NCBI GenBank assembly: GCA_035286325.1
Contig: DATHKH010000046.1
Location: 5,537-69,536 of the forward strand
Direction of reading: 5' to 3'
Length of the DNA: 64,000 nucleotides
DNA from: Flavobacterium sp.
Lineage (GTDB): Bacteria; Bacteroidota; Bacteroidia; Flavobacteriales; Flavobacteriaceae
Part shown: positions 1 through 64,000 of the stretch, piece after piece
How positions within the stretch are numbered: the stretch's first letter is position 1
How the letters are laid out: each line of letters opens with the position of its first letter
Made by a program: the position numbers and the translations under genes
Notes under the pieces: generated by a model
Database searches by the model: none
Told to the model about the DNA's origin: nothing
Seen by the model: only the letters and a program-made list of their open reading frames with translations

Positions 1-85
1 GCAAATAGAAGTTAAGTGAGGTAATCCGGGCTAAATCCAAACAACCATGATTTTTAATTCGTGAATTCGTGGCAAAAAAAGCAAT

Positions 86-559
86 ATGAAATACTCAAGA
101 CTCACCAAAGAACAATTCGAAGAACTCCATCCCGAATTCACCAATTTCCTCGCGACGCAATCCATCGACAAAAACGAATGGGACAAAATCAAACTCGAAC
201 AACCTGAAACCGCCGAACAGGAACTCGATGTATTTTCAGACTTAATCTGGGAAGGCGTTCTGTCGCGTGCTGAATACCTCGAGCATTTTTCCAAGAATTA
301 TATTTTCCTATTCCAGTGCTCTGACAGTTTCGTACATTCCATCGTACTCAAATCCATAGACCCCGAAACAGATTTCCTGACCAAACCGGGACTGCAATGG
401 CTCAGCGACAACATGTTCACCGACAACGTCGAAATGAAAATTGGCAAAAAAGCATTTGCCGAAGAACGGAATGTTGCTGTTTTCAGTTTGATCCAACAAG
501 GCGCGTTTCTCAGTGACGGGCAATTGTATAAACAAATCAAGACTATCCTCGATTCTTAA
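86..559 (+). CDS. Conserved Flavobacteriaceae hypothetical protein (DUF6495-like)
   Basis: 157-aa ORF beginning MKYSRLTKEQFEELHPEF, A-rich leader; family recalled from its N-terminus. Confidence 0.75.
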   Translation: MKYSRLTKEQFEELHPEFTNFLATQSIDKNEWDKIKLEQPETAEQELDVFSDLIWEGVLSRAEYLEHFSKNYIFLFQCSDSFVHSIVLKSIDPETDFLTKPGLQWLSDNMFTDNVEMKIGKKAFAEERNVAVFSLIQQGAFLSDGQLYKQIKTILDS

Positions 560-640
560 TTTTCTTCTTTTGTATCAAGACAAAAGAAAAAGAAGTTGCA
601 TAATACTTCCATAAATGGTATTTTAGTTCCCAGATTATAA

Positions 641-3356
<2,716 letters not shown>

Positions 3357-3360
<4 letters not shown>

Positions 3361-4088
3361 TGAACCAGCCGCGTGAAATGAAGTTTAGCCTTAGGAGCAG
3401 TAAAGTGATTGCCACGTTTACGATTTTATATTTTCTGATTGCTGCCGTTGAAATCATAGGGGAATATTATAAGGCCCGCGACTTGGTTTATGCTACAAAG
3501 CCATTTATTATTCTCATTTTGATTTTCCTGTATTGGAATACATCAAATAAACTCAGTTTTGCTTATATCACTGCTTTGATTTTCAGCTGGATTGCCAATA
3601 TTTTTTTCATATCAAACATTTATGAAAGCATTTTCATCGGTGCCATATTGTTTTTCTTTTACCGCGTACTGACGATATATATCGTTTTAAAACAGATTAA
3701 GCTGCCGAGTGTTTTTCCAACTGTTGTAGGCTGCGTACCATTTTTATTCATTTACATGTATTTTGTCAATCTCACTTATGTCACGATAGGCGAAGGGCTT
3801 GTTGTTTTTGTCATCCAATGCATCCTGATTTCTTTCCTTGGCGGATTGTCGGTCGGGAATTATATTTTGAGCGCCGGCCGAGCCAATGCATTGCTGCTGC
3901 TAAGCACATTGTTCTTTGCCGTTACCCAGTTTATTTTTGTGATCAGGCTGTATTATACGGATTCCAATATTTTCCAGCCGCTTGCCATGGCGTTGTTTGC
4001 CATTGCACAATACCTCTTCTATAAATTTTTGCTTTTGGCGGAAGAAAAAAAAGCCGGTTACAAAATTACCGCCGATTCAAACCCATAG
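3357..4088 (+). CDS. Multi-pass membrane protein, YhhN-like paralog 2
   Basis: Hydrophobic 243 aa, TKPF motif, resembles both neighbours. Confidence 0.6.
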
Positions 4089-4128
4089 TCGCCAAAATTT
4101 CATAAATTTAGATCATAATTGATGAAAG

Positions 4129-4830
4129 ATGGTAGTCCATAAAGGTCAGGGTAATGTTGTAAACGTGTTGACCGCTTCCTATTTCGTGATCGCGATATCC
4201 GAAATTATGGCGGAACTTTTCCAATACAAGCCATTGATTATCATCGTAAAACCATTAATGCCGATTTTGCTGATGGTACTTTACCGTTATGCTTCCGACC
4301 AAAGGAATATCCTCTTTTTCCTCGCCATTAGTTTTTCTGTCATCACCAATATCCTGTTTATCCCAAATGACCCGCAGATGTTGTTCTTTGGCATCATCGC
4401 ATTCATGATTCATCGGATTATCATCCTGATATACATTTTCAGGCTCGTCAAAATCAGGGATTATATTCCGGTTGCGATCGCGACGGTTCCTTTCCTGCTG
4501 GTGTTTTTTTACCTGCTGGCATCGTCGGAAGTTCCTGAAGAAAGCTTCGTTCTGCTGATCATACAGAACATCCTGATTTCAATATTTGGCGGAATCGCAT
4601 TGTCGAATTACATCATGAACGACAACAAGAAGAACTCGTGGCTGCTCATTTGCGGACTGCTGTTCGTCGCGCTGCAGTTCATTGTGTTTATTGAAAAATA
4701 CTACCTTTCCAATCTGTCGCCGACGGTTTTCCGTCCAATCGCAATGGGATTGAACGCCTTTGCCTTCTATACGTTTTATGAATTTGTGCTGGCAATCGAA
4801 AAATCAGACGACAATGGATTTGCCCATTGA
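4129..4830 (+). CDS. Multi-pass membrane protein, YhhN-like paralog 3
   Basis: Hydrophobic 233 aa, VKPL motif; IQNILISIFGGIALSNY matches IQCILISFLGGLSVGNY of paralog 2. Confidence 0.6.
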   Translation: MVVHKGQGNVVNVLTASYFVIAISEIMAELFQYKPLIIIVKPLMPILLMVLYRYASDQRNILFFLAISFSVITNILFIPNDPQMLFFGIIAFMIHRIIILIYIFRLVKIRDYIPVAIATVPFLLVFFYLLASSEVPEESFVLLIIQNILISIFGGIALSNYIMNDNKKNSWLLICGLLFVALQFIVFIEKYYLSNLSPTVFRPIAMGLNAFAFYTFYEFVLAIEKSDDNGFAH

Positions 4831-5727
4831 TACTGTCGCCTTATTGTTGTCAAAATAAAAGTCTATCCTTCCGAGATTGATTCCGTAACAGCCGGTTTGG
4901 TTGACCAAAACATCTTTGCCTTCGATATTTTTCATGACCGTCGGCCTTTCCAGAAACGTATGCGTATGGCCGCCAATGATAATGTCGATGTCTTTCGTCA
5001 AAGCCGCAAGCTTCACATCCGAAATCTTATCCGGGTCATTTTTATATTCATAACCGATGTGCGACAGGCAAATAATCAGGTCGCATTTTTCCTGCTCTTT
5101 TAAAACTTTTACCGTGTCCTGCGTAATCCCAACCGGACCAATGTATACCGTTTCTTTATAATTTTTTTTATCCACAAGTCCGGCCAGTTCGACGCCAAGT
5201 CCAAAAACGCCAATCTTAATTCCGTTTTTGTGGAAGATTTTATAAGGCTTCACAAGTCCGTTCAAAACGGTATTCTTAAAATCGTAGTTAGCCGACACAA
5301 AATCAAATTCAGCGTTGGGCATCTGCGCGAGAAATCCGTCAATACCATTGTCGAAATCGTGGTTTCCCAAGGTCGCCAAATCATATTTCATCATGCTCAT
5401 CAGCTTCAGTTCCAATGCACCTCCATAATAATTAAAGTAGGGCGTGCCCTGGAAAATGTCGCCTGCATCGAGCAAAAGTACATTCGGATTTTCCTTTCGG
5501 ATGCTTTCAATCAACGCCGCACGCCTTGCCACGCCGCCTTTATTTGGGTTTTTCGGATGGTCGGGCGGAAACGGGTCAATATAGCTGTGCACATCATTCG
5601 TATGCAAAATCGTCAAATGCCGGATATCGCTTTTGGCATCATCCGTTTTAAAGCCGCTCAATGAAAAGCCGCCCGCAATCAATGCCGAGCTGGCCGCCGT
5701 CTTTTGTAAAAAATCCCTTCTGTTCAT
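4804..5727 (-). CDS. 5'-nucleotidase metallophosphoesterase domain protein, Tat-exported
   Basis: MNRRDFL twin-arginine signal; HTNDVHS, DAGD, GNHDFD, GGHTH motifs. Confidence 0.9.
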   Translation of the reverse strand: MNRRDFLQKTAASSALIAGGFSLSGFKTDDAKSDIRHLTILHTNDVHSYIDPFPPDHPKNPNKGGVARRAALIESIRKENPNVLLLDAGDIFQGTPYFNYYGGALELKLMSMMKYDLATLGNHDFDNGIDGFLAQMPNAEFDFVSANYDFKNTVLNGLVKPYKIFHKNGIKIGVFGLGVELAGLVDKKNYKETVYIGPVGITQDTVKVLKEQEKCDLIICLSHIGYEYKNDPDKISDVKLAALTKDIDIIIGGHTHTFLERPTVMKNIEGKDVLVNQTGCYGINLGRIDFYFDNNKATVSMGKSIVV

Positions 5728-5740
5728 CTTTTTATTTTTT

Positions 5741-5876
5741 GAGCTGTTTGCTGCGCCTGTTCGCTCTTAGGAGCTCGAGTCCTGCTTTCCGTTTCAATCT
5801 TTTTATTAAGGAATTTGCCTTTCGCTATGCTCCAGGCGAATCCTTAAAAAAAGGATTTCCGCTTCAATCAGGGCTA
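5741..5876 (+). repeat. REP-like palindrome family A, copy A1 (interrupted by a micro-element)
   Basis: GAGCTGTTT[insert]CCTGCTTTCCG...ATCTTTTT-stem/loop-AAAAGGATTTCCGCTTCAATCAGGGCTA; aligns with copies at 23892, 30703 and 34630. Confidence 0.85.
5750..5780 (-). mobile_element. Micro-insertion element copy M1 (31 bp) inside REP A1
   Basis: Minus strand ACTCGAGCTCCTAAGAGCGAACAGGCGCAGC; absent from the homologous site of the copy at 30703-30779. Confidence 0.75.
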
Positions 5877-5885
5877 AAGTTACCG

Positions 5886-6662
5886 TTACCCTTTGCTAAT
5901 CCTAATATCTGTTGGCGCCTTAATCGTATCTTTTTCCCTGAAATAATCAATCAGCACATTCCTTAATTTATAATCCAGGTCGTAATTGTGCAGCGATTTC
6001 CTGAAGAAATTCATATTGTCACCGCCATTTACCAAATAATCTGAAGTCACAACCAGATATGTCCTATATGGGTCGAATGCCTGGCCATTAATCCTGATAT
6101 CTTCGGCAATCTTATCTGTACCGATTTTAAAGGCCAACCCCGAAATCGGGTGCGCTTTCTTCTCTGTGATGATATACGAAATCATTTCCAATATTTCTTC
6201 GCCTTTCAATTCCGTCACAATCACGCTGTTCTCAAAAGGCATGATTTCAAAAGCGGTTCTCGTAGTGATATTTCCTTTTGGAATAATAGATCGGATGCCA
6301 CCAAAGTTCAAAAGGCACATGTCAATTTTTTTATTCTCCCTTTTCAGGAACACGCGGTTCGACAGGTCGAGTGTCGCGTCGGCCATGACATTTCCGATTG
6401 CGCATTGCCATTCGCCGGATTTGTCAAGCGTTTCAGGCGCATAGGCAAGCACGACATTCATGTCCTTGTCGATATTGTCGCGATACGGTTTTATAAAAGC
6501 TTCAATCGCAGGAACTTCCGTGTTTTTGTCGGTGACGCCAATTTCCTTGCCTTCAATTTTGGTGACATGGTATTTTGGCGTACCGCAGCCAAAAGCCAGA
6601 AGAAATGTTAAGAATAAAACAAATTGCTTTAAAGCAGCGTGATACTTTTTTAGATTTACCAT
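5886..6662 (-). CDS. 5'-nucleotidase C-terminal domain lipoprotein
   Basis: Lipobox LAFGC; NFGGIR, PFEN, TSDYLVNGGD motifs; start taken at MVNLKK (alternative 6683). Confidence 0.85.
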   Translation of the reverse strand: MVNLKKYHAALKQFVLFLTFLLAFGCGTPKYHVTKIEGKEIGVTDKNTEVPAIEAFIKPYRDNIDKDMNVVLAYAPETLDKSGEWQCAIGNVMADATLDLSNRVFLKRENKKIDMCLLNFGGIRSIIPKGNITTRTAFEIMPFENSVIVTELKGEEILEMISYIITEKKAHPISGLAFKIGTDKIAEDIRINGQAFDPYRTYLVVTSDYLVNGGDNMNFFRKSLHNYDLDYKLRNVLIDYFREKDTIKAPTDIRISKG

Positions 6663-6710
6663 CCGTAATGCGGGGAATTTCATTAATTTTGTTTGCCAAG
6701 TAAAAGTACT

Positions 6711-7229
6711 ATGTTTTTAAATTACCTAAAGGATTTTTCAACAAAAAAAATAGTTAAAAATAGCCTGTCGAATGCCAAACTTCTGCCTTCGGAAAATAAG
6801 ATAAAAACCGTCGGAATCCTATTTGACGAAAGCTACTTTTATGAACGCGAAGCGCTCGTGGCCGAACTGATACAAAACGGAATTGACGAAAATGACATCC
6901 AGGTATTGGTGTTCAAGGACAAGATAAAAAAGAATGAGGTTTTTGATTACCCGGTTTTCAGCAGAAAGGATTTCAGTTGGACGGCAACCATCGACAAGCC
7001 TGAGGTTAAGGATTTTATCGCAAAGGATTTCGACCTGCTGATCAATTATTACGATACCGAAAAGGCGCCATTGCTTTTGGTTTCACACCTGTCAAAAGCG
7101 GGTTTCAAAGTCGGCTTTGCCTCAGTCGACAAAAGGCTCCACCATTTTATGATCAACACCCATGCAGAAAACTACAAGGTTTTTATGGATGAATTGTTCA
7201 AATACCTGAAAATACTAAACAAAATATAA
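6711..7229 (+). CDS. Conserved Bacteroidota protein (DUF6913-like)
   Basis: FDLLINYY...S.AGFKVGF motif; ATG at 6711 follows a TAATTTTG box; directly upstream of dapA. Confidence 0.7.
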
Positions 7230-7230
7230 T

Positions 7231-8112
7231 ATGCAATCATTAATGGGAACCGGTGTGGCGCTTGTCACGCCTTTCAAAAAGGATTTTTCGGTCGATACCG
7301 AAGCCCTGAAAAAAATCGTGAATTACCAGGTTGACGGCGGGATTGAATACCTTGTTGTACTTGGTACGACTGCCGAATCCGCGACATTGACCGAGGCCGA
7401 AAAGGAACTCGTCATCCAGACCATTATTGATGCAAACAACGGAAGATTGCCTTTGGTGCTCGGCGTTGGAGGCAACAATACTGCTGAAGTTGTCAATGAT
7501 TTGAAAACAAAAGACTTATCTGAATTTACTGCCGTACTTTCGGTTTCACCCTATTACAACAAGCCCACTCAAGAAGGCATTTACCAACATTTCAAAGCTG
7601 TCGCCGAGGCATCGCCGATTCCTGTGATTTTATACAATGTTCCGGGAAGAACGGCGAGCAACATGCTGCCATCGACCGTCATTCGTTTGGCAAAAGATTT
7701 CAAGAACATTATCGGGATTAAAGAAGCCGCAGGCGATATTGTCCAGGCGATGAAACTGATCCAGGACAAGCCCGATGGTTTCCTTGTCATTTCAGGCGAC
7801 GACATGATTACGCTTCCGATGGTTTTGGCTGGCGGCGCCGGCGTGATTTCTGTCATTGGCGAAGGATTTCCAAAACAGTTTTCGGAAATGGTGCGCCTTG
7901 GCCTAAGCCGTAAAGTTGACGAAGCCTACAAATTGCATTACCTGCTGGCTGACAGCATCGACATGATTTTTGAGCAGGGAAATCCTGCTGGAATCAAAGA
8001 AGTATTCAAATCGCTCGGTCTTTCTGGAAACACGGTCAGGCTGCCATTGGTTTCGGCGGATGATAACCTCGCACAACGATTGGATAAATTCACGAAATCC
8101 GTTGCGAAATAA
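7231..8112 (+). CDS. dapA: 4-hydroxy-tetrahydrodipicolinate synthase
   Basis: GTTAE, PYYNKP, YNVPGRT, GIKEA, SGDD motifs. Confidence 0.97.
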
Positions 8113-8235
8113 ATAGAGAAAAACGGCGTTTTTTAATAGTAAAAAAATATTTTGCCGTATCCAATTAATAACTAAATTTGCAGTTGGTTTTTGCAGGCCA
8201 TAAATCCTCAAAAACAGCTGAATCCAAAATCTAAA

Positions 8236-9030
8236 ATGAAGAAATTTTTATCGGTATTACTTCTCGCTGTCATCGTTTGTTCATGCAGCCCATATCAGAA
8301 AGCCATCAAATCGGATGATATGGACAAGAAATTTGTCGTTGCCCAGAAAATGTACGACAAAGGAAAATATTCAAAAGCAATCAGGCTTTTTGAACAAATG
8401 GCGGCTTCATACAGAGGCAAGCCACATGCGGAACAGATGTATTATATGTTCGCCCAGTCATACTATAAGACAAAACAGTATTACCTTGCCGGTTACCAGT
8501 TTGAGAGTTTTGCATCGGGTTACCCGAAAAGCTCCCAGGTCGAGGAAGCTTCATTTTTGGGAGCGAAATGTTACTCGAAACTGTCGCCGGTGTATAGCCT
8601 GGACCAAACCGATACCTTCAAGGCCATTGACAAACTCCAGTCGTTCATCGACAATTATCCGGAGTCGCAATATATGGCAGAAGCCAATGTCACTGTGAAG
8701 CTTTTAAGGGAAAAAATAGAGAAAAAGGTTTATGAGAATGCGAAGCAGTACAATTACATTGCAGATTATAAATCGGCTTTGCTCGCATTGGACAATTTCA
8801 TTTCCGATTATCCGGGAACGCCATATAAAGAAGATGCGTTATTTTACAAATTGGATTCGGCTTACAAACTCGCCGTTAATAGTGTGCCTTCAAAAATGGA
8901 AGAGCGCTTGAACAATGCGAAAACAGCGTATGCCAAACTGATACAATTTAAGGCAGATACCAAACATAAATCCGATGCCGACGAAATGATGGCGCGGATT
9001 GAAACAGATTTAAAACAATTTTCTAAATAA
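8236..9030 (+). CDS. bamD: Outer membrane protein assembly factor BamD (lipoprotein)
   Basis: Lipoprotein signal, TPR-like helices, conserved position before rpoZ; ATG at 8236. Confidence 0.9.
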   Translation: MKKFLSVLLLAVIVCSCSPYQKAIKSDDMDKKFVVAQKMYDKGKYSKAIRLFEQMAASYRGKPHAEQMYYMFAQSYYKTKQYYLAGYQFESFASGYPKSSQVEEASFLGAKCYSKLSPVYSLDQTDTFKAIDKLQSFIDNYPESQYMAEANVTVKLLREKIEKKVYENAKQYNYIADYKSALLALDNFISDYPGTPYKEDALFYKLDSAYKLAVNSVPSKMEERLNNAKTAYAKLIQFKADTKHKSDADEMMARIETDLKQFSK

Positions 9031-9036
9031 AAAGTC

Positions 9037-9357
9037 ATGGATTTAAAAAAGACGAATGCTCCGGTAAACACAATCACTTACAACAAAAGTGTCATTGAGG
9101 AACCAACCGGAAATGTGTATGAGGCAATCACGATTATGGCTAAAAGAGCAAACCAGATCAATTCTGAAATCAAAAAAGAACTGACCGAAAAACTCGAAGA
9201 GTTTGCTACTTATAATGACAGTCTTGAGGAAATCTTTGAAAACAAAGAGCAAATTGAGGTTTCTAAATTCTACGAAAAATTGCCTAAGCCGCATGCATTG
9301 GCAGTTCAGGAATGGTTAGACGATAAAATCTACCACAGGGACGCTAACAAACAATAA
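9037..9357 (+). CDS. rpoZ: RNA polymerase omega subunit (Bacteroidota type)
   Basis: TGNVYEAI..MAKRANQI and YEKLPKP motifs; bamD-rpoZ-coaBC order. Confidence 0.9.
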   Translation: MDLKKTNAPVNTITYNKSVIEEPTGNVYEAITIMAKRANQINSEIKKELTEKLEEFATYNDSLEEIFENKEQIEVSKFYEKLPKPHALAVQEWLDDKIYHRDANKQ

Positions 9358-9364
9358 ACCTGCA

Positions 9365-10627
9365 ATGTCAGTTTTAAGCGGTAAAAAAATAGTACTTGGG
9401 GTTTCCGGAGGAATTGCCGCATATAAAACTGCCGCTTTGGTCAGGCTTTTTATAAAATCGGGTGCGCAGGTTAAAGTCGTCATGACGCCTGCCGCCAAAG
9501 ATTTCATTACACCGCTTACATTATCCACACTGTCCAAAAATCCGGTACATTCGACTTTCTTTAATGAGGAAGATGCGGATGCCGGCTTGAGCCAGAATGG
9601 CGAACAGGCGCATCAAAATGCGCAATGGAACAACCATGTCGAATTGGGCCTTTGGGCGGACCTGATGCTCATTGCCCCGGCAACTGCCAATACCTTGTCG
9701 AAAATGGCCAGCGGAAACTGCGACAATCTTCTGGTTGCTGTGTATCTTTCTGCCAAATGCCCGATTTATTTTGCGCCGGCGATGGATTTGGATATGTACA
9801 AGCATCCATCTACAGTTGGAAGTTTTGCGGCGCTGAAAAGTTTTGGCAATATCATGATTCCTGCTGAAAATGGTGAACTCGCGAGCGGACTTTCCGGCGA
9901 AGGCAGAATGGCCGAACCCGAAAATATCATCGCATTTCTCGAAGCCGATTTGAGCAGTAAATTGCCACTCAAAGGAAAAAAAATACTCATTACTGCCGGC
10001 CCGACATACGAAGCCATCGATCCTGTGCGTTTTATTGGAAACCATTCCTCAGGAAAAATGGGTTATGACATTGCACAAAGTGCTGCTGGCCTTGGCGCTT
10101 CGGTGATTTTGGTTTCAGGACCGACGCATTTGAAGATTGAAAATCCACTGGTGAAAGTCATTCCGGTGGTTTCGGCCCAGGAAATGTATGATGCCTGCCA
10201 TGAATATTATGGCAATGTCGATGTCGCGATTGCCGCAGCTGCCGTAGCCGATTACAAGCCGAAATTTCCGGCAGGGCAGAAGATCAAAAAAACGGAAAAG
10301 GATCTCAATATCGAGTTGGAGAACACAAAAGACATTCTGGCTTCATTGGGTGAAAAGAAAAAAAATCAGTTCCTCATTGGCTTTGCCCTTGAAACTGAAA
10401 ATGAAATTGAGAATGCCAAGTTGAAAATCGCCAAAAAAAACCTAGATTTGATTGTGCTGAACTCATTGAATGACGAAGGCGCGGGTTTTGGAAAACCGAC
10501 AAATAAAATTACCTTTATAGACCGTTTTTTAAATATTGAGCCGATGCAGCTGAAATCAAAGGAAGAAGTGGCTGTCGACATATTAAATAAAGTAATAGCG
10601 CATTATTATAAAACCGAAGGTTCATGA
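9365..10627 (+). CDS. coaBC: Phosphopantothenoylcysteine decarboxylase/ligase, carrying an 11-aa in-frame insertion
   Basis: GGIAAYK, APATAN, PAMD..M, TAGPTYEAIDPVRFIGNHSSGKMG, GFALET motifs. Confidence 0.97.
   Translation: MSVLSGKKIVLGVSGGIAAYKTAALVRLFIKSGAQVKVVMTPAAKDFITPLTLSTLSKNPVHSTFFNEEDADAGLSQNGEQAHQNAQWNNHVELGLWADLMLIAPATANTLSKMASGNCDNLLVAVYLSAKCPIYFAPAMDLDMYKHPSTVGSFAALKSFGNIMIPAENGELASGLSGEGRMAEPENIIAFLEADLSSKLPLKGKKILITAGPTYEAIDPVRFIGNHSSGKMGYDIAQSAAGLGASVILVSGPTHLKIENPLVKVIPVVSAQEMYDACHEYYGNVDVAIAAAAVADYKPKFPAGQKIKKTEKDLNIELENTKDILASLGEKKKNQFLIGFALETENEIENAKLKIAKKNLDLIVLNSLNDEGAGFGKPTNKITFIDRFLNIEPMQLKSKEEVAVDILNKVIAHYYKTEGS
9584..9616 (+). mobile_element. Micro-insertion element copy M2 (33 bp, degenerate), in-frame in coaBC
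   Basis: GGCTTGAGCCAGAATGGCGAACAGGCGCATCAA encoding GLSQNGEQAHQ; shares GAGC...GCGAACAGGCG with copies at 5750 and 29605. Confidence 0.65.
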
Positions 10628-10651
10628 ATTCGTTAAAAAAAATACAAACGC

Positions 10652-11542
10652 ATGAGTAATAAAATCATTGCTTTTTTCTTTTTGCTGGTGTCCGGAACTG
10701 CGGGCGCGCAACAGCTTAATTGTACGGTTACGGTCAATTCTGACAAGATAAACAATGCCAATCCCAATACCTTTAAAACACTACAGACATCCATTAGCGA
10801 GTTTGTCAACAAAACCGATTGGACCGGCGAAGAGTACAAACAAGGCGAAAGAATCAATTGCTCGATGTATATTACGCTAAGTTCCTATGATTCAAGCCAA
10901 TATATAGCAACAATACAAGTGCAATCGTCGCGCCCGGTATTCAATTCGACTTATTCGTCACCGGTTTTGAATTATAATGATAAAGACTTGAGTTTCAAAT
11001 ACGTAGAATTTGAAGCACTAAACTTTAACCCAGGAACTTTCGACTCCAACCTCGTATCGATACTCGCTTTCTACAGTTATATGATTATCGGCATGGATGG
11101 CGATACTTTTGATCTGCAGGGCGGAAGCAAAGCACTGGAAACCGCACAGGATATCGTAAATGTCGCGCAGCAAGGCGGCTACAAAGGCTGGAGCCAGGCA
11201 GATGGCAACCAGAGCCGTTATTTCTTAATCAACGATATGCTTTCAAATACGTATAGCCCATTCCGCGAGGCGATGTACCAATACCATGCTGAAGGTTTGG
11301 ATACGATGGCAAAAGATTTGAAAAGCGCCAAGCAGAAAATTGCAGAATCATTGCAGACACTAGGGAAATTATATCAGGTAAGGCCAAATGCATACCTGAC
11401 GCGTGTGTTTTTTGATGCCAAATCGGATGAGATTGTTTCTATTTTTTCTGGTGGGCCAAGCGTCTCCATTACGGAGTTGGTCGACAACCTCAATAAGATT
11501 TCGCCTTTGAACACGAATAAATGGACTGGAATTAAATTTTAA
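10652..11542 (+). CDS. porD: DUF4835 family protein (T9SS-associated PorD)
   Basis: Signal peptide, QQLNCTVTVN, QVQSSRPVFNSTY, FFDAKSDEI; lies between coaBC and recN. Confidence 0.75.
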   Translation: MSNKIIAFFFLLVSGTAGAQQLNCTVTVNSDKINNANPNTFKTLQTSISEFVNKTDWTGEEYKQGERINCSMYITLSSYDSSQYIATIQVQSSRPVFNSTYSSPVLNYNDKDLSFKYVEFEALNFNPGTFDSNLVSILAFYSYMIIGMDGDTFDLQGGSKALETAQDIVNVAQQGGYKGWSQADGNQSRYFLINDMLSNTYSPFREAMYQYHAEGLDTMAKDLKSAKQKIAESLQTLGKLYQVRPNAYLTRVFFDAKSDEIVSIFSGGPSVSITELVDNLNKISPLNTNKWTGIKF

Positions 11543-11602
11543 TTCCGCAGCATTTGCACCTGCAAATTCCATAAATTTGGTTTTTCAACCAATCCAACTT
11601 AA

Positions 11603-13255
11603 ATGATCACTTCGCTGTCCATTGAAAATTTCGCGCTGATAGAAAAGCTGTCCATTCCTTTTTCGGACGGATTTTCGATCATTACTGGTGAAACCGGTGC
11701 GGGAAAATCCATATTATTGGGCGCATTGGGATTGGCGCTGGGAAAAAGGGCTGACCTGACTTCACTCAAAAACAAAGAAGAAAAATGCATCATTGAAGCG
11801 CATTTCCAAATTACAGGCTATGGTTTGCAGTCTTTTTTTGAAGCCAATGATTTGGATTATGAGGATGAAACCATCATCCGGCGTGAAATATTGCCTTCGG
11901 GAAAATCGCGCGCTTTCATCAATGACAGCCCGGTAAATTTACAAGAACTTCAGGAACTCGGCGATTATCTCATCGATATCCATTCACAGCACGAAACCCG
12001 GGAATTGTCGGAAGCATATTTTCAATTCCGCATCATCGATTCCATTGCCCGAAATAGTGATTTGCTGAATGACTACGCCACTTCGCTCAAATTATACAGA
12101 CTATCAAAATCAACATTGGACGATTTGAATGCCAAATTGCGTGATGCCGTAAAAGAGCAGGATTACAATTCATTTTTGTTGGAAGAACTGCTTTCAGCCC
12201 AATTGAAACCGGGTGAACAGGAAGAAATGGAAGCACTGTTTTCAAAACTCAACAATGTCGAATTCATAAAAGAAAACCTCGATAAATCGCTTTCGCTTGC
12301 CAATGATGAACGGTTCGGGATTGTCCAAAACCTGAAGGAATTTAAGGCATCGCTGCAAAAGATAGCGGCGTTGTCTGAAGATTATAGCGGGCTTTATGAA
12401 AGGGCAAATTCTACGCTGATTGAATTTGACGACATTACAAAAGAGCTTGAAGATCTTGCTGAGCATTTAGCCGGCGATCCGCAGCAATTGGAATTGGTGA
12501 ACCAAAAATTGCAGGCGATTTACAACCTCCAGAAAAAACACCAGGTGTCAACTGTGGAAGAATTGCTCGCCATACAAAATGACCTCGACGAAAAAATAAT
12601 TTCTGTTTCCGCGTTGGAAAGTGACATCAAAAAAGTCGAAAACAACATCTTGCAGGCAGAAACCGAATTGGATGCGCTTGCAGACACAATCCATGACAAC
12701 CGGAAAAATGCGATTCCGGTTCTATCCCAAAAGCTTGCCGCAATCCTCGAACAGCTTGGCATGCCGAATGTGCGTTTCAATATTGAAATGAATGTGGTTC
12801 CGCAATATTTTGCAAACGGGAAAGATGAGCTGCAGTTTTTGTTTTCCGCCAATAAAGGTTCCGATTTCGGGCTGCTGAAAAAAGTCGCTTCCGGTGGGGA
12901 AATGTCGCGGATTATGCTCGCAGTAAAATCAATCCTGGCACAATATTCTAAATTGCCAACGATTATTTTTGACGAAATCGACACCGGCGTTTCAGGGGAA
13001 ATTGCCAATAAAATGGGTGACATCATGAAAGAAATGAGTGCGGCCATGCAGGTTTTTGCGATTACGCATTTGCCGCAGATTGCTGCAAAAGGAAACCATC
13101 ATTTTAAAGTATTCAAATCGGTGTCAAACAACCAGACCCAGTCAGAACTCAAACTGCTGACACCCGATGAGCGCATTGTAGAAATAGCACAAATGTTATC
13201 CGGTTCGACAGTTTCGGATTCGGCGATAAATCACGCCAAAGCTTTGCTGAACTAA
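11603..13255 (+). CDS. recN: DNA repair protein RecN
   Basis: TGETGAGKS Walker A, SGGEMSR signature, FDEIDTG, ITHLPQ. Confidence 0.97.
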   Translation: MITSLSIENFALIEKLSIPFSDGFSIITGETGAGKSILLGALGLALGKRADLTSLKNKEEKCIIEAHFQITGYGLQSFFEANDLDYEDETIIRREILPSGKSRAFINDSPVNLQELQELGDYLIDIHSQHETRELSEAYFQFRIIDSIARNSDLLNDYATSLKLYRLSKSTLDDLNAKLRDAVKEQDYNSFLLEELLSAQLKPGEQEEMEALFSKLNNVEFIKENLDKSLSLANDERFGIVQNLKEFKASLQKIAALSEDYSGLYERANSTLIEFDDITKELEDLAEHLAGDPQQLELVNQKLQAIYNLQKKHQVSTVEELLAIQNDLDEKIISVSALESDIKKVENNILQAETELDALADTIHDNRKNAIPVLSQKLAAILEQLGMPNVRFNIEMNVVPQYFANGKDELQFLFSANKGSDFGLLKKVASGGEMSRIMLAVKSILAQYSKLPTIIFDEIDTGVSGEIANKMGDIMKEMSAAMQVFAITHLPQIAAKGNHHFKVFKSVSNNQTQSELKLLTPDERIVEIAQMLSGSTVSDSAINHAKALLN

Positions 13256-13326
13256 AAAAGCGGGTTATATTTGTCTGTAACAAACAACCATTTTCAATTT
13301 TTCATACCAACATTAACCCGAAATTT

Positions 13327-14517
13327 ATGATTATAGAACCAAGAATGAGAGGATTTATTTGCCTGACTTCGCATCCTGAAGGCGCAGTGCAAAATGTTAA
13401 AAACCAGATTGCCTACGTCAAATCGAAGGGAAAAATTGACGGCGCGAAAAAAGTACTCGTCATTGGGGCTTCGACAGGGTTCGGGATGGCTTCAAGGATT
13501 GCCAGCGCCTTTGGTTCGGACGCTGCAACGATAGGTGTATTTTTTGAAAAACCGCCAACAGAAGGCAAAACGGCATCGCCTGGCTGGTATAATTCCGCCG
13601 CCTTTGAAACAGAAGCCCATAAAGCCGGTCTGTATGCGAAAAGCATCAATGGTGACGCGTTTTCCAACGAGATAAAAAAAGAGACATTAGACATGATCAA
13701 GGCCGATTTGGGCAAAGTGGATTTGGTGATTTACAGTTTGGCATCGCCAGTGCGCACCAATCCAAATACAGGTGTGACGCACCGTTCAGTATTGAAACCG
13801 ATCGGTGGTACGTTTACCAATAAAACTGTTGATTTCCATTCCGGAAAAGTTTCCGAAATTTCCATAGAGCCGGCAAAAGAAGACGATATTGAAAACACTG
13901 TTGCTGTCATGGGCGGTGAAGATTGGGCCATGTGGATGGACGAATTGAAGAAAGCGAATCTTTTGGCGCCAGGTGCGATAACGGTTGCTTATTCTTATAT
14001 TGGGCCATCGTTGACGGAAGCCGTTTACAGGAAGGGCACAATCGGACGGGCGAAAGACCATTTGGAAGCCACTGCCTTTACGATTACAGACAGTTTAAAA
14101 AGCATCGGTGGAAAAGCATATGTTTCTGTCAATAAAGCATTGGTGACTCAAGCCAGTTCAGCGATTCCGGTAATTCCGCTGTACATTTCACTGTTGTACA
14201 AAATAATGAAAGCAGCCGGAACCCATGAAGGGACGATTGAGCAGATCCAACGATTGTATCAGCAAAGATTGTATACGGGCGGACCGGTTCCAACCGATGA
14301 AAAAGGCCGCATCAGGATTGACGATTGGGAAATGGATGATAAAATCCAGGCGGAAGTCGCAAAGTTATGGACACTGGCAACCACTGAAAATTTACCTGAA
14401 ATTGGTGATTTGGAAGGCTATCGAAAAGATTTTTATAATCTTTTTGGTTTTGAATTCCCGGGTGTTGATTACAATGCCGACGTGAATGAAATGGTCGCAA
14501 TTGACAGCTTAAAATAA
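13327..14517 (+). CDS. fabV: Enoyl-ACP / trans-2-enoyl-CoA reductase FabV
   Basis: GASTGFG, SINGDAFS, YSLASP, VMGGEDW, YSYIGP motifs; TATATTTG box at 13266-13273. Confidence 0.95.
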   Translation: MIIEPRMRGFICLTSHPEGAVQNVKNQIAYVKSKGKIDGAKKVLVIGASTGFGMASRIASAFGSDAATIGVFFEKPPTEGKTASPGWYNSAAFETEAHKAGLYAKSINGDAFSNEIKKETLDMIKADLGKVDLVIYSLASPVRTNPNTGVTHRSVLKPIGGTFTNKTVDFHSGKVSEISIEPAKEDDIENTVAVMGGEDWAMWMDELKKANLLAPGAITVAYSYIGPSLTEAVYRKGTIGRAKDHLEATAFTITDSLKSIGGKAYVSVNKALVTQASSAIPVIPLYISLLYKIMKAAGTHEGTIEQIQRLYQQRLYTGGPVPTDEKGRIRIDDWEMDDKIQAEVAKLWTLATTENLPEIGDLEGYRKDFYNLFGFEFPGVDYNADVNEMVAIDSLK

Positions 14518-14610
14518 ATGAAGCATGGTCAATAATGGATCATTAAACCGCTTAATAATTTAGTGTAAATCAGCTGGTTATAAAAGTATTAATTTTTAAT
14601 TTTATCAATT

Positions 14611-14644
14611 AAAAGCTCACGAAAGTATTTGTGAGTTTTTTTTT
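14611..14644 (+). terminator. Intrinsic terminator after fabV
   Basis: AAAAGCTCACGAA/TTTGTGAGTTTT stem followed by a T run. Confidence 0.6.
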
Positions 14645-14688
14645 ATGTTTATCTTTATAAAATAATTAACTTAAAACCTTCACACCTT

Positions 14689-17316
14689 ATGAAAAAAATT
14701 ACTATGTTTTTTGCGTTCTTTTTAGCTTTTATGGCTACTGGGTATGCGCAATTCCCGGCACCGTATTGCCCTGTAGCTTTTAGCAATGGAACGGAGCCAA
14801 TTACGCTCGTCAATTTTGCCGGGATCAATAATGCTTCCCCGGCGCCAATCTCGGCGCCCGCAGCCGGAAATGCCCATGAAGATTTTACTGCCGTTACAGG
14901 CGCAGTAACCGCCGGTTCGGCTTATCCAATTATTGTGAAGGGGAATACTGATGGCAATTGGACTACCTACATCAGGTTGTTTGCAGATTGGAATCATGAC
15001 AATGATTTTCTTGATGCCGGTGAGTCTTATGATCTTGGAACTGTTGTAAACTCTACAGGTCTTGATGCTGTTCAGCTGACTTCGAACGTTGCAGTTCCTG
15101 GTGACGCACTTGCGGGAAGTACAAGAATGCGGGTCGTGAAAAAATGGAATTCTTATTCTGATTCCTGTAATACGGTTGCAGGCACAAATTATGGACAGGC
15201 TGAAGATTATACGCTTACCGTAACAATTCCAGCTTGTACAGCCCCAACCGCAGGATTGTCTACGGTGACTTCAGGCACTACTGCCGATTTATCATGGACA
15301 TCGGCCGGAACGAATGCTGAAATCGTAGTACAATTGGCGACAGCAAGTGCACCAGCAGTCGCTGACGGAACAGGCGTGGACGTTGTAGGAAACACGTATC
15401 CGGCAAGTGGTTTAACTGCAAATACGCAATATGAGTTTTATGTAAGAAATGAATGTACGGCCGGAACAAGCTTCAGTGATTGGTCTGGGCCTTATGCATT
15501 TGTTACTACGATTGTGCCAGGTTGTGCTTCAAACCCAACACCTGCGGACGCAGCGGTGAACGTACCGGTAGGTGTTGTTCCTTTCGCATGGACAGCGCCA
15601 ACCACTGGCGATCCGGTTGATTCTTATGATTTATATTATGGATTGACGGCAGGAAATGCAAATATATTAGTTGGAAATTTTACAACTACAAGTGCTGATA
15701 TTACAATTACAGGCTACAGCACGACTTTTTACTGGAAAATTGTTCCTAAAAATGCTGGCGGCGCTGCAGTTGGTTGTGGTGAATGGAGCTTTAGTACTGT
15801 AGCAACGCCACCAGTTCCTGCAAATGATGCTTGTAGCGGAGCTATCGCAATTACTGGTTTTCCTTATACAAATTCACAAGATGCATTCTCGGCAACAAAC
15901 AATGCAGGTTTTATAACTTCTTGCGCAGCAGATGGTGGAATGAACGACGGTGTTTGGTATACCGTTGTAGGAAATGGATTTGATTTGACGGTAAGCGCTA
16001 CAAACGTTGTTGGATGGGATCCACAGATTGATGTCTACACAGGGTCATGTGGTACATTTACATGCGTAACTTATGCTGAATCAGGTGGAGCAAGTGGCAG
16101 TGAAACCGCAGTTATTGAAGATTCGGTCTTGGGAACTACTTATTATATCAATATTGGCCAATACTCAGCAACTACTGACAATCCTGAAGGGCCTTTTACA
16201 CTCAATGTGATTACCGGTACAAGCGATGCTCCGGATTACGTAGGGTTGCAATATCCTGCAACTGCGACATTTCTTGAAGGCGGATCAGTGGATGTATATG
16301 GTCAGGTATATGAAGCAGGGCTTACGGATCTGGTCCCACTTAATACACAAGCCCCGGGCATCGAATCCTGGATTGCTTTCAATGATACCAATACGGATCC
16401 TGGCACATGGGGTGATGATCAATGGGTAGTAGCAGATTACAATCCTGGTTATGTTGGAAACAATGATGAATACATGCTCAACATTGGTTCTGATTTGACA
16501 CCGGGCACATACTATTACTCAGTAAGATTCAGATTGAATAACGGAGTTTTCGTTTATGGTGGTACCAATGGTACTGATGGAAGTTTCTGGGACGGAACTA
16601 CTTATGTAAATGGTGTTATGACCATCAATGCAAATCCTGTCCCTGCAAATGATGATTGTGGCGCAGCCGCCGCTTTAACCCCGGGCGGAACTTTCGGCGA
16701 ACACGTTACAAATGGCACGAACTATTCGGCTACAGATTCTATTCAAGCCGATCCCACCAGTTGTTTGGGATATGCAGGTGGAGATGTCTGGTATAGCGTT
16801 GTTGTTCCTGCAAGCGGAAACCTTACAATTGAAACTGGAGATTCTACTCTTGGAGCGGTTGGATTTGATAGTGTTATAACGGTGTATTCAGGGGATTGTG
16901 CAACTCCTAATCAGGTAGGTTGCGATGATGATGGAGCTGCAACTGCCGCCTATTCAAAAGTGGTCCTAACAGGCCAAACTCCTGGCGCGACATTATTAAT
17001 CAGGGTTTATGAGTACAACAATGATGCAGGTGGAAATTTCGGAATTTCTGCGTATGACGCTTCATTAGGAACAAATTCATTCAACAATAACAACTTCGCA
17101 TATTATCCAAACCCTGTGAAAGATGTTTTGAATTTGTCTCATACAGCCAATATCTCTAAAGTTGCGGTATACAATTTATTAGGCCAGCAAGTCATTGCAA
17201 AATCTATAAATGCCACTCAAAGCCAAATCGACATGTCAAACCTGGCAAGAGGAACTTATATGGTAAAAGTAACTGCTGATAATAAGGTTCAAACAATAAA
17301 AGTAATTAAGGAATAA
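14689..17316 (+). CDS. T9SS type A sorting domain protein with GEVED, Fn3 and repeated PAND.C modules
   Basis: Signal peptide; TRMRV...YGQAEDY; Fn3 LTANTQYEFYVR; C-terminal YYPNPVKD...GTYMVKV...KVIKE. Confidence 0.9.
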   Translation: MKKITMFFAFFLAFMATGYAQFPAPYCPVAFSNGTEPITLVNFAGINNASPAPISAPAAGNAHEDFTAVTGAVTAGSAYPIIVKGNTDGNWTTYIRLFADWNHDNDFLDAGESYDLGTVVNSTGLDAVQLTSNVAVPGDALAGSTRMRVVKKWNSYSDSCNTVAGTNYGQAEDYTLTVTIPACTAPTAGLSTVTSGTTADLSWTSAGTNAEIVVQLATASAPAVADGTGVDVVGNTYPASGLTANTQYEFYVRNECTAGTSFSDWSGPYAFVTTIVPGCASNPTPADAAVNVPVGVVPFAWTAPTTGDPVDSYDLYYGLTAGNANILVGNFTTTSADITITGYSTTFYWKIVPKNAGGAAVGCGEWSFSTVATPPVPANDACSGAIAITGFPYTNSQDAFSATNNAGFITSCAADGGMNDGVWYTVVGNGFDLTVSATNVVGWDPQIDVYTGSCGTFTCVTYAESGGASGSETAVIEDSVLGTTYYINIGQYSATTDNPEGPFTLNVITGTSDAPDYVGLQYPATATFLEGGSVDVYGQVYEAGLTDLVPLNTQAPGIESWIAFNDTNTDPGTWGDDQWVVADYNPGYVGNNDEYMLNIGSDLTPGTYYYSVRFRLNNGVFVYGGTNGTDGSFWDGTTYVNGVMTINANPVPANDDCGAAAALTPGGTFGEHVTNGTNYSATDSIQADPTSCLGYAGGDVWYSVVVPASGNLTIETGDSTLGAVGFDSVITVYSGDCATPNQVGCDDDGAATAAYSKVVLTGQTPGATLLIRVYEYNNDAGGNFGISAYDASLGTNSFNNNNFAYYPNPVKDVLNLSHTANISKVAVYNLLGQQVIAKSINATQSQIDMSNLARGTYMVKVTADNKVQTIKVIKE

Positions 17317-17334
17317 TTGCTGATATTACATTTT

Positions 17335-17362
17335 AAAAAGCCACTTTCGAGTGGCTTTTTTT
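17335..17362 (+). terminator. Intrinsic terminator
   Basis: AAAAAGCCACT-TTCG-AGTGGCTTTTTT. Confidence 0.85.
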
Positions 17363-17416
17363 ATTTTCAGGCCTTCTTTTTATTACTTTTAGTAAAATTT
17401 ACTAAACCATTATCGC

Positions 17417-19807
17417 ATGAAAAAAATTACTTTATTTATTCTTTTTATACTTTTTGGCTTACAATCTCTTGCACAACCTGTTTCCGGATATGCTTTCGCC
17501 GAATCAACTGAAGTGTATACTGCAGTTGTCGGAACCAATTCAACTGCGCTCGGAGATGATGGGTCGCAGAATGATATCCCTATCGGATTCGCTTTTAATT
17601 ATGGCGGTGTCGGATACAATACTTTTAGCATCAGTACCAATGGCTTTATCAGGCTTGGCAACGGAATTGGTGGCAACAGTTATGCAAATGCAATGACAAA
17701 TGCCGCAGCACAGGCTCCGTTTATTGCTGCCTTTTGGGATGACCATAATAGAAATACCGGCGCAATCCAATACAATGTTTCGGGTCTCACGCCCAACAAA
17801 ACACTCGAAATTGGCTGGGACAACATTAATATTGGGAACGGCGGTTTTACAAGTCCTACAGGTTTTGGATCATTTAAAATGAGACTCCATGAAACTACTG
17901 GGCAAATCGAATTTATATATGGCAATACCATTGCTTCCGCGGGTGCGATTACCGCGTCAGTGGGATTGAATGACCTGACATCATTTCTAAGCGTTTCTCC
18001 GGGCGCTGTCACTACTGTTTCAAATGCTGCGGCAAATAATAATATTAGCAATACCGCCCCAATCTTGGGTAAAAAATATACTTTCATGCCGCAACCACAA
18101 TGTTCAGGAACGCCAAATCCCGGAAATACGGTTTCCACTCCCGCAACGGTTTGTTCCGGCCTCAGTTTTATGCTGTCGTTGCAGAATCAAGGGAACGGGT
18201 TTGGGCTGACTTATCAATGGCAATCGTCCACTAATGGGGTGAGCTACGCAGGTATTGCCGGTGCTACCGAAAGTACATTGCAAACCAATCAAACGGCGGC
18301 GACCTATTACCAATGCATCGTGACTTGCAGCGCATCGAGCGCGACAAGCCTTCCGGTTTTAGTAACCATGAATCCGGTGTCGGCGTGCTTCTGTTTTCCA
18401 AATTACGCCACTGGCAAGACTGATGGCGACCTGATTTCCAATGTTGTCATTGACGGCACTACGTTAGACAATAATACTGGCACAGATCCGGTGAATCCTT
18501 TTTATACTTATTTTACCGGACAGCCCAATTACACCGCGACATTACAGCCTGGCACTACTTATAACATTAGCGTGACAGTTGGCAGCTATGGACAGCAAAA
18601 TTCAGCAGTCTGGATTGATTATAATGATGACGGTGTTTTTAGTGAATCTGAAAAAGTCGGTTATTCCCCGGAAGCAATTGACTCTAACGGTACCGGAACT
18701 TATTCCATAACCTTGGGTTGCGATCCGTCGCCAGGAGTGCACAGGATGAGAATCCGCGATGTATGGAATACTGAAGGGTCGGCAATTGATCCATGTGCGA
18801 CCTATGGATATGGCGAAACGGAAGATTATGACATTACAATTGTAGCCGGCGATTCGTGCCAGAAACCCTATGCTTTGAACGTTGGCCAGGTAAATTCAAC
18901 AAGTGCAGAGTTGATTTGGAGCTCAGGCTGCGGATCGGTTTCATGGGATGTGCATGTCACCGTACAGGATGGTGGATTGTCGATTCCGCCCTCTAATCTG
19001 GATGTTTCAAGTCCGTTTGTAGTGACCAATCTGCAACCTTCCACTTATTACGAATTTTATGTAAGGGCAAATTGTGGTGCAAATGGCAGTAGTGTTTGGG
19101 CTGGTCCTTTCCAGTTTAAAAGCGGGCCAGTGTCTGTAGCCAATGATGAATGTGCTACGGCTTATACATTGACTCCGGGCGGCGTATTTGATGACAATCC
19201 GTTGACAGCGACAAATGAAGGAGCAACAAAATCCGTCGGGCCGCCGGATCCAACATGCTCGCCATTCGCTTTTGGCGGCGACGTATGGTTTAGTATTGTC
19301 GTCCCTGCAAGCGGAAATATTACCGTTGAGACAAAATATGCTGATGCTTCTCCTTTAGTGGATACGGTATTGACATTATTCACAGGCGATTGCAACAATC
19401 TCACTACTATGGCATGTAATGATGAAGGCGGAGATGGCGCTTTTTCATTGGCCGCATTGACAGGATTAACACCAGGTTCGACAATTTATGCAAGGGTTTG
19501 GGAATATGGGAACGATACGATTGGCGCATTCCGGGTTTCTGCATATGACACGTCATTGGGTACGGATTCATTCCACAACATCGATTTTACCTATTATCCA
19601 AATCCGGTGAAGAATATCCTGAATTTATCGTACTCCCAAGATATTTCAGAAGTAAAAGTATACAACCTTTTAGGGCAGCAGGTAAGTGCAAAACCGGTCA
19701 ATGCTACCCAAAACCAAATCGATATGAGCCATCTGCGACAAGGCACATATATGGTAAAAGTCACAATCGGCAATCAGGTGAAAACCATAAAAGTCCTCAA
19801 AGAATGA
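17417..19807 (+). CDS. T9SS type A sorting domain protein with GEVED and Fn3 domains (paralog)
   Basis: Signal peptide; HRMRIR...YGETEDY; LQPSTYYEFYVR; C-terminal YYPNPVKN...KVLKE. Confidence 0.9.
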   Translation: MKKITLFILFILFGLQSLAQPVSGYAFAESTEVYTAVVGTNSTALGDDGSQNDIPIGFAFNYGGVGYNTFSISTNGFIRLGNGIGGNSYANAMTNAAAQAPFIAAFWDDHNRNTGAIQYNVSGLTPNKTLEIGWDNINIGNGGFTSPTGFGSFKMRLHETTGQIEFIYGNTIASAGAITASVGLNDLTSFLSVSPGAVTTVSNAAANNNISNTAPILGKKYTFMPQPQCSGTPNPGNTVSTPATVCSGLSFMLSLQNQGNGFGLTYQWQSSTNGVSYAGIAGATESTLQTNQTAATYYQCIVTCSASSATSLPVLVTMNPVSACFCFPNYATGKTDGDLISNVVIDGTTLDNNTGTDPVNPFYTYFTGQPNYTATLQPGTTYNISVTVGSYGQQNSAVWIDYNDDGVFSESEKVGYSPEAIDSNGTGTYSITLGCDPSPGVHRMRIRDVWNTEGSAIDPCATYGYGETEDYDITIVAGDSCQKPYALNVGQVNSTSAELIWSSGCGSVSWDVHVTVQDGGLSIPPSNLDVSSPFVVTNLQPSTYYEFYVRANCGANGSSVWAGPFQFKSGPVSVANDECATAYTLTPGGVFDDNPLTATNEGATKSVGPPDPTCSPFAFGGDVWFSIVVPASGNITVETKYADASPLVDTVLTLFTGDCNNLTTMACNDEGGDGAFSLAALTGLTPGSTIYARVWEYGNDTIGAFRVSAYDTSLGTDSFHNIDFTYYPNPVKNILNLSYSQDISEVKVYNLLGQQVSAKPVNATQNQIDMSHLRQGTYMVKVTIGNQVKTIKVLKE

Positions 19808-19829
19808 CAATTGGAATTTATTTCATTTC

Positions 19830-19856
19830 AAAAGCCGCCTTCTCGGGTGGCTTTTT
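19830..19856 (+). terminator. Intrinsic terminator
   Basis: AAAAGCCGCCT-TCTC-GGGTGGCTTTTT. Confidence 0.8.
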
Positions 19857-19896
19857 GTTTTTTATAAAAGATTATATTTGTTAAAATTTTCGAACA

Positions 19897-20904
19897 ATGT
19901 ATTTTTCGCTGATCATTCCGGTTTACAATCGTCCCGACGAAATAAGGGAACTGCTGCAAAGTTTGTCTGAAACCGATTTCAAATCCCCATTTGAAATCGT
20001 CATTATCGAAGACGGTTCGACCATCGATTGCGGCGATGTGGTTGGAAATTTCGGAGGCAAACTCGACATTTCCTATTATTCCAAAAAAAACTCCGGCCCG
20101 GGCGATTCGAGGAATTTTGGTATGGCAAGGGCCAAAGGCGATTATTTCCTCATATTTGATTCCGATTGCATCATCCCAAAACAATACCTGGAGGAAGTCT
20201 CGAATGCATTGGATCGCGATTACGTTGACTGTTTCGGCGGTCCGGACAAAGCGCTTGATTCATTTTCAAACATACAAAAAGCCATTAATTTCGCGATGAC
20301 TTCTTTTCTTACAACTGGCGGTATTCGGGGTGGTTCTGAAAAAATCGATAAGTTCCAGCCGCGCAGCTTTAACATGGGTTTGTCCAAAAAAGCATTTGAG
20401 GCGTCGGGCGGTTTTGGCAACATCCATCCGGGTGAAGATCCGGATCTTTCGATGCGATTGTGGAAACTGGGCTATGAAACCAAATTAGTCCCATCGGCTT
20501 ATGTATACCATAAAAGAAGGATTGATTGGGATAAATTTTCAAACCAGGTCACCAAATTCGGTAAAGCGCGCCCAATCCTCAACAGTTGGTTTCCGGAATA
20601 TGCGAAAATCACCTACTTTTTCCCCTCGGTTTTCATTCTGGGATTTTATCTGGCCTGGATCATGCTGGTTTTCGCACAGGACATTTTGCTGAAATTGTAT
20701 TTTGTGTATTTCTTTATCATCCTGATTGTATCGACTTTCCAAAACAAAAATATTAAAATCGGCTTTTTGTCGTTAATAGCTGTATGGCGACAATTCTTCG
20801 GCTACGGTAACGGATTTATTCTGTCGTTTTTCAAAATCAATATTTTACGCCTGAAACCACAGGAAGCTTTTCCTGAATTATTTTTCAAGCCATGGCAAAA
20901 ATAA
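19897..20904 (+). CDS. Glycosyltransferase family 2
   Basis: SLIIPVYNR, EDGS, FDSD, GEDPDLS motifs; C-terminal TM helices. Confidence 0.9.
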   Translation: MYFSLIIPVYNRPDEIRELLQSLSETDFKSPFEIVIIEDGSTIDCGDVVGNFGGKLDISYYSKKNSGPGDSRNFGMARAKGDYFLIFDSDCIIPKQYLEEVSNALDRDYVDCFGGPDKALDSFSNIQKAINFAMTSFLTTGGIRGGSEKIDKFQPRSFNMGLSKKAFEASGGFGNIHPGEDPDLSMRLWKLGYETKLVPSAYVYHKRRIDWDKFSNQVTKFGKARPILNSWFPEYAKITYFFPSVFILGFYLAWIMLVFAQDILLKLYFVYFFIILIVSTFQNKNIKIGFLSLIAVWRQFFGYGNGFILSFFKINILRLKPQEAFPELFFKPWQK

Positions 20905-21476
20905 TCGGATTAACGGGCGGCATCGGTAGCGGAAAAACCACCGTAGCACATTATTTCCATGAATTGGGCGTTCCGGTTTATATCGCCGATTCAGAAGCAA
21001 AAAGAATTACAGATAGCCCTGAAATCAAAGCTGCCATCATTGAAGCTTTTGGGCAAACCATATTGGATGAAGGTCGAATAAACCGCGAAAAATTAGCGGC
21101 AATTGTCTTCAATAATCCAGAGAACCTGGCATTACTCAACGGCATCATCCATCCGGCAGTCAGGAAAGATTTCGCAAATTGGATCGAATTGCATAAAGGT
21201 GCGCCCATTGTAATCAAAGAAACCGCCATACTTTTTGAATCGGGCAGCGACTCAGACTGCGATGCCATCATTACCGTGACTGCGCCGATTGAAACCAGAA
21301 TCCAACGCGTCATGGAAAGGGATAAAACGACCCGCGAAAGTATTATAAAGCGCATCGAAAACCAATGGACTGACCAAATGCGTACATCAAAAAGCGATTA
21401 TGTCATTGACAATGTTGAAATTACAAAAACAAAGCAGCAAGTCAGGGAAATTCTTAAAAAACTGCATAATTTTTAA
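20892..21476 (+). CDS. coaE: Dephospho-CoA kinase
   Basis: IIGLTGGIGSGKT, IIHPAV, AILFE motifs. Confidence 0.96.
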   Translation: MAKIIGLTGGIGSGKTTVAHYFHELGVPVYIADSEAKRITDSPEIKAAIIEAFGQTILDEGRINREKLAAIVFNNPENLALLNGIIHPAVRKDFANWIELHKGAPIVIKETAILFESGSDSDCDAIITVTAPIETRIQRVMERDKTTRESIIKRIENQWTDQMRTSKSDYVIDNVEITKTKQQVREILKKLHNF

Positions 21477-21547
21477 AATCTGCTTTTGATGTTAATATTT
21501 GGTTAATGTATTTATAATCCAAATGTTAAAATGTTAATTTTGTAAAG

Positions 21548-23131
21548 ATGAACAGGTTATTTTTCCGACTTCTTGTATTGTTGATGAGCTTATCCTTAAT
21601 AGGGATCATCCTGGTGCAGGTTTATTGGTTTAATTCCTCTTTCAAAAACAATGACGAACAATTCAGGTTCCATGTCAAGCAGGTCATTGGCAATGTCGCC
21701 GGGAAGTTGCAAAAACAGGAAGTCTACAGTTTCATTGACAAATACCAGAAACTTCAGGACAGTATTGGCAAAGTCCCGCAAAAAAGTGATTTGCTCGAAT
21801 TTTATTATGTTCAGAAAAATTTGGCGACCAACGAATTCATCGTTTACTCCAACAGTATAATTGAAGAAGATTACAACATATCCAATTCGTTCTTTGATAA
21901 AAAACTTGATAGCGTAAAAAATAAAAGCTTTACCTCAAAAAGGACAACCGAAGTTTACAACAACAGCTCAATTGAAAATTCCAACCTGCAGCACAGCCTG
22001 ACGCCGGAAACCAAAATTGAGAGAAAAGGACAGCTCGACATCCTCAAACAAGCGCAGTTCGAAATCTTTTTTAAAGATGTAGCAGCTGCAATGCCAATCC
22101 AGGAACGGGTATCCAAAGAAAAGCTCCAAGAGCTTTTAACGACGGAGCTTGATGAATATGGCGTAAAAACGCCTTTTGAATTCGGGATTTACAACAATGG
22201 GCTGGCTACAAAAATCCACTCCGAAAAATTCCGGTTCGATAAGTATGCGACCTATTCCAATCCGGTTTTCACCGATAACGACGGGAAAAGCCGATACCAA
22301 TTGCTGGTGACTTTTCCGCAAAAGAAAAAATTCCTCTTTTCGGAGCTCGTCGGGATTACGGTATTGTCGATTGTATTTACGTTGATTATCATCATTGCGT
22401 ATTCGAGTGCGTTGAACCAACTGATCAAACAGCGCCAGATTTCGGAAATCAAAACCGATTTCATCAACAACATGACACACGAATTCAAGACGCCGATAGC
22501 GACCATCAACCTGGCTTTGGATGCGATAAAAAATCCAAAGATTATCGACGACCGCGAAAAGACCACGCGCTACCTGCAAATGATCAGGGATGAAAATAAA
22601 CGAATGCACGCACAAGTTGAAAATGTACTGCGGATTTCTAAATTAGAGAAGAAGGAGCTCGAAATAAGCAAAGAATCCAACGACATCCATGAAATCATCG
22701 AAGAAGCGATTGAGCATGTCAATTTGATTATTGAAGACAGGCAAGGGACGATTGAAACACATTTCAATGCCAAACGCACAACAGTATTGTTGAACGACGT
22801 CCATTTTACAAACGTTCTGGTAAATATCCTTGACAACGCGATCAAATATTCGCCCGAAAGACCGGTCATCGACGTATATACCGAAAACGTCAAAGATGTG
22901 GTCATTATCCGCATCAAAGACCAAGGCGCGGGAATGGGCAAAACGGCGCAGAAAAGGATTTTTGAAAAATTCTATCGCGAACACACCGGCGATTTGCACA
23001 ACGTGAAAGGTCACGGATTGGGATTGGCCTATGTAAAAAGAATTGTTGACGACCACAACGGTCAAATATTTGTAGAAAGTGAAAAAGGAAAGGGTAGCAC
23101 CTTTATAATAAAATTACCGTTAATAAATTAG
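21548..23131 (+). CDS. Two-component sensor histidine kinase (RprX-like)
   Basis: Two TM segments; THEFKTP H-box, NILDNAIKY, DQGAG, GHGLGL. Confidence 0.93.
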   Translation: MNRLFFRLLVLLMSLSLIGIILVQVYWFNSSFKNNDEQFRFHVKQVIGNVAGKLQKQEVYSFIDKYQKLQDSIGKVPQKSDLLEFYYVQKNLATNEFIVYSNSIIEEDYNISNSFFDKKLDSVKNKSFTSKRTTEVYNNSSIENSNLQHSLTPETKIERKGQLDILKQAQFEIFFKDVAAAMPIQERVSKEKLQELLTTELDEYGVKTPFEFGIYNNGLATKIHSEKFRFDKYATYSNPVFTDNDGKSRYQLLVTFPQKKKFLFSELVGITVLSIVFTLIIIIAYSSALNQLIKQRQISEIKTDFINNMTHEFKTPIATINLALDAIKNPKIIDDREKTTRYLQMIRDENKRMHAQVENVLRISKLEKKELEISKESNDIHEIIEEAIEHVNLIIEDRQGTIETHFNAKRTTVLLNDVHFTNVLVNILDNAIKYSPERPVIDVYTENVKDVVIIRIKDQGAGMGKTAQKRIFEKFYREHTGDLHNVKGHGLGLAYVKRIVDDHNGQIFVESEKGKGSTFIIKLPLIN

Positions 23132-23134
23132 ACT

Positions 23135-23854
23135 ATGGAAACAGAAAATAAAAAAATCCTTTTAGTAGAAGACGACCAAAATTTTGGCGCAATCCTAAAA
23201 GATTACCTGATGCTGAACGATTTTGATGTCACACTTGCAAAAAACGGAATGGAAGGTTTCGAAAAATTCAAGAAAGACACTTACGACCTCTGCATCCTTG
23301 ATGTCATGATGCCCTACAAAGACGGTTACACGTTGGCGAAGGAAATTCGTGAAAAGAACAAAGAAGTGCCAATCATTTTCCTGACGGCGAAGTCCATGAA
23401 GGAAGATGTGCTCAAAGGGTACAAAGTCGGCGCCGACGATTATCTCAACAAGCCTTTTGATTCAGAAGTGCTGCTGATGAAAATCAAGGCGATTATCCAG
23501 AGAAAATCTGCCGATACTAAAAACGACCACGTGAAATTTGAATTCCAGATCGGAAGATTCCACCTCAATTCAAAACTGAGATTCCTGACTTTCGACAACG
23601 AAGAGCCGATAAAATTGTCCCCAAAAGAGAATGAATTGCTGAAAATGCTGACGCTCCACGAAAATGACCTGATGCCACGAGAACTGGCGCTGACAAAAAT
23701 CTGGAGAGACGACAACTATTTCACATCAAGAAGTATGGACGTCTATATCGCCAAACTCAGGAAATACCTCAAACCCGACGAAGACGTTGAAATCCTAAAC
23801 ATCCACGGCGAAGGTTTCAGGCTTGTGGTGAAGAACAAAGAACAACAGAAATAA
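23135..23854 (+). CDS. OmpR-family response regulator (RprY-like)
   Basis: LLVEDD, LDVMMP, FLTAK, KPF; winged helix SRSMDVYIAKLRK. Confidence 0.95.
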   Translation: METENKKILLVEDDQNFGAILKDYLMLNDFDVTLAKNGMEGFEKFKKDTYDLCILDVMMPYKDGYTLAKEIREKNKEVPIIFLTAKSMKEDVLKGYKVGADDYLNKPFDSEVLLMKIKAIIQRKSADTKNDHVKFEFQIGRFHLNSKLRFLTFDNEEPIKLSPKENELLKMLTLHENDLMPRELALTKIWRDDNYFTSRSMDVYIAKLRKYLKPDEDVEILNIHGEGFRLVVKNKEQQK

Positions 23855-23858
23855 AAAT

Positions 23859-23889
23859 AAAAGCTCCGGATTTTTCCGGAGCTTTTTTT
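23859..23889 (+). terminator. Intrinsic (probably bidirectional) terminator
   Basis: AAAAGCTCCGGA-TTTT-TCCGGAGCTTTT between convergent genes. Confidence 0.85.
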
Positions 23890-23891
23890 AT

Positions 23892-23968
23892 GGGAGCTTT
23901 TTCCTGCTGTCCGCTATATCTTTCGCTCCGCTGCGCTTTGCAAAAGGATGCCGCTTCCATCAGGGCTA
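23892..23968 (+). repeat. REP-like palindrome family A, copy A2
   Basis: GGGAGCTTTTTCCTGCTGTCCGCTATATCTTT...AAAAGGATGCCGCTTCCATCAGGGCTA; overlaps the miaA stop codon. Confidence 0.85.
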
Positions 23969-24889
23969 GGGCTTTTCGTTCACAATCGAACTGATATATG
24001 CAATGATGTTTTTGTCATCATCAGCAAAATCAAACCATTCCACATTTTCATTTTTCTTAAACCACGTCAATTGCCTTTTTGCAAAACGCCGCGTATTTTT
24101 CTTGATTTCCGAAACCGCAAAATCCAAAGTGAATTCCCCGTCAAAATAACTGAACAACTCGCGATAACCTACAGTCTGCAGCGCATTCAGGTTTTTATTT
24201 GGATATAATTTTTCCGCTTCAGCGAGCAAGCCTTCAGTCATCATGATATCAACACGCAAATTAATACGGTCGTAAATGCTTTCCCTGTCGGTTTCCAATC
24301 CCATCAGAATAGGAGTAAAGCCGCGGGGATTTTGCTTGTTGTTCAAAAAAGAAGAATACGGTTTTCCAGAACCAATCGACACTTCCAAAGCGCGCATCAG
24401 CCGCTGCGGGTTTTCTTTGTCGACAATTCCAAAATATTTAGGATCGGCTTTCTGCAATTCGGTTTGCAGGTATTCGATTCCTGATTTCTCGTAGTTTTCA
24501 ATCAGCGTGGCACGGATTTCAGCATTTACTTCAGGAAATTCGTCAAAGCCTTTTAAAACGGCATCGACATACAACCCCGAACCGCCAACCATAACCGCAT
24601 AATCATTGGTTTCAAAAAGATGCTCGAGTTTTGCTATCGCTTCTTTTTCAAAATCGCCCACGGTATAAGAATCGAAAATCGATTTGTTGTGGATAAAATA
24701 GTGTTGTACAAATGCGAGTTCTTCTGCAGTCGGAACCGCAGTGCCAATAGTCATTTCCTTAAAAAACTGTCGTGAATCGCAGGAAATGACCTCACAATTG
24801 TAATGCTGCGCCATCCGGATTGCCAAAGCCGTTTTTCCGATGGCTGTCGGGCCAACAATAGTGATGAGGTATTTTTTTTTGGTAGCCAA
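23966..24889 (-). CDS. miaA: tRNA dimethylallyltransferase
   Basis: GPTAIGKT, DSRQ, VGGSGLY, TVGYRE, TRRFAKRQLTWF. Confidence 0.97.
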   Translation of the reverse strand: MATKKKYLITIVGPTAIGKTALAIRMAQHYNCEVISCDSRQFFKEMTIGTAVPTAEELAFVQHYFIHNKSIFDSYTVGDFEKEAIAKLEHLFETNDYAVMVGGSGLYVDAVLKGFDEFPEVNAEIRATLIENYEKSGIEYLQTELQKADPKYFGIVDKENPQRLMRALEVSIGSGKPYSSFLNNKQNPRGFTPILMGLETDRESIYDRINLRVDIMMTEGLLAEAEKLYPNKNLNALQTVGYRELFSYFDGEFTLDFAVSEIKKNTRRFAKRQLTWFKKNENVEWFDFADDDKNIIAYISSIVNEKP

Positions 24890-24892
24890 AAC

Positions 24893-26257
24893 CTAAAAGG
24901 ATACGATTTTAATTCCCTTGTTCTTTACCAAATAGGAAAGGACAGCGCTTTTTGCGTCGCGGCTGTGAGGCATTGGGATGATGATGTTTTTCAAAACTGC
25001 CGGGTTGTTTACTTGGTAGTTCAGGTCGAAAAAAGCATAGCCTTTGTACACACCATTTTCCATCAAGACGGCACTGCGTTCTGAAAGCGTCCGGCCTTTA
25101 TCAATGATGACCATTTTCTTTTCGTCAAGCGTATTCCTGTCTATAAACGACTGGACGCGTTCGTTGTATTCTTCAATAGGCGCTTCACCAATACAGGCGC
25201 CGTCGCATTTGTCTTCGGAATATTGCAGGCAATTTGTTTCTGAAGCATGCAAGCCATTCAGTTTTTGGCATAATTTATAATCGGAAGTAATTCTCGACAT
25301 CGCATTTTTGCCTTCCTGCAACGAAATGAAAGTCGCGATTTCTTTTTTGGTTTTGTCGAATTTTGCCAATTCCAGATTTAAATAACCACGGTCGTCGGCG
25401 ACAGTATATATTGCCCATTGGTGGGCTTTTTTGCGTTTAGGAATGCGGTTGTATGCAGGTCGGTTGACGAATATTTCTTCCTGCTCTTTTAATGTAGCAA
25501 TGAGTTCGCTTCCGGTTTCTTCAAAAGTCACTGCAAAAACTTCCGCCTGTATTTTCTTTGAAATTCTTGCCGTTCCCGTAAAATGCTGGTTGAGATGTTT
25601 CTTGATATTTTTGCTTTTCCCGATATAAATCAGGTTGCCGTCTTCCTTATGCACATAATAGATTCCGGTTTTTGAAGGCAGGCTTTCGACAATGTCAAGC
25701 AATTTCGGCTCAAGGCCTTTTTCAATTTCGGTTTTGATGAGTTCTTTGACGATGACCTTCTCGAGGTCTTTTGCCAACAGCATCTGGAAGAGTTTCACCG
25801 TTGCCAATGCGTCGCCGCCGGCCCGATGCCTATCTGCCATCGGAATGCCCAAAGCCCTGACCAATTTCCCCAGGCTGTATGAAGGTTGTTCGGGAATCAG
25901 TTTTTGCGCCAGCTCAACGGTACAAAGCGTATTGATCTGGAAGTCATACCCAAGTCGCCTGAATTCGGTGCGCAGGATTCTGTGGTCAAACGAAGCATTG
26001 TGCGCGACAAGCACACAATCATTGGTCATTTCTATGATGCGCTTGGCGACTTCAAAAAATTTTGGCGCCGATTTCAGCATCGCATTGCTGATGCCGGTCA
26101 GTTTGACGACAAAAGGCTGGATTGGGATTTCAGGATTGACAAGGCTGATGAACTGGTCAATCACTTCATGTCCGTCAAATTTATAGATGGCAATCTCGGT
26201 GATTCCTTCCTCATTAAATTGTCCTCCGGTCGTTTCTATATCGAGTATTGCGTACAA
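24893..26257 (-). CDS. DEDDh (DnaQ-like) exonuclease fused to a GIY-YIG/UvrC-like domain
   Basis: DIETTG, AHNASFD, HRAGGDA; GIYY...IYIGKSKNI; probable TTG start at 26257. Confidence 0.88.
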   Translation of the reverse strand: MYAILDIETTGGQFNEEGITEIAIYKFDGHEVIDQFISLVNPEIPIQPFVVKLTGISNAMLKSAPKFFEVAKRIIEMTNDCVLVAHNASFDHRILRTEFRRLGYDFQINTLCTVELAQKLIPEQPSYSLGKLVRALGIPMADRHRAGGDALATVKLFQMLLAKDLEKVIVKELIKTEIEKGLEPKLLDIVESLPSKTGIYYVHKEDGNLIYIGKSKNIKKHLNQHFTGTARISKKIQAEVFAVTFEETGSELIATLKEQEEIFVNRPAYNRIPKRKKAHQWAIYTVADDRGYLNLELAKFDKTKKEIATFISLQEGKNAMSRITSDYKLCQKLNGLHASETNCLQYSEDKCDGACIGEAPIEEYNERVQSFIDRNTLDEKKMVIIDKGRTLSERSAVLMENGVYKGYAFFDLNYQVNNPAVLKNIIIPMPHSRDAKSAVLSYLVKNKGIKIVSF

Positions 26258-26267
26258 ATCGTTTTTC

Positions 26268-26915
26268 TTAATTGTAATTTCTGTTGCCAAAGATACTGCT
26301 TCCAATGCGAACCATCGTGCTTCCGCATTCAATTGCGATTTGATAATCGCCGCTCATGCCCATGGATAGGATTGAAAATTCAGGGTTTTTATCAAAAAGG
26401 GCTTTCAAATGAGTGAACTCTTTCCTGACTTGGACCATGTTTTCGGTAAAAGTTGCCATTCCCATCAAGCCTTTGACTTTGATGTTTTCCAGTTTTTTAT
26501 AATCATCGGATTGCAATAAAACCGCAAGTTCTTTTTCATCAAACCCGAATTTTGTTTCTTCTTCTGCAATATAAACCTGCAGCAGGCAATCGATGATCCG
26601 GTTGTTTTTCTTTGCCTGCTTGTCGATTTCCTCGAGCAATTTCAGGCTGTCAACACCGTGGATTAAAGTCACGAATGGCGCCATGATTTTGACTTTGTTC
26701 GTCTGCACATGCCCAATCATATGCCATTGGATGTCTTTTGGCATCTCAGCAAATTTGGTTGCCATTTCCTGGATTTTGTTTTCCCCGAAAATACGCTGTC
26801 CGGCATCATAAGCTTCCATCAGTTCGGCAACCGGCTTGGTCTTGGAGACGGCCACCAATGTGACCGAAGAAGGTAAACCCGCTTTGATTTCCGATAAGTT
26901 GCTTTTGATTGACAT
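26268..26915 (-). CDS. yggS: PLP homeostasis protein, YggS family
   Basis: LVAVSKTKP, FGENKIQE, WHMIGHVQTNK, LSMGMSGD, RIGSSIFG. Confidence 0.95.
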   Translation of the reverse strand: MSIKSNLSEIKAGLPSSVTLVAVSKTKPVAELMEAYDAGQRIFGENKIQEMATKFAEMPKDIQWHMIGHVQTNKVKIMAPFVTLIHGVDSLKLLEEIDKQAKKNNRIIDCLLQVYIAEEETKFGFDEKELAVLLQSDDYKKLENIKVKGLMGMATFTENMVQVRKEFTHLKALFDKNPEFSILSMGMSGDYQIAIECGSTMVRIGSSIFGNRNYN

Positions 26916-26917
26916 TG

Positions 26918-27445
26918 CTATTTATGCTGCTTTTTGCACAAGGCGATAATGCTGTTGTCGACCTGCACAACCCATTTCCTGATGTTGTCGGTAAAAAGAA
27001 AACCGTCATTTTTGAGTGAATCCAATTTGGAAACATCAATGTCGTGGTCAATGGTTTTTTCTTCTTTGCCGTCTTTGATGATTTCAGTGACTTTTACAAA
27101 AAACAGTTTTTTTTCAGTGTAATAGAAACGGCCAAAGACTTCTTCGGAGCTTTTGTCGGCATAGCGGATATTCCGGTGGTAGTCGGCTTTTAACAATCGC
27201 GTGAATTTTCCCGTATCATAGCTGTAAAGCGCTACAGTTGATTGGCCTTCACCCTTGATGTATTTCTGTTTGCCCCCGGAAAAAATCTGTTTTTCAGAAT
27301 TGATTTGGCCTTCGGCAATACCGCTTCGGCCATTAATTTCGGCAATACTGTCGATTTGGCGGATGGAAAGATCAGATTTATATAAATCTTGTGCGCAAAC
27401 TACTTTTGCAGACAAAATCACCAGTAATAATATTAGTTTTTTCAT
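26918..27445 (-). CDS. Hypothetical secreted protein
   Basis: MKKLILLLVILSAKVVCA signal peptide; sits between co-oriented genes; no family recognised. Confidence 0.65.
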   Translation of the reverse strand: MKKLILLLVILSAKVVCAQDLYKSDLSIRQIDSIAEINGRSGIAEGQINSEKQIFSGGKQKYIKGEGQSTVALYSYDTGKFTRLLKADYHRNIRYADKSSEEVFGRFYYTEKKLFFVKVTEIIKDGKEEKTIDHDIDVSKLDSLKNDGFLFTDNIRKWVVQVDNSIIALCKKQHK

Positions 27446-27449
27446 ATAA

Positions 27450-28667
27450 TTATAATTCGTAAACCACAAGTCCGCTACGGAATTTGGGTTCAATATACGT
27501 ACTTTTCGGCGGCATGATCAGATGCGCATCCGCGATGGCCTTGATTTCAGAAATATCGGATGGAAACAGGACAAATCCCAATTCAAATTCACCTTCGTCA
27601 ATTTTAGCCTTAATCTCAATCACCGACTGCTTTCCGGGAATGTATTCAATCCGTTCATCATTGCGCAAATCTTCAATCCCAAGAATCGGCAACAGCACTT
27701 TGTCATATAAAATCTGCGCGTCAAGGCTGTCGAGTGCCGAGTTAAAGGTGCATTTTTCCTTTTTTAACGTCATTGCGTAAAATTCATTGTCAAGATACAT
27801 CCCGAATTCGTGTTTTTTATTCGGGTGAAACAACTGCTGGTTTTTGATTTCAATCAGGAAATACTCAGACAGTTTTTTGAGGAACTGTGCTTTTGCGAGC
27901 CCGTTTAAATCCTTGATCAAGCGATTGTACTCGTATATTTTGACGTTGCTGTCGGCAATCAGGAAGCTCATAAAATGGTTTTTGCTTTCACCAATTTCAG
28001 GACTTTCATCAAAAAGCATTTCTGCAGAAGCCGAACGGTGATGGCCGTCAGCGATATACAAGTTTCCTATTTCGGCAAAAGTCTGTTGCAGTTTTTTGAT
28101 TTCATTTTCATCGTCAATTTTCCACAGGTAATGAACGTCTTTCCTGGTCGTCGAAAATTCGAAATCAGCAATGTTTTTCGTTTTCTCGGAAATCCAGTTC
28201 TCCAAAGTTACGTTATCCGGATATGTCATCAAAACGGGTTCGGTGTTAAAACCGGCATATTTCATATAATCCTTAAACAATTCGACACGGTATTGCAAAG
28301 TGTCTTCATGTCTTTTGATGACATCATTTTTGTAATCTTCAATGCTGGTCGCCAGTATGATTCCGGTAAACGTATGGTCTTTGGCAACAATCTTATGGAC
28401 GTAAACCGCAGGCTTTTGGTCGCGTACTAAAATATGTTCATTCTTGAATTCCTCATATTTCTGGTGCACTTGCCGAAACCGTTTTTCAAAAGCGATTTTC
28501 TGCTGGTTCGTATAAGCGGGATTTAAGATGTGCAGGAACGACAACGGATTGAAATCCAACTGCGAAGCCAGCTCAGCCGCGGAATATTCATCGTAAGAGC
28601 GAGAAGTCACCAAACTGACTTTGTCACGCGTCGGACGAACCGCTTTGAAAGGAATTATTTTTGCCAT
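27450..28667 (-). CDS. DUF1015 family protein
   Basis: MAKIIPFKAVRP, YIADGHHR, MPPKSTYIEPK.RSGL. Confidence 0.92.
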   Translation of the reverse strand: MAKIIPFKAVRPTRDKVSLVTSRSYDEYSAAELASQLDFNPLSFLHILNPAYTNQQKIAFEKRFRQVHQKYEEFKNEHILVRDQKPAVYVHKIVAKDHTFTGIILATSIEDYKNDVIKRHEDTLQYRVELFKDYMKYAGFNTEPVLMTYPDNVTLENWISEKTKNIADFEFSTTRKDVHYLWKIDDENEIKKLQQTFAEIGNLYIADGHHRSASAEMLFDESPEIGESKNHFMSFLIADSNVKIYEYNRLIKDLNGLAKAQFLKKLSEYFLIEIKNQQLFHPNKKHEFGMYLDNEFYAMTLKKEKCTFNSALDSLDAQILYDKVLLPILGIEDLRNDERIEYIPGKQSVIEIKAKIDEGEFELGFVLFPSDISEIKAIADAHLIMPPKSTYIEPKFRSGLVVYEL

Positions 28668-28671
28668 CGAA

Positions 28672-29559
28672 TTAAGCGAATTGCCTCGCCACTTTTTCCG
28701 CTTTTTTGCTTTCAGAATAATCGTAAAAACCTTCACCAGATTTCACGCCCATTTTTCCGGCGCGAACCATGTTGACCAACAAAGGGCAAGGTGCGTATTT
28801 CGGATTTTTGAATCCGTCGTACATGACGTTTAAAATTGCAAGGCAAACGTCAAGCCCAATAAAATCCGCCAGTTGTAATGGCCCCATTGGATGTGCCATG
28901 CCGAGTTTCATGACCGTGTCGATTTCATAAACGCCGGCGACACCATTGTATAACGTCTCAATAGATTCATTGATCATCGGCATTAAAATCCTGTTGGCTA
29001 CAAATCCCGGGTAATCATTGACCTCAACAGGCACTTTTCCGAGTTTTTCAGAAAGCTGCATGATGGTTTTCGTAATTTCGGCTGAAGTGTTGTAACCTCG
29101 GATGATTTCGACGAGTTTCATAATCGGCACCGGATTCATAAAATGCATCCCGATCACGCGCTCCGGATGCGAAACGACTGCGCCAATTTGTGTAATGGAA
29201 ATCGATGACGTGTTTGTGGCTAGGATTGTATTGTGCGAGCATGCATCATTCAGCTGCCTGAAGATATTGAGCTTCAGTTCGACGTTTTCTGTCGCAGCTT
29301 CTATGACAAGGTCAACGCCAACGACGCCATCTTTGAGATCAGTATAAGTAATGATATTGCCGATTGTTTTGGCTTTATCGGCTTCGGTGATTGTGCCTTT
29401 TGTGACCATCCTGTCGAGGTTTCCGGCAATGGCCGCCATGCCTTTGTCGAGTGATTTTTCGGATACGTCAATCAGTTTTACGATAAATCCGCTTTGTGCG
29501 AATGTGTGTGCGATTCCATTGCCCATGGTTCCGGCTCCGATTACGGCTATATTTTTCAT
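28672..29559 (-). CDS. 3-hydroxybutyryl/3-hydroxyacyl-CoA dehydrogenase
   Basis: GAGTMGNG, EAATE, NTSS, GMHFMNP, PGFVANR, HPMGPL. Confidence 0.95.
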   Translation of the reverse strand: MKNIAVIGAGTMGNGIAHTFAQSGFIVKLIDVSEKSLDKGMAAIAGNLDRMVTKGTITEADKAKTIGNIITYTDLKDGVVGVDLVIEAATENVELKLNIFRQLNDACSHNTILATNTSSISITQIGAVVSHPERVIGMHFMNPVPIMKLVEIIRGYNTSAEITKTIMQLSEKLGKVPVEVNDYPGFVANRILMPMINESIETLYNGVAGVYEIDTVMKLGMAHPMGPLQLADFIGLDVCLAILNVMYDGFKNPKYAPCPLLVNMVRAGKMGVKSGEGFYDYSESKKAEKVARQFA

Positions 29560-29585
29560 TTTGGTATGTAAGTTTGTTTTTATTT

Positions 29586-29644
29586 AACTTCGTTCAGTTC
29601 GGCTTTGCTTCGCCTGTTCGCTATTGCTCGGGTTAGCCTCGGGT
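29586..29644 (-). mobile_element. Nested micro-insertion elements M3 (outer, 30 bp) and M4 (inner, 29605-29633)
   Basis: Minus strand ACCCGAGGCTA[ACCCGAGCAATAGCGAACAGGCGAAGCAA]AGCCGAACTGAACGAAGTT. Confidence 0.75.
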
Positions 29645-30604
29645 TTTAAAGCAGTCAATAATCCTGTAGGCAACGCGAAGTGCTTCTGTTCCTTGTTCCA
29701 ATGTTACGATTGGTTTGGTGTTGTTGGCAATGGCATCGGCGAAAGTCTCGAGTTCGTCCAGAATCGCATTGTTTTGTTCGACGTCGGGATTGGCGAAATA
29801 GATTTGCTTTTTCACGCCTTCGGCATTTTGCAGGATCATGTCGAAATCGCCCGGATTTTCAGGCGCGTCTTTCATTTTGACGACTTCACATTTCTTTTCC
29901 AGGAAGTCGACCGAAATGTAAGCGTCTTTTTGGAAGAAACGCGATTTACGCATATTTTTCAGGGAAATGCGGCTCGCAGTCAAGTTGGCGACACAGCCAT
30001 TTTCAAACTCAATCCTCGCATTCGCAATATCCGGCGTGTCAGAAATCACGGAAACGCCACTGGCATTAATGTTTTTCACCGGTGAATGCACAACGCTTAA
30101 AATCGCATCGATATCATGGATCATCAAATCCAAAACTACAGGAACATCGGTGCCGCGCGGGTTGAACTCGGCCAAACGGTGCGTTTCGATGAACATCGGA
30201 TTTTCAATCATGTCTTTGGTCGCGATGAAAGCGGGATTGAAACGCTCGACATGGCCGACTTGTCCTTTGACATTGTATTCGTTTGCGAGCGCGATGATTT
30301 CTTCGGCTTCTTCGACTGTATTTGAAATCGGTTTTTCGATAAAAACGTGCTTACCGGATTTGATGGCGACTTTCGCGCATTTGTAATGGGAAAGCGTTGG
30401 CGTGACGATATCAATGACGTCAACGGCATGGATTAAAGTCGCAATGGTATGGAAATTCTTATAACCGAACTCTTTGGAAATTTTTTCGGCATTTTCCTGA
30501 TTTTCATCATAGAAGCCAACGAGTTCATATTTTTCGGATTGCTGTAATAAACGGAGATGAATTTTTCCCAGATGGCCGGCACCTAAAACCCCAACTTTTA
30601 GCAT
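29633..30604 (-). CDS. Gfo/Idh/MocA family oxidoreductase
   Basis: GAGHLG, EKP, GHVERFNP, DLMIHDID; last codons (TRG*) lie inside the micro-element. Confidence 0.93.
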   Translation of the reverse strand: MLKVGVLGAGHLGKIHLRLLQQSEKYELVGFYDENQENAEKISKEFGYKNFHTIATLIHAVDVIDIVTPTLSHYKCAKVAIKSGKHVFIEKPISNTVEEAEEIIALANEYNVKGQVGHVERFNPAFIATKDMIENPMFIETHRLAEFNPRGTDVPVVLDLMIHDIDAILSVVHSPVKNINASGVSVISDTPDIANARIEFENGCVANLTASRISLKNMRKSRFFQKDAYISVDFLEKKCEVVKMKDAPENPGDFDMILQNAEGVKKQIYFANPDVEQNNAILDELETFADAIANNTKPIVTLEQGTEALRVAYRIIDCFKTRG

Positions 30605-30634
30605 GTGAATGTATTTTGAACAAAAATAGGAATT

Positions 30635-30669
30635 AATTGATAATGGTTAATTGATAATTGACAATTATT
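30635..30669. repeat. Degenerate 7-bp tandem repeat (AATTGAT)x5
   Basis: AATTGAT AATGGTT AATTGAT AATTGAC AATTATT. Confidence 0.6.
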
Positions 30670-30702
30670 TGGGCTTTGAAATAGGATTTTATACGATTGC
30701 CA

Positions 30703-30779
30703 TAGCCCTGATTGAAGTGGAAATCCTTTTGAGGCTTTTCGCCGAAAAAGATTGTAGCGGAAAGCAGGAAACAGCTCCC
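30703..30779 (-). repeat. REP-like palindrome family A, copy A3 (uninterrupted)
   Basis: Minus strand GGGAGCTGTTTCCTGCTTTCCGCTACAATCTTTTT...AAAAGGATTTCCACTTCAATCAGGGCTA. Confidence 0.85.
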
Positions 30780-30830
30780 GAAAATTCTAATTTCTTTCCT
30801 ATTTTTACAGCATCAATTCCTACTACAAAA

Positions 30831-31472
30831 GTGAAAGACACACAGAAACATCAAGGACTTCGCAATCAGCTGGTTGCCCTTTTGAAAGAAAAAGGCATCA
30901 CGGATGTCAACGTTTTGAATGCCATAAAAAAGATTCCAAGGCACTTGTTTTTAAATTCGGGTTTTGAGGATTATGCCTACCAGGACAAGGCTTTTCCGAT
31001 AGGCGCCGGGCAAACCATTTCGCAGCCTTATACGGTGGCTTTCCAGACGCAATTGCTCCAGGTCAAGAAGGACGATAAAATCCTTGAAATCGGGACCGGT
31101 TCGGGTTACCAGACCGCGGTTTTGTTTGCGATGGGCGCGAAAGTATACAGTGTGGAAAGGCAGAATGAACTGTTTAAGCAAACATCGGCACTGTTGCCAA
31201 AACTCGGCATCCGCCCAAAACATCTGTCCTTTGGCGACGGTTATAAAGGATTGCCGAACCATGCGCCTTTTGACAGTATTATTGTCACCGCCGGTGCACC
31301 GATTATCCCGAAAGCATTGATGGCACAATTGAAAATAGGCGGCAGGCTCGTGATCCCGCTTGGCGAAAACCACCAGATTATGACCATGCTGATCAGGAAA
31401 AATGAGACGCAGTTTGAGAAGCACGAATTCGGGGAATTTCGTTTCGTGCCTTTATTGGAGAATAAAAATTGA
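30831..31472 (+). CDS. pcm: Protein-L-isoaspartate O-methyltransferase
   Basis: PRHLF, GQTISQP, LEIGTGSGYQ, APFDSIIVTA; GTG start at 30831. Confidence 0.95.
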   Translation: MKDTQKHQGLRNQLVALLKEKGITDVNVLNAIKKIPRHLFLNSGFEDYAYQDKAFPIGAGQTISQPYTVAFQTQLLQVKKDDKILEIGTGSGYQTAVLFAMGAKVYSVERQNELFKQTSALLPKLGIRPKHLSFGDGYKGLPNHAPFDSIIVTAGAPIIPKALMAQLKIGGRLVIPLGENHQIMTMLIRKNETQFEKHEFGEFRFVPLLENKN

Positions 31473-31844
31473 TTATTTTTTTGCCGAAAGCATCGATTTC
31501 AACGAATTCATTTCGTCGAGGAGTTTTTGGAATTGCTGCGGAAGCTCCGTTTCTTCAGATGGAAAAGGCGTTTGTGTGAGTTCGGCTTCGGCGGCTTTGA
31601 GCGCTTTCAAGCCAAGTGCTTCATCCTTGATTTCGTAAAGAATCTTTTCCTTGAGCCAAAGCAACATAAAAGGTTCAAAATCAATATCCAGTAGTTCAGA
31701 TAATTTTTTCACTTGCGCTTTCGTCGGCGTTCGCGTACCGCTTTCAAATTTGCTGATCAATGCCTGGTCGATTCCCGACATCTGTGCGAGTTCGCGTGTC
31801 TTGAAACCTTTGGCTTCGCGGGCATTTCTCAGGAGATTTTTCAT
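31473..31844 (-). CDS. XRE-family helix-turn-helix protein
   Basis: ELAQMSGIDQALISKFESGTRTP HTH; start overlaps the smpB stop. Confidence 0.85.
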   Translation of the reverse strand: MKNLLRNAREAKGFKTRELAQMSGIDQALISKFESGTRTPTKAQVKKLSELLDIDFEPFMLLWLKEKILYEIKDEALGLKALKAAEAELTQTPFPSEETELPQQFQKLLDEMNSLKSMLSAKK

Positions 31845-32302
31845 TACCTTTTGTATTCTTTCTTGATTCGGTCAAGATCGCGTTTGGTATCCTGTTCTTT
31901 TAGGGTTTCGCGTTTGTCGTAGGTTTTCTTTCCGCGACAAAGGCCAATGTCGATTTTCGCCATTCCTTTTTCATTGGTGAACAATTTCAGCGGAATAATC
32001 GTCAGCCCTTTGCTTTGCACGCCGCGTTCGAGTGTTTTCAATTCGCGTTTGTTGAGTAGTAATTTCCTTTCGCTACGGGCATTGTGGTTGAATTGGTTGC
32101 CAAAAGCGTATTCGTCAATCGTCGCATTGATCAAAAACAATTCATTGTTGCTGAACTCGCAAAAACCTTCGGTAATGTTGGCTTTGCCCAGGCGGATGGA
32201 TTTGATTTCCGTTCCCGCAAGGACGATTCCGGCGGTATAGGTTTCGATGATCTCGTAATCGAACCGCGCTCTTTTATTCAGTATGTTTATCGTTTTCAGC
32301 AT
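31844..32302 (-). CDS. smpB: SsrA-binding protein
   Basis: [37 protein letters not shown]. Confidence 0.97.
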
Positions 32303-32386
32303 AGCAGGGCAAAGGTAATAACAAATTGTCGGAAAGTTAAAATTTCAGGCGCTCCAATTTTTATGATTTAATGTTACTTTTGTCAA

Positions 32387-32617
32387 ATGCAGAACAGTAC
32401 ATCAAAAGATCCATTGCACGGCATTACGCTACAGAAAATCCTCGAACAGCTCGTGGCTTTTTATGGCTTTGACACTTTGGGTGGATTGGTTAAAATCAAG
32501 TGCTTTACTGAAAATCCAAGCATCAAATCAAGCCTGACTTTCCTTCGTAAAACCGACTGGGCCAGAAAGAAAGTCGAGGAATTGTACATTCGTTCGCTTC
32601 CGAAAATGAAACGTTGA
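32387..32617 (+). CDS. VF530/DUF2132 family DNA-binding protein
   Basis: DPLHGITL...[21 protein letters not shown]. Confidence 0.92.
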
Positions 32618-32618
32618 T

Positions 32619-33923
32619 TTACGCGGGTTTCTTTCCACCCTTATCCTCAAATGTAAAATCACGCAATTGCGGTGCCTTGAAAAAAGTAAAGGCAATGACG
32701 CCAAGTGTCAAACAACCGCCGGTCACAACCGCGCGAACCGTTCCGAGCCAATGTGCCATGACACCGCTTTCAAAATCGCCGAGCTCATTCGAAGAACTTA
32801 CAAACATCGTATTGACTGCAGCGACACGGCCACGCATTTCGTCGGGCGTGACCAATTGTAATATCGTGCTTCGGATGACAACGCTGACGGCGTCAAACAT
32901 TCCTGACAGCAATAACATAAAAAACGACAGGATAAAATTGGTTGAAATCCCAAAAACGATAATCGACAGGGCAAAACCCGTAACGCATAAGAATAATTTT
33001 CTTCCCGGATGGGTTTTCAACGGAAGAAAAGCCAGCAATCCCAAAGTCAGCAGTGCCCCGATTCCCGGCGCCGACCGCAAAATCCCGAATCCCATCTCGT
33101 TGACATGCAGGATTTCTTTTTGATAAACAGGAAGCAATGCCACTGCGCCGCCAAACAATACCGAAAACATGTCAAGGCACTGTGCGCCTAATAATGCCGG
33201 AGTTTTTATCACAAATCGCAGCCCTTCAGTGACGCTTCTCAGAACGGGTTCTTTTGTAACTTTCCTCAATATCGGCTTGACGGAAATCGAAAATAAAGGG
33301 AACAAAAGCAACAGCTGTATGCAAACTACAGCAAATAAGCCCGCAGGTATTCCTTTCCAGGCAATGAAAAACCCAGCAGCCAACGGGCCAAGAACTGCAC
33401 CCAATTGCCACGCCATACTGCTCCAACTCGTTGCATTTGGGTAATGATGGCGTTGGACCACCATTCCGAACAAGGCAAACATCGACGGGCTGTAAAACGA
33501 CCGCAGCATACCGCCCAGGAAAACGAAAAAATAAATGAGGATCAATGAATTGGAAATATCAAGATTGGCCTGCGCCAATGGAAGCGCCAAGACAAACAGG
33601 CCGATTCCCAAAATCAAATAGCCGATGACGCAAATCATGACCATTTTTCGCTTCTCATTCAAATCGACGACGTGACCTGAAAAGAATGAGCACGTAATCG
33701 CAGGAATGACTTCCGCCAAGCCCACAAATCCCAAAGCCAGCTTGTCGCCAGTAATGTGGTAAACCCAATAATAAATGATCGTCGACTGCATGTTCAGCGC
33801 AAAAATAAGCCCGAGCCGCAGCGAAAGATAATACTGGAATTCCTTTATTTTTAAAGATGGATTCTTCCCGAAAAAGCCTGTGGTTACAACCGGCGTGGGA
33901 TTTTCTGACTCAATGTTTTGCAT
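32619..33923 (-). CDS. MFS transporter
   Basis: About 12 TM segments; LDMFSVLFGGAVALLP, TPDEMRGRV. Confidence 0.92.
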   Translation of the reverse strand: MQNIESENPTPVVTTGFFGKNPSLKIKEFQYYLSLRLGLIFALNMQSTIIYYWVYHITGDKLALGFVGLAEVIPAITCSFFSGHVVDLNEKRKMVMICVIGYLILGIGLFVLALPLAQANLDISNSLILIYFFVFLGGMLRSFYSPSMFALFGMVVQRHHYPNATSWSSMAWQLGAVLGPLAAGFFIAWKGIPAGLFAVVCIQLLLLFPLFSISVKPILRKVTKEPVLRSVTEGLRFVIKTPALLGAQCLDMFSVLFGGAVALLPVYQKEILHVNEMGFGILRSAPGIGALLTLGLLAFLPLKTHPGRKLFLCVTGFALSIIVFGISTNFILSFFMLLLSGMFDAVSVVIRSTILQLVTPDEMRGRVAAVNTMFVSSSNELGDFESGVMAHWLGTVRAVVTGGCLTLGVIAFTFFKAPQLRDFTFEDKGGKKPA

Positions 33924-34052
33924 AATTACGGGCAGATTTCATTTCAAAATCCCGGAAGTAAATTTAAGGCTTTCCGTCAAATATTTTTTATCCGATTTCA
34001 TAATGATTTTATAAAAATGAAAGCCTTAATTTTGCTGCGCAACTTATTTCCA

Positions 34053-34622
34053 ATGGCAGATTATTTTCTCGACGTCGAATACAACGGAATCGCTTACCGC
34101 GAAGAAGAAGCCAATTTCAAGGAGTTTGAAGGCTGTACATTCAACCATTGCGACTTTTCTGCATGCACTTTTTTAGCCGTGACTTTTATCGATTGCACGT
34201 TTAACCACTGCATTTTCAGTGGCGCGAAAATCAATTATGTCGCATTCCGGACCGTATTTTTCAACGATTGCAAGATTGTCGACGTTAATTTTGCGATGTG
34301 CGACAAACTCATTTTTGAAATTCATTTTAAGGATTGTATACTCGACTTTTCGAAGTTTTATACGCTCAAAATCAAAGGAACAACGTTTACAGATTGCAGC
34401 ATTGTCGCAGTCGATTTCATGAATACTGATTTAACCGAAGTATTGTTCGACAATTGCGATTTGCACAAAACCCTGTTCATGAATTCGATCGCCAACAAAG
34501 CCGATTTCAAAACCAGTTACAATTACACGCTCGATCCTGAAAAGAATAAGGTCAAGAAGGCGATTTTCTCTTTGCAAGGTGTCAAAGGATTGCTTGCAAA
34601 GCACGAGATTTTAGTTGGTTGA
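34053..34622 (+). CDS. Pentapeptide repeat protein
   Basis: Repeating F..C.F / .DF.. pentamers; ATG at 34053 after a TAATTTTG box. Confidence 0.9.
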   Translation: MADYFLDVEYNGIAYREEEANFKEFEGCTFNHCDFSACTFLAVTFIDCTFNHCIFSGAKINYVAFRTVFFNDCKIVDVNFAMCDKLIFEIHFKDCILDFSKFYTLKIKGTTFTDCSIVAVDFMNTDLTEVLFDNCDLHKTLFMNSIANKADFKTSYNYTLDPEKNKVKKAIFSLQGVKGLLAKHEILVG

Positions 34623-34629
34623 TTTTTTT

Positions 34630-34728
34630 GGGAGCCATTTCCTGCTTTCGCCTTTATCTTTTCAGGATTGATATTCCTTCGCTGCGCTTCAGGCAATCCT
34701 AAAAAGGATGCCGGCTCTATCAGGGCTG
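34630..34728 (+). repeat. REP-like palindrome family A, copy A4
   Basis: GGGAGCCATTTCCTGCTTTCGCC...ATCTTTT...AAAAGGATGCCGGCTCTATCAGGGCTG; contains the GNAT stop codon. Confidence 0.85.
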
Positions 34729-35223
34729 GGGCAACCGTTTTTCCATGATAAAATCTTCCATCAAATAACCATGGTCTAATTCGATGTCTTCCTCGCCGAC
34801 AATCTCAAATCCGAGTTTCTCGTAAAATCCCAAAGCTTTATTCGAACGATTGACATTTAGTGTCAATACATCTGAATCGTTTATTTTGGCGATCGCTGAA
34901 ATCCCATCAATTAAAATCTTGCCGATTCCTTTTCCCTGCGCTTCCGGAAGCATATAGATTTTTGGGATTTTAGTCATGTGAATTTTAGGGTAATCATGTA
35001 CGTAACTCGCGAAACCCAACGCGATTCCGTCTTCTTTTGCAATTAAAAAATGATGGCCGCTTCTAAGGTTTTTATTTAAACCATCGACTGAGTAGAATAA
35101 ATCCAACATGTAGTTTAACTGAACTTTAGATAAAATATTTCCGTAAGTTGACGGCCATGTTTTATAAGCGATTTCACTTATGATGCCAAAATCATCCGCT
35201 GTGGCTTCACTAATCGTTATCAT
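34720..35223 (-). CDS. GNAT family N-acetyltransferase
   Basis: QGKGIG acetyl-CoA motif, LNVNRSNKALGFYEKLGF. Confidence 0.92.
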   Translation of the reverse strand: MITISEATADDFGIISEIAYKTWPSTYGNILSKVQLNYMLDLFYSVDGLNKNLRSGHHFLIAKEDGIALGFASYVHDYPKIHMTKIPKIYMLPEAQGKGIGKILIDGISAIAKINDSDVLTLNVNRSNKALGFYEKLGFEIVGEEDIELDHGYLMEDFIMEKRLPQP

Positions 35224-35254
35224 TGGCTAATATTTTGGAATTTTAAAATTGGAA

Positions 35255-35848
35255 TTACCCATGGATTGTTTCGCCTTTTCCATATTTTGCAATCACTGAG
35301 GCTTCAAAATCCAGCCATTCGCGCCAGCGTTTTTCGACATCGATTCCGGTGCCGTATTTCCGTGCATAAGTGATGAACGTCGTATAATGTCCGGCTTCAC
35401 TTTCCATCAGTTCACGGTAAAATGCCGACAGTTCTTCATCCTTGATATTTTCAGAAAGCACTTTAAAGCGCTCACAGCTCCGGGCTTCAATCATCGCAGA
35501 AAACAATAGTCTTTCCACCAATCCTGATACGCGGCTTCCGGTATTGCTCTGTTTCATGTATTGCGCGAGTTCGCCGACGTATTCGTCTTTGCGTTCGCGC
35601 CCGAGTTTTAACCCGCGCTTTTTGATGATTTCATGAACCATGTCAAAATGCTCGATTTCCTCTTTGGCCAAGGCCAGCATATCGGTCACCAAATCAGGAA
35701 ACTCCGAATTGATCGTAATGATCGTAATCGCATTGGTAGCCGCTTTTTGCTCGCACCATGCGTGGTCGGTCAGGATTTCTTCTATGTTTTTCTCGACGAT
35801 ATTGACCCAACGCGGGTCGGTTGGCAATTGCAATCTGAATGTGGCCAT
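35255..35848 (-). CDS. miaE: tRNA-(ms2io6A) hydroxylase, MiaE family
   Basis: LTDHAWCEQKAA, EEIEHF, IEARSCERF, SEAGHY di-iron motifs. Confidence 0.9.
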   Translation of the reverse strand: MATFRLQLPTDPRWVNIVEKNIEEILTDHAWCEQKAATNAITIITINSEFPDLVTDMLALAKEEIEHFDMVHEIIKKRGLKLGRERKDEYVGELAQYMKQSNTGSRVSGLVERLLFSAMIEARSCERFKVLSENIKDEELSAFYRELMESEAGHYTTFITYARKYGTGIDVEKRWREWLDFEASVIAKYGKGETIHG

Positions 35849-35918
35849 TGTTTTGTTATTTGAAAAAACCTTCAAAAGCGGACTAATGAAGGTTCTTAAA
35901 TTCATTGTAAATTTTATT

Positions 35919-37193
35919 TTAGAAAACGAAAATCGCCCTTTCGCTCATCATGTCATTGACTTCATCAGCGACTTCTTCGATGATTTCCTCGTTTGTATGG
36001 TTCTGGATCACGCGGTCAATGAAATCAACTATCGTTTCCATGTCTTCTTCCAGCAAACCTCTTGTCGTGATTGCTGCAGTTCCAACGCGGATTCCCGAGG
36101 TTATAAACGGCGATTTGTCATCAAACGGCACCATGTTTTTATTGACAGTGATTTCAGCCTTTACCAAAGCGTTTTCCGCTTCTTTCCCTGAGATGCTTTT
36201 ATTGCGGAGGTCAATCAGCATCATGTGATTGTCGGTTCCGCCGGAAATGATGTTGTAATCGCGCGCAACGAATGCCGCTGCCATGGCTTTGGCGTTTTTT
36301 TGCACCTGCATCGCATATCGGAAGAACTCATCGGTCAGGCATTCGCCAAACGCCACAGCTTTCGCCGCGATAATGTGCATTAATGGTCCGCCTTGGTTTC
36401 CTGGAAAAACAGCCATATCGAGTAAATTCGACATCATCTTGATTTCTCCTTTTGGCGTCGTTTGTCCGAATGGGTTTGGAAAATCCTTGCCCATCATAAT
36501 CATGCCGCCTCTTGGGCCGCGCAGGGTTTTGTGTGTGGTCGTTGTGACGATATGGCAATGCGGAATCGGGTCATTCATTAACCCTTTGGCAATCAGTCCG
36601 GCAGGATGCGCAATGTCGGCCATCAGGATGGCGCCAACGCTGTCGGCGATTTTTCTGAACCTTTCAAAATCCATATCACGGGAATAAGCTGAAGCGCCTG
36701 CAATAATCATTTTAGGCAGCTCTCTGGTCGCGACTTCCTGGATTTTATCATAATTTAAACGGCCAGTTTCCTGTTCAACGCCGTAAAAAACAGGATTGTA
36801 TAATTTGCCTGAGAAATTCACTGGCGAGCCGTGGGTCAAATGCCCACCATGCGACAAATCAAAACCGAGGATTTTGTCTCCGGGTTTCAGGCATGCGGCA
36901 TAAACGGCGGTATTTGCCTGTGAGCCAGAATGCGGTTGCACATTGACATATTCAGCACCAAATAAGGCTTTTGCACGGTCAATGGCGATTTGTTCTACGA
37001 CATCAACGACTTCGCATCCGCCGTAATATCTTCTGCCTGGATAACCTTCGGCATATTTGTTTGTCAAAACAGATCCGGCTGCCTCAAGAACACCGTCACT
37101 TACAAAATTTTCGGAAGCTATCAGTTCCAATCCGTGAATCTGTCTTTCCTGTTCTTCAATAATCAAATCAAAAATTTCTTCGTCGCGTCGCAT
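35919..37193 (-). CDS. glyA: Serine hydroxymethyltransferase
   Basis: [30 protein letters not shown]. Confidence 0.98.
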
Positions 37194-37303
37194 TTGTGTA
37201 TATTTCGTTAAATTGGTGTCAAAAATACGAAAAACGTTTGGTACAATGAATGTTAATTTTATATTTGGTATCTAAATTCCAACAACTAACCTAACTAACA
37301 AAA

Positions 37304-38587
37304 ATGCCAATTACTGCTAACAACTCGAATCGAAAAACCTGGCTTAACGTCCCCGAAGACAGTGATTTTCCGATTCAAAACATTCCATTTGGTGTGTTTC
37401 TTACCAAAGATGACGTCATCACCATTGGAACCCGGATAGGCGATTATGCCATTGATTTGGGTGCCTTGCAACAACTCAATTATTTTGATGGCATAGAACT
37501 GACCGATGACATGTTCATGCAGGATACGTTAAACGATTTTATCTCAGACGGAAAAAAAACATGGCGCCTGGTGCGGAATCGCATCGCCGATATTTTTGAC
37601 GAAAAAAACACCGATTTAAAAAACAACGAAACCCATCGCCAGATTGCGATTTTCAAGATGGAAGATGTCGAAATGCAACTTCCGGTCATGATTGGCGATT
37701 ACACCGATTTTTATTCCAGCAAAGAACATGCGACCAATGTCGGAAAAATGTTCCGCGATCCTGAAAATGCCTTGTTGCCAAACTGGCTTCACATTCCGGT
37801 GGGTTATCACGGAAGAAGCTCGACGATAGTTCCTTCAGGCATTTCCATCCACAGGCCAATGGGACAAACCCTTCCCGCGGGAGAAAAAACCCCGGTTTTT
37901 GGTCCGTCGCGATTGGTTGACTTTGAATTGGAAACTGCTTTTATCACGACCGATGCGAATATTATGGGAGAAAATATCCCTGTTTATGAAGCTGAAGATT
38001 ATATTTTCGGGATGGTTTTGCTAAACGACTGGAGTGCGCGCGACATCCAGAAATGGGAATATGTGCCACTTGGGCCATTCCTTGCGAAGAATTTTGCGAC
38101 TTCCATTTCGCCGTGGATTGTCACTATGGATGCACTGGAACCTTTCCGTACCAAAGGCCCGAAACAAGAACCGGCGCCGCTTCCATACCTGCAAATCAAA
38201 GGGAAGCATGCCTTCGACATCAATCTCGAGGTATCGATCCAGCCCGAAGATGCGGAACCGAAAGTGGTTTCCAATTCCAATTTCAAATATATGTATTGGA
38301 GCATGAGCCAGCAATTGGCGCATCATACATCAAATGGTTGCCGCGTGAATTCGGGCGATATGATGGGTTCAGGAACGATTTCAGGTCCGACTGAAGACAG
38401 TTTTGGGTCGATGCTCGAACTGACCTGGGGCGGAAAAAATCCAATCAAAATGAGTGATGGCACTGAAAGGCGTTTTATCAACGACGGTGACAGTGTGACG
38501 ATAAAAGGCTGGTGCAAGAATGAAAAGATCAGGATTGGATTTGGCGAAGTATGCAATAAGCTGCTGCCGACATTCTCAGGGAAATAA
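37304..38587 (+). CDS. fahA: Fumarylacetoacetase
   Basis: DFPIQNIPFG, DYTDFYSS, DFELE, NDWSARDIQKWEYVPLGPF. Confidence 0.96.
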   Translation: MPITANNSNRKTWLNVPEDSDFPIQNIPFGVFLTKDDVITIGTRIGDYAIDLGALQQLNYFDGIELTDDMFMQDTLNDFISDGKKTWRLVRNRIADIFDEKNTDLKNNETHRQIAIFKMEDVEMQLPVMIGDYTDFYSSKEHATNVGKMFRDPENALLPNWLHIPVGYHGRSSTIVPSGISIHRPMGQTLPAGEKTPVFGPSRLVDFELETAFITTDANIMGENIPVYEAEDYIFGMVLLNDWSARDIQKWEYVPLGPFLAKNFATSISPWIVTMDALEPFRTKGPKQEPAPLPYLQIKGKHAFDINLEVSIQPEDAEPKVVSNSNFKYMYWSMSQQLAHHTSNGCRVNSGDMMGSGTISGPTEDSFGSMLELTWGGKNPIKMSDGTERRFINDGDSVTIKGWCKNEKIRIGFGEVCNKLLPTFSGK

Positions 38588-38593
38588 ATAAAT

Positions 38594-38630
38594 GCATAAA
38601 AACCTCACATTTCGTGAGGTTTTTTTATGC
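38594..38630 (+). terminator. Intrinsic terminator
   Basis: AAAAACCTCAC-ATTTC-GTGAGGTTTTTTT. Confidence 0.8.
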
Positions 38631-38681
38631 CTATGGTTTCTAAAATAAACAGGCTTCTTATATTTGTTAAAATTTTTATTC

Positions 38682-39863
38682 ATGAAAAAAATTACCGCCT
38701 TAGCATTGTTATTCCTTTTTTCGGCCTGTGGCGTTAAACAGACGCAGAAACAATTGGCTTCCGGAAATTACGACCAAGCCATATCGAAAGCCACCAATAG
38801 CCTGCGCAGCAACAAGGACAAAAAGGGAAAACAGGATTACGTTTACCTTCTCGAAGATGCGTTTGCCAAAGCAAAGGAACGCGATCTCAGCGAAATTGAA
38901 ATGCTTGCCAAAGATGCCAATCCTGCGAATCTGGAGAAAATTTACAATACTTATTTGCAGTTGAATGCACGCCAGGAAAAAATTCGGCCGCTGCTCCCTT
39001 TGAAATTGATAAAGGAAAGCCGCAACGCGAATTTTGTATTTGAGAATTATTCAGACGCTATCATCAGCAGCAAAAATTCGTTATCAAAATACCTGTACGA
39101 CAACGCTTTGAAGTTGATTAAGTCATCCAATAAATTAGATTCTAGAGCCGCTTATGACGATCTGGTTTATCTTGAAAAAATCAATCCAGGTTTTAAAGAC
39201 ACCAAAAAAGTCATGGACGATGCGCAATTGAAAGGCACTGATTTCGTCAGCGTGTACACCAAAAACGAAACGAATATGGTGATTCCTGCAGGGCTTCAAA
39301 ATGACCTATTGGATTTCAGTACGTTCGGGTTGAACGACAAATGGACCGTTTACCACAGCAACAAACTAAAATCGATAACTTATGATTATGGATTAATCGT
39401 CAATTTCAGGGATATCAAAATTTCGCCGGAGCAGGAAAAAGAAAAGGAATTTGTAAAGGAAAAGCAAATCAAAGACGGTACGAAGAAATTATTGGACTCG
39501 CATGGCAATGTCGTAAAAGACAGCCTTGGCCATGTGATTATGGTCGACAAATTTAAGACCATCCGAATCAGCATTTATGAATTCCGCCAGTTTAAAACAT
39601 GCCAGGTTGCGGCAAAAGTCGACTATATAGATTTTAAGACCAACCAATTGATTGATACTTTTCCACTGTCGAGCGAATATACATTTGAGAATATCTACTC
39701 TAAATACAATGGCGACAAACGCGCGGCGGATGAAAGCTATTACAGCAATTTCGACAAGCGGGCTGTGCCTTTTCCGTCAAACGAACAAATGGTTTATGAC
39801 TCTGGCGAGGATTTGAAGGCCAAACTCAAAACCATCATCACCAAAAACCGATTCAGGAGATAA
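38682..39863 (+). CDS. Conserved hypothetical lipoprotein
   Basis: Lipobox FSAC; long helical ORF; TATATTTG box upstream. Confidence 0.8.
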   Translation: MKKITALALLFLFSACGVKQTQKQLASGNYDQAISKATNSLRSNKDKKGKQDYVYLLEDAFAKAKERDLSEIEMLAKDANPANLEKIYNTYLQLNARQEKIRPLLPLKLIKESRNANFVFENYSDAIISSKNSLSKYLYDNALKLIKSSNKLDSRAAYDDLVYLEKINPGFKDTKKVMDDAQLKGTDFVSVYTKNETNMVIPAGLQNDLLDFSTFGLNDKWTVYHSNKLKSITYDYGLIVNFRDIKISPEQEKEKEFVKEKQIKDGTKKLLDSHGNVVKDSLGHVIMVDKFKTIRISIYEFRQFKTCQVAAKVDYIDFKTNQLIDTFPLSSEYTFENIYSKYNGDKRAADESYYSNFDKRAVPFPSNEQMVYDSGEDLKAKLKTIITKNRFRR

Positions 39864-39868
39864 AAAAT

Positions 39869-39892
39869 AACCGCCGATTAAGGCGGTTTTTT
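39869..39892. terminator. Bidirectional terminator
   Basis: AACCGCC-GATTAA-GGCGGTTTT between convergent genes. Confidence 0.75.
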
Positions 39893-40295
39893 ATTGGTGT
39901 TCGTCCACTTTTATTTTTAATTCATCGGCGTCAATGTCGCTGTGGGAAGCCGTGTAGATGCATTTGCCGTCTTTCAGCAAAATCAATTGCGGCGACTGGT
40001 GGATAACGCTAAATCGATCGGCAATTTCATTCGACACATCACGATGGGCGATAAGGTCCAGAAAATAGCCTTTTGCTTCGTTTTCATCCAATGAATAATG
40101 ATGCTCAAACTGCTTCAAAGCCATTCGGCTGATGTTGCATCTCGTTGAATGCTTAAAGATCAATACAGGCTGTTCAAACGATTCCAGAACCAATGTATCC
40201 AGTTGTTTTATTTCTGTTAAAGTGTTCCAATGAATAGCAGTTTCGTGACTATCTTTATTAGTCGAATCGCCGAATATTTTACTGAAAAGGTTCAT
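39891..40295 (-). CDS. ytxJ: Bacillithiol system redox-active protein, YtxJ (BrxC) family
   Basis: FKHSTRCNIS, HQSPQ, SH motifs. Confidence 0.88.
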   Translation of the reverse strand: MNLFSKIFGDSTNKDSHETAIHWNTLTEIKQLDTLVLESFEQPVLIFKHSTRCNISRMALKQFEHHYSLDENEAKGYFLDLIAHRDVSNEIADRFSVIHQSPQLILLKDGKCIYTASHSDIDADELKIKVDEHQ

Positions 40296-40444
40296 ATCGT
40301 CAGGTTTTGAGACATTTTGTCCGTTGGAAATTTACTGGTAAGACTTTTTGTCAGATTTTCCTTATTGGAATATAATTTGACAACGCGCTTTTCAAATTTA
40401 AAGAATTGGATTTTTGAAACTGTTAAACTTAAAACAAAATATAA

Positions 40445-43051
40445 ATGAACATCAATAATTTCACAATCAAATCCCAGGAAGCGCTGCAAGCTGCCCAGCA
40501 ATTGGCGCAAAGCCTCGGCCAACAGCAGATTGAAAATGAGCACATCATGAAAGCTATTTTTGAAGTCGACGAAAATGTATCGCCATTCCTGCTGAAAAAG
40601 CTCAATGTCAATCTGCCGTTATTTAAGCAGATTCTCGACAGTACCATCCAAAATTTCCCAAAAGTTTCAGGCGGTGAATTGCAATTCTCGCGTGAAGCCG
40701 GAAAAACATTAAACGAAGCCGAAATCATTTCCAAAAAAATGAACGATGAATTCGTTTCGATTGAGCATTTGCTGTTGGCCATTTTCCAATCCAAAAGCAA
40801 GATTGCCCAAATCATGAAAGACCAGGGCATTACAGAAAAGGGATTGCAAGCTGCCATTGATGAATTGCGAAAAGGCGAGCGCGTGACTTCCGCATCGGCT
40901 GAAGAAACCTACAATGCATTAAACAAATACGCCAAAAACCTCAATGAACTGGCGCGAAATGGCAAACTTGACCCAGTTATCGGACGCGATGAGGAAATCC
41001 GCCGCGTGTTGCAAATACTGACCAGGAGAACGAAAAACAACCCGATGCTTGTTGGCGAACCGGGCGTGGGTAAAACCGCCATTGCCGAAGGATTGGCGCA
41101 CCGAATCGTAGATGGCGACGTTCCTGAAAACCTCAAAGACAAAATCGTTTTTTCGCTCGATATGGGCGCTTTGATTGCCGGTGCGAAATACAAAGGGGAA
41201 TTTGAGGAAAGGCTTAAATCAGTTGTAAAAGAAGTGATTTCCGCGGAAGGAGATATCGTGCTTTTTATCGACGAAATCCATACGCTTGTTGGTGCCGGCG
41301 GTGGAGAAGGAGCAATGGACGCCGCAAATATCCTAAAACCAGCTTTGGCAAGAGGCGAATTGCGGGCCATTGGCGCAACGACATTGGACGAATACCAAAA
41401 ATATTTTGAAAAAGATAAAGCGCTCGAAAGGCGTTTCCAAAAAATCATGGTCGACGAACCGGATACCGAAAGCGCGATTTCAATCCTGCGCGGTATCAAG
41501 GAAAAATATGAAACACACCACAAGGTGCGGATCAAAGACGAGGCGATTATCGCTTCTGTCGAATTGTCTCAGCGCTACATCACGTCACGCTTCTTACCCG
41601 ACAAAGCCATCGATTTAATGGACGAAGCCGCTTCAAAGCTGCGTATGGAAATCAACTCCAAGCCCGAAGAACTCGATGTTCTGGACCGCAAGATCATGCA
41701 GCTCGAAATCGAGATTGAAGCCATCAAGCGCGAGAATGATGAAAGCAAAATCAAAATTTTAGGTTTGGATTTGGCGAACATGAAAGAAGAACGCAACGAA
41801 ATTTATGCAAGGTGGAAATCGGAAAAAGATGTCGTCGACAACATCCAGAACGTCAAAACCGAAATTGAGGATTTCAAGCTCGAAGCCGAACGCGCCGAAC
41901 GCGATGGCGATTACGGAAAAGTCGCGGAAATTCGTTATGGGAAAATTAAGGAAGCTCAGGAAAGGCTCGATGTCTTGCAAAAACAATTGCTCGAAAACCA
42001 AGCCGGAACTTCATTGATAAAAGAAGAAGTTACCCGCGAAGACATTGCCGAAGTCGTTGCCAAATGGACCGGAATCCCGGTCTTGAAAATGCTGCAGGGC
42101 GAACGCGAAAAGTTGCTGCATCTCGAAGACGAATTGCACAAACGCGTCGTCGGGCAGGAAGAAGCGATTGAAGCCATCAGCGATGCCGTACGCCGAAGCC
42201 GCGCGGGATTGCAGGATGCGAAAAAACCAATCGGTTCGTTCCTTTTTCTTGGAACGACAGGAGTTGGTAAAACCGAATTGGCAAAAGCGCTGGCCGAATA
42301 CCTGTTCGACGATGAAAATGCGATGACCAGGATTGACATGAGCGAATACCAGGAACGCCACAGCGTCAGCCGTTTGGTCGGCGCGCCTCCGGGATACGTC
42401 GGTTATGACGAAGGCGGACAGCTGACCGAAGCGGTAAGAAGAAAACCGTATTCCGTGGTTTTGCTTGACGAGATTGAAAAAGCGCATCCGGACACTTTCA
42501 ATATTTTATTACAGGTTCTGGATGAAGGGCGATTGACCGACAACAAAGGCCGCCTTGCCGATTTCAAGAATACGATTATCATCATGACTTCCAATATGGG
42601 AAGCGCGATCATACAGGAGAAATTCGAAAACCTGAAGGGCGGAATCGAAGCCGCGACCGAAGCTGCCAAAATAGAAGTGCTCGGGCTGCTCAAACAAACC
42701 GTGCGCCCTGAATTCATCAACCGGATCGACGAGATTGTGATGTTTACGCCATTGACAAATGAAAACATCAAGGAAATTGTCGGGCTCCAAATCAAGTCGG
42801 TGACCAAATTGTTGGCGCAGCAAAACATCACGCTCGATGCCACGCCCGAAGCGATCGACTATTTATCGCAAAAAGGCTACGACCCGCAATTCGGTGCCAG
42901 GCCAGTGAAACGCGTCATCCAGCGCGAAGTCATGAACCAGCTCTCGAAAGAAATCCTTTCGGGAAACATCAAAACCGACAGCATTGTATTGCTCGACAGC
43001 TTCGACGGCAAACTGGTGTTCAGGAACCAGACGCAGGAAGTTGAATCATAA
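40445..43051 (+). CDS. clpB: ATP-dependent chaperone ClpB
   Basis: Two AAA+ modules (GEPGVGKT, GTTGVGKT), long coiled-coil middle domain, GAPPGYVGY. Confidence 0.98.
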   Translation: MNINNFTIKSQEALQAAQQLAQSLGQQQIENEHIMKAIFEVDENVSPFLLKKLNVNLPLFKQILDSTIQNFPKVSGGELQFSREAGKTLNEAEIISKKMNDEFVSIEHLLLAIFQSKSKIAQIMKDQGITEKGLQAAIDELRKGERVTSASAEETYNALNKYAKNLNELARNGKLDPVIGRDEEIRRVLQILTRRTKNNPMLVGEPGVGKTAIAEGLAHRIVDGDVPENLKDKIVFSLDMGALIAGAKYKGEFEERLKSVVKEVISAEGDIVLFIDEIHTLVGAGGGEGAMDAANILKPALARGELRAIGATTLDEYQKYFEKDKALERRFQKIMVDEPDTESAISILRGIKEKYETHHKVRIKDEAIIASVELSQRYITSRFLPDKAIDLMDEAASKLRMEINSKPEELDVLDRKIMQLEIEIEAIKRENDESKIKILGLDLANMKEERNEIYARWKSEKDVVDNIQNVKTEIEDFKLEAERAERDGDYGKVAEIRYGKIKEAQERLDVLQKQLLENQAGTSLIKEEVTREDIAEVVAKWTGIPVLKMLQGEREKLLHLEDELHKRVVGQEEAIEAISDAVRRSRAGLQDAKKPIGSFLFLGTTGVGKTELAKALAEYLFDDENAMTRIDMSEYQERHSVSRLVGAPPGYVGYDEGGQLTEAVRRKPYSVVLLDEIEKAHPDTFNILLQVLDEGRLTDNKGRLADFKNTIIIMTSNMGSAIIQEKFENLKGGIEAATEAAKIEVLGLLKQTVRPEFINRIDEIVMFTPLTNENIKEIVGLQIKSVTKLLAQQNITLDATPEAIDYLSQKGYDPQFGARPVKRVIQREVMNQLSKEILSGNIKTDSIVLLDSFDGKLVFRNQTQEVES

Positions 43052-43079
43052 GAAAGGCCCAGGTTGGTCCCTTTTTTTT

Positions 43080-43241
43080 GGGCGTTGCCTGCGGCCGGGC
43101 TTTCCGCAGTGCGCGGCACTTTGCTGCAATCCCTAACGCGCACCCGATCATCTTCAAGTCTGCGTTAGGGATTGAAGCGGAAAGCCCGCAGAGAGGCACG
43201 AGTGAGGACTTGAAGCGGAAAGCCCGGCCGCAGGCAACGCC
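43080..43241. repeat. REP-like family B inverted doublet (B1 on +, B2 on -)
   Basis: Perfect 27-bp terminal inverted repeat GGCGTTGCCTGCGGCCGGGCTTTCCGC (43081-43107 / 43215-43241); inner CAATCCCTAACGC / GCGTTAGGGATTG. Confidence 0.9.
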
Positions 43242-43366
43242 AAAATCCAACAACCTGGCAATCTTACTCTTAACATCAAATTACCACAATTTTAATAATC
43301 ATTTAATAGCCATTTCGCATGTTGTTGGGTAACTTAGGGGAACTAATAACCACTAAACCAATTATT

Positions 43367-43495
43367 ATGAACAAGAAAGTAGCCATATTAGCGACCAACG
43401 GTTTTGAGCAAAGCGAACTGCAATCGCCAAAAGACCTTCAGGCATTCAATAGAAAAATGGTCGAAGAAATAGAAGAAGGCATCCACAATCGATAA
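43367..43495 (+). pseudogene. Internally deleted PfpI/DJ-1 (type 1 glutamine amidotransferase-like) gene, 42-aa ORF
   Basis: MNKKVAILATNGFEQSELQSPK (PfpI-like N-terminus) joined directly to DLQAFNRKMVEEIEEGIH (PfpI-like C-terminus); catalytic ICHG region absent. Confidence 0.8.
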
Positions 43496-43614
43496 GATGT
43501 AATTTATCATTCAGATGATGTAGTTTGTCGATTTTGTTCTTAAAGTTATATTAAACGACTGCATTTGAGCGTTATAATGCTGTACATTGTATATATAACA
43601 AACAACAATTAACT

Positions 43615-43830
43615 ATGGAACCTGTAAAAATTTTTTCAGGAAATGGCATTGAGGCAGGCGCTATCCAACAGTTGCTGAACGATAACAAGATTGGGACATG
43701 GACAAGGAGTACAGACAATTCTCCGATTTTAGGGGAAGGGTTTTCTGGCGCTGTGATTGAGATTTATGTCGATGCCGACATGGAAGAAAAGGCAAAATAT
43801 GTCTTGGATTTCAAGTATTTAAATGATTAG
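43615..43830 (+). CDS. Small DUF2007 / putative signal-transducing protein
   Basis: EA..I..LL.DN.I...IEIYV..D.EKA pattern; followed by a terminator. Confidence 0.7.
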   Translation: MEPVKIFSGNGIEAGAIQQLLNDNKIGTWTRSTDNSPILGEGFSGAVIEIYVDADMEEKAKYVLDFKYLND

Positions 43831-43846
43831 CCTGAAGGCTTTTATG

Positions 43847-43881
43847 AAAAAACACCACGCTTTGCAGTGGTGTTTTTTTTT
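43847..43881 (+). terminator. Intrinsic terminator
   Basis: AAAAAACACCAC...GTGGTGTTTTTTTTT. Confidence 0.8.
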
Positions 43882-43989
43882 GCTTTCCAAAAAGCGACAC
43901 GATATTTTTGAAAATAGCGGAAATTATGTATCTTCGGCAGCTATCACCAGCAGTAACCATTTTTTTTTGCTGCCGTTTTCTAAAATACA

Positions 43990-44451
43990 ATGAAAAATTA
44001 TTTACTGTTTCTTATCTTTTTCATGTGCATGACTGCTTCGGCACAAAATACGCCGGAGGAAAAAACGTATCGCACGACCGAAGTCGATATCAAGCCCGAT
44101 CTTAAAAACGGCATGTATACGCTGCGGATGTTCGTGAGCCAGAATTTTAATATCCCGGCTGAAATCAAAAACAAGAAGATTACCGTTTTTACGAGTTTTA
44201 TCATTGAGCCCGACGGCATGATGACTGATGAAAAATCATTTTACATCAGCGTAAAGGACTATATGCCTGCCGATGTTGTTGCGATCCAGACGGAAGAGCA
44301 GAAGGCCGCTGAAAGCAAGTTGTATGACGCCATGAAAGTCGAAGCCGCACGTGTTTTGTCACTGTTCAATGAAAGCTGGATTCCTGCGCAAATAGGAGGA
44401 AAGCCTGTAAAATGTTTGTACAATTATCCGATCAGCTTCAATATTGAATAG
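43990..44451 (+). CDS. Secreted protein with a TonB C-terminal-like domain
   Basis: Signal peptide; FIIEPDG, EAARVL...WIPAQIGGKPVKCLYNYPISF. Confidence 0.7.
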   Translation: MKNYLLFLIFFMCMTASAQNTPEEKTYRTTEVDIKPDLKNGMYTLRMFVSQNFNIPAEIKNKKITVFTSFIIEPDGMMTDEKSFYISVKDYMPADVVAIQTEEQKAAESKLYDAMKVEAARVLSLFNESWIPAQIGGKPVKCLYNYPISFNIE

Positions 44452-44498
44452 CTGAAGCGCAACATTTGCCGGAAAGATAAATCCTTTGATTTTAGCGA

Positions 44499-44780
44499 TT
44501 AGAATGACCGGTAAATGCGGTTGATTGGAATGCCGATGCCTTGTTTCAGGATGACGCGATTGTCGGTTACGCCCCAAACGGTAGTTTCGACTACTTTTTT
44601 GGATTGGTTGTCTTCAAAGAAAATCCTTATTTTCCCATGTTCGAGATTGCCCAAAGCCATTGCCCGGTTTAAATCGGAGCCGCGTTGGAATATTGCATCC
44701 CTGTCTTCAAGTACGTCGTTTTTTGGGAATTGTAAAGTGTCAATGGATTCTTTCTCGATGGATTCGAAATTGGTGTTCAT
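44499..44780 (-). CDS. Conserved hypothetical protein
   Basis: L.RA..LGNLEHGKI.I.F...VETTVW...GI.IPI.RI pattern; clean 93-aa ORF. Confidence 0.8.
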   Translation of the reverse strand: MNTNFESIEKESIDTLQFPKNDVLEDRDAIFQRGSDLNRAMALGNLEHGKIRIFFEDNQSKKVVETTVWGVTDNRVILKQGIGIPINRIYRSF

Positions 44781-44936
44781 AGTCCTAAGTTTATAAGTTA
44801 ATAGATTTGTTGGCAGAATAAAATTAATAAAATATATTTACCAGACAAGAGAAATGGCGAAAATGTTAAAAACAGCAAAGCCTTGGTTTCAAGGAAATTT
44901 GCCGGTTTCTCAGTCCATAAACAGCCATTATACCAT

Positions 44937-45491
44937 ATGATCAATTCCACTCCATTTCCGATACTTGAAACCGAAAGGTTATTATTGCGCCGTATCGACA
45001 CCAATGATGTCGGGCAAATCTTCCAACTCCGATCCGATCCGGAAACCATGAAATATGTGCCAAGGCCATTGGCGAAAACGAATGCCGATGCTTTGGAACA
45101 CATCGCCAATATTGAGGCTAGAATCGAATCCAATGAAGGTATAAACTGGGCAATCACACTAAAAGGCAATCCGGAATTTATAGGGATTATCGGACATTAC
45201 AGAATCAAGCCGGAACATTTCCGCGCAGAAATCGGCTATATGCTATTGCCGGAATTCCACAACCGCGGCATCATCAGCGAAGCCGTTGCGGAAGTCGTGC
45301 GCTATGGATTTGAGCAAATGGACCTGCATTCCATCGAGGCGATTATCGACCCTGAAAATCAGGCTTCCGCCAAAGTGTTGGAAAACAATCATTTTGTAAA
45401 AGAAGCACATTTGAAGGAAAATGAGTTTTATGACGGGAAGTTTTTGGATACGGTGATTTATTCGCTTTTGAAAAGCAATTGGACCCAATAA
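44937..45491 (+). CDS. RimJ/RimL-type GNAT acetyltransferase
   Basis: PILETERLLLR, AEIGYML, N.AS.KVLE. Confidence 0.9.
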   Translation: MINSTPFPILETERLLLRRIDTNDVGQIFQLRSDPETMKYVPRPLAKTNADALEHIANIEARIESNEGINWAITLKGNPEFIGIIGHYRIKPEHFRAEIGYMLLPEFHNRGIISEAVAEVVRYGFEQMDLHSIEAIIDPENQASAKVLENNHFVKEAHLKENEFYDGKFLDTVIYSLLKSNWTQ

Positions 45492-45524
45492 AAAAGGTTT
45501 GAAAATCTCTTTTCCAAACCTTTT
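45492..45524. terminator. Bidirectional terminator
   Basis: AAAAGGTTTGAAAA/TTTCCAAACCTTTT between convergent genes. Confidence 0.7.
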
Positions 45525-45566
45525 CACCAAAACAAAATAAAATTATATTGTTTTTGCTGTTTGCCG

Positions 45567-45926
45567 CTAATTTTTCGGCTTGGCAGGTTCGCCTACATTT
45601 CCGCTTGTCGCTGAACCGCTTCCGCTTCCGGGCATGGCTGTACCACTAGTTCCGTCTGTTGTAGTTCCCGATGGTTCTGTTGGACTGTCAGGGGTCGTTT
45701 GGGCCGGGTCTTTGGTATCGCTTCCTTTTGTTTTGCTTTTCCGGGTTGTGGCCGTAGTGGTAGTTTTGCCATCACTTTTCGTAGTTTTCATATCCTTATC
45801 CTTGCCGTTGTGAACTTTTGTAGTGGATTTGGTATGTGTTTTTGATTTTGTAGACGTACTGTCTGTCTGCGCTGAAGCAACGGCAAAAGCCATAAAAGCA
45901 CACAGCATAAAGATGATTTTTTTCAT
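45567..45926 (-). CDS. Secreted low-complexity (T/K/S/G-rich) protein
   Basis: Signal peptide ending AVASA; probably disordered mature region. Confidence 0.75.
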   Translation of the reverse strand: MKKIIFMLCAFMAFAVASAQTDSTSTKSKTHTKSTTKVHNGKDKDMKTTKSDGKTTTTATTRKSKTKGSDTKDPAQTTPDSPTEPSGTTTDGTSGTAMPGSGSGSATSGNVGEPAKPKN

Positions 45927-46285
45927 GTCATTGCATTTTAATTATTATTAGTTACTTAAAGTTAGCGTAGTTTTTCACTAGCCATTTTAAAATTGGGTTT
46001 TCATTTAGAGTTATTTAACGTGGGTTTTAGAAGTCTTATTAAATTGTGGTTAAAGTTGAGGAAGAAGTGTTAAATAAAGCACTGTATTTCAATAGGGTAG
46101 CTGGATTATCCGGCCAAAAAACGGTGGATATATATATTTCAGTTGAAGTTTTTGATTGAAAAATTGGAGGATCGTTAATAGATTGAACCGCTTTGAAAAT
46201 ACTTAAAAGAAGAAAATACTAAAAGTGTACTATTGGTGATATTAGACCGGATTGCATATCCAGAATAAACTCCGCAGTGGAAATG

Positions 46286-46331
46286 AAACCAATCAATCAA
46301 TCAAAGATTGATTGATTGGTTTTTTATTTTT
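46286..46331 (+). terminator. Orphan terminator-like hairpin built from (AATC)n/(GATT)n
   Basis: Perfect 17-bp stem 46286-46302 / 46306-46322, AAA loop, then T-rich tail. Confidence 0.75.
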
Positions 46332-46374
46332 AAATGAATTTTATGAGCGAGGTCAACATTTATTTTTAAAAATA

Positions 46375-46401
46375 AAAAACCCACACAAAAGTGTGGGTTT
46401 T
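46375..46401 (-). terminator. Terminator downstream of the tRNA
   Basis: AAAACCCACAC-AAAA-GTGTGGGTTTT. Confidence 0.8.
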
Positions 46402-46411
46402 CATTCTTAAG

Positions 46412-46485
46412 TGACCTCGACTGGATTCAAACCAGTAACCTCTTGAGCCGTAATCAAGTGCGCTATTCAGTTGCGCCACGAGGCC
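46412..46485 (-). tRNA. tRNA-Arg (anticodon ACG)
   Basis: GGCCTCG/CGAGGTC acceptor stem; CTTGA-TTACGGC-TCAAG anticodon arm; GGTTTGAATCC T arm; CCA not encoded; TATATTTG box upstream. Confidence 0.96.
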
Positions 46486-46625
46486 TTTATACCTCACTTT
46501 ACTCTATTTTTAATCGGAGTTCGGTGAACGCTGTTTGAGGGTGCAAATATATTCATTTTTGGATAGTTTCCAAAGCAAACTTTTAATTACTTTAAAATTT
46601 TTTCAAAGCAGGAAAGCTTGCGGAA

Positions 46626-46772
46626 TCATTTCTTTTCCAAAGCCCTGATCGTCACATAATACCGCCAGGCAATCAATGCAAGTTCCCATTTCTTGGCTTT
46701 GGCCATATCCAATTGCCGCCTCGTAAATGAGGGCAGCAGCAGCTTATTGATTTTAGCAAGGAATTGAAACAT
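46626..46772 (-). CDS. Small basic conserved protein (48 aa)
   Basis: MFQFLAKINKLLLPSFTRRQLDMAKAKKWELALIAWRYYVTIRALEKK; TATATTTG box just upstream. Confidence 0.7.
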   Translation of the reverse strand: MFQFLAKINKLLLPSFTRRQLDMAKAKKWELALIAWRYYVTIRALEKK

Positions 46773-46834
46773 TGGAATAAATTGGCAAACAAATATATAA
46801 AAAAGGCTGCCCAACCAGGCAGCCTTCAAAGGTG

Positions 46835-48718
46835 TTATTTTTTCTTCTGTTCCGCTTTCTCTTTTTCAAGTTCGGCTTTTTCTTTTTCAAGCTCGAGTTT
46901 CGCCTGCTTGATTTCTTCACGGGCTTGTTCCATTTCTTTCCGGGCTTGTTCCATTTCCCTTTTCGCATCTTCCATTTGCGGCCTGGCTTTCCTCATTTCG
47001 ATTCTTGCCCTTTCCATCTCAGGACGCGCTCTTCTCATGCCTTCACGGGCTTTTTCCATCGCTTCTGCGGTGATTTTTTTTGTATCGATTACAATGACGC
47101 CATCTTTGCCGTTTTTGCCATAAGCATAGGCATAACCTTTGGCCTGGTCGCCTTTCAATACATTCATTTGTGCAATGGTTTCAGGGTCCAGTTTATCCAT
47201 ATCTTCGCTGGAAATAATTTTCCCGTCAACGATGACCATCGGTTTCCCGTCGCCTTTTTTGATGATAATTGTTTTTCCATTGTGATTGCCACCTGGCATT
47301 TCAGGAAGTTCAGGCAATTCTGCCAGTTCCGGTAACTCAGGCAATTCAGGTAATTCAGGTAATTCCGGCATTTCAAATGCCAATCCATCGGTATTGAATG
47401 TGAAGTCAAAATCCTCGTCATCGTTTTCGCCCGAAGCATTGTCATCATGGTTAGACGACTTGTTCCTTAGACCGTATCCTTTTACATAAACCTCTTTTGG
47501 ATCCTCAAAAAAGCCAATCTTACCTTTGCCATACATATCGATATCCCTGATGAAATGAATGGGCCTGATTGGCGTGTCTCCCGAAATATTCTTGGTTTGC
47601 TGGTTTCCGAGTTTGTCCTTGTATGATATCCTTATTGCTGTGATTTCGCCGTTTGCATTTCTTTTTATTTTTGAAAATTTAAAAGTAATTCCGGATTTCT
47701 TCATTGCCGCGGCATTGTCCTTAAATTCTTTGTCGGAAGTATTTTTGTCCCAAGTCATATCGGTAACTTCCCTTGAAGACATAGAAACCGTAGAGCCATC
47801 TTCCAGCAGGATTTGTTTTTCCTGGGCTACGACATTCACCTGGAAATAAAACATAAACGCTGCCAACGCCGGAATGATTAATAAGTACTTCCAGGAATTC
47901 CATTTTTTCGACTGATTTTTGTTTAACATAACGATTCGCTTTTTGATTAATGATTGATAAAAATGATTGGTAATATCAACACAATTTTCATGTGCCGTAA
48001 CTTTCAGTAAGGTGATTTGGTATGATTTTTTAGCTACGCTCTGTTCGGCTTCGCCTCGAGTGTCGGATATTTTTTTGAGTGCCTCGCTGTCAGCTATGAA
48101 TTCCAGGTTCTGCAATATGGATTTTTTATACATCCATACAAATGGATTGAACCAAAACACAATGCAATACAACCTCGCAAACAACACATCCAAAGTATGG
48201 TTCTGGTTGCTGTGCACTTTTTCGTGCTCCAAAATATTGTCGAGTTCCGAACTGCTGTACAACGACGAGTTGAAAACAATATAATTGAAATAGGAGAAAG
48301 GCGAAATGTTCTCATTCGTATCCACAAACCTGAAATCTGCCTGTTGGTAAACCTTTTTGCCCTTCAGTACTTTTTTCAGGGAATAGAAATCAGTAAAGAA
48401 GCGGATTAAAAATGCCGTAATTCCAATCCCGTAAACAATTCCCAAAACCAAAAGCCAATTGATTTCCACGCCTTGCTGGGCTTGCGGCGCATATATTTCA
48501 ACAGGGACATTATTCCAGTCGACCTGTGGCCGTGCATCGACCAAAATCACTTTTTTAAAAGTAACTAATGGCAAAATAACCGCTGTAACTAACCCGAATA
48601 ACAAATACCACCGGTTACTTTTAAAAAAGGTCTCTTTGCGCAGCAAAAAATAGTAGCCAAGCCAGAACACGGCAATCAGCGCGCCCGATTTGATGAGGTA
48701 AACAAACAGCATTTCCAT
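46835..48718 (-). CDS. M56 (BlaR1/MecR1-type) metallopeptidase signal transducer, carrying a 10-aa in-frame insertion
   Basis: N-terminal TM segments, PFSYFNYI, HEKVH zinc motif, WFNP, EFIAD, KKRIVML; follows a BlaI-type gene. Confidence 0.92.
   Translation of the reverse strand: MEMLFVYLIKSGALIAVFWLGYYFLLRKETFFKSNRWYLLFGLVTAVILPLVTFKKVILVDARPQVDWNNVPVEIYAPQAQQGVEINWLLVLGIVYGIGITAFLIRFFTDFYSLKKVLKGKKVYQQADFRFVDTNENISPFSYFNYIVFNSSLYSSSELDNILEHEKVHSNQNHTLDVLFARLYCIVFWFNPFVWMYKKSILQNLEFIADSEALKKISDTRGEAEQSVAKKSYQITLLKVTAHENCVDITNHFYQSLIKKRIVMLNKNQSKKWNSWKYLLIIPALAAFMFYFQVNVVAQEKQILLEDGSTVSMSSREVTDMTWDKNTSDKEFKDNAAAMKKSGITFKFSKIKRNANGEITAIRISYKDKLGNQQTKNISGDTPIRPIHFIRDIDMYGKGKIGFFEDPKEVYVKGYGLRNKSSNHDDNASGENDDEDFDFTFNTDGLAFEMPELPELPELPELPELAELPELPEMPGGNHNGKTIIIKKGDGKPMVIVDGKIISSEDMDKLDPETIAQMNVLKGDQAKGYAYAYGKNGKDGVIVIDTKKITAEAMEKAREGMRRARPEMERARIEMRKARPQMEDAKREMEQARKEMEQAREEIKQAKLELEKEKAELEKEKAEQKKK
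47294..47374 (-). repeat. Coding 9-bp tandem repeat (ELP)x9
   Basis: EMP ELP ELP ELP ELP ELA ELP ELP EMP. Confidence 0.85.
48032..48061 (-). mobile_element. Micro-insertion element copy M5 (30 bp), in-frame in the M56 gene
   Basis: ACTCGAGGCGAAGCCGAACAGAGCGTAGCT encoding TRGEAEQSVA within KKISD^KKSYQ. Confidence 0.8.
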
Positions 48719-48722
48719 ATGC

Positions 48723-49079
48723 TTATTTTTTTTCGATTAATGCCAATATCTCACGCAGCTCTTCAGCCGAAATTTTCTCTTCCTTCGCAAAAAAGGATAC
48801 CATATTCTTATACGAGCTGCCAAAATAATTGTCAATCGCCGTACTCATAAACGCCTTTCTGTAATCCTCGATTTTCACGGCCGGAAAATACTGGTGCGTA
48901 TTCCCATAAGCCGTATGCGACACATAACCTTTTTCTTCAAGGTTGCGCACAATCGTCGACAATGTATTGTAATGTGGTTGGTCTTCAGTGATTTCTGCGA
49001 GGATGTCTTTCACAAAAGCCTTTTTCAGCTTCCATAAAATGTGCATGATTTCTTCTTCTTTGTTCGTGAGCTTTTGCAT
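48723..49079 (-). CDS. BlaI/MecI/CopY family transcriptional repressor
   Basis: LTNKEEEIM.ILW, YNTLSTIVRNLEEKGYV, YFGSSYKNMVSFF. Confidence 0.95.
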   Translation of the reverse strand: MQKLTNKEEEIMHILWKLKKAFVKDILAEITEDQPHYNTLSTIVRNLEEKGYVSHTAYGNTHQYFPAVKIEDYRKAFMSTAIDNYFGSSYKNMVSFFAKEEKISAEELREILALIEKK

Positions 49080-49092
49080 AGTTTTATTATTT

Positions 49093-49174
49093 GGGCGTTT
49101 CCCTGCGGGTCAGGCTTTCGGCTCCATCTTTTTTTCATTCTTCAAAAAAAGATGCCGCCTCAATCCTTAACGCA
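49093..49174 (+). repeat. REP-like family B copy B3 (B-type ends, A-type core) in the blaI leader
   Basis: GGGCGTTTCCCTGCGGGTCAGGCTTTCGGCTCCATCTTTTTTT...AAAAAAAGATGCCGCCTCAATCCTTAACGCA. Confidence 0.8.
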
Positions 49175-49189
49175 GTCTGTAACACAATC

Positions 49190-49254
49190 CAAACGTACAA
49201 CTATATTTTTAGTTACACAACTATAAAATTAGTTATTTAACTAAATTTTAAGTT
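49190..49254 (-). promoter_or_regulatory. blaI promoter (-7 box TACGTTTG) with three AACTA-N6-TAGTT palindromes
   Basis: -7 box at 49190-49197; palindromes at 49199-49214, 49219-49234 and 49239-49254 (the last has one mismatch). Confidence 0.7.
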
Positions 49255-50470
49255 TTTTAACTTCCTTGCCGTGAAGGACTTTCTGCAGATAAACGGCCGC
49301 AAGTGCAGCCACAATGCCCATACTTCCCATAAAAAACCAGTTGGCCTGGAAGCCGTAATTTCCGATAATCGTCAAACCAACTTTAGAACTCATGATCTGA
49401 GCCAGGCTAAAACTCATCGTATACAATGCCATATATCTGCCTTCGTGGCCTTTTGGCGCACGGCTCATCGCAAACGAATTTGAAAACGGGAACGCAAACA
49501 TTTCCCCAAACGTGATAAATAAAATACTGACGACCAAAACGCCAATCCAACCCGCCAGCAAAACAAAGAAACTCGCAGCCATCAGCAATGAACCCCAAAA
49601 AATAATTTTGACTTTCTGTATTTTCTTCCGTTCAAAATAACTGACAATCGGCATTTCCAAGAAACCAATCATAACGCCGTTCAAAGTCATAAATAATCCT
49701 GTCTGAAATGGCGTAAGCGCATACCTATTGTGATGATATAATGGCAGCGTATAAAATATCTGGAAGAAAATCATCGCGGTCACGAAACTCGTAAACAGGA
49801 AAATCCAGAACGGCTTGTCCTTAAAAACCGATTCTGTCAGGATTTCGCCAGGATGTTCTTTATCTGTATAAGGCGATTTCTTTTTCTCCTTGACCAGGAT
49901 CCAGAAAATCAAAATTGCAAGGATGCAGGTCGAACCGTCAGCCCAAAACAGGCCTTTATAACCAATGCCCATAATAATCAATCCGCCCAATGCCGGTCCG
50001 GCAGCAAATCCCAAATTCACGGCCAATCGCACCAATGTCAGTGCACGCGTCCGGTATTCTGGTTTCGCATACGCGCCAAGCGATACGAACATCGCCGGGC
50101 GGAACATATCGGCAATGATCATAATGCCAAACATCGAAAAGCACAATCCCCAAAAGGTTGTTACAAACTGAATGACAAAAAACAACAATCCGCTCGTAAA
50201 CAAACTGAAAATCATGACTTTGTAAAACCCGATTTTGTCTGCAAGTTTTCCGCCAAGCCATGAGCCAATCATTGATCCGAATCCAAAACAGACCATAATC
50301 CAGCCGACTTCGCCGTAACTGAAATGCAAATCTTCCTTGAGATATTTGGACAGAAATGGGAGCACCATTGTTCCGGCGCGGTTGATGAAAGTGATGATCG
50401 CCAGTATCCAGATTTCCCTTGAAAACCCTTTAAAGTTGTCTACATAACGTTTCGAGGCCGTTTTAAGCAT
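49241..50470 (-). CDS. MFS transporter
   Basis: INRAGTMVLPFL, GGKLADKIG motif A, NLGFAAGPALGG; about 12 TM segments. Confidence 0.93.
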   Translation of the reverse strand: MLKTASKRYVDNFKGFSREIWILAIITFINRAGTMVLPFLSKYLKEDLHFSYGEVGWIMVCFGFGSMIGSWLGGKLADKIGFYKVMIFSLFTSGLLFFVIQFVTTFWGLCFSMFGIMIIADMFRPAMFVSLGAYAKPEYRTRALTLVRLAVNLGFAAGPALGGLIIMGIGYKGLFWADGSTCILAILIFWILVKEKKKSPYTDKEHPGEILTESVFKDKPFWIFLFTSFVTAMIFFQIFYTLPLYHHNRYALTPFQTGLFMTLNGVMIGFLEMPIVSYFERKKIQKVKIIFWGSLLMAASFFVLLAGWIGVLVVSILFITFGEMFAFPFSNSFAMSRAPKGHEGRYMALYTMSFSLAQIMSSKVGLTIIGNYGFQANWFFMGSMGIVAALAAVYLQKVLHGKEVKKLKI

Positions 50471-50562
50471 GTCGTTTGGTTGTCTTGCAAAGTTAAGAAT
50501 CCTGCAAAGATTAATCGGTCCGAACGACGGATTTTATCTGCAGATTTCTTTATTTTTGCTTA

Positions 50563-50606
50563 ACCCGAGGCCGATGCGACAAGCTAAGGCCGAACTGGAC
50601 GAAGTT
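50563..50606 (+). mobile_element. Micro-insertion element copy M6 (44 bp) in the leader of the DUF1684 gene
   Basis: ACCCGAGGCC-GATGCGACAAGCTAA-GGCCGAACTGGACGAAGTT between a TATTTTTG box (50551-50558) and the ATG at 50618. Confidence 0.75.
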
Positions 50607-50617
50607 AAATAATTGCA

Positions 50618-51220
50618 ATGAAAAATTTCCTTATTATTGTATGCTGCCTCGGCTCGCTGGCCGCTTTATCCCAACAGCAATTTGATCGCGAGGCGGCAAA
50701 AAAGGCGCAAAAAGAACTCAATATCGAATACGAGGACAAAGACAAAAGTCCGCTGACACCGGAAGACCGCGAAAATTTCAAAGGACTGGATTTCTTCCCG
50801 GTATCGGAAAAATATTTCGTGGTTGCCCATTTCACCAGAACCGAAACCGAAAAGCCTTTTGAAATGAAAACCACCGGCGCCAGAAGGCCTTTGTACCAGA
50901 AATATGGCGAACTGGCTTTTGCATTGGAAGGCAAAAACTTCAAACTGAACCTTTACCAGAATATCGAACTCAGCAAAAAAGACGGTTACCATGATTATCT
51001 GTTTCTGCCGTTTTCCGACCTTACTTCTGGGAAGGAAAGCTACATTGGCGGCCGTTACATCGATGTCAGAATTCCGAAAGGCGATACGATGGCAATCGAT
51101 TTCAACCAGGCTTACAATCCGTATTGCGCCTACAACCACAAATATTCCTGCCCGATCGTGCCGCAGGACAACGACCTCGATATTGAAATCCGCGCCGGCG
51201 TTAAAAAATTTCTCGACTGA
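50618..51220 (+). CDS. DUF1684 domain protein
   Basis: Signal peptide; LFLPF.D.TSG.ESY.GGRY, DFNQAYNPYCAY...CP. Confidence 0.92.
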   Translation: MKNFLIIVCCLGSLAALSQQQFDREAAKKAQKELNIEYEDKDKSPLTPEDRENFKGLDFFPVSEKYFVVAHFTRTETEKPFEMKTTGARRPLYQKYGELAFALEGKNFKLNLYQNIELSKKDGYHDYLFLPFSDLTSGKESYIGGRYIDVRIPKGDTMAIDFNQAYNPYCAYNHKYSCPIVPQDNDLDIEIRAGVKKFLD

Positions 51221-51912
51221 TGTTTTTCAATTTGCATACACACAAATCCGGAAGCGATCCGGAAGTTGTGGAATTGGTCAATCAATATCCGCAGGAATTG
51301 GCTTCGCCCAGTTCGGGCAAAGATCCTCGGGTTGATGCGACAATCCCGTTTTATTCCATTGGAATCCATCCGTGGCATATTGTAGAAAACAGGGTTTCTG
51401 AAGACTTGGGAATCATTAAAAGTAAATTGGGCGAGCAAAACTGCCTGGCCATCGGAGAATGCGGATTGGACAAAAGAATAGAAATTCCATTTGATTTGCA
51501 GGTTGGCGTTTTTGAAAAACAATTGGCTTTGGCCGAAAGATATCAGAAACCGGTAGTCATCCATTGTGTCGCGGCATTTTCAGAAGTCATGGAAATCAAA
51601 AAGCGCCTCAAAATTTCAGTGCCGATGATCATTCATGGGTTTTCAAAAAATGAACAAACGGCAAAACAGCTTTTGGACCATGGTTTTTATCTTTCTTTTG
51701 GCAAATATTTGCTGCGGAATCCCGAACTTGAATCGGTTTTCAAAAGCGTGCCCGACGATCGGTTTTTTCTGGAAACTGATACGATTGAAGAAAGTATCCG
51801 CGACGTTTACAATTTGGCTGCAAAATATAGAAGCACCGACTTACAAACATTACAAAACACAATCAAACAAAATTTCAGTTCCGTTTTTAACCGAACGAAT
51901 CTAATAATCTAA
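51220..51912 (+). CDS. tatD: TatD family hydrolase, carrying an in-frame insertion
   Basis: HTH, GIHPW, IGECGLD, IHCV, HGF, ETD motifs. Confidence 0.9.
   Translation: MFFNLHTHKSGSDPEVVELVNQYPQELASPSSGKDPRVDATIPFYSIGIHPWHIVENRVSEDLGIIKSKLGEQNCLAIGECGLDKRIEIPFDLQVGVFEKQLALAERYQKPVVIHCVAAFSEVMEIKKRLKISVPMIIHGFSKNEQTAKQLLDHGFYLSFGKYLLRNPELESVFKSVPDDRFFLETDTIEESIRDVYNLAAKYRSTDLQTLQNTIKQNFSSVFNRTNLII
51300..51332 (-). mobile_element. Micro-insertion element copy M7 (33 bp), antisense and in-frame in tatD
   Basis: Minus strand ACCCGAGGATCTTTGCCCGAACTGGGCGAAGCC; removal restores GAA TTT GAT (QYPQEFDATIPF). Confidence 0.8.
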
Positions 51913-51937
51913 TAATCTAATAATATAACAACCTAAA
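51898..51937 (+). repeat. 8-bp tandem repeat (AATCTAAT)x3 plus 2 degenerate units
   Basis: AATCTAAT AATCTAAT AATCTAAT AATATAAC AACCTAAA spanning the tatD stop up to the tcdA start. Confidence 0.75.
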
Positions 51938-51938
51938 A

Positions 51939-52658
51939 ATGGCTGAATGGACCGAAAGGGCAGAGTTGCTCTTCAGAAAAGAAGGTTTGGAAAAACTCAA
52001 CAAAGCAAATATATTGGTCGTCGGGCTTGGCGGCGTCGGCTCGTTTGCGGCAGAATTTCTTGCGCGCGCAGGTATCGGGACAATGACGATTGTTGATGGC
52101 GATGTCGTTGATATTACCAATATCAACAGGCAGTTGCCGGCTTTGCATTCGACAGTTGGTTTGCCAAAGATTGACGTCGTTGGCGACCGTTTAATGGACA
52201 TCAATCCGGGACTGAAACTGACCAGGATCAAGGAATTCCTTTCCCCGGAACGCGCTTTTGAAATTGTCAGCGACGAATTTGATTTTGTCGTGGATTGCAT
52301 CGACAGCGTCACGCCAAAACTGAATCTGATCATCGCGGCGAAACGCAAAAAAATAAAAATCATCAGCAGTATGGGCGCGGGCGGCAAAATGGAAGCGGCC
52401 AAAGTCAAAGTCGCCGACATCAGTAATACCGAAAACTGCTTTTTGGCAAAAGCCATCAAAAAACGCCTGAAGGAAGTCAAGATTGACAGGGGAATCAAAG
52501 TCGTTTATTCTTCGGAAATCCAGGATGAAGGCAGCCTGAAAACCACTGACGGAAAGAATTACAAGAAATCGTTTTATGGAACCAACAGTTATATGCCGGG
52601 ACTTTTCGGGTTGTATTGCGCGGAAACGGTCATCAGGTATTTGTTGAAACAGGAATAA
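51939..52658 (+). CDS. tcdA: tRNA threonylcarbamoyladenosine dehydratase (ThiF family)
   Basis: GLGGVGS, DGDVVDITNINRQ, DCIDS, SSMGAGGK. Confidence 0.9.
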   Translation: MAEWTERAELLFRKEGLEKLNKANILVVGLGGVGSFAAEFLARAGIGTMTIVDGDVVDITNINRQLPALHSTVGLPKIDVVGDRLMDINPGLKLTRIKEFLSPERAFEIVSDEFDFVVDCIDSVTPKLNLIIAAKRKKIKIISSMGAGGKMEAAKVKVADISNTENCFLAKAIKKRLKEVKIDRGIKVVYSSEIQDEGSLKTTDGKNYKKSFYGTNSYMPGLFGLYCAETVIRYLLKQE

Positions 52659-52667
52659 AACGTCTAT

Positions 52668-52706
52668 CGCGTTACACTGCGGAAAGCCCGGCCAAAGGCA
52701 ACGCCC
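52668..52706 (-). repeat. REP-like family B copy B4, internally deleted
   Basis: Minus strand GGGCGTTGCCTTTGGCCGGGCTTTCCGCAGTG-TAACGCG; matches both ends of B1 at 43080-43140. Confidence 0.8.
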
Positions 52707-52720
52707 AAAAAATATTTACA

Positions 52721-53377
52721 ATGATACAAACAGTTATTTTCGATATGGACGGCGTTATCGTCGACACGGAGCCAGTTCATTACCATGCTTACCAGCAGCA
52801 TTTCAAGGATTTGGATATCCATGTTCCTGATGAAATGTATTCAGCTTTTACCGGGAATTCGACCAAGAATGTTTATGAAAAGCTCAAGGAAGCTTTTGGG
52901 ATTACTGAAGAAACGGCAAAATTGGTCGACATCAAAAGGGCATTTTTCAATGATGCGTTTGACACTAAAGAAGATTTGTTTTTACTCGAAGGCGTTGAAG
53001 ACCTGATTAAAGATTTGCATCAAAATGGCATGCAGTTGATTTTGGCTTCGTCGTCGGCAAAAGTTACGATTGACCGGATTTTCAGGCGATTTCATTTGCA
53101 CCAATATTTCAGCCACATCGTCAGCGGCGAGGATTTCCCGAAATCAAAACCCGATCCTGCGATTTTTGTCAAGGCGGTAGAATTATCGGGTATGCCAAAA
53201 GAAAACTGTATTGTCATTGAAGATTCCAACAACGGGATCAAAGCCGCGAAAGCTGCGGGAATTTACTGCATCGGATACGACAGCCTGCATTCTAAACTGC
53301 AGGATTTATCGGAAGCGGACAGGATTATCAGGCGTTTTGATGAGCTGGATTTTGAAAAGATCAGCCATTTGAAGTAA
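52721..53377 (+). CDS. HAD family phosphatase (beta-PGM-like)
   Basis: FDMDGVIVD, ASSS, KPDP, IEDS..GI.AA motifs; ATG at 52721. Confidence 0.93.
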   Translation: MIQTVIFDMDGVIVDTEPVHYHAYQQHFKDLDIHVPDEMYSAFTGNSTKNVYEKLKEAFGITEETAKLVDIKRAFFNDAFDTKEDLFLLEGVEDLIKDLHQNGMQLILASSSAKVTIDRIFRRFHLHQYFSHIVSGEDFPKSKPDPAIFVKAVELSGMPKENCIVIEDSNNGIKAAKAAGIYCIGYDSLHSKLQDLSEADRIIRRFDELDFEKISHLK

Positions 53378-53497
53378 ATGGTTAATTCTATTTTTTTTTG
53401 TTGCTTTATTGGTTGCGGCAAGTCAAATTAAGAAAATATTAGTATCATATTCTAAAAATAAATTTGTAATTTTAAAGGAAACCAAACTTATCTCATA

Positions 53498-54340
53498 ATG
53501 AAAAAAATAATTATCGCATTGTTCATGACCGCGGGTTTGATGGCCAATGCCCAAGTAAAAACGCCGCAGGCGAGTCCGAGGCAAATTTTAAACCAAGTCG
53601 TGGGCCTTACCCAAGTCGACATCAATTATTCCCGTCCAAGCATTAAAGGCAGGATAGTTTTTGGCGACCTCGTTCCTTTTGGCAAAACATGGAGAACAGG
53701 CGCCAATGAAAATACGACCATATCATTCGGTGATGATGTCGTCATTGACGGCAAAACCCTGAAAAAAGGGAAATATTCCTTATATACAGTGCCAAAAGCG
53801 GAAAGCTGGGATGTCATTTTTTATTCGACGACCGACAACTGGGGAAATCCTGAGGAATGGAAGGACAGCAATGTCGCATTGAAAACCAACGTAAAATCGG
53901 AGCAATTGAACAGGACTGTTGAATCTTTCACGATTGGAATCAACAACCTTGACAACAACTTCGCGAATCTTGAAATTTCATGGGAGAAAACGCTGGTAGC
54001 CGTAAAATTTGAAGTGCCAACGCAAAAAACAGCGATCGAAAGCATTGATAAAGCTTTGGCCGGGCCAACAGCAGGTGATTATTTTTCCGCAGCGCAATAT
54101 TATTACCAATCGAATGGTGACTTAAACAAGGCATTGACGTATGTCAACAAAGCGCTGGAAATGAACAAGGACAAGCCTTTTTGGATGAACAGGCAGAAAT
54201 CATTGATCCAAGCTAAATTGGGTGACAAAAAAGGCGCGATTGAAACGGCAAAAGTTTCTTTGGCATCAGCCCAGGAAGCGAAAAATATGGATTATGTCAA
54301 AATGAACCAGGACAGCATTTCCGAATGGAGTAAAAAATAA
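53498..54340 (+). CDS. DUF2911 domain protein with a C-terminal TPR-like region
   Basis: Signal peptide; P.ASP, YSRP..KGR.VFG.LVP.GK.WRTGAN. Confidence 0.9.
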   Translation: MKKIIIALFMTAGLMANAQVKTPQASPRQILNQVVGLTQVDINYSRPSIKGRIVFGDLVPFGKTWRTGANENTTISFGDDVVIDGKTLKKGKYSLYTVPKAESWDVIFYSTTDNWGNPEEWKDSNVALKTNVKSEQLNRTVESFTIGINNLDNNFANLEISWEKTLVAVKFEVPTQKTAIESIDKALAGPTAGDYFSAAQYYYQSNGDLNKALTYVNKALEMNKDKPFWMNRQKSLIQAKLGDKKGAIETAKVSLASAQEAKNMDYVKMNQDSISEWSKK

Positions 54341-54359
54341 TTGAACCAACAATTTGAAG

Positions 54360-54387
54360 AAACGCCTCAGTAAATGGGGCGTTTTTT
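54360..54387. terminator. Bidirectional terminator
   Basis: AAACGCCTCA-GTAAA-TGGGGCGTTTTTT. Confidence 0.75.
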
Positions 54388-56086
54388 ATTTGGCGACCAG
54401 CAGTTTGTCATTCCTGAAAATCGAAACCTGTAAAATTAACGAAAGGATGATGGCGAGCATCGCGCCGATGAAATTCAGCCACAGGAAGCTCACGACATCC
54501 AGATAATAGATGTAAAATATCGCCAACTGCGACACGACTGCGCCCCAGAAAATGGCTTTTGCACGGATGTATTTGATGTAAAAACCGACCAGGAAAATGC
54601 CCAGCACGGTTCCGTAAAAGATCGAGCCGACAATATTGACCAATTGGATCAGGTTTTCAAAAAGTGTCCCAACGCAGGCAAAAAGTATCGCTATAATTCC
54701 CCAAAGCAGCGTGAAGAATTTGGTCGCATTCACGAAATGTTTTTCTGATTTCTCGCCTTTTACATTGCGTTTGTAAATATCGATGGCTGTTGTAGAAGCA
54801 AGCGCAGTAAGCCCGGAAGCAGAAGATGACATCGCCGCAGAAAGGATAACCGCCAGCAACAATCCAATCAATCCTTGTGGCAGATAGTGAAGGATAAAAT
54901 GGATAAAGACATAATCCTTGTCATTGGTTTCCGCTTTTTTATCCGCTTTGGTGATGATTTCTTTCGCCTGTTCGCGCAGGTCTTTTTCTTTTCCTGAGAG
55001 TGAAATCAGCTTTTTTCGAAGAATCGGGTTGTCGTAATTCTGGTTTAGGTGATCGATATATAACAGATTGTATTCCTTTTTTTCTTCAGACAGATTGACG
55101 AGTTCCTTCTCGAGTTTGTGGTATTCGTTTTTGTATTTGGAATTTTCGACAATGACTTTATTATTCGGATTGAAATTCAGTGGTACCGGATTGAATTGGA
55201 AAAACACAAACACCATGACGCCAATCAACAATATGAAAAACTGCATCGGCACTTTTAAAAACCCATTCATGATCAATCCCATCTGGCTTTCACGGATGGA
55301 TTTTCCTGAAAGATAACGGCCAACCTGTGACTGGTCGGTTCCGAAATAAGACAACGCCAGGAAAAAACCGCCTGTAATGCCGCTCCAAAATGTATAGCGC
55401 GTTTCCGGATCATTTGAAAAATCGACAATATTCATTTTGTCATTCGCACCGGCAATATGCAACGCATTGGTAAAGGTCATGTCGTTTGGCAGCATATGCA
55501 AAATCAGGAAAAAGGTGACAAACATCCCAAACATGATCACAAACATCTGTTGCTTTTGCGTGACATTGACCGCTTTTGTCCCGCCGGAAAAAGTATAAAA
55601 GATGACCAGGATTCCGATGACAACATTCAACACAGTCAGGTTCCAACCCAGTAAAGACGAGAGAATAATCGCCGGTGCATAAATAGTCAATCCTGTTCCC
55701 AAACCGCGTTGTACGAGAAATAAAATGGCTGCGAGCGAACGGGTTTTTAAATCAAAACGCTGTTCGAGGTATTCATACGCCGTAAAAACTTTTAACCTGT
55801 GGTAAATTGGGATGAATGTGATGCTGATGACGACCATCGCAAGCGGCAACCCGAAATAGAACTGCACGAAGCCCATTCCGTCGTGATATGCCTGGCCCGG
55901 AGTAGAAAGGAACGTAATCGCACTGGCCTGCGTCGCCATGACCGAAAGCCCGACGACATACCACGGCGTTTCATTGTTGGCAAGAATATAATCCTCTACA
56001 TTTTTGCTGCCGCGTGTTTTCCAAACGCCATAAACAACGATGAACAATAAGGTAACAGAAAGTACAATCCAGTCGATTTGTTGCAT
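54386..56086 (-). CDS. Sodium:solute symporter family protein
   Basis: SVMATQASAITFLSTPG, TAYEYLEQRF, GTDQSQVGRY, SAAMSS. Confidence 0.93.
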   Translation of the reverse strand: MQQIDWIVLSVTLLFIVVYGVWKTRGSKNVEDYILANNETPWYVVGLSVMATQASAITFLSTPGQAYHDGMGFVQFYFGLPLAMVVISITFIPIYHRLKVFTAYEYLEQRFDLKTRSLAAILFLVQRGLGTGLTIYAPAIILSSLLGWNLTVLNVVIGILVIFYTFSGGTKAVNVTQKQQMFVIMFGMFVTFFLILHMLPNDMTFTNALHIAGANDKMNIVDFSNDPETRYTFWSGITGGFFLALSYFGTDQSQVGRYLSGKSIRESQMGLIMNGFLKVPMQFFILLIGVMVFVFFQFNPVPLNFNPNNKVIVENSKYKNEYHKLEKELVNLSEEKKEYNLLYIDHLNQNYDNPILRKKLISLSGKEKDLREQAKEIITKADKKAETNDKDYVFIHFILHYLPQGLIGLLLAVILSAAMSSSASGLTALASTTAIDIYKRNVKGEKSEKHFVNATKFFTLLWGIIAILFACVGTLFENLIQLVNIVGSIFYGTVLGIFLVGFYIKYIRAKAIFWGAVVSQLAIFYIYYLDVVSFLWLNFIGAMLAIILSLILQVSIFRNDKLLVAK

Positions 56087-56087
56087 C

Positions 56088-56195
56088 TTATGAGAATATT
56101 TGCATCAGGAAACAAAAAATCATGATATAAATCGCATTGGCTACCAAAACCCAAGTGTAGCTTTTTTTCCAGGTGGTCATTTTAGGATTGTCCAT
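56088..56195 (-). CDS. Small single-TM protein (35 aa), below the ORF-track cutoff
   Basis: MDNPKMTTWKKSYTWVLVANAIYIMIFCFLMQIFS*; fills the gap between the PIG-L and symporter genes with 9-bp and 1-bp spacers. Confidence 0.7.
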   Translation of the reverse strand: MDNPKMTTWKKSYTWVLVANAIYIMIFCFLMQIFS

Positions 56196-56204
56196 AATCG
56201 TGTA

Positions 56205-58709
56205 TTAGTTGCCAATAGAAATCAGGTTCGCCATCAGTCGGAATGCGCCGGAAACACCTTCAGGCAATTCCCTGAAAAAGCTCAATCCGGTATAAATATA
56301 ATGTCCTTTCCCATAATTTGCGATAAGCAGCGCACCGTTTTTTGGTGTTTCGCCTTTGTCATTTGCCGATAAAACAGCGGTAAAGGCTTTGTCCCATTCG
56401 TTTGGATAATACAATCCCTGTTCTTGTTTCCAGCCTTTGAAATCGGCGGCGGTGATTTTGTTTGGATGGTTCAATATCCGGTTTTCAGGGGCGAGGAAAC
56501 GGACTTCGGCATTTTCTTCAGTCACGCGGTCGCGGGAAATTTTCAGTGGAAATGGCGCAATATCCTTGGTCACGAAAGCATCGGCCGTATTGTATTGTAC
56601 AATCATCGTTTTGCCTTCTTTGACAAAATCCATCAATACCAATTGTTTTGTGGCCAATTCCTTGACCGTATTGTAGGCGCGGATTCCGGTGATGACAACG
56701 TCAAATCCTGCCAGTCTTTCTTTTGTGATTTCTGCCGGTTTTAAAATCGTGACATCATAACCCATTTGTACCAGGCTTTTATTGACTTCATCGCCGGCGC
56801 CCATAATGTAGGCAATTTTCTCATCTCCGGTTTTGATGTCAAGCTTGATGAATTTCGCTTCCGACGGTTTTAAGACCATTTGCTTTGAAATATGGCTGTA
56901 ACGGATGTCAATCTGTTCGCGGTCAAAACGTTTCCCATCAACGGTTGCAATGCATTTTGCGGAAATTTCATCGGCGTTTTTTGGCGCTGTGATGACAAAT
57001 TCGACAGATTGTTCGTCGCCTTTATTTGCCAGTGAAAACGGGACTTCGGAAGGCGAAACCTGCCAATTTTCAGGCACGTCAAGCGAAACATTGCCTTTGA
57101 CATTGTCTTTTCCGGCTTTGACTTTCACTTCGATTGTTTTGGTTTTCCTGCGTGCGAAAATATTGACTTTATCGACGATTGAAGTCGTCACATCAGGAAT
57201 AACATCAAACGGTTCATAAACTTCCCCTTTCGTATTGTCATTGTATTTGTACACGACATTTCGTTCGAATGGAATCACAAAACCATTTATCGAAATGTCA
57301 AAAACGACTTTCACGTCACGGATGACATCGGGAATCCCGATATTTTGCTGGTCATTTACAGTATACATTCCAACGGTAGCGGGATCTTTCAGCCAATAGG
57401 GTTGTGTATAATTGACATTTGCCGGAAGTGTGATTTCCGTATCGGAAGTTTGGAGCATGTTATTTAATAATGGCGAATGGTCTGCCTTGTTTGCCCACGA
57501 TTTAGTTTCGGGCAAAAGTGTATAACCCTGAAAATTCATCGGGACATTGCTTCTGTTGATCGCTTCCAGTTTCACTTTTACGGTACTTCCGGGTGTCGCA
57601 TCAGGCGTTTCGGCAACCGCTTCAAGATACAATCCCGCGCAGGCGGCAATGACTTTTTTGATATCTTCAGTTTTGATTTGTTTCCAATGGCTGTCGTCCA
57701 ACGATTGGATCATTTTGTAGGCTTTCACCAAATCGGGAATACTCGCTTCCGGGTTTTTAAAATCAAAGCTTCTTTCGACTTCCGCCAACAATATCCCGAT
57801 GGGCTTTCCGTCCTTGACGCGGTTCCATGAAGTGTCGATTCCTTCAAAAATGTTTGACTTATTTTTTGGTGCATCACCTTTTATCAATTCCAGGTATTCG
57901 ATATCTTCACCACGAACGCCACTGGTTCCGAAACCTTGCGATTGATGCCGGCTGCGGCTCAAAGCTGCGATTTCCTGGTTCGATTTCCCGAGTGATTTAT
58001 AATATGCACCGGTTTGAAGGCTGTATAATTTTGATTTGTCGGCTTTGTCGAATTTTTCCTGTCCGCCATAAAACCAGTACGAAGTATTAAAGAACACGCG
58101 TTTTGGCTGCCAGGTTTTCACCAATGACAACTGATTGGGAAAAGCAGCATTGTCGTTGGCCATATCAAAGCCTTCAAGGCTCAACATTGCAGAAGCAGTG
58201 TGATGTCCGTGTGTAGTTCCCGGCGTTCTCGCGTCAAAACGATTGATGATTACATCTGGCTGGAATTTCCGGATGGCCCAAACGACATCGCTCAAGACTT
58301 TGTCTTTTTCCCAAATCTCCAGTGTTTCGGCGGGATTTTTTGAATATCCGAAATCATTGGCACGCGAAAAAAATTGTTCGCCGCCATCGATTTTCCTGGC
58401 TTCAATCAGTTCCTGCGTACGGATAACACCAAGCAATTCGCGCAGTTCCGGGCCAACCAGGTTTTGTCCGCCATCGCCGCGTGTCAGCGACAGATAGCCG
58501 GTACGGAAATTCATCTGGTTGGAAAAATAGGAAATCAGGCGCGTATTTTCATCGTCCGGATGTGCCGCGATATACAGCACCGAGCCGAGGAAATTTAGTT
58601 TTTGGATCTGGTGGTAAATCTCAGCCGAATTGAGCTTTTGCGGCTGTTGTGCCTTTATACCAAAAGAAAATAGGAGTAAAGCGACAAGTAAAAAGGAGGG
58701 CTTTTGCAT
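56205..58709 (-). CDS. PIG-L family deacetylase, multidomain and secreted
   Basis: Signal peptide; AHPDDE, TRGDGGQN, HGHH motifs; C-terminal class I GATase-like region. Confidence 0.9.
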   Translation of the reverse strand: MQKPSFLLVALLLFSFGIKAQQPQKLNSAEIYHQIQKLNFLGSVLYIAAHPDDENTRLISYFSNQMNFRTGYLSLTRGDGGQNLVGPELRELLGVIRTQELIEARKIDGGEQFFSRANDFGYSKNPAETLEIWEKDKVLSDVVWAIRKFQPDVIINRFDARTPGTTHGHHTASAMLSLEGFDMANDNAAFPNQLSLVKTWQPKRVFFNTSYWFYGGQEKFDKADKSKLYSLQTGAYYKSLGKSNQEIAALSRSRHQSQGFGTSGVRGEDIEYLELIKGDAPKNKSNIFEGIDTSWNRVKDGKPIGILLAEVERSFDFKNPEASIPDLVKAYKMIQSLDDSHWKQIKTEDIKKVIAACAGLYLEAVAETPDATPGSTVKVKLEAINRSNVPMNFQGYTLLPETKSWANKADHSPLLNNMLQTSDTEITLPANVNYTQPYWLKDPATVGMYTVNDQQNIGIPDVIRDVKVVFDISINGFVIPFERNVVYKYNDNTKGEVYEPFDVIPDVTTSIVDKVNIFARRKTKTIEVKVKAGKDNVKGNVSLDVPENWQVSPSEVPFSLANKGDEQSVEFVITAPKNADEISAKCIATVDGKRFDREQIDIRYSHISKQMVLKPSEAKFIKLDIKTGDEKIAYIMGAGDEVNKSLVQMGYDVTILKPAEITKERLAGFDVVITGIRAYNTVKELATKQLVLMDFVKEGKTMIVQYNTADAFVTKDIAPFPLKISRDRVTEENAEVRFLAPENRILNHPNKITAADFKGWKQEQGLYYPNEWDKAFTAVLSANDKGETPKNGALLIANYGKGHYIYTGLSFFRELPEGVSGAFRLMANLISIGN

Positions 58710-58804
58710 TTTTATGGAGTTATTGCAATAGCTTCAAAGATAGCAATTAGTGAAATCATTAAAATAGTTTAACGATAATTTATGCTGATAAAAATTGCCA
58801 AACC

Positions 58805-59188
58805 TTAATCTCCAATCGATGCAGTCGCCAAAGTCGGCCTTCCTTTATGCATGTATGGGTATTTTTTCTTGTGCTGGCTGATGAACTGGGTCGGGTTTTC
58901 ATCGTCATAATCCGTAATGAAGACACTGACTTTGTTGTAAAGTGAATAACCCCTGTAGCCTGCCGGGATTTCCTGTGCTGCGATCCACTGTCCTTTTTGG
59001 TTAAAGATGTATATGTTCTTTTTGGTATCGTAATATGCCTCGAGATTTGGATAGTAATAATACCTGATCGCACAATTTGTTAACGGATCAACCAATGGTG
59101 GTGTTTGCGTTTTGCTTGTTGCCTGTGCCTGCGCAATTGCAAAAGCGAAAAAAAGGATACTGGTGAATAAGTAATTTAATTTTTTCAT
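58805..59188 (-). CDS. Hypothetical secreted protein with YYYYPN motif
   Basis: Signal peptide; RYYYYPNLEAYYD...IPAGYRGYSLYN. Confidence 0.8.
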   Translation of the reverse strand: MKKLNYLFTSILFFAFAIAQAQATSKTQTPPLVDPLTNCAIRYYYYPNLEAYYDTKKNIYIFNQKGQWIAAQEIPAGYRGYSLYNKVSVFITDYDDENPTQFISQHKKKYPYMHKGRPTLATASIGD

Positions 59189-59484
59189 GATGCGATAATT
59201 TTAAGTTCAAAATTCTAATCCTTTAATTGTTTATAGTCGGATAGGGATTTCCATAACTGTAATAAAATCTACAGCGTAAAAATATTTATAAAACTTAAAA
59301 ACATCGATAAAGTGCACAAAAATCCGATAAAATTAACTTTTTTGTATTGTTTTGTAAGAATAGGATGAAATAAATAAATCAATTTTTGTGCAAAATTACG
59401 ACAGAATAAAGCATAAAAAAAAGAGAAATCACATTTAAATATGATTTCTCTTCTTAACTGCTGAACACCAGCACAATAAACTTT

Positions 59485-59910
59485 TTAATTGTATGCAACT
59501 TTCGCGTCGGTAGTGGTTACTTTAGGCGGTTGTCTTCTGGATGAGTATTTTTTTGGAAATTGTTTCCTGTGATCGCTTAGTTTAGTATATGGTTTGTCAC
59601 CATTATAATCGTTGATGGCAAAGTTCATCCCGTTGTATATTGAATAGCCTCTGTAACCCGATGGAATTTGTTTTGTTTTTATCCATTCGCCTTGTTGGTC
59701 ATAAATGAATAGCCCTTCCTGGGAATCAAAATAAGCATCGAGGTTTGGATAGTAATAGTAACGTGCTGCGATAAATGGCAGTTCCTCAGAAGTGGCCACT
59801 TTTGATTCTGGGGTTTGTGGTTGGATATCATTTGTCTCTGCAATCTGGGCAGTAGAAATATTTGCTGCGAACAGCAAGATTCCGACGGTAAAAAAGTATA
59901 TTTTTTTCAT
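59485..59910 (-). CDS. Hypothetical secreted protein with YYYYPN motif (paralog)
   Basis: Signal peptide; RYYYYPNLDAYFD...IPSGYRGYSIYN; terminator hairpin near 59415-59452. Confidence 0.8.
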   Translation of the reverse strand: MKKIYFFTVGILLFAANISTAQIAETNDIQPQTPESKVATSEELPFIAARYYYYPNLDAYFDSQEGLFIYDQQGEWIKTKQIPSGYRGYSIYNGMNFAINDYNGDKPYTKLSDHRKQFPKKYSSRRQPPKVTTTDAKVAYN

Positions 59911-60120
59911 GATTTCATTTCTTTTAATTAGCTATTACAAAGTAACAACCGTTATCATGGAAATGTGTTATACGTTTAAATCTAAAGATTATACAATTCA
60001 CATCAAAAATGCCTTATTGATAAGTTTTAACTTTTTTTTAAATATGGAAAGTTAATTTCATTGAAAATAATTCAAAAAAAAGAGGCCTGTAAAGGCCTCT
60101 GATTGATATAGTTGGCAAAA

Positions 60121-60315
60121 TTACGATTCATCTTTTGTTGTCCTTACCAGGCTTATGCCATAAACGAAAAACAACAATCCCAATATTCCATATACTACCA
60201 ATGATTTAATACTTCTTGTTCCGCCGCTGGTATTTACAAACAGGACTGCGGCATATATCAGGCCGATAATTCCCAAAATGGTAAGTATAAATCCGAAAGT
60301 TCGTTTCATATTCAT
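60121..60315 (-). CDS. Small two-TM membrane protein
   Basis: KRTFG.ILTILGI.GLIY...GI.LVRTTKDES; terminator AGAGGCCT-GTAA-AGGCCTCT downstream. Confidence 0.75.
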   Translation of the reverse strand: MNMKRTFGFILTILGIIGLIYAAVLFVNTSGGTRSIKSLVVYGILGLLFFVYGISLVRTTKDES

Positions 60316-60317
60316 GA

Positions 60318-60638
60318 CTACAGCAATAAGATTAGTAACAGGATAATGATGATAATCGCGCCTATTGAAAGATAGATGCCATTGCCTGTTGCAGCCAGTT
60401 CTCCTTTAATTGCACGGACTTCTTTTCTAAGCGCTTTTTTCTCTGAACGGCTCATTTCAGATTTATCCATTGCTTTGATTTCGTCAAGCCTGTTTAAAAG
60501 CACTTTTGCCCTGGCGGCATTGGCTTCGTCATTTTTTGTAGTGGAAGTGACAGGATCCGTTGGAATGGCATTGGCATATGATGGCACAAAAGTTAATGAC
60601 ATCAACGCCATCATAAATAGGAAGACTGATTTTCTCAT
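60318..60638 (-). CDS. Hypothetical protein with signal peptide and C-terminal hydrophobic anchor
   Basis: RLDEIKAMDKS.MS.SEKKALRKEVR; ends GIYLSIGAIIIIILLLILLL. Confidence 0.8.
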   Translation of the reverse strand: MRKSVFLFMMALMSLTFVPSYANAIPTDPVTSTTKNDEANAARAKVLLNRLDEIKAMDKSEMSRSEKKALRKEVRAIKGELAATGNGIYLSIGAIIIIILLLILLL

Positions 60639-60742
60639 GATTATAAGTATTGGTTAATAATTTATAAAATTGATTAAATCCTGTAAAAATTGCATTATAC
60701 AATTTCTGTTAAAAATTGCATCATTAACATGTAGGAAAAGTG

Positions 60743-62593
60743 CTATTGATAATCGACCGTACGCGGTTTTGAGACTTCAAAATCCTGAAACCCGAAATCC
60801 TCGGTATTGAACGCATTGGTCTTAAAGATGTTATCGCCACTGCCAGGAATATTAGGATAATAGGCAACCGACAATTGGAACGAACTGAATACCAGGTAAT
60901 CATTTGTAATGATAACGCCTGCCCCGATTTGGGAATACAATCTACTCTTGCTAAACCCTGTTTTGGAATCGCCCAATAAACCCATCGAGTAACTCAGGTA
61001 CGGATTCATACGAAAACCACCGAGATTCCAAGGGGAATAAACCTGTGATTGGAAAGTCGTGGTGAATTTCCTCGTCCCATAAAACTCGACAGGATTAAAA
61101 CCCGGAATGCCGTTTCGGTCGTTGATGGTCAGTTGGTCGCCACGCGATGGAAGCCTGTTGTTTCCCAACACCAGCCGCGATTTGATAAACTGCCGGAATT
61201 TCCATTTTCCCGATTCCATTAGATTCGTAAAATAATTCGCCTGGACCGAAAAAGCGCTTTGTTCACTAACGGAATGGTTGAAAAATGTCCCATATTCAAA
61301 ATTGGAACTCAGGTAACCCCATTTGTAAAATTTACCCAATGAAACCTTTGCGCCAACATATGGCCTGCCGACATTGTTTTTTTCCTGCCAACCGCCGGTA
61401 ATCCCAAATGACCGACCAACCGGAACATCCTCAATGACACCGTAATTGAAGATGTATTTATCTTCGACGAACTGCCGTGAAGACAAACCGATGCCCGTGA
61501 GGTAAAATTTCTCATCTGCATAAAAATGGATGCTGTCATAAGCCGCTTCCGGGCTTTCGGTATAATTGACATTCAGGTAGCGAAAAGTATTGATTAAATT
61601 GGTTGTCCTGTCGTTTTCCGTATTTCCCTTGAAAATCTGGACGGAATGCCCGGCCCAATAATCCTGTGAATCATATTTGTAAAATTGCCGTGCATAGACA
61701 TTCGAGGCATCAGGAAGTGTATCCGATCTGAATTGCTGGTCAAAATAAACGCCCGCTGCCCAACGCGTAAAAGGTGAGAAGAATGGCCGCTCAATATTGA
61801 CGCTTTTGCTGTAATTGTGTTCAAGGTCGATTTGGTAGGCAATCGACGTTTTGATATACGTGTTTAAAATATTCGGTATCGTATATCTCGTGCTATAGGC
61901 ATCTTCGCCGGTATTGAATTCCCTTTGATATGTATTTTCAAACTGGTGGCCGAGCCCAAGAAAGTTCCTTTCGGTCAGGTCAAATCTGGCGTTGCTGCCT
62001 GAACCTGCAACATCGGGAATAAGACCCCAGGAATCAAGTACACGGATATTGACATCAACGGAATCGGATGTGTTTGAAATGAGCACCGGCGTAATCACAA
62101 CGCCACGCACAAACCGCTGGCTTCTCACCAAACGCTCGGATTCCTTTACAAGCAGCGAATCCAACGGCCTGTTTTTTTTGATCAGCAACAGGTTTTTTAT
62201 GGTTAGGACTTTGGACTTTAAGTGAATCTTATTTCCAAGTTTCGACAGATATTTTTTAGGTTCGCTGGTCGTGTTTTTTTCTGAATACCCAAAAGGATCA
62301 AGCGTTACGACATTGATATGACGAATAATTTTCCCTTCAAACTGCCTGTAATTTTTCTTAGGCACTTTTTTGGGTTTTGCCTTCGCAATGTTGTTCTTGG
62401 TTCTGAATGGCTCGAAAATAAGCCCATGGATGAATTTTGTGAATTTGTTTTTCTTTGAAAATTTCTCGATGCTTTTATACATCCTGGCGGTGTCTTTGGC
62501 AGGTTCGACTTTAACCGGCGGATTTACCTGCGACCAGGAAACCTGGAAGCAGCAGCACACCAACAGTAAAAAGACGAATTGATTTTTGGACAT
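60743..62593 (-). CDS. Probable outer-membrane beta-barrel protein, BamA/TamA-like
   Basis: Signal peptide; POTRA-like ESERLVRS..F; TERNFLGLGH motif; alternating beta-strand pattern. Confidence 0.65.
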   Translation of the reverse strand: MSKNQFVFLLLVCCCFQVSWSQVNPPVKVEPAKDTARMYKSIEKFSKKNKFTKFIHGLIFEPFRTKNNIAKAKPKKVPKKNYRQFEGKIIRHINVVTLDPFGYSEKNTTSEPKKYLSKLGNKIHLKSKVLTIKNLLLIKKNRPLDSLLVKESERLVRSQRFVRGVVITPVLISNTSDSVDVNIRVLDSWGLIPDVAGSGSNARFDLTERNFLGLGHQFENTYQREFNTGEDAYSTRYTIPNILNTYIKTSIAYQIDLEHNYSKSVNIERPFFSPFTRWAAGVYFDQQFRSDTLPDASNVYARQFYKYDSQDYWAGHSVQIFKGNTENDRTTNLINTFRYLNVNYTESPEAAYDSIHFYADEKFYLTGIGLSSRQFVEDKYIFNYGVIEDVPVGRSFGITGGWQEKNNVGRPYVGAKVSLGKFYKWGYLSSNFEYGTFFNHSVSEQSAFSVQANYFTNLMESGKWKFRQFIKSRLVLGNNRLPSRGDQLTINDRNGIPGFNPVEFYGTRKFTTTFQSQVYSPWNLGGFRMNPYLSYSMGLLGDSKTGFSKSRLYSQIGAGVIITNDYLVFSSFQLSVAYYPNIPGSGDNIFKTNAFNTEDFGFQDFEVSKPRTVDYQ

Positions 62594-62680
62594 TTTCAAA
62601 AGTTAAACACTTAGTGTATCATATCGTTAATAATCCAAAAATAGTATATAAATAAATGATTAATGACGTGGTTGCATGAT

Positions 62681-63019
62681 TTAGGTGCTGAAATATTCAT
62701 TTATGAAATCAATTCTCTGATTTTCAGTTATCTTGTTTTCAATGGGGTTGTTTTGTATTTCAATCTGCAGGAGCTTATTCGACTTGATGTAATTTATCAG
62801 CTCATTTTTGACTTTGACAGGGCCAAACAGGGCAATTTTGTCAAAGTCCTTGATGAGTTCGAAAATTTTTTTGTAAAATGATTTTTCGTTGCGAATGTGG
62901 GTTTCATCGATAGAATGTTCAGCCTCAATGATCGTAATGACGTTTTCATCATTTTTTTCTTCGAGCAGATATGCGATTCCATCGTCCATACAGACGCCTA
63001 TTTTTGTTTTGTGCAGCAT
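62681..63019 (-). CDS. Hypothetical protein, possibly eRF1/host-attachment-like fold
   Basis: G..MD...A.L N-terminus and LFGP...KNEL motif; 112-aa ORF in line with its neighbours. Confidence 0.55.
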   Translation of the reverse strand: MLHKTKIGVCMDDGIAYLLEEKNDENVITIIEAEHSIDETHIRNEKSFYKKIFELIKDFDKIALFGPVKVKNELINYIKSNKLLQIEIQNNPIENKITENQRIDFINEYFST

Positions 63020-63042
63020 ATTTTCATTATAATCATTCTCAC

Positions 63043-64000
63043 CTAAGCTTTAAAAGCATAATTCTCCAGTTTCAGCTTCATCACTTTCGATTCCTTGTAT
63101 TGTTGCATTCTGTAATTTTTCTCCATGGCCAATCGTGCCATCATATAGCTGACTGTCGATTCTGCACCTTGGTTTAGGTTGACCGATGATTCTTCAAGTC
63201 CGTCATAACAACCGCCTGTGCGTGGATTGTAAATAATCTGGTTCAGGTGATTCCTGCCTAAAAACCATTCAAATGCCATTTTCATTTTAGTTTTATAACT
63301 GTCATCTTTAAAAACATCATAGAAATTGTCCAATGCCAAAATGGTATAGGCCACATCAATCGGCTGTTCGCCAAAAGAAGCTTGCTTGCCGCCTTTTTGC
63401 AGCCAGCTTTGGTTCGAGATGACCTTGATTTCCATATTGTTGTCAAATGTCTGCGACAACAGGAAGTCGAAGGTATTTTTGGCTACTTCCTTATATGTTT
63501 GTTCTTTTGTTTCCTTGTATGCCAATAACAATGCTTCCGGAAGAATACTGTTCGCATACGTAAGGTAACTTTCAAACCACTGCCAATCATTCGACGCTTC
63601 ATGCAGGTACATTTGCGTCAATCGGTCGGCGAGCTTTTTAATCAGCATGCGGACGGCTTTTGAATCATTTTCAACGTTATAATAATACAAACCTTTGATG
63701 ATAAACGACATCGCGCGTGTTGAATATATATTTTCGATATTCGGCATCGCTTTTTCAATAATCGATTCAGCCCTGAGTATTATTGCTTCCGGCAGTTTGC
63801 GCGCGATGGAAAGCAGGTAACCCAATGCCCATATGGCGCGGCCATTCGAATCTTCAAGGTTGCAGTTCAGGTTGTCATCCGAAAAGACTTTTTTATAATC
63901 GACATAGTTTAAAAACGTACCATCAGCCTGTTGGCAGAAATCAATGAAATTCAGGTACAAATCAATATAATGCAAATCGTTTTTGTCATTGGTCAATTCA
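63043..64000 (-). CDS. C-terminal (six-hairpin-like) domain of a probable large glycosyltransferase; 5' end lies beyond the window
   Basis: DSNGRAIWALG, W.WFE.YLTY.N, EQPID, GGCYDGL, NLNQGAEST motifs; frame open to the window edge. Confidence 0.7.
   Translation of the reverse strand, partial: ELTNDKNDLHYIDLYLNFIDFCQQADGTFLNYVDYKKVFSDDNLNCNLEDSNGRAIWALGYLLSIARKLPEAIILRAESIIEKAMPNIENIYSTRAMSFIIKGLYYYNVENDSKAVRMLIKKLADRLTQMYLHEASNDWQWFESYLTYANSILPEALLLAYKETKEQTYKEVAKNTFDFLLSQTFDNNMEIKVISNQSWLQKGGKQASFGEQPIDVAYTILALDNFYDVFKDDSYKTKMKMAFEWFLGRNHLNQIIYNPRTGGCYDGLEESSVNLNQGAESTVSYMMARLAMEKNYRMQQYKESKVMKLKLENYAFKA

Follow-up and report, generated by a model that had tools for sequence, protein, structure and literature searches.

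A very small double-hairpin insertion element dispersed through Flavobacterium genomes

In a window of 64,000 nucleotides from a Flavobacterium contig (DATHKH010000046.1) and in the genome to which it belongs (G000, 2.83 Mb, assembly 89% complete), we found a real and very small mobile element, of which no published description was found in the literature searched. The unit is 26-33 nt in length and rarely about 44 nt. Taken as a whole, the evidence makes it likely that these sequences are a non-autonomous insertion family of this size, almost only of Flavobacterium, which is moved in trans as single-stranded DNA (ssDNA), most likely by an enzyme of the HUH/Y1 kind. Seven copies, M1 to M7, lie in the window, and their sequences, coordinates and strands were all as quoted in an earlier note on this DNA. 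That note had also taken the element to be very small, inserted and non-autonomous, which was borne out where orthologues, or sister copies of the host repeats, have empty sites.

The element is composed of the word ACYCGA, a variable central hairpin, the word GAACWG and a terminal hairpin with a G-N-A triloop. These parts had been described in the same order before; the A run that was then counted as the last part belongs to the target and lies outside the element. A central stem of at least 2 bp was present in 24 of the 29 exact-motif copies, compared with a mean of 7.8 and a maximum of 17 in shuffles (n=1000), and the terminal triloop hairpin in 23 of the 29, compared with 16% of all GAACWG sites; the loop was G-N-A in 20 of these 23 hairpins. 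The stems vary among genomes, with covariation seen, while the fixed words stay conserved across species. The central and terminal hairpins of canonical copies are the mini-hairpin DNA words GCGNNAGC and GCGNAGC, and exact words of this kind form the terminal hairpin in 29/55 copies of G000 and the central hairpin in 19/55. Nearest-neighbour energies gave no hairpin stability above that of shuffles (stems of 2-4 bp), and of seven stretches folded M7 had a z of -2.6 (in a different fold) and the other six a z of about 0. The special stability of these hairpins comes from the published mini-hairpin data and not from standard energies, since the Tm is 70-76 C for GCGNAGC and 71 C for GCGATAGC, which standard parameters miss (PMC13037366). 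Such words are found at the primase recognition sites of phage and plasmid origins (PMC13037366). The central GCGATAGC and the terminal GCGAAGC of the element are identical to words of mini-hairpin DNA (Kimoto and Hirao 2026, PMC13037366), which differs in being a physical motif of phage and plasmid origins and of aptamer engineering, not known in mobile elements. This identity of the canonical hairpins with GCGNAGC/GCGNNAGC mini-hairpin DNA points to single-stranded DNA.

M1 (5750..5780, minus strand; 31 nt, ACTCGA-GCTCCTAAGAGC-GAACAG-GCGCAGC) has its insertion point, G|AAA, close to the 3' end of a copy of the Rfam motif Flavo-1 (RF01705; 5774..5879, minus strand; 63.7 bits, E 1.4e-11), and this Flavo-1 copy is 106 nt long compared with 76 nt in the model. 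Another Flavo-1 copy (30700..30775, plus strand; 75.4 bits) carries the empty site, ..agcagg|aaacagctc, and genome-wide about seven Flavo-1 3' ends are clearly filled and many are empty. M3 (29586..29644, minus strand), the outer member of a nested pair, reads ACCCGA-GGC.TA[M4]AA.GCC-GAACTG-AACGAAGTT, and M4 (29605..29633, minus strand; 27 nt plus AA) sits at TA|AA in the loop of its central hairpin; a similar composite was found a second time on contig C181. M3 gives the upstream gene, of oxidoreductase type (29633..30604, minus strand), a new stop codon and rewrites its C-terminus from CFKK-stop to CFKTRG-stop; many of the 29 orthologues end in CFKK-stop, and the element is present in 0/29. 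The nesting in other repeats and in the element itself, claimed from the window, was confirmed. M6 (50563..50606, plus strand; 44 nt, with an expanded centre) lies 11 nt ahead of the start codon of a gene with which it is co-oriented, and together with M6 six other copies are found 2-70 nt upstream of start codons in the same orientation.

The remaining three copies are located within genes. M5 (48032..48061, minus strand; 30 nt) adds TRGEAEQSVA in frame to an M56 (BlaR-type) peptidase gene (46835..48718, minus strand), and 29/29 homologues have a clean gap of 10 aa in its place (..KKISD|KKAYQ..); its fixed words are intact and both of its hairpins are perfect. M7 (51300..51332, minus strand; 33 nt), also with intact fixed words, is antisense in a tatD-family gene (51220..51912, plus strand), reads LASPSSGKDPRV and splits a Phe codon, and 29/29 orthologues show a clean 11-aa gap there (QEF|DATIP). 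M2 (9584..9616, plus strand) is an old, decayed copy in coaBC (9365..10627, plus strand) that reads GLSQNGEQAHQ and falls within a variable acidic loop. Most of 102 coaBC orthologues lack an insertion there, and G021 has the intact form ACCCGAGCCATAAAGGCGAACAGGCGAAGC at this site. The earlier note had counted M2 as a unit of 33 bp; the orthologue comparison replaces this by an insertion of 30 nt, now decayed, and a further 9 bases, which together add 13 aa relative to the empty orthologues. Non-sister species carry the same GCCATAAAGGC variant at one and the same position in coaBC, and this patchy distribution fits precise loss or re-insertion. The alignments proposed earlier for coaBC, tatD and the M56 gene defined empty sites, and the clean gaps at M5 and M7 confirmed that peptides are added in frame to proteins.

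A curated scan of G000 found about 57 copies, and the same genome reversed gave 2. The strict pattern of the earlier note was also run; it matched 18 times in G000, where about 0.002 matches are expected by chance (a hand estimate from base composition), and the reversed pattern gave 0 in G000 and 0 in all 24 genomes of the genus. Both fixed words, ACYCGA and GAACWG, are exact in 32 of the copies, and 25/57 carry a mismatch. About 22/57 (~40%) are within ORFs, and the settings include genes, spacers, 5' leaders, other repeats and the element itself. The motif was present in 20 of 24 Flavobacterium genomes; outside the genus it gave single matches in 4/150 genera of the same family and none in 16 other families. 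Among the genomes searched, the family is almost confined to the genus Flavobacterium.

Compared with their empty sites, the insertions are seamless, and no flanking base is duplicated or lost; the junctions of M1, M3, M4, M5, M7 and L135 are ambiguous by at most one A, in agreement with the earlier view that no target site is duplicated. The ends of the element, ACYCGA.. and ..GNAGY, are not inverted repeats. A MITE of a DDE transposon was considered and rejected on these ends and on the lack of a duplication. Orientation is fixed relative to the target, with the element just 5' of AA[A/T] and often at G|AA: the 3' flank was AA in about 45 of 55 copies, and the base at -1 was G in 29/55 and T in 2/55. 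Host hairpin loops were not enriched as targets (5/55, with 6% expected). The sense orientation was found in 18 of 23 copies, and AAA outnumbers TTT by 1.5:1 on these strands, so the excess of sense copies is largely due to more A runs on sense strands. The closed genome G008, with only ten hits and an unmapped origin, showed no two-block strand pattern of the sort that a replication bias toward the lagging-strand template, a trait of IS200/IS605 elements, would give. Filled and empty sites were found within other repeats, namely Flavo-1, the RAYT-flanking REPs of G009 and G019 and the gtcattccgcaggaat array of G023. The element is chiefly a passenger of a larger repeat in some genomes, so not all copies are independent insertions. 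Population data from three runs, all contigs of the same strain, contained no skipped form (X3 had no cover over M5 and M7), and no direct insertion or excision event was observed in these runs.

Only copies with a length of 3n survive in genes, which is a selection filter for frame, as had been suggested from the window alone: the length was 3n in 20/21 coding copies compared with 4/25 intergenic ones (Fisher p = 3.5e-8). Each subtype is read chiefly in one hydrophilic frame, DPSDSEQAKQ for the 27-nt form and TRGEAEQSxA for the 30-nt form, and a single protein of G017 contains four in-frame copies. The 9-11 aa that copies add to working genes are harmless.

The statement that no transposase is encoded nearby was upheld. 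For G000 as a whole, no Y1/RAYT gene was detected by PF01797 and NF047646 profile scans, which covered 31 genomes, by protein search or by tblastn of seven Y1 proteins; two marginal tblastn matches were located in unrelated genes. RAYT genes do occur in the genus (NF047646, 98 bits), and none above the family score cut-off was found in the copy-rich genomes G012 and G018 (99-100% complete) and G017 (74% complete). These three genomes and G000 have 13-32 copies each. The presence of RAYT or IS200-type genes did not track copy number in 24 relatives, and in a tally of these related, non-independent genomes the mean number of copies was 4.9 with RAYT and 7.4 without, so the copy-number correlation that the earlier note had proposed to look for was not there. 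At two loci of G009 and in G019, copies lie about 100-250 nt from RAYT genes; there they sit within the different REP hairpin of the RAYT itself, the empty form being gggcacggaatgc|aattccgcgctatc and the filled form containing the element. At RAYT and IS200-type genes of at least nine loci the flanks were other hairpins, with the element only nested inside them; the search for a RAYT flanked by the motif was thus negative. The motif was also absent from the ends of ten TnpA loci, and no autonomous IS with matching ends was found. The claim that a Y1/RAYT HUH enzyme mobilises the element gained no support from the gene search in G000, from copy number or from this nesting. Other candidates were tried and rejected. 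The sole G000 match of DUF559/Vsr is a Vsr-like gene of the ordinary kind, with 2.2 kb between it and the nearest copy; a small GIY-YIG nuclease gene of G023 lies between copies, but these are nested in its gtcattccgcaggaat repeats; the GIY-YIG gene of G000 is in a tRNA cluster without copies; and the G000 gene between two inverted copies (C163) encodes cobalamin adenosyltransferase, not a mobility protein.

In the mechanism that we favour, the element would fold as single-stranded DNA, and an enzyme acting in trans would cut and paste it by recognising ACYCGA and GAACWG, the fixed words that would stay single-stranded next to the hairpins. The likeliest type would be HUH/Y1, as in IS200/IS605 and REP/RAYT, and the enzyme may be absent from G000. 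It is possible, and the strongest of the competing views, that the G000 copies are fossils, which moved in the past or move only in enzyme-bearing strains or phages and are now decaying. No candidate enzyme was detected in G000, the words of 25 copies are mismatched, M2 is visibly decayed, and the copies are diverse, with no burst of identical ones. However, M5 and M7 keep their words and were found in none of the 29 orthologues sampled, both words are exact in 32 copies, and the enzyme gene may be unassembled in a genome that is 89% complete. An ordinary REP/REPIN family serving as substrate of a Flavobacterium RAYT appears unlikely. It would account for the hairpin architecture, the lack of duplication and the vertical persistence within one genus, and for the copies near RAYT genes in G009 and G019, but those are nested in a different REP hairpin, the GTAG/CTAC word is absent, about 40% of copies are intragenic, and the four genomes in which no RAYT was found have many copies, without any correlation across genomes.

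We consider it quite improbable that the element serves the host and is retained for that reason, either as an ssDNA signal (a primase or SSB-free landmark) or as a 5' UTR RNA leader. The mini-hairpin words at primase sites of phage and plasmid origins (PMC13037366), the seven co-oriented copies upstream of start codons and the co-orientation of a majority of copies with transcription would agree with it. The upstream positions, however, fit an A-rich target, and the orientation of 18/23 is near the prediction from the AAA:TTT excess; the places are non-orthologous and lineage-specific, in unrelated proteins and in other repeats, and Rfam covariance models matched a tRNA and the Flavo-1 host repeat but not the element. 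Spread without transposition, by short-patch homologous recombination or from an origin by local templated repair, has hardly any probability in our judgement. Import would give the GCCATAAAGGC variant a single coaBC site across non-sister species, as observed. But dozens of unrelated sites with nothing except AA in common cannot have received the same unit of 27-33 nt by recombination, no clear imported patch is visible in the flanks of L135, and fixed words are conserved across species where stems are variable. A bolder reading is offered tentatively and as rather doubtful: that this is among the smallest mobile DNAs, a mini-hairpin pair that would enter and leave G|AA sites seamlessly via ssDNA with no dedicated transposase in the same genome, driven by a housekeeping, phage-borne or other enzyme, and acting as a genus-wide natural mutagen that adds ten-residue loops. 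The coaBC allele, shared by non-sister species and absent in the closest relatives, would then reflect repeated precise excision or homing.

If this is true, a genus that is well studied and of ecological importance harbours mobile DNA as short as about 27 bases, far under the range of repeat finders and annotation pipelines. Such elements would silently extend proteins, rewrite C-termini and occupy 5' leaders, and they would split Rfam 'RNA' motifs such as Flavo-1, by which alignments may be misled. The element would tie the physics of GCGNAGC mini-hairpins to a biological process, a single oligonucleotide would be a compact substrate for finding its enzyme, and the many pairs of filled and empty sites would be a clean system for studying the tolerance of protein insertions.

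The closest known kinds are the cyanobacterial SDRs, REPs and the Rickettsia palindromic elements (RPEs). REP/REPIN-RAYT systems (Bertels and Rainey 2011, PMC3116915; NCBIfam NF047646) are likewise short hairpin repeats with no target duplication, vertical persistence and a presumed ssDNA mechanism, and the genus of our element has RAYT genes. In such systems the repeats lie on both sides of the RAYT gene (REPtron), for the most part inverted, and their copy number follows the cognate RAYT. The element differs in its fixed words, ACYCGA and GAACWG in place of a GTAG/CTAC foot word; it neither flanks nor co-occurs with RAYT, is not mainly extragenic and forms no regular inverted doublets. RPEs are selfish repeats of about 100-150 bp that survive in frame inside protein genes. 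Survival in frame and the addition of peptide segments are common to both, whereas RPEs are of Rickettsia, larger and of other structure, and our element adds 9-11 residues. The IS200/IS605-derived PATEs, as the 'peel and paste' elements IS608 and ISDra2, lack terminal inverted repeats and a target duplication and have a hairpin close to either end. All of these features are found here, and precise excision is possible. Insertion in those systems is oriented by a short fixed target of 4-5 nt; the element lies beside AA (TT on the other strand) in about 45/55 copies, a shorter target of 2-3 nt. The element is also several-fold smaller, and no autonomous TnpA (Y1) IS was found to share its ends. 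SDR1-8 of Nostoc and other heterocystous cyanobacteria are said by Elhai et al. in 2008 to be 21-27 nt. At this size, under about 30 nt, SDRs are dispersed and hairpin-forming repeats of one lineage with no known enzyme, and they are precisely nested in other repeats, as our element of 26-33 nt is. A passage of PMC4390886 gives SDR5 as nested in HIP1, and passages of PMC3116915, PMC4390886 and PMC2884548 cite the SDR paper (Elhai et al. 2008, Genome Res 18:1484). SDRs appear unrelated in sequence and belong to another host phylum. The Flavobacterium element also differs in that it targets AA, combines its two hairpins with a pair of fixed single-stranded words and has many in-frame copies in proteins.

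The seven element copies of the window (M1 to M7, with M4 nested inside M3) were confirmed by reading the sequence, with positions and strands as claimed in the earlier note, and the family is real. In the whole draft genome (G000; 2.83 Mb, 207 contigs, 42.8% G+C, completeness 89%), the strict element pattern matched 18 times as compared to about 0.002 expected by a hand estimate from base composition. A curated scan, in which the two fixed words (ACYCGA and GAACWG) were both exact, or carried one mismatch with both hairpins present, found 57 copies versus 2 in the reversed, non-complemented genome, and the window, with 7 copies, exceeds the genome-wide density of about 1.3 copies per 64 kb. 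Hairpin statistics were taken from 29 copies selected by the fixed words alone. Their central segments, with 24 distinct sequences, were paired over at least 2 bp in 24 of the 29 (mean 7.8 and maximum 17 in 1000 shuffles), and a terminal triloop hairpin followed the fixed words in 23 of the 29 versus 16% at all GAACWG sites; 20 of these 23 loops were G-N-A, as had been proposed. A second nested composite resembling M3 and M4 (..ACCCGAACGAAAGCGAATTGGCGAAGCAAAGCCGAACTGACGAAGT..) is present on contig C181 of G000 at about 4170-4230, read on the minus strand, and composites of this type may be copied as a single unit.

The copies are insertions in every testable case. M5, in the M56 peptidase gene, gives ..KKISD-TRGEAEQSVA-KKSYQ.. 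versus ..KKISD-KKAYQ.. in 29 genus homologues, a clean gap of 10 residues, and M7 gives ..QYPQE-LASPSSGKDPRV-DATIP.. in TatD versus ..QYPQEF-DATIP.. in 29 orthologues, which bears out the claim that peptides are added in frame. The oxidoreductase-type gene upstream of M3/M4 ends ..IIDCFKTRG*, M3 providing the stop codon; many of its 29 orthologues end ..IIDCFKK*, none of the 29 has the element, and the spacer carries independent copies at other positions in two other species. M1 lies in a Flavo-1 (RF01705) copy of 106 nt versus 76 nt in the model, the uninterrupted site ..agcagg|aaacagctc is found in another Flavo-1 copy of the window, and across G000 the element clearly occupies about seven Flavo-1 3' ends, many others being empty. 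In other genomes, filled and empty pairs were found within REP hairpins flanking genes of REP-associated tyrosine transposases (RAYT) and also within an array of gtcattccgcaggaat repeats.

Other repeats were observed around these sites. The window has five Flavo-1 copies, at 5774-5879(-), 23896-23971(-), 30700-30775(+), 34634-34731(-) and 49104-49182(-). Across G000, Flavo-1 behaves like a REP-like DNA repeat, modular and dispersed, that contains GTAGCGGAAAGC-type words and has variants with or without the micro-element; this behaviour calls its status as an sRNA gene into question. Another abundant family (..GCGGAAAGCCCGGCCGMAGGCAACGCCCAAAA..) occupies 43072-43246 and 52675-52714 of the window, with 16-35 related pieces in G000 by blastn. 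The spacers 3' of the oxidoreductase orthologues (L102-L129) carry hairpin repeats that differ by species (GCCACGAATTCACGAA.., AGTTTAAGGTTTAAAG.., GTTTCAGGTTTCAAG..), which indicates that REP-like families turn over rapidly in the genus. The tatD orthologue of genome G023 (L088) has a different 21-nt in-frame insertion, at residues HPWYI-ERLPREL-AMTRL, with an ATTGC...GCAAT hairpin, which suggests that further micro-insertion families exist in the genus.

The empty sites define the inserted piece as ACYCGA through the final base of the terminal hairpin. As had been claimed, there is no target duplication: the junctions show no duplicated or missing base, one A being ambiguous. The A run, previously placed in the element layout, proved to be target instead. 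In about 45 of 55 copies the element directly precedes AA, after which comes A or T, and the -1 base is G in 29 and T in 2 of the 55. The target is therefore approximately [not T]|AA[A/T], in many cases G|AA. The ACYCGA strand is the sense strand in 18 of 23 genic copies (78%), the majority of intergenic copies are co-oriented with the adjacent gene, and seven copies precede a start codon by 2-70 nt. Since sense strands are rich in A runs (AAA:TTT 1.5:1, AAAA:TTTT 1.8:1), oriented insertion predicts about 60-65% sense copies; the observed 78% is not clearly higher (p = 0.054), and no RNA function needs to be invoked.

About 22 copies of G000 are located in long ORFs, and the codon usage on either side of them is coding-like. 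Coding copies measure 27 nt (n=11), 30 nt (n=8) or 33 nt, with one doubtful 29, and intergenic copies 25, 26, 28, 29, 31, 32, 35, 40, 43 and 44 nt, with multiples of three in only four or five. The predicted frame bias was thus found genome-wide, lengths being 3n in 20 of 21 coding versus 4 of 25 intergenic copies (Fisher p = 3.5e-8). In the 27-nt type (GC-N4-GC centre), the frame is always xAC CCG AGC GAT AGC GAA CAG GCG AAG CAA, which gives the peptide D-P-S-D-S-E-Q-A-K-Q in at least 11 copies, the leading D and trailing Q being consistent with entry at the G|AA of a GAA codon; a second open frame, encoding the basic peptide TRAIANRRS, is used in no copy. The 30-nt type (GGC-GNA-GCC centre) has the T-R-G-E-A-E-Q-S-x-A frame in 4 of 5 copies, and its next frame would terminate at TAA. 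A 351-aa minus-strand ORF of genome G017 (L234, G017:C271:5000-6400) holds four in-frame 27-nt-type copies, DSSDSEQAKQ-like, within one acidic low-complexity stretch, and the viral/proviral contig IMGVR_UViG_3300020045_020013 has one canonical copy near an ORF start (L237 281-305(-)), in frame as DPSDSEQAKQ.

Within the genus, 20 of 24 genomes carry the motif, at 1-32 copies per genome; it was not found in 16 other families of the order, and the reversed-pattern control was 0 across those 41 genomes. In the rest of the family, 4 of 150 genera gave one match each; three of these matches appear genuine, and the control gave 7 matches in the same set. A GC-GATA-GC sublineage predominates in several large genomes and a GAGC-TTT-GCTC sublineage in G018, G009 and G023; the sets of G000 and G017 exceed the others in size and variety. 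Among 102 orthologues of coaBC, the host of M2, a recognisable element was found in 5 at the same spot, the G|AA of GAT GAA AAT, 3 more carry a 10-residue segment, possibly a decayed copy, and the remainder are empty. Carriers are scattered on the single-gene coaBC tree, which was built with the insertion loop left out and has many weak forks: eight changes are needed, at least three of them forced by well-supported branches. Repeated precise loss, short-patch recombination, or a hot spot entered repeatedly by a single sublineage could explain this pattern. The orthologue L135 carries the element, which is missing from three relatives that are about 93-95% identical to it in DNA; the L135 centre GCCATAAAGGC exactly matches that of the distant L048, and local divergence in the L135 flanks is raised slightly at most.

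Under standard DNA folding, the stems are tiny, without excess over shuffles in 6 of 7 stretches (z about 0), and M7 alone reached z -2.6 but with a different fold. Mini-hairpin DNA of the form GCGNAGC melts at 70-76 C, with GCGNNAGC about equal and GCGATAGC at 71.0 C; it has two G-C pairs and a sheared G-A pair, and its stability is unexplained by conventional thermodynamics according to the authors (PMC13037366). The canonical element hairpins are exact mini-hairpin words. Of 55 copies of G000, 29 have such a word as their terminal and 19 as their central hairpin, and 10 more terminal and 3 more central hairpins retain the C-GNA-G core; these words favour folding of the element as single-stranded DNA.

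The single-strand "peel and paste" mechanism of HUH/Y1 enzymes is established for IS608 and ISDra2. The element resembles such systems in architecture: a pair of hairpins adjoins the fixed single-stranded words, terminal inverted repeats and target duplication are lacking, and insertion has a fixed orientation at a short target, which at AA[A/T] is shorter than the 4-5 nt targets known for the IS200/IS605 family. RAYT and IS200-like genes exist in the genus, and an HUH-type mechanism is tentatively regarded as the most likely kind for movement of the element, possible rather than probable. The proposal of a tiny, trans-mobilised, frame-filtered insertion element was supported as such, the exception being the identity of its enzyme: no Y1 gene was found in G000 by any search, two marginal tblastn matches falling within unrelated genes. 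No RAYT above the family score cut-off was found in G012 (13 copies, 100% complete), G018 (13, 99%) or G017 (32, 74%). In the copy-number test that had been suggested, RAYT genes did not track copy number in 24 related genomes (mean 4.9 copies with RAYT versus 7.4 without), and the suggested search for a RAYT gene flanked by the motif was negative, since the copies near RAYT in G009 and G019 are there because they are nested in the RAYT's own REPs. As drivers, IS200-type genes were rejected, being flanked by their own GTAG-type REPs, as were DUF559 genes and small GIY-YIG nucleases, neither showing linkage to the element here.

Flavobacterium RAYT genes (NF047646) form REPtrons with their own hairpin REPs, e.g. 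gggcacggaatgcaattccgcgctatc (L221 1100-2100; L222; L223 3380-5000), and the IS200-type genes (L212-L217) have GTCCCGTAGGGAC-type hairpins and GGTAGAA words on their flanks. A 95-aa GIY-YIG gene of G000 (C170:10600-11120) is inserted among clustered tRNA genes, where the 3' end of a tRNA is duplicated, and has the appearance of a very small tRNA-targeting nuclease element. In L230 1480-1900 (G023:C4), units of about 100 nt on gtcattccgcaggaatc hairpins are arrayed beside a small GIY-YIG gene, three of them carrying the micro-element at tt|cc.

A literature search found no description of the family. Its nearest precedents are the small dispersed repeats of cyanobacteria, REP/REPIN-RAYT and non-autonomous IS200/IS605 derivatives. 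The cyanobacterial repeats, from the work of Elhai in 2008, are reportedly 21-27 nt. The element lacks every defining feature of REP/RAYT systems that could be tested, shares the structural but not the genetic features of IS200/IS605 derivatives, and has a precedent for its in-frame habit in the Rickettsia palindromic elements.

Follow-up and report, generated by a model that had tools for sequence, protein, structure and literature searches.

Insertion sequences of the IS200/IS605 group and their nonautonomous derivatives (PATEs) carry hairpins near their ends, generate no target duplication, and keep a short conserved target on one flank only; the targets of IS605-type elements are words rich in T, for example TTTAA and TTAC. 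The REPs, which include the GTAG- and CGTC-tagged families and the REPINs, are thought to be moved by RAYT Y1 transposases, and some of them lie inside open reading frames (ORFs), give stop codons to flanking genes, or sit within other palindromes (Di Nocera et al. 2013, PMC3733652). A third group, the RPEs, consists of palindromic repeats inserted in frame in the protein genes of Rickettsia (PMC3733652). The GC42 mobile GC clusters of yeast mitochondrial DNA are associated with an AG target-site duplication, and their units merge and shuffle (Wu and Hao 2015, PMC4478555).

The 59-nt composite described here, located at the end of an oxidoreductase gene of a Flavobacterium, consists of two members of one repeat family, one within the other, and the family resembles each of these systems in part. 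Like REPs, its members are hairpin repeats in the range of 20 to 40 nt with tens to hundreds of copies, and they can be intragenic, stop-supplying, and nested in palindromes. Unlike REPs, they lack the GTAG or CGTC tag (their ends read AC(C/T/A)CGA... and ...GCGAAGC, the latter with variants, and GTAG turns up only by chance in some G-T-A loops), they are built from two mini-hairpins with a conserved unpaired head and linker and not from one palindrome, most copies (37/60) fall within long ORFs whereas REPs are mainly extragenic, and no RAYT association was found for the family. RPEs are likewise palindromic, in frame in genes, and add short tolerated peptides, but they are roughly 100 to 150 bp and, to our knowledge, confined to Rickettsia, whereas the elements here measure 26 to 33 nt, follow an AAW target rule, and belong to Flavobacteriaceae. 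With IS200/IS605 and PATEs the family shares end-near hairpins, the lack of a target duplication, and a short conserved target kept on one flank only, the bottom strand of the elements adjoining 5′-WTT. Unlike IS200/IS605 elements, the repeats are ten-fold smaller, several carrier genomes have no Y1 match, and no copy was found beside a Y1 gene. The GC42 clusters are also tiny GC-rich hairpin elements in an AT-richer genome, with substitutions that respect the hairpin and units that merge or nest; in contrast to them, the family produces no target duplication at resolved sites and resides in a bacterial chromosome, not an organelle. Since REPs, RPEs, and GC clusters have already been described, nested and intragenic hairpin repeats are known in kind. 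Neither the repeat family nor its precise landing rule or mode of spread seems to have been described; a literature search, itself incomplete, returned no published description of the family, which is weak evidence of novelty.

The composite and the altered gene end

The source genome (G000) is a Flavobacterium assembly of 2.83 Mb in 207 contigs (GC content of 42.8%, 89% complete), and the window, the whole 64,000-nt stretch of DNA that was analyzed, is its contig C46. The composite occupies positions 29586 to 29644 on the minus strand. Reading the sequence and deleting segments in silico resolved it into an outer element, M3, and an inner one, M4, so that from 29644 to 29586 the order is outer 5′ arm, whole inner element, and outer 3′ arm. 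By family alignment, the 5′ part of M3 (29634 to 29644) comprises the head ACCCGAG, the left half-stem GGC, and the loop bases TA, and its 3′ part (29586 to 29606) comprises the loop bases AAA, the right half-stem GCC, the linker GAACTG, and the terminal hairpin AAC-GAA-GTT (29594 to 29586), a compensatory variant of the second hairpin. M4 spans 27 nt at 29607 to 29633 or, equally, 29606 to 29632 (a 1-nt ambiguity), as delimited by gaps in genes and by filled and empty copies of another repeat; it contains a central hairpin, GC-AATA-GC (29627 to 29620), and a terminal mini-hairpin, GCGAAGC (29613 to 29607). Because M4 is 27 nt long, M3 is 32 nt long (29644 to 29634 plus 29606 to 29586), with the central hairpin GGC-TAAAA-GCC and hence a central loop of TAAAA. 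The preliminary description had correctly placed M4 within the central hairpin loop of M3: removal of M4 in silico turns a partial, non-significant family match (11.9 bits, E = 1.6) into a full-length M3 (18.6 bits, E = 0.011). It had ended M4 at GCGAACAG, and this boundary had to be abandoned, as the element continues through the GCGAAGC hairpin to its full 27 nt.

The altered gene is a 323-aa oxidoreductase ORF of the Gfo/Idh/MocA type (29633 to 30604, minus strand; Pfam PF01408, E = 4.4e-28, and PF22725). An ORF for a 3-hydroxyacyl-CoA dehydrogenase (hbd; 28672 to 29559, minus strand; PF02737, E = 3e-65) starts 26 nt downstream of the composite. T-R-G is encoded by the 5′ part of M3, which also contributes the first two bases of the stop, a TAA that the ORF list places at 29635 to 29633 and that derives from the M3 loop. 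The ORF here ends in ...IDCFKTRG*, with the last residue K swapped for TRG; removal of the 59 nt in silico restores ...IDCFKK*, and the version from which only M4 is removed still ends in ...CFKTRG* at the same stop. Both gene ends had been read in this way before. The accompanying statement that a nested element rewrites the gene end holds for M3 and not for M4, which lies downstream of the new stop and is therefore silent for the protein; M3 alone rewrote the gene end. The change to the oxidoreductase tail is harmless-looking, and its effect on the gene appears minor.

The orthologue comparison drew on 20 genomes from the genus plus more than 60 additional contigs of genomic or metagenomic origin. 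Most of them end in ...IDCFKK*, written as AAA AAA TAA, AAG TAA, or AAA TAG, and a few have other short ends (CFNK* and MNEK*). No orthologue in either set has a family member at the position of the composite, and the comparison shows that CFKK* is the ancestral end. Other members of the genus keep the order of oxidoreductase and dehydrogenase genes, separated by 3 to ∼150 nt, and two of the orthologous spacers (G017 and L049) contain unrelated family insertions elsewhere in the spacer. The closest available orthologous site is only ∼78% identical, and the empty state is thus shown between species. Within the species itself, the search for alleles turned up neither an empty site nor one with M3 alone. 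The spacers of other species (L002, L008, L009, L012, L013, L015, L016, L018, and L019) hold two other repeat families, AAGTTTAAGGTTTAAAG...CTTTAAACTTTAAAC and TTAGCCACGAATTCAC...GTGAATTCGTGGCTAA. An 85%-identical oxidoreductase of Flavobacterium type was also encountered on a 4-kb contig filed under a "Bifidobacterium breve" metagenome-assembled genome (L196, CALPIE020000186.1), probably a binning contaminant.

Assembled contigs from three soil-metagenome runs, belonging to two studies, span the composite with 0 differences, and the composite allele is no assembly artefact; one of the matching runs may be the source sample. In the same three runs, whose assemblies drop rare variants, no joint skipping M4 or both elements was found. 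A fourth public run gave only a 35-nt M4-like match with 1 difference and unrelated flanks.

Hairpins located at the end of a gene could be a selected functional signal, such as an mRNA 3′-end stabilizer or attenuator acting between the two genes or a protein-binding site, and not selfish insertions. REP-type repeats 3′ of genes can stabilize mRNA (PMC3733652), and the element sequence is near-invariant among species whose orthologous genes are just ∼70% identical. However, the elements are missing from every orthologous site examined, orthologues of the oxidoreductase-hbd operon have nothing comparable at the gene end, family copies also occur inside ORFs in both sense (29 copies) and antisense (8 copies) orientation, and an Rfam search of positions 29400 to 29800 with E values up to 10 matched no family, Flavo-1 (RF01705) included. 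We consider a selected signal a highly unlikely explanation, and the hairpins are treated below as insertions.

The repeat family and its landing rule

The 12-mers of the M4 core occur 15 to 21 times in the genome against an expectation of ∼0.3, and those of the M3 tail occur 4 to 6 times. An nhmmer profile built from motif-defined seeds, applied with an E-value cutoff of up to 0.2, retrieved ∼60 family copies, and a strict M4 pattern matched 13 times in the genome and 0 times in the reversed control. The profile was used in place of an earlier structural scanner, which was noisy (73 matches versus 45 in shuffled sequence). Given the 12-mer excess, the ∼60 copies, and the empty control, the two subtypes reported to occur together at this locus are real repeat families.

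Elements of 26 to 33 nt share a common architecture. The head AC(C/T/A)CGA is followed by a short central hairpin that is rich in GC and whose variable loop measures 3 to 5 nt, or at times much more, and then by the linker GAAC(A/T)G and a terminal hairpin of 2 to 3 bp. The loop of the terminal hairpin is G-N-A in 44/48 copies, and its stem varies among GC/GC, AC/GT, AT/AT, AGC/GCT, GGC/GCC, and TAC/GTA, with AAC/GTT in M3. Among the pair cells of 24 distinct terminal hairpins, 41 out of 48 hold Watson-Crick pairs, compared to 28.0 in partner shuffles; the observed pairing was reached in 0/2000 shuffles for the terminal stem and in 25/2000 for the central stem. Both stems are maintained by compensatory changes. 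Nearest-neighbor DNA folding of either strand gave no excess stability (z of about 0), and the structural claim therefore rests on the covariation together with the literature on GNA loops. GCGNAGC and GCGNNAGC are described as "mini-hairpin DNA" motifs (PMC13037366). The terminal hairpin of M4, GCGAAGC, matches the motif as given there, as does the GCG-N-AGC found in 25/48 copies; the frequent central hairpins (GCGATAGC, GCGACAGC, or GCGAAGC) fit these motifs as well, and the central hairpin of the copy here, GCAATAGC, is one base off. Resemblances to hammerhead, K-turn, and integron attC structures, noted by eye, were dropped, as the conserved cores do not fit.

Most of the family resides in genes: 37/60 copies fall in ORFs of 120 codons or more, with 29 reading in sense and 8 in antisense. 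Ortholog alignments place two of these in the window. M5, a 30-nt in-frame sense copy (48032 to 48061, minus strand), adds a clean 10-residue insert, TRGEAEQSVA, to an M56-type peptidase and is absent in 17/17 orthologues spanning the site, and M7, a 33-nt antisense copy (51300 to 51332, minus strand), adds a clean 11-residue insert to tatD that is absent from 23/23 aligned orthologues. Clean inserts of 9 residues, absent from 5 orthologues each, were found in dapF (C121:2475-2507, L271), in a crtY-like (lycopene-cyclase-like) gene (C110:19173-19205, L272), and, in antisense orientation, in an mnmC-like methyltransferase gene (C165:5696-5729, L274). The 9-residue gaps in these three genes set the M4 type at 27 nt, with its last base at the end of the terminal hairpin, and 27 nt is also the difference between copies with and without the element in an unrelated palindromic repeat of other species (GCCACG^AATTCAC). 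One LigD-like ORF, on contig C21, carries two family copies. A further member in the window, M6 (50560 to 50610, plus strand), has an M3-like head, a GAACTG-GAC-GAA-GTT tail, and an expanded centre of 15 nt; this centre (GATGCGACAAGCTAA) matches no family member and could be a decayed nested insert or captured sequence.

The flanks of the copies point to a defined target. The 3′ flank is AAA or AAT in 41/45 parsed copies (background, 6%), the base 5′ of the insertion is mostly G and often part of CTG or GTG, and no target duplication is present at 6 resolved sites. The AAW is derived from the host, as can be seen from the Lys codons at the CFKK site, the conserved KK at M5, the conserved Phe codon TTT in the mnmC-like gene, and the AATTC of the GCCACGAATTCAC repeat. 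Insertion follows a landing rule, N(G)^AAW, without target duplication. M3, at TTTAAA^AAATAA, and M4, at TA^AAA, both conform to it.

Nesting and the preference for hairpin loops

Entry of M4 into an existing M3 predicts that the uninterrupted centre should also occur. A pattern for the uninterrupted centre (CGAG-GC/CC-T[GA]AAA-GC/GG-CGAAC) was searched in 151 Flavobacterium genomes alongside a reversed control. Solitary copies of the CGAGGC-T[GA]AAA-GCCGAAC type numbered 62, in 38/151 genomes (control, 0), and exact copies of CGAGGCTAAAAGCCGAAC were found in two species. A junction pattern consisting of a terminal hairpin, AAW, an outer half-stem, and GAAC identified three true composites, two in this genome (the present locus and one on contig C181) and a single one among 120 other Flavobacterium genomes (in G087); another two matches to the pattern were chance occurrences in coding sequence. 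The composite is thus not a fixed unit present at multiple loci. The inner 27-mer interrupts the central loop of the outer element at T(G/A)^AAA in 3/3 composites, and the three outer elements have three different terminal hairpins (AAC-GAA-GTT, AC-GAA-GT, and GC-GAA-GC). At this locus the inner copy matches a solitary copy on C165 at 26/27 positions, and the inner copy of C181 ranks just 15th of 22 in its likeness to the inner copy here (22/27). As the outer types differ and the inner copies are not nearest relatives, the nesting events were independent; their recurrence, together with the common uninterrupted loops, supports successive insertion and a loop hot spot.

We therefore regard a stepwise nested insertion of two family members as the probable history of the locus. 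In the first step, the 32-nt M3 would have inserted between the final two Lys codons (TTTAAA^AAATAA), TRG taking the place of the final K and the TAA stop coming from M3's own TAAAA loop. Later, the 27-nt M4 would have inserted at TA^AAA in the M3 loop, past the new stop. We infer this order of events, the inner element being the younger. The preliminary description had proposed successive insertions at one site, and the proposal agrees with the empty orthologues, the rebuilt M3, the solitary uninterrupted centres, and the finding that the composite is no fixed unit.

Two other histories would yield the same 59 nt. An M3 already carrying M4 may have been mobilized as a unit from another locus and have arrived in one step. 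Composite units do seem to propagate, as the Flavo-1 repeat carries the same micro-element sub-variant at the same tail position on several contigs, and the second composite, at C181, has a like layout with 83% identity. Arrival in one step, however, needs an outer element that is still mobile with a loop 27 nt larger, and no second copy of this composite was found either here or among 120 other Flavobacterium genomes; moreover, the outer elements of the two local composites are of different types, and the two inner copies match each other at 22/27 positions versus 26/27 for the inner copy here and its solitary counterpart. We judge such an arrival improbable. The locus could also be a mosaic of a 5′ fragment, M4, and a 3′ fragment, assembled by recombination or replication slippage between neighboring or ectopic copies. 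The exactly complementary half-stems of the outer pieces (GGC/GCC), which together form a full-length element of a common subfamily, argue against a mosaic, as do the position of the break exactly on the family target motif ^AAA and the threefold origin of this nested architecture with outer elements of different type. Members of the family do form tandem clusters (C65:8932 and G017:C424), and the head ACCCGAG is present twice at the locus, 11 nt apart; even so, there is very little probability that a mosaic formed here. Stepwise insertion is the reading retained in what follows.

The words TGAAA and TAAAA occur ∼35,000 times in the genome. Only 5 of these occurrences are in such loops, and 2 of the 5 are occupied, for which the chance expectation with ∼60 insertions is well under 0.01; two insertions in such loops would still be unlikely if only one tenth of the words were selectively permissible. 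Other repeats are also hit. Flavo-1 carries the micro-element at the tail position GG^AAAC in ∼9 of 118 motif-defined copies and in the apical loop in 3, and the GCCACGAATTCAC palindromes of other species are struck at one fixed position, once in both arms. Enrichment within repeats could partly reflect relaxed or weak selection there, and some of the Flavo-1 composites, which share a sub-variant, were probably propagated as whole units. The loop insertions are nevertheless precise enough to argue that loops and existing repeats are true targets, a reading that these data support. The earlier suggestion that hairpin loops or existing elements are preferred can accordingly be sharpened to N(G)^AAW, with 3/3 nestings at T(G/A)^AAA and with Flavo-1 and another palindromic repeat struck at a fixed G^AA. 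The preference for loops would follow if the target were single-stranded.

Several observations concern the repeats that accompany the family. A Flavo-1 repeat (RF01705) is located upstream of the oxidoreductase gene, outside the composite (30700 to 30775, plus strand; cmscan, 75.4 bits, E = 8e-15), and others are found elsewhere in the window at 5774 to 5879, 23896 to 23971, 34634 to 34731, and 49104 to 49182. M1 (5747 to 5781, minus strand) is joined to the 3′ tail of the first of these (5774 to 5879) by insertion at GG^AAAC. The genome has at least 150 Flavo-1 copies: of 943 first-look candidates, 150 were scored and all of them matched, 149 with more than the Rfam gathering score. At this density in a 2.83-Mb genome, Flavo-1 resembles a REP-type element more closely than it does a small RNA with a single function. 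Flavo-1 joined to the micro-element is present on contigs C36, C45, C46 (5747 to 5781), C118, C123, C163, C176, and others, and several of these composites have a common long central hairpin, GAGCTCCCAAT...ATTGGGAG, which suggests spread as a unit. In large Flavobacterium genomes, the 27-nt element is found within the GCCACG^AATTCAC repeat (L219, L220, L227, and L228, the last at G008:C1:1811050-1811293), and one such palindrome has the element in both arms, forming a larger perfect inverted repeat. Copies with the T[GA]AAA loop occur in many species with the same flank, ..TTCGTG^AATCTTCGATTTC.. (L300, L309, L317 to L319, and L324 to L326; G000:C92:2949-2983 and C95:1771-1805). On the opposite strand, this context includes a short conserved leader-like ORF (MKSKII...HEH...) before a secreted-protein gene, and it may be another repeat or a conserved regulatory leader.

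Distribution and means of spread

The strict 27-mer pattern is present in 16/24 Flavobacterium species sampled, at 1 to 16 copies each (control, 0), and in two other genera of Flavobacteriaceae. It is absent from 258/258 genomes of 17 other families of the order.

A Y1 transposase, the type of enzyme generally credited with moving such repeats, is not supported as the mobilizer. No Y1 transposase (PF01797) was detected in this genome, which is 89% complete; a search for Y2 (IS91-type, PF04986) gave no match either in the genome or in its control. Five relatives contain seven strong Y1 genes (and three weaker ones) flanked by other REP-like hairpins, and no family member lies within 1.5 kb of those seven genes. 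Across 27 genomes, Y1 presence and element presence are uncorrelated: three genomes have elements and no Y1 match (G125, G128, and G069), and another has 6 Y1 matches and no element (G326). The Y1 genes therefore neither track nor adjoin the elements, and no parent full-length element sharing ends with a Y1 transposase was found. Membership of the family in the IS200/IS605 or REP-RAYT systems is not supported. Large Flavobacterium genomes do contain RAYT-like Y1 genes of ∼150 aa flanked by hairpin repeats of their own (L231 to L237), for example GTTCCTACGGAAC and CTGGACTTCAGTCCAG, which points to separate REP-RAYT systems in the genus.

The strand on which the copies lie was compared with local GC skew in G000, where any bias was not significant (24 versus 19 copies, p = 0.54). 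In two complete genomes (G351:C1 and G008:C1), plus-strand 27-mers are concentrated toward the start of the chromosome sequence and minus-strand ones later in it, and one switch point fits 10/13 and 9/11 copies, respectively; a replication-strand bias may be present.

By analogy with IS200/IS605 and REP elements, the hairpins would form on single-stranded DNA, and the elements may be moved in trans by an enzyme that acts on single strands. We offer this mechanism tentatively, as a possibility somewhat short of an even chance. A broader and rather more speculative reading is that the family may represent a class of mobile DNA in Flavobacteriaceae that is ultra-small, target-specific, and so far undescribed, and that would insert at (G)^AAW with a preference for hairpin loops, spread without Y1 or RAYT via a new enzyme or a replication or repair route, and routinely add 9 to 11 residues to housekeeping enzymes.

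The nested pair at the end of the oxidoreductase gene is a small event, with a three-residue tail as its outcome, yet it is a clear natural record of target choice. The family to which it belongs is unusually small and sharply defined by its head, linker, two mini-hairpins, and AAW rule, and its members are found inside enzymes such as DapF and TatD. It therefore offers a compact system for the study of how miniature hairpin repeats move and of whether single-stranded loops are their targets, a question shared with REPs, RPEs, and GC clusters. For annotation, the family accounts for odd inserts of 9 to 11 residues and for altered gene ends in Flavobacterium genomes.
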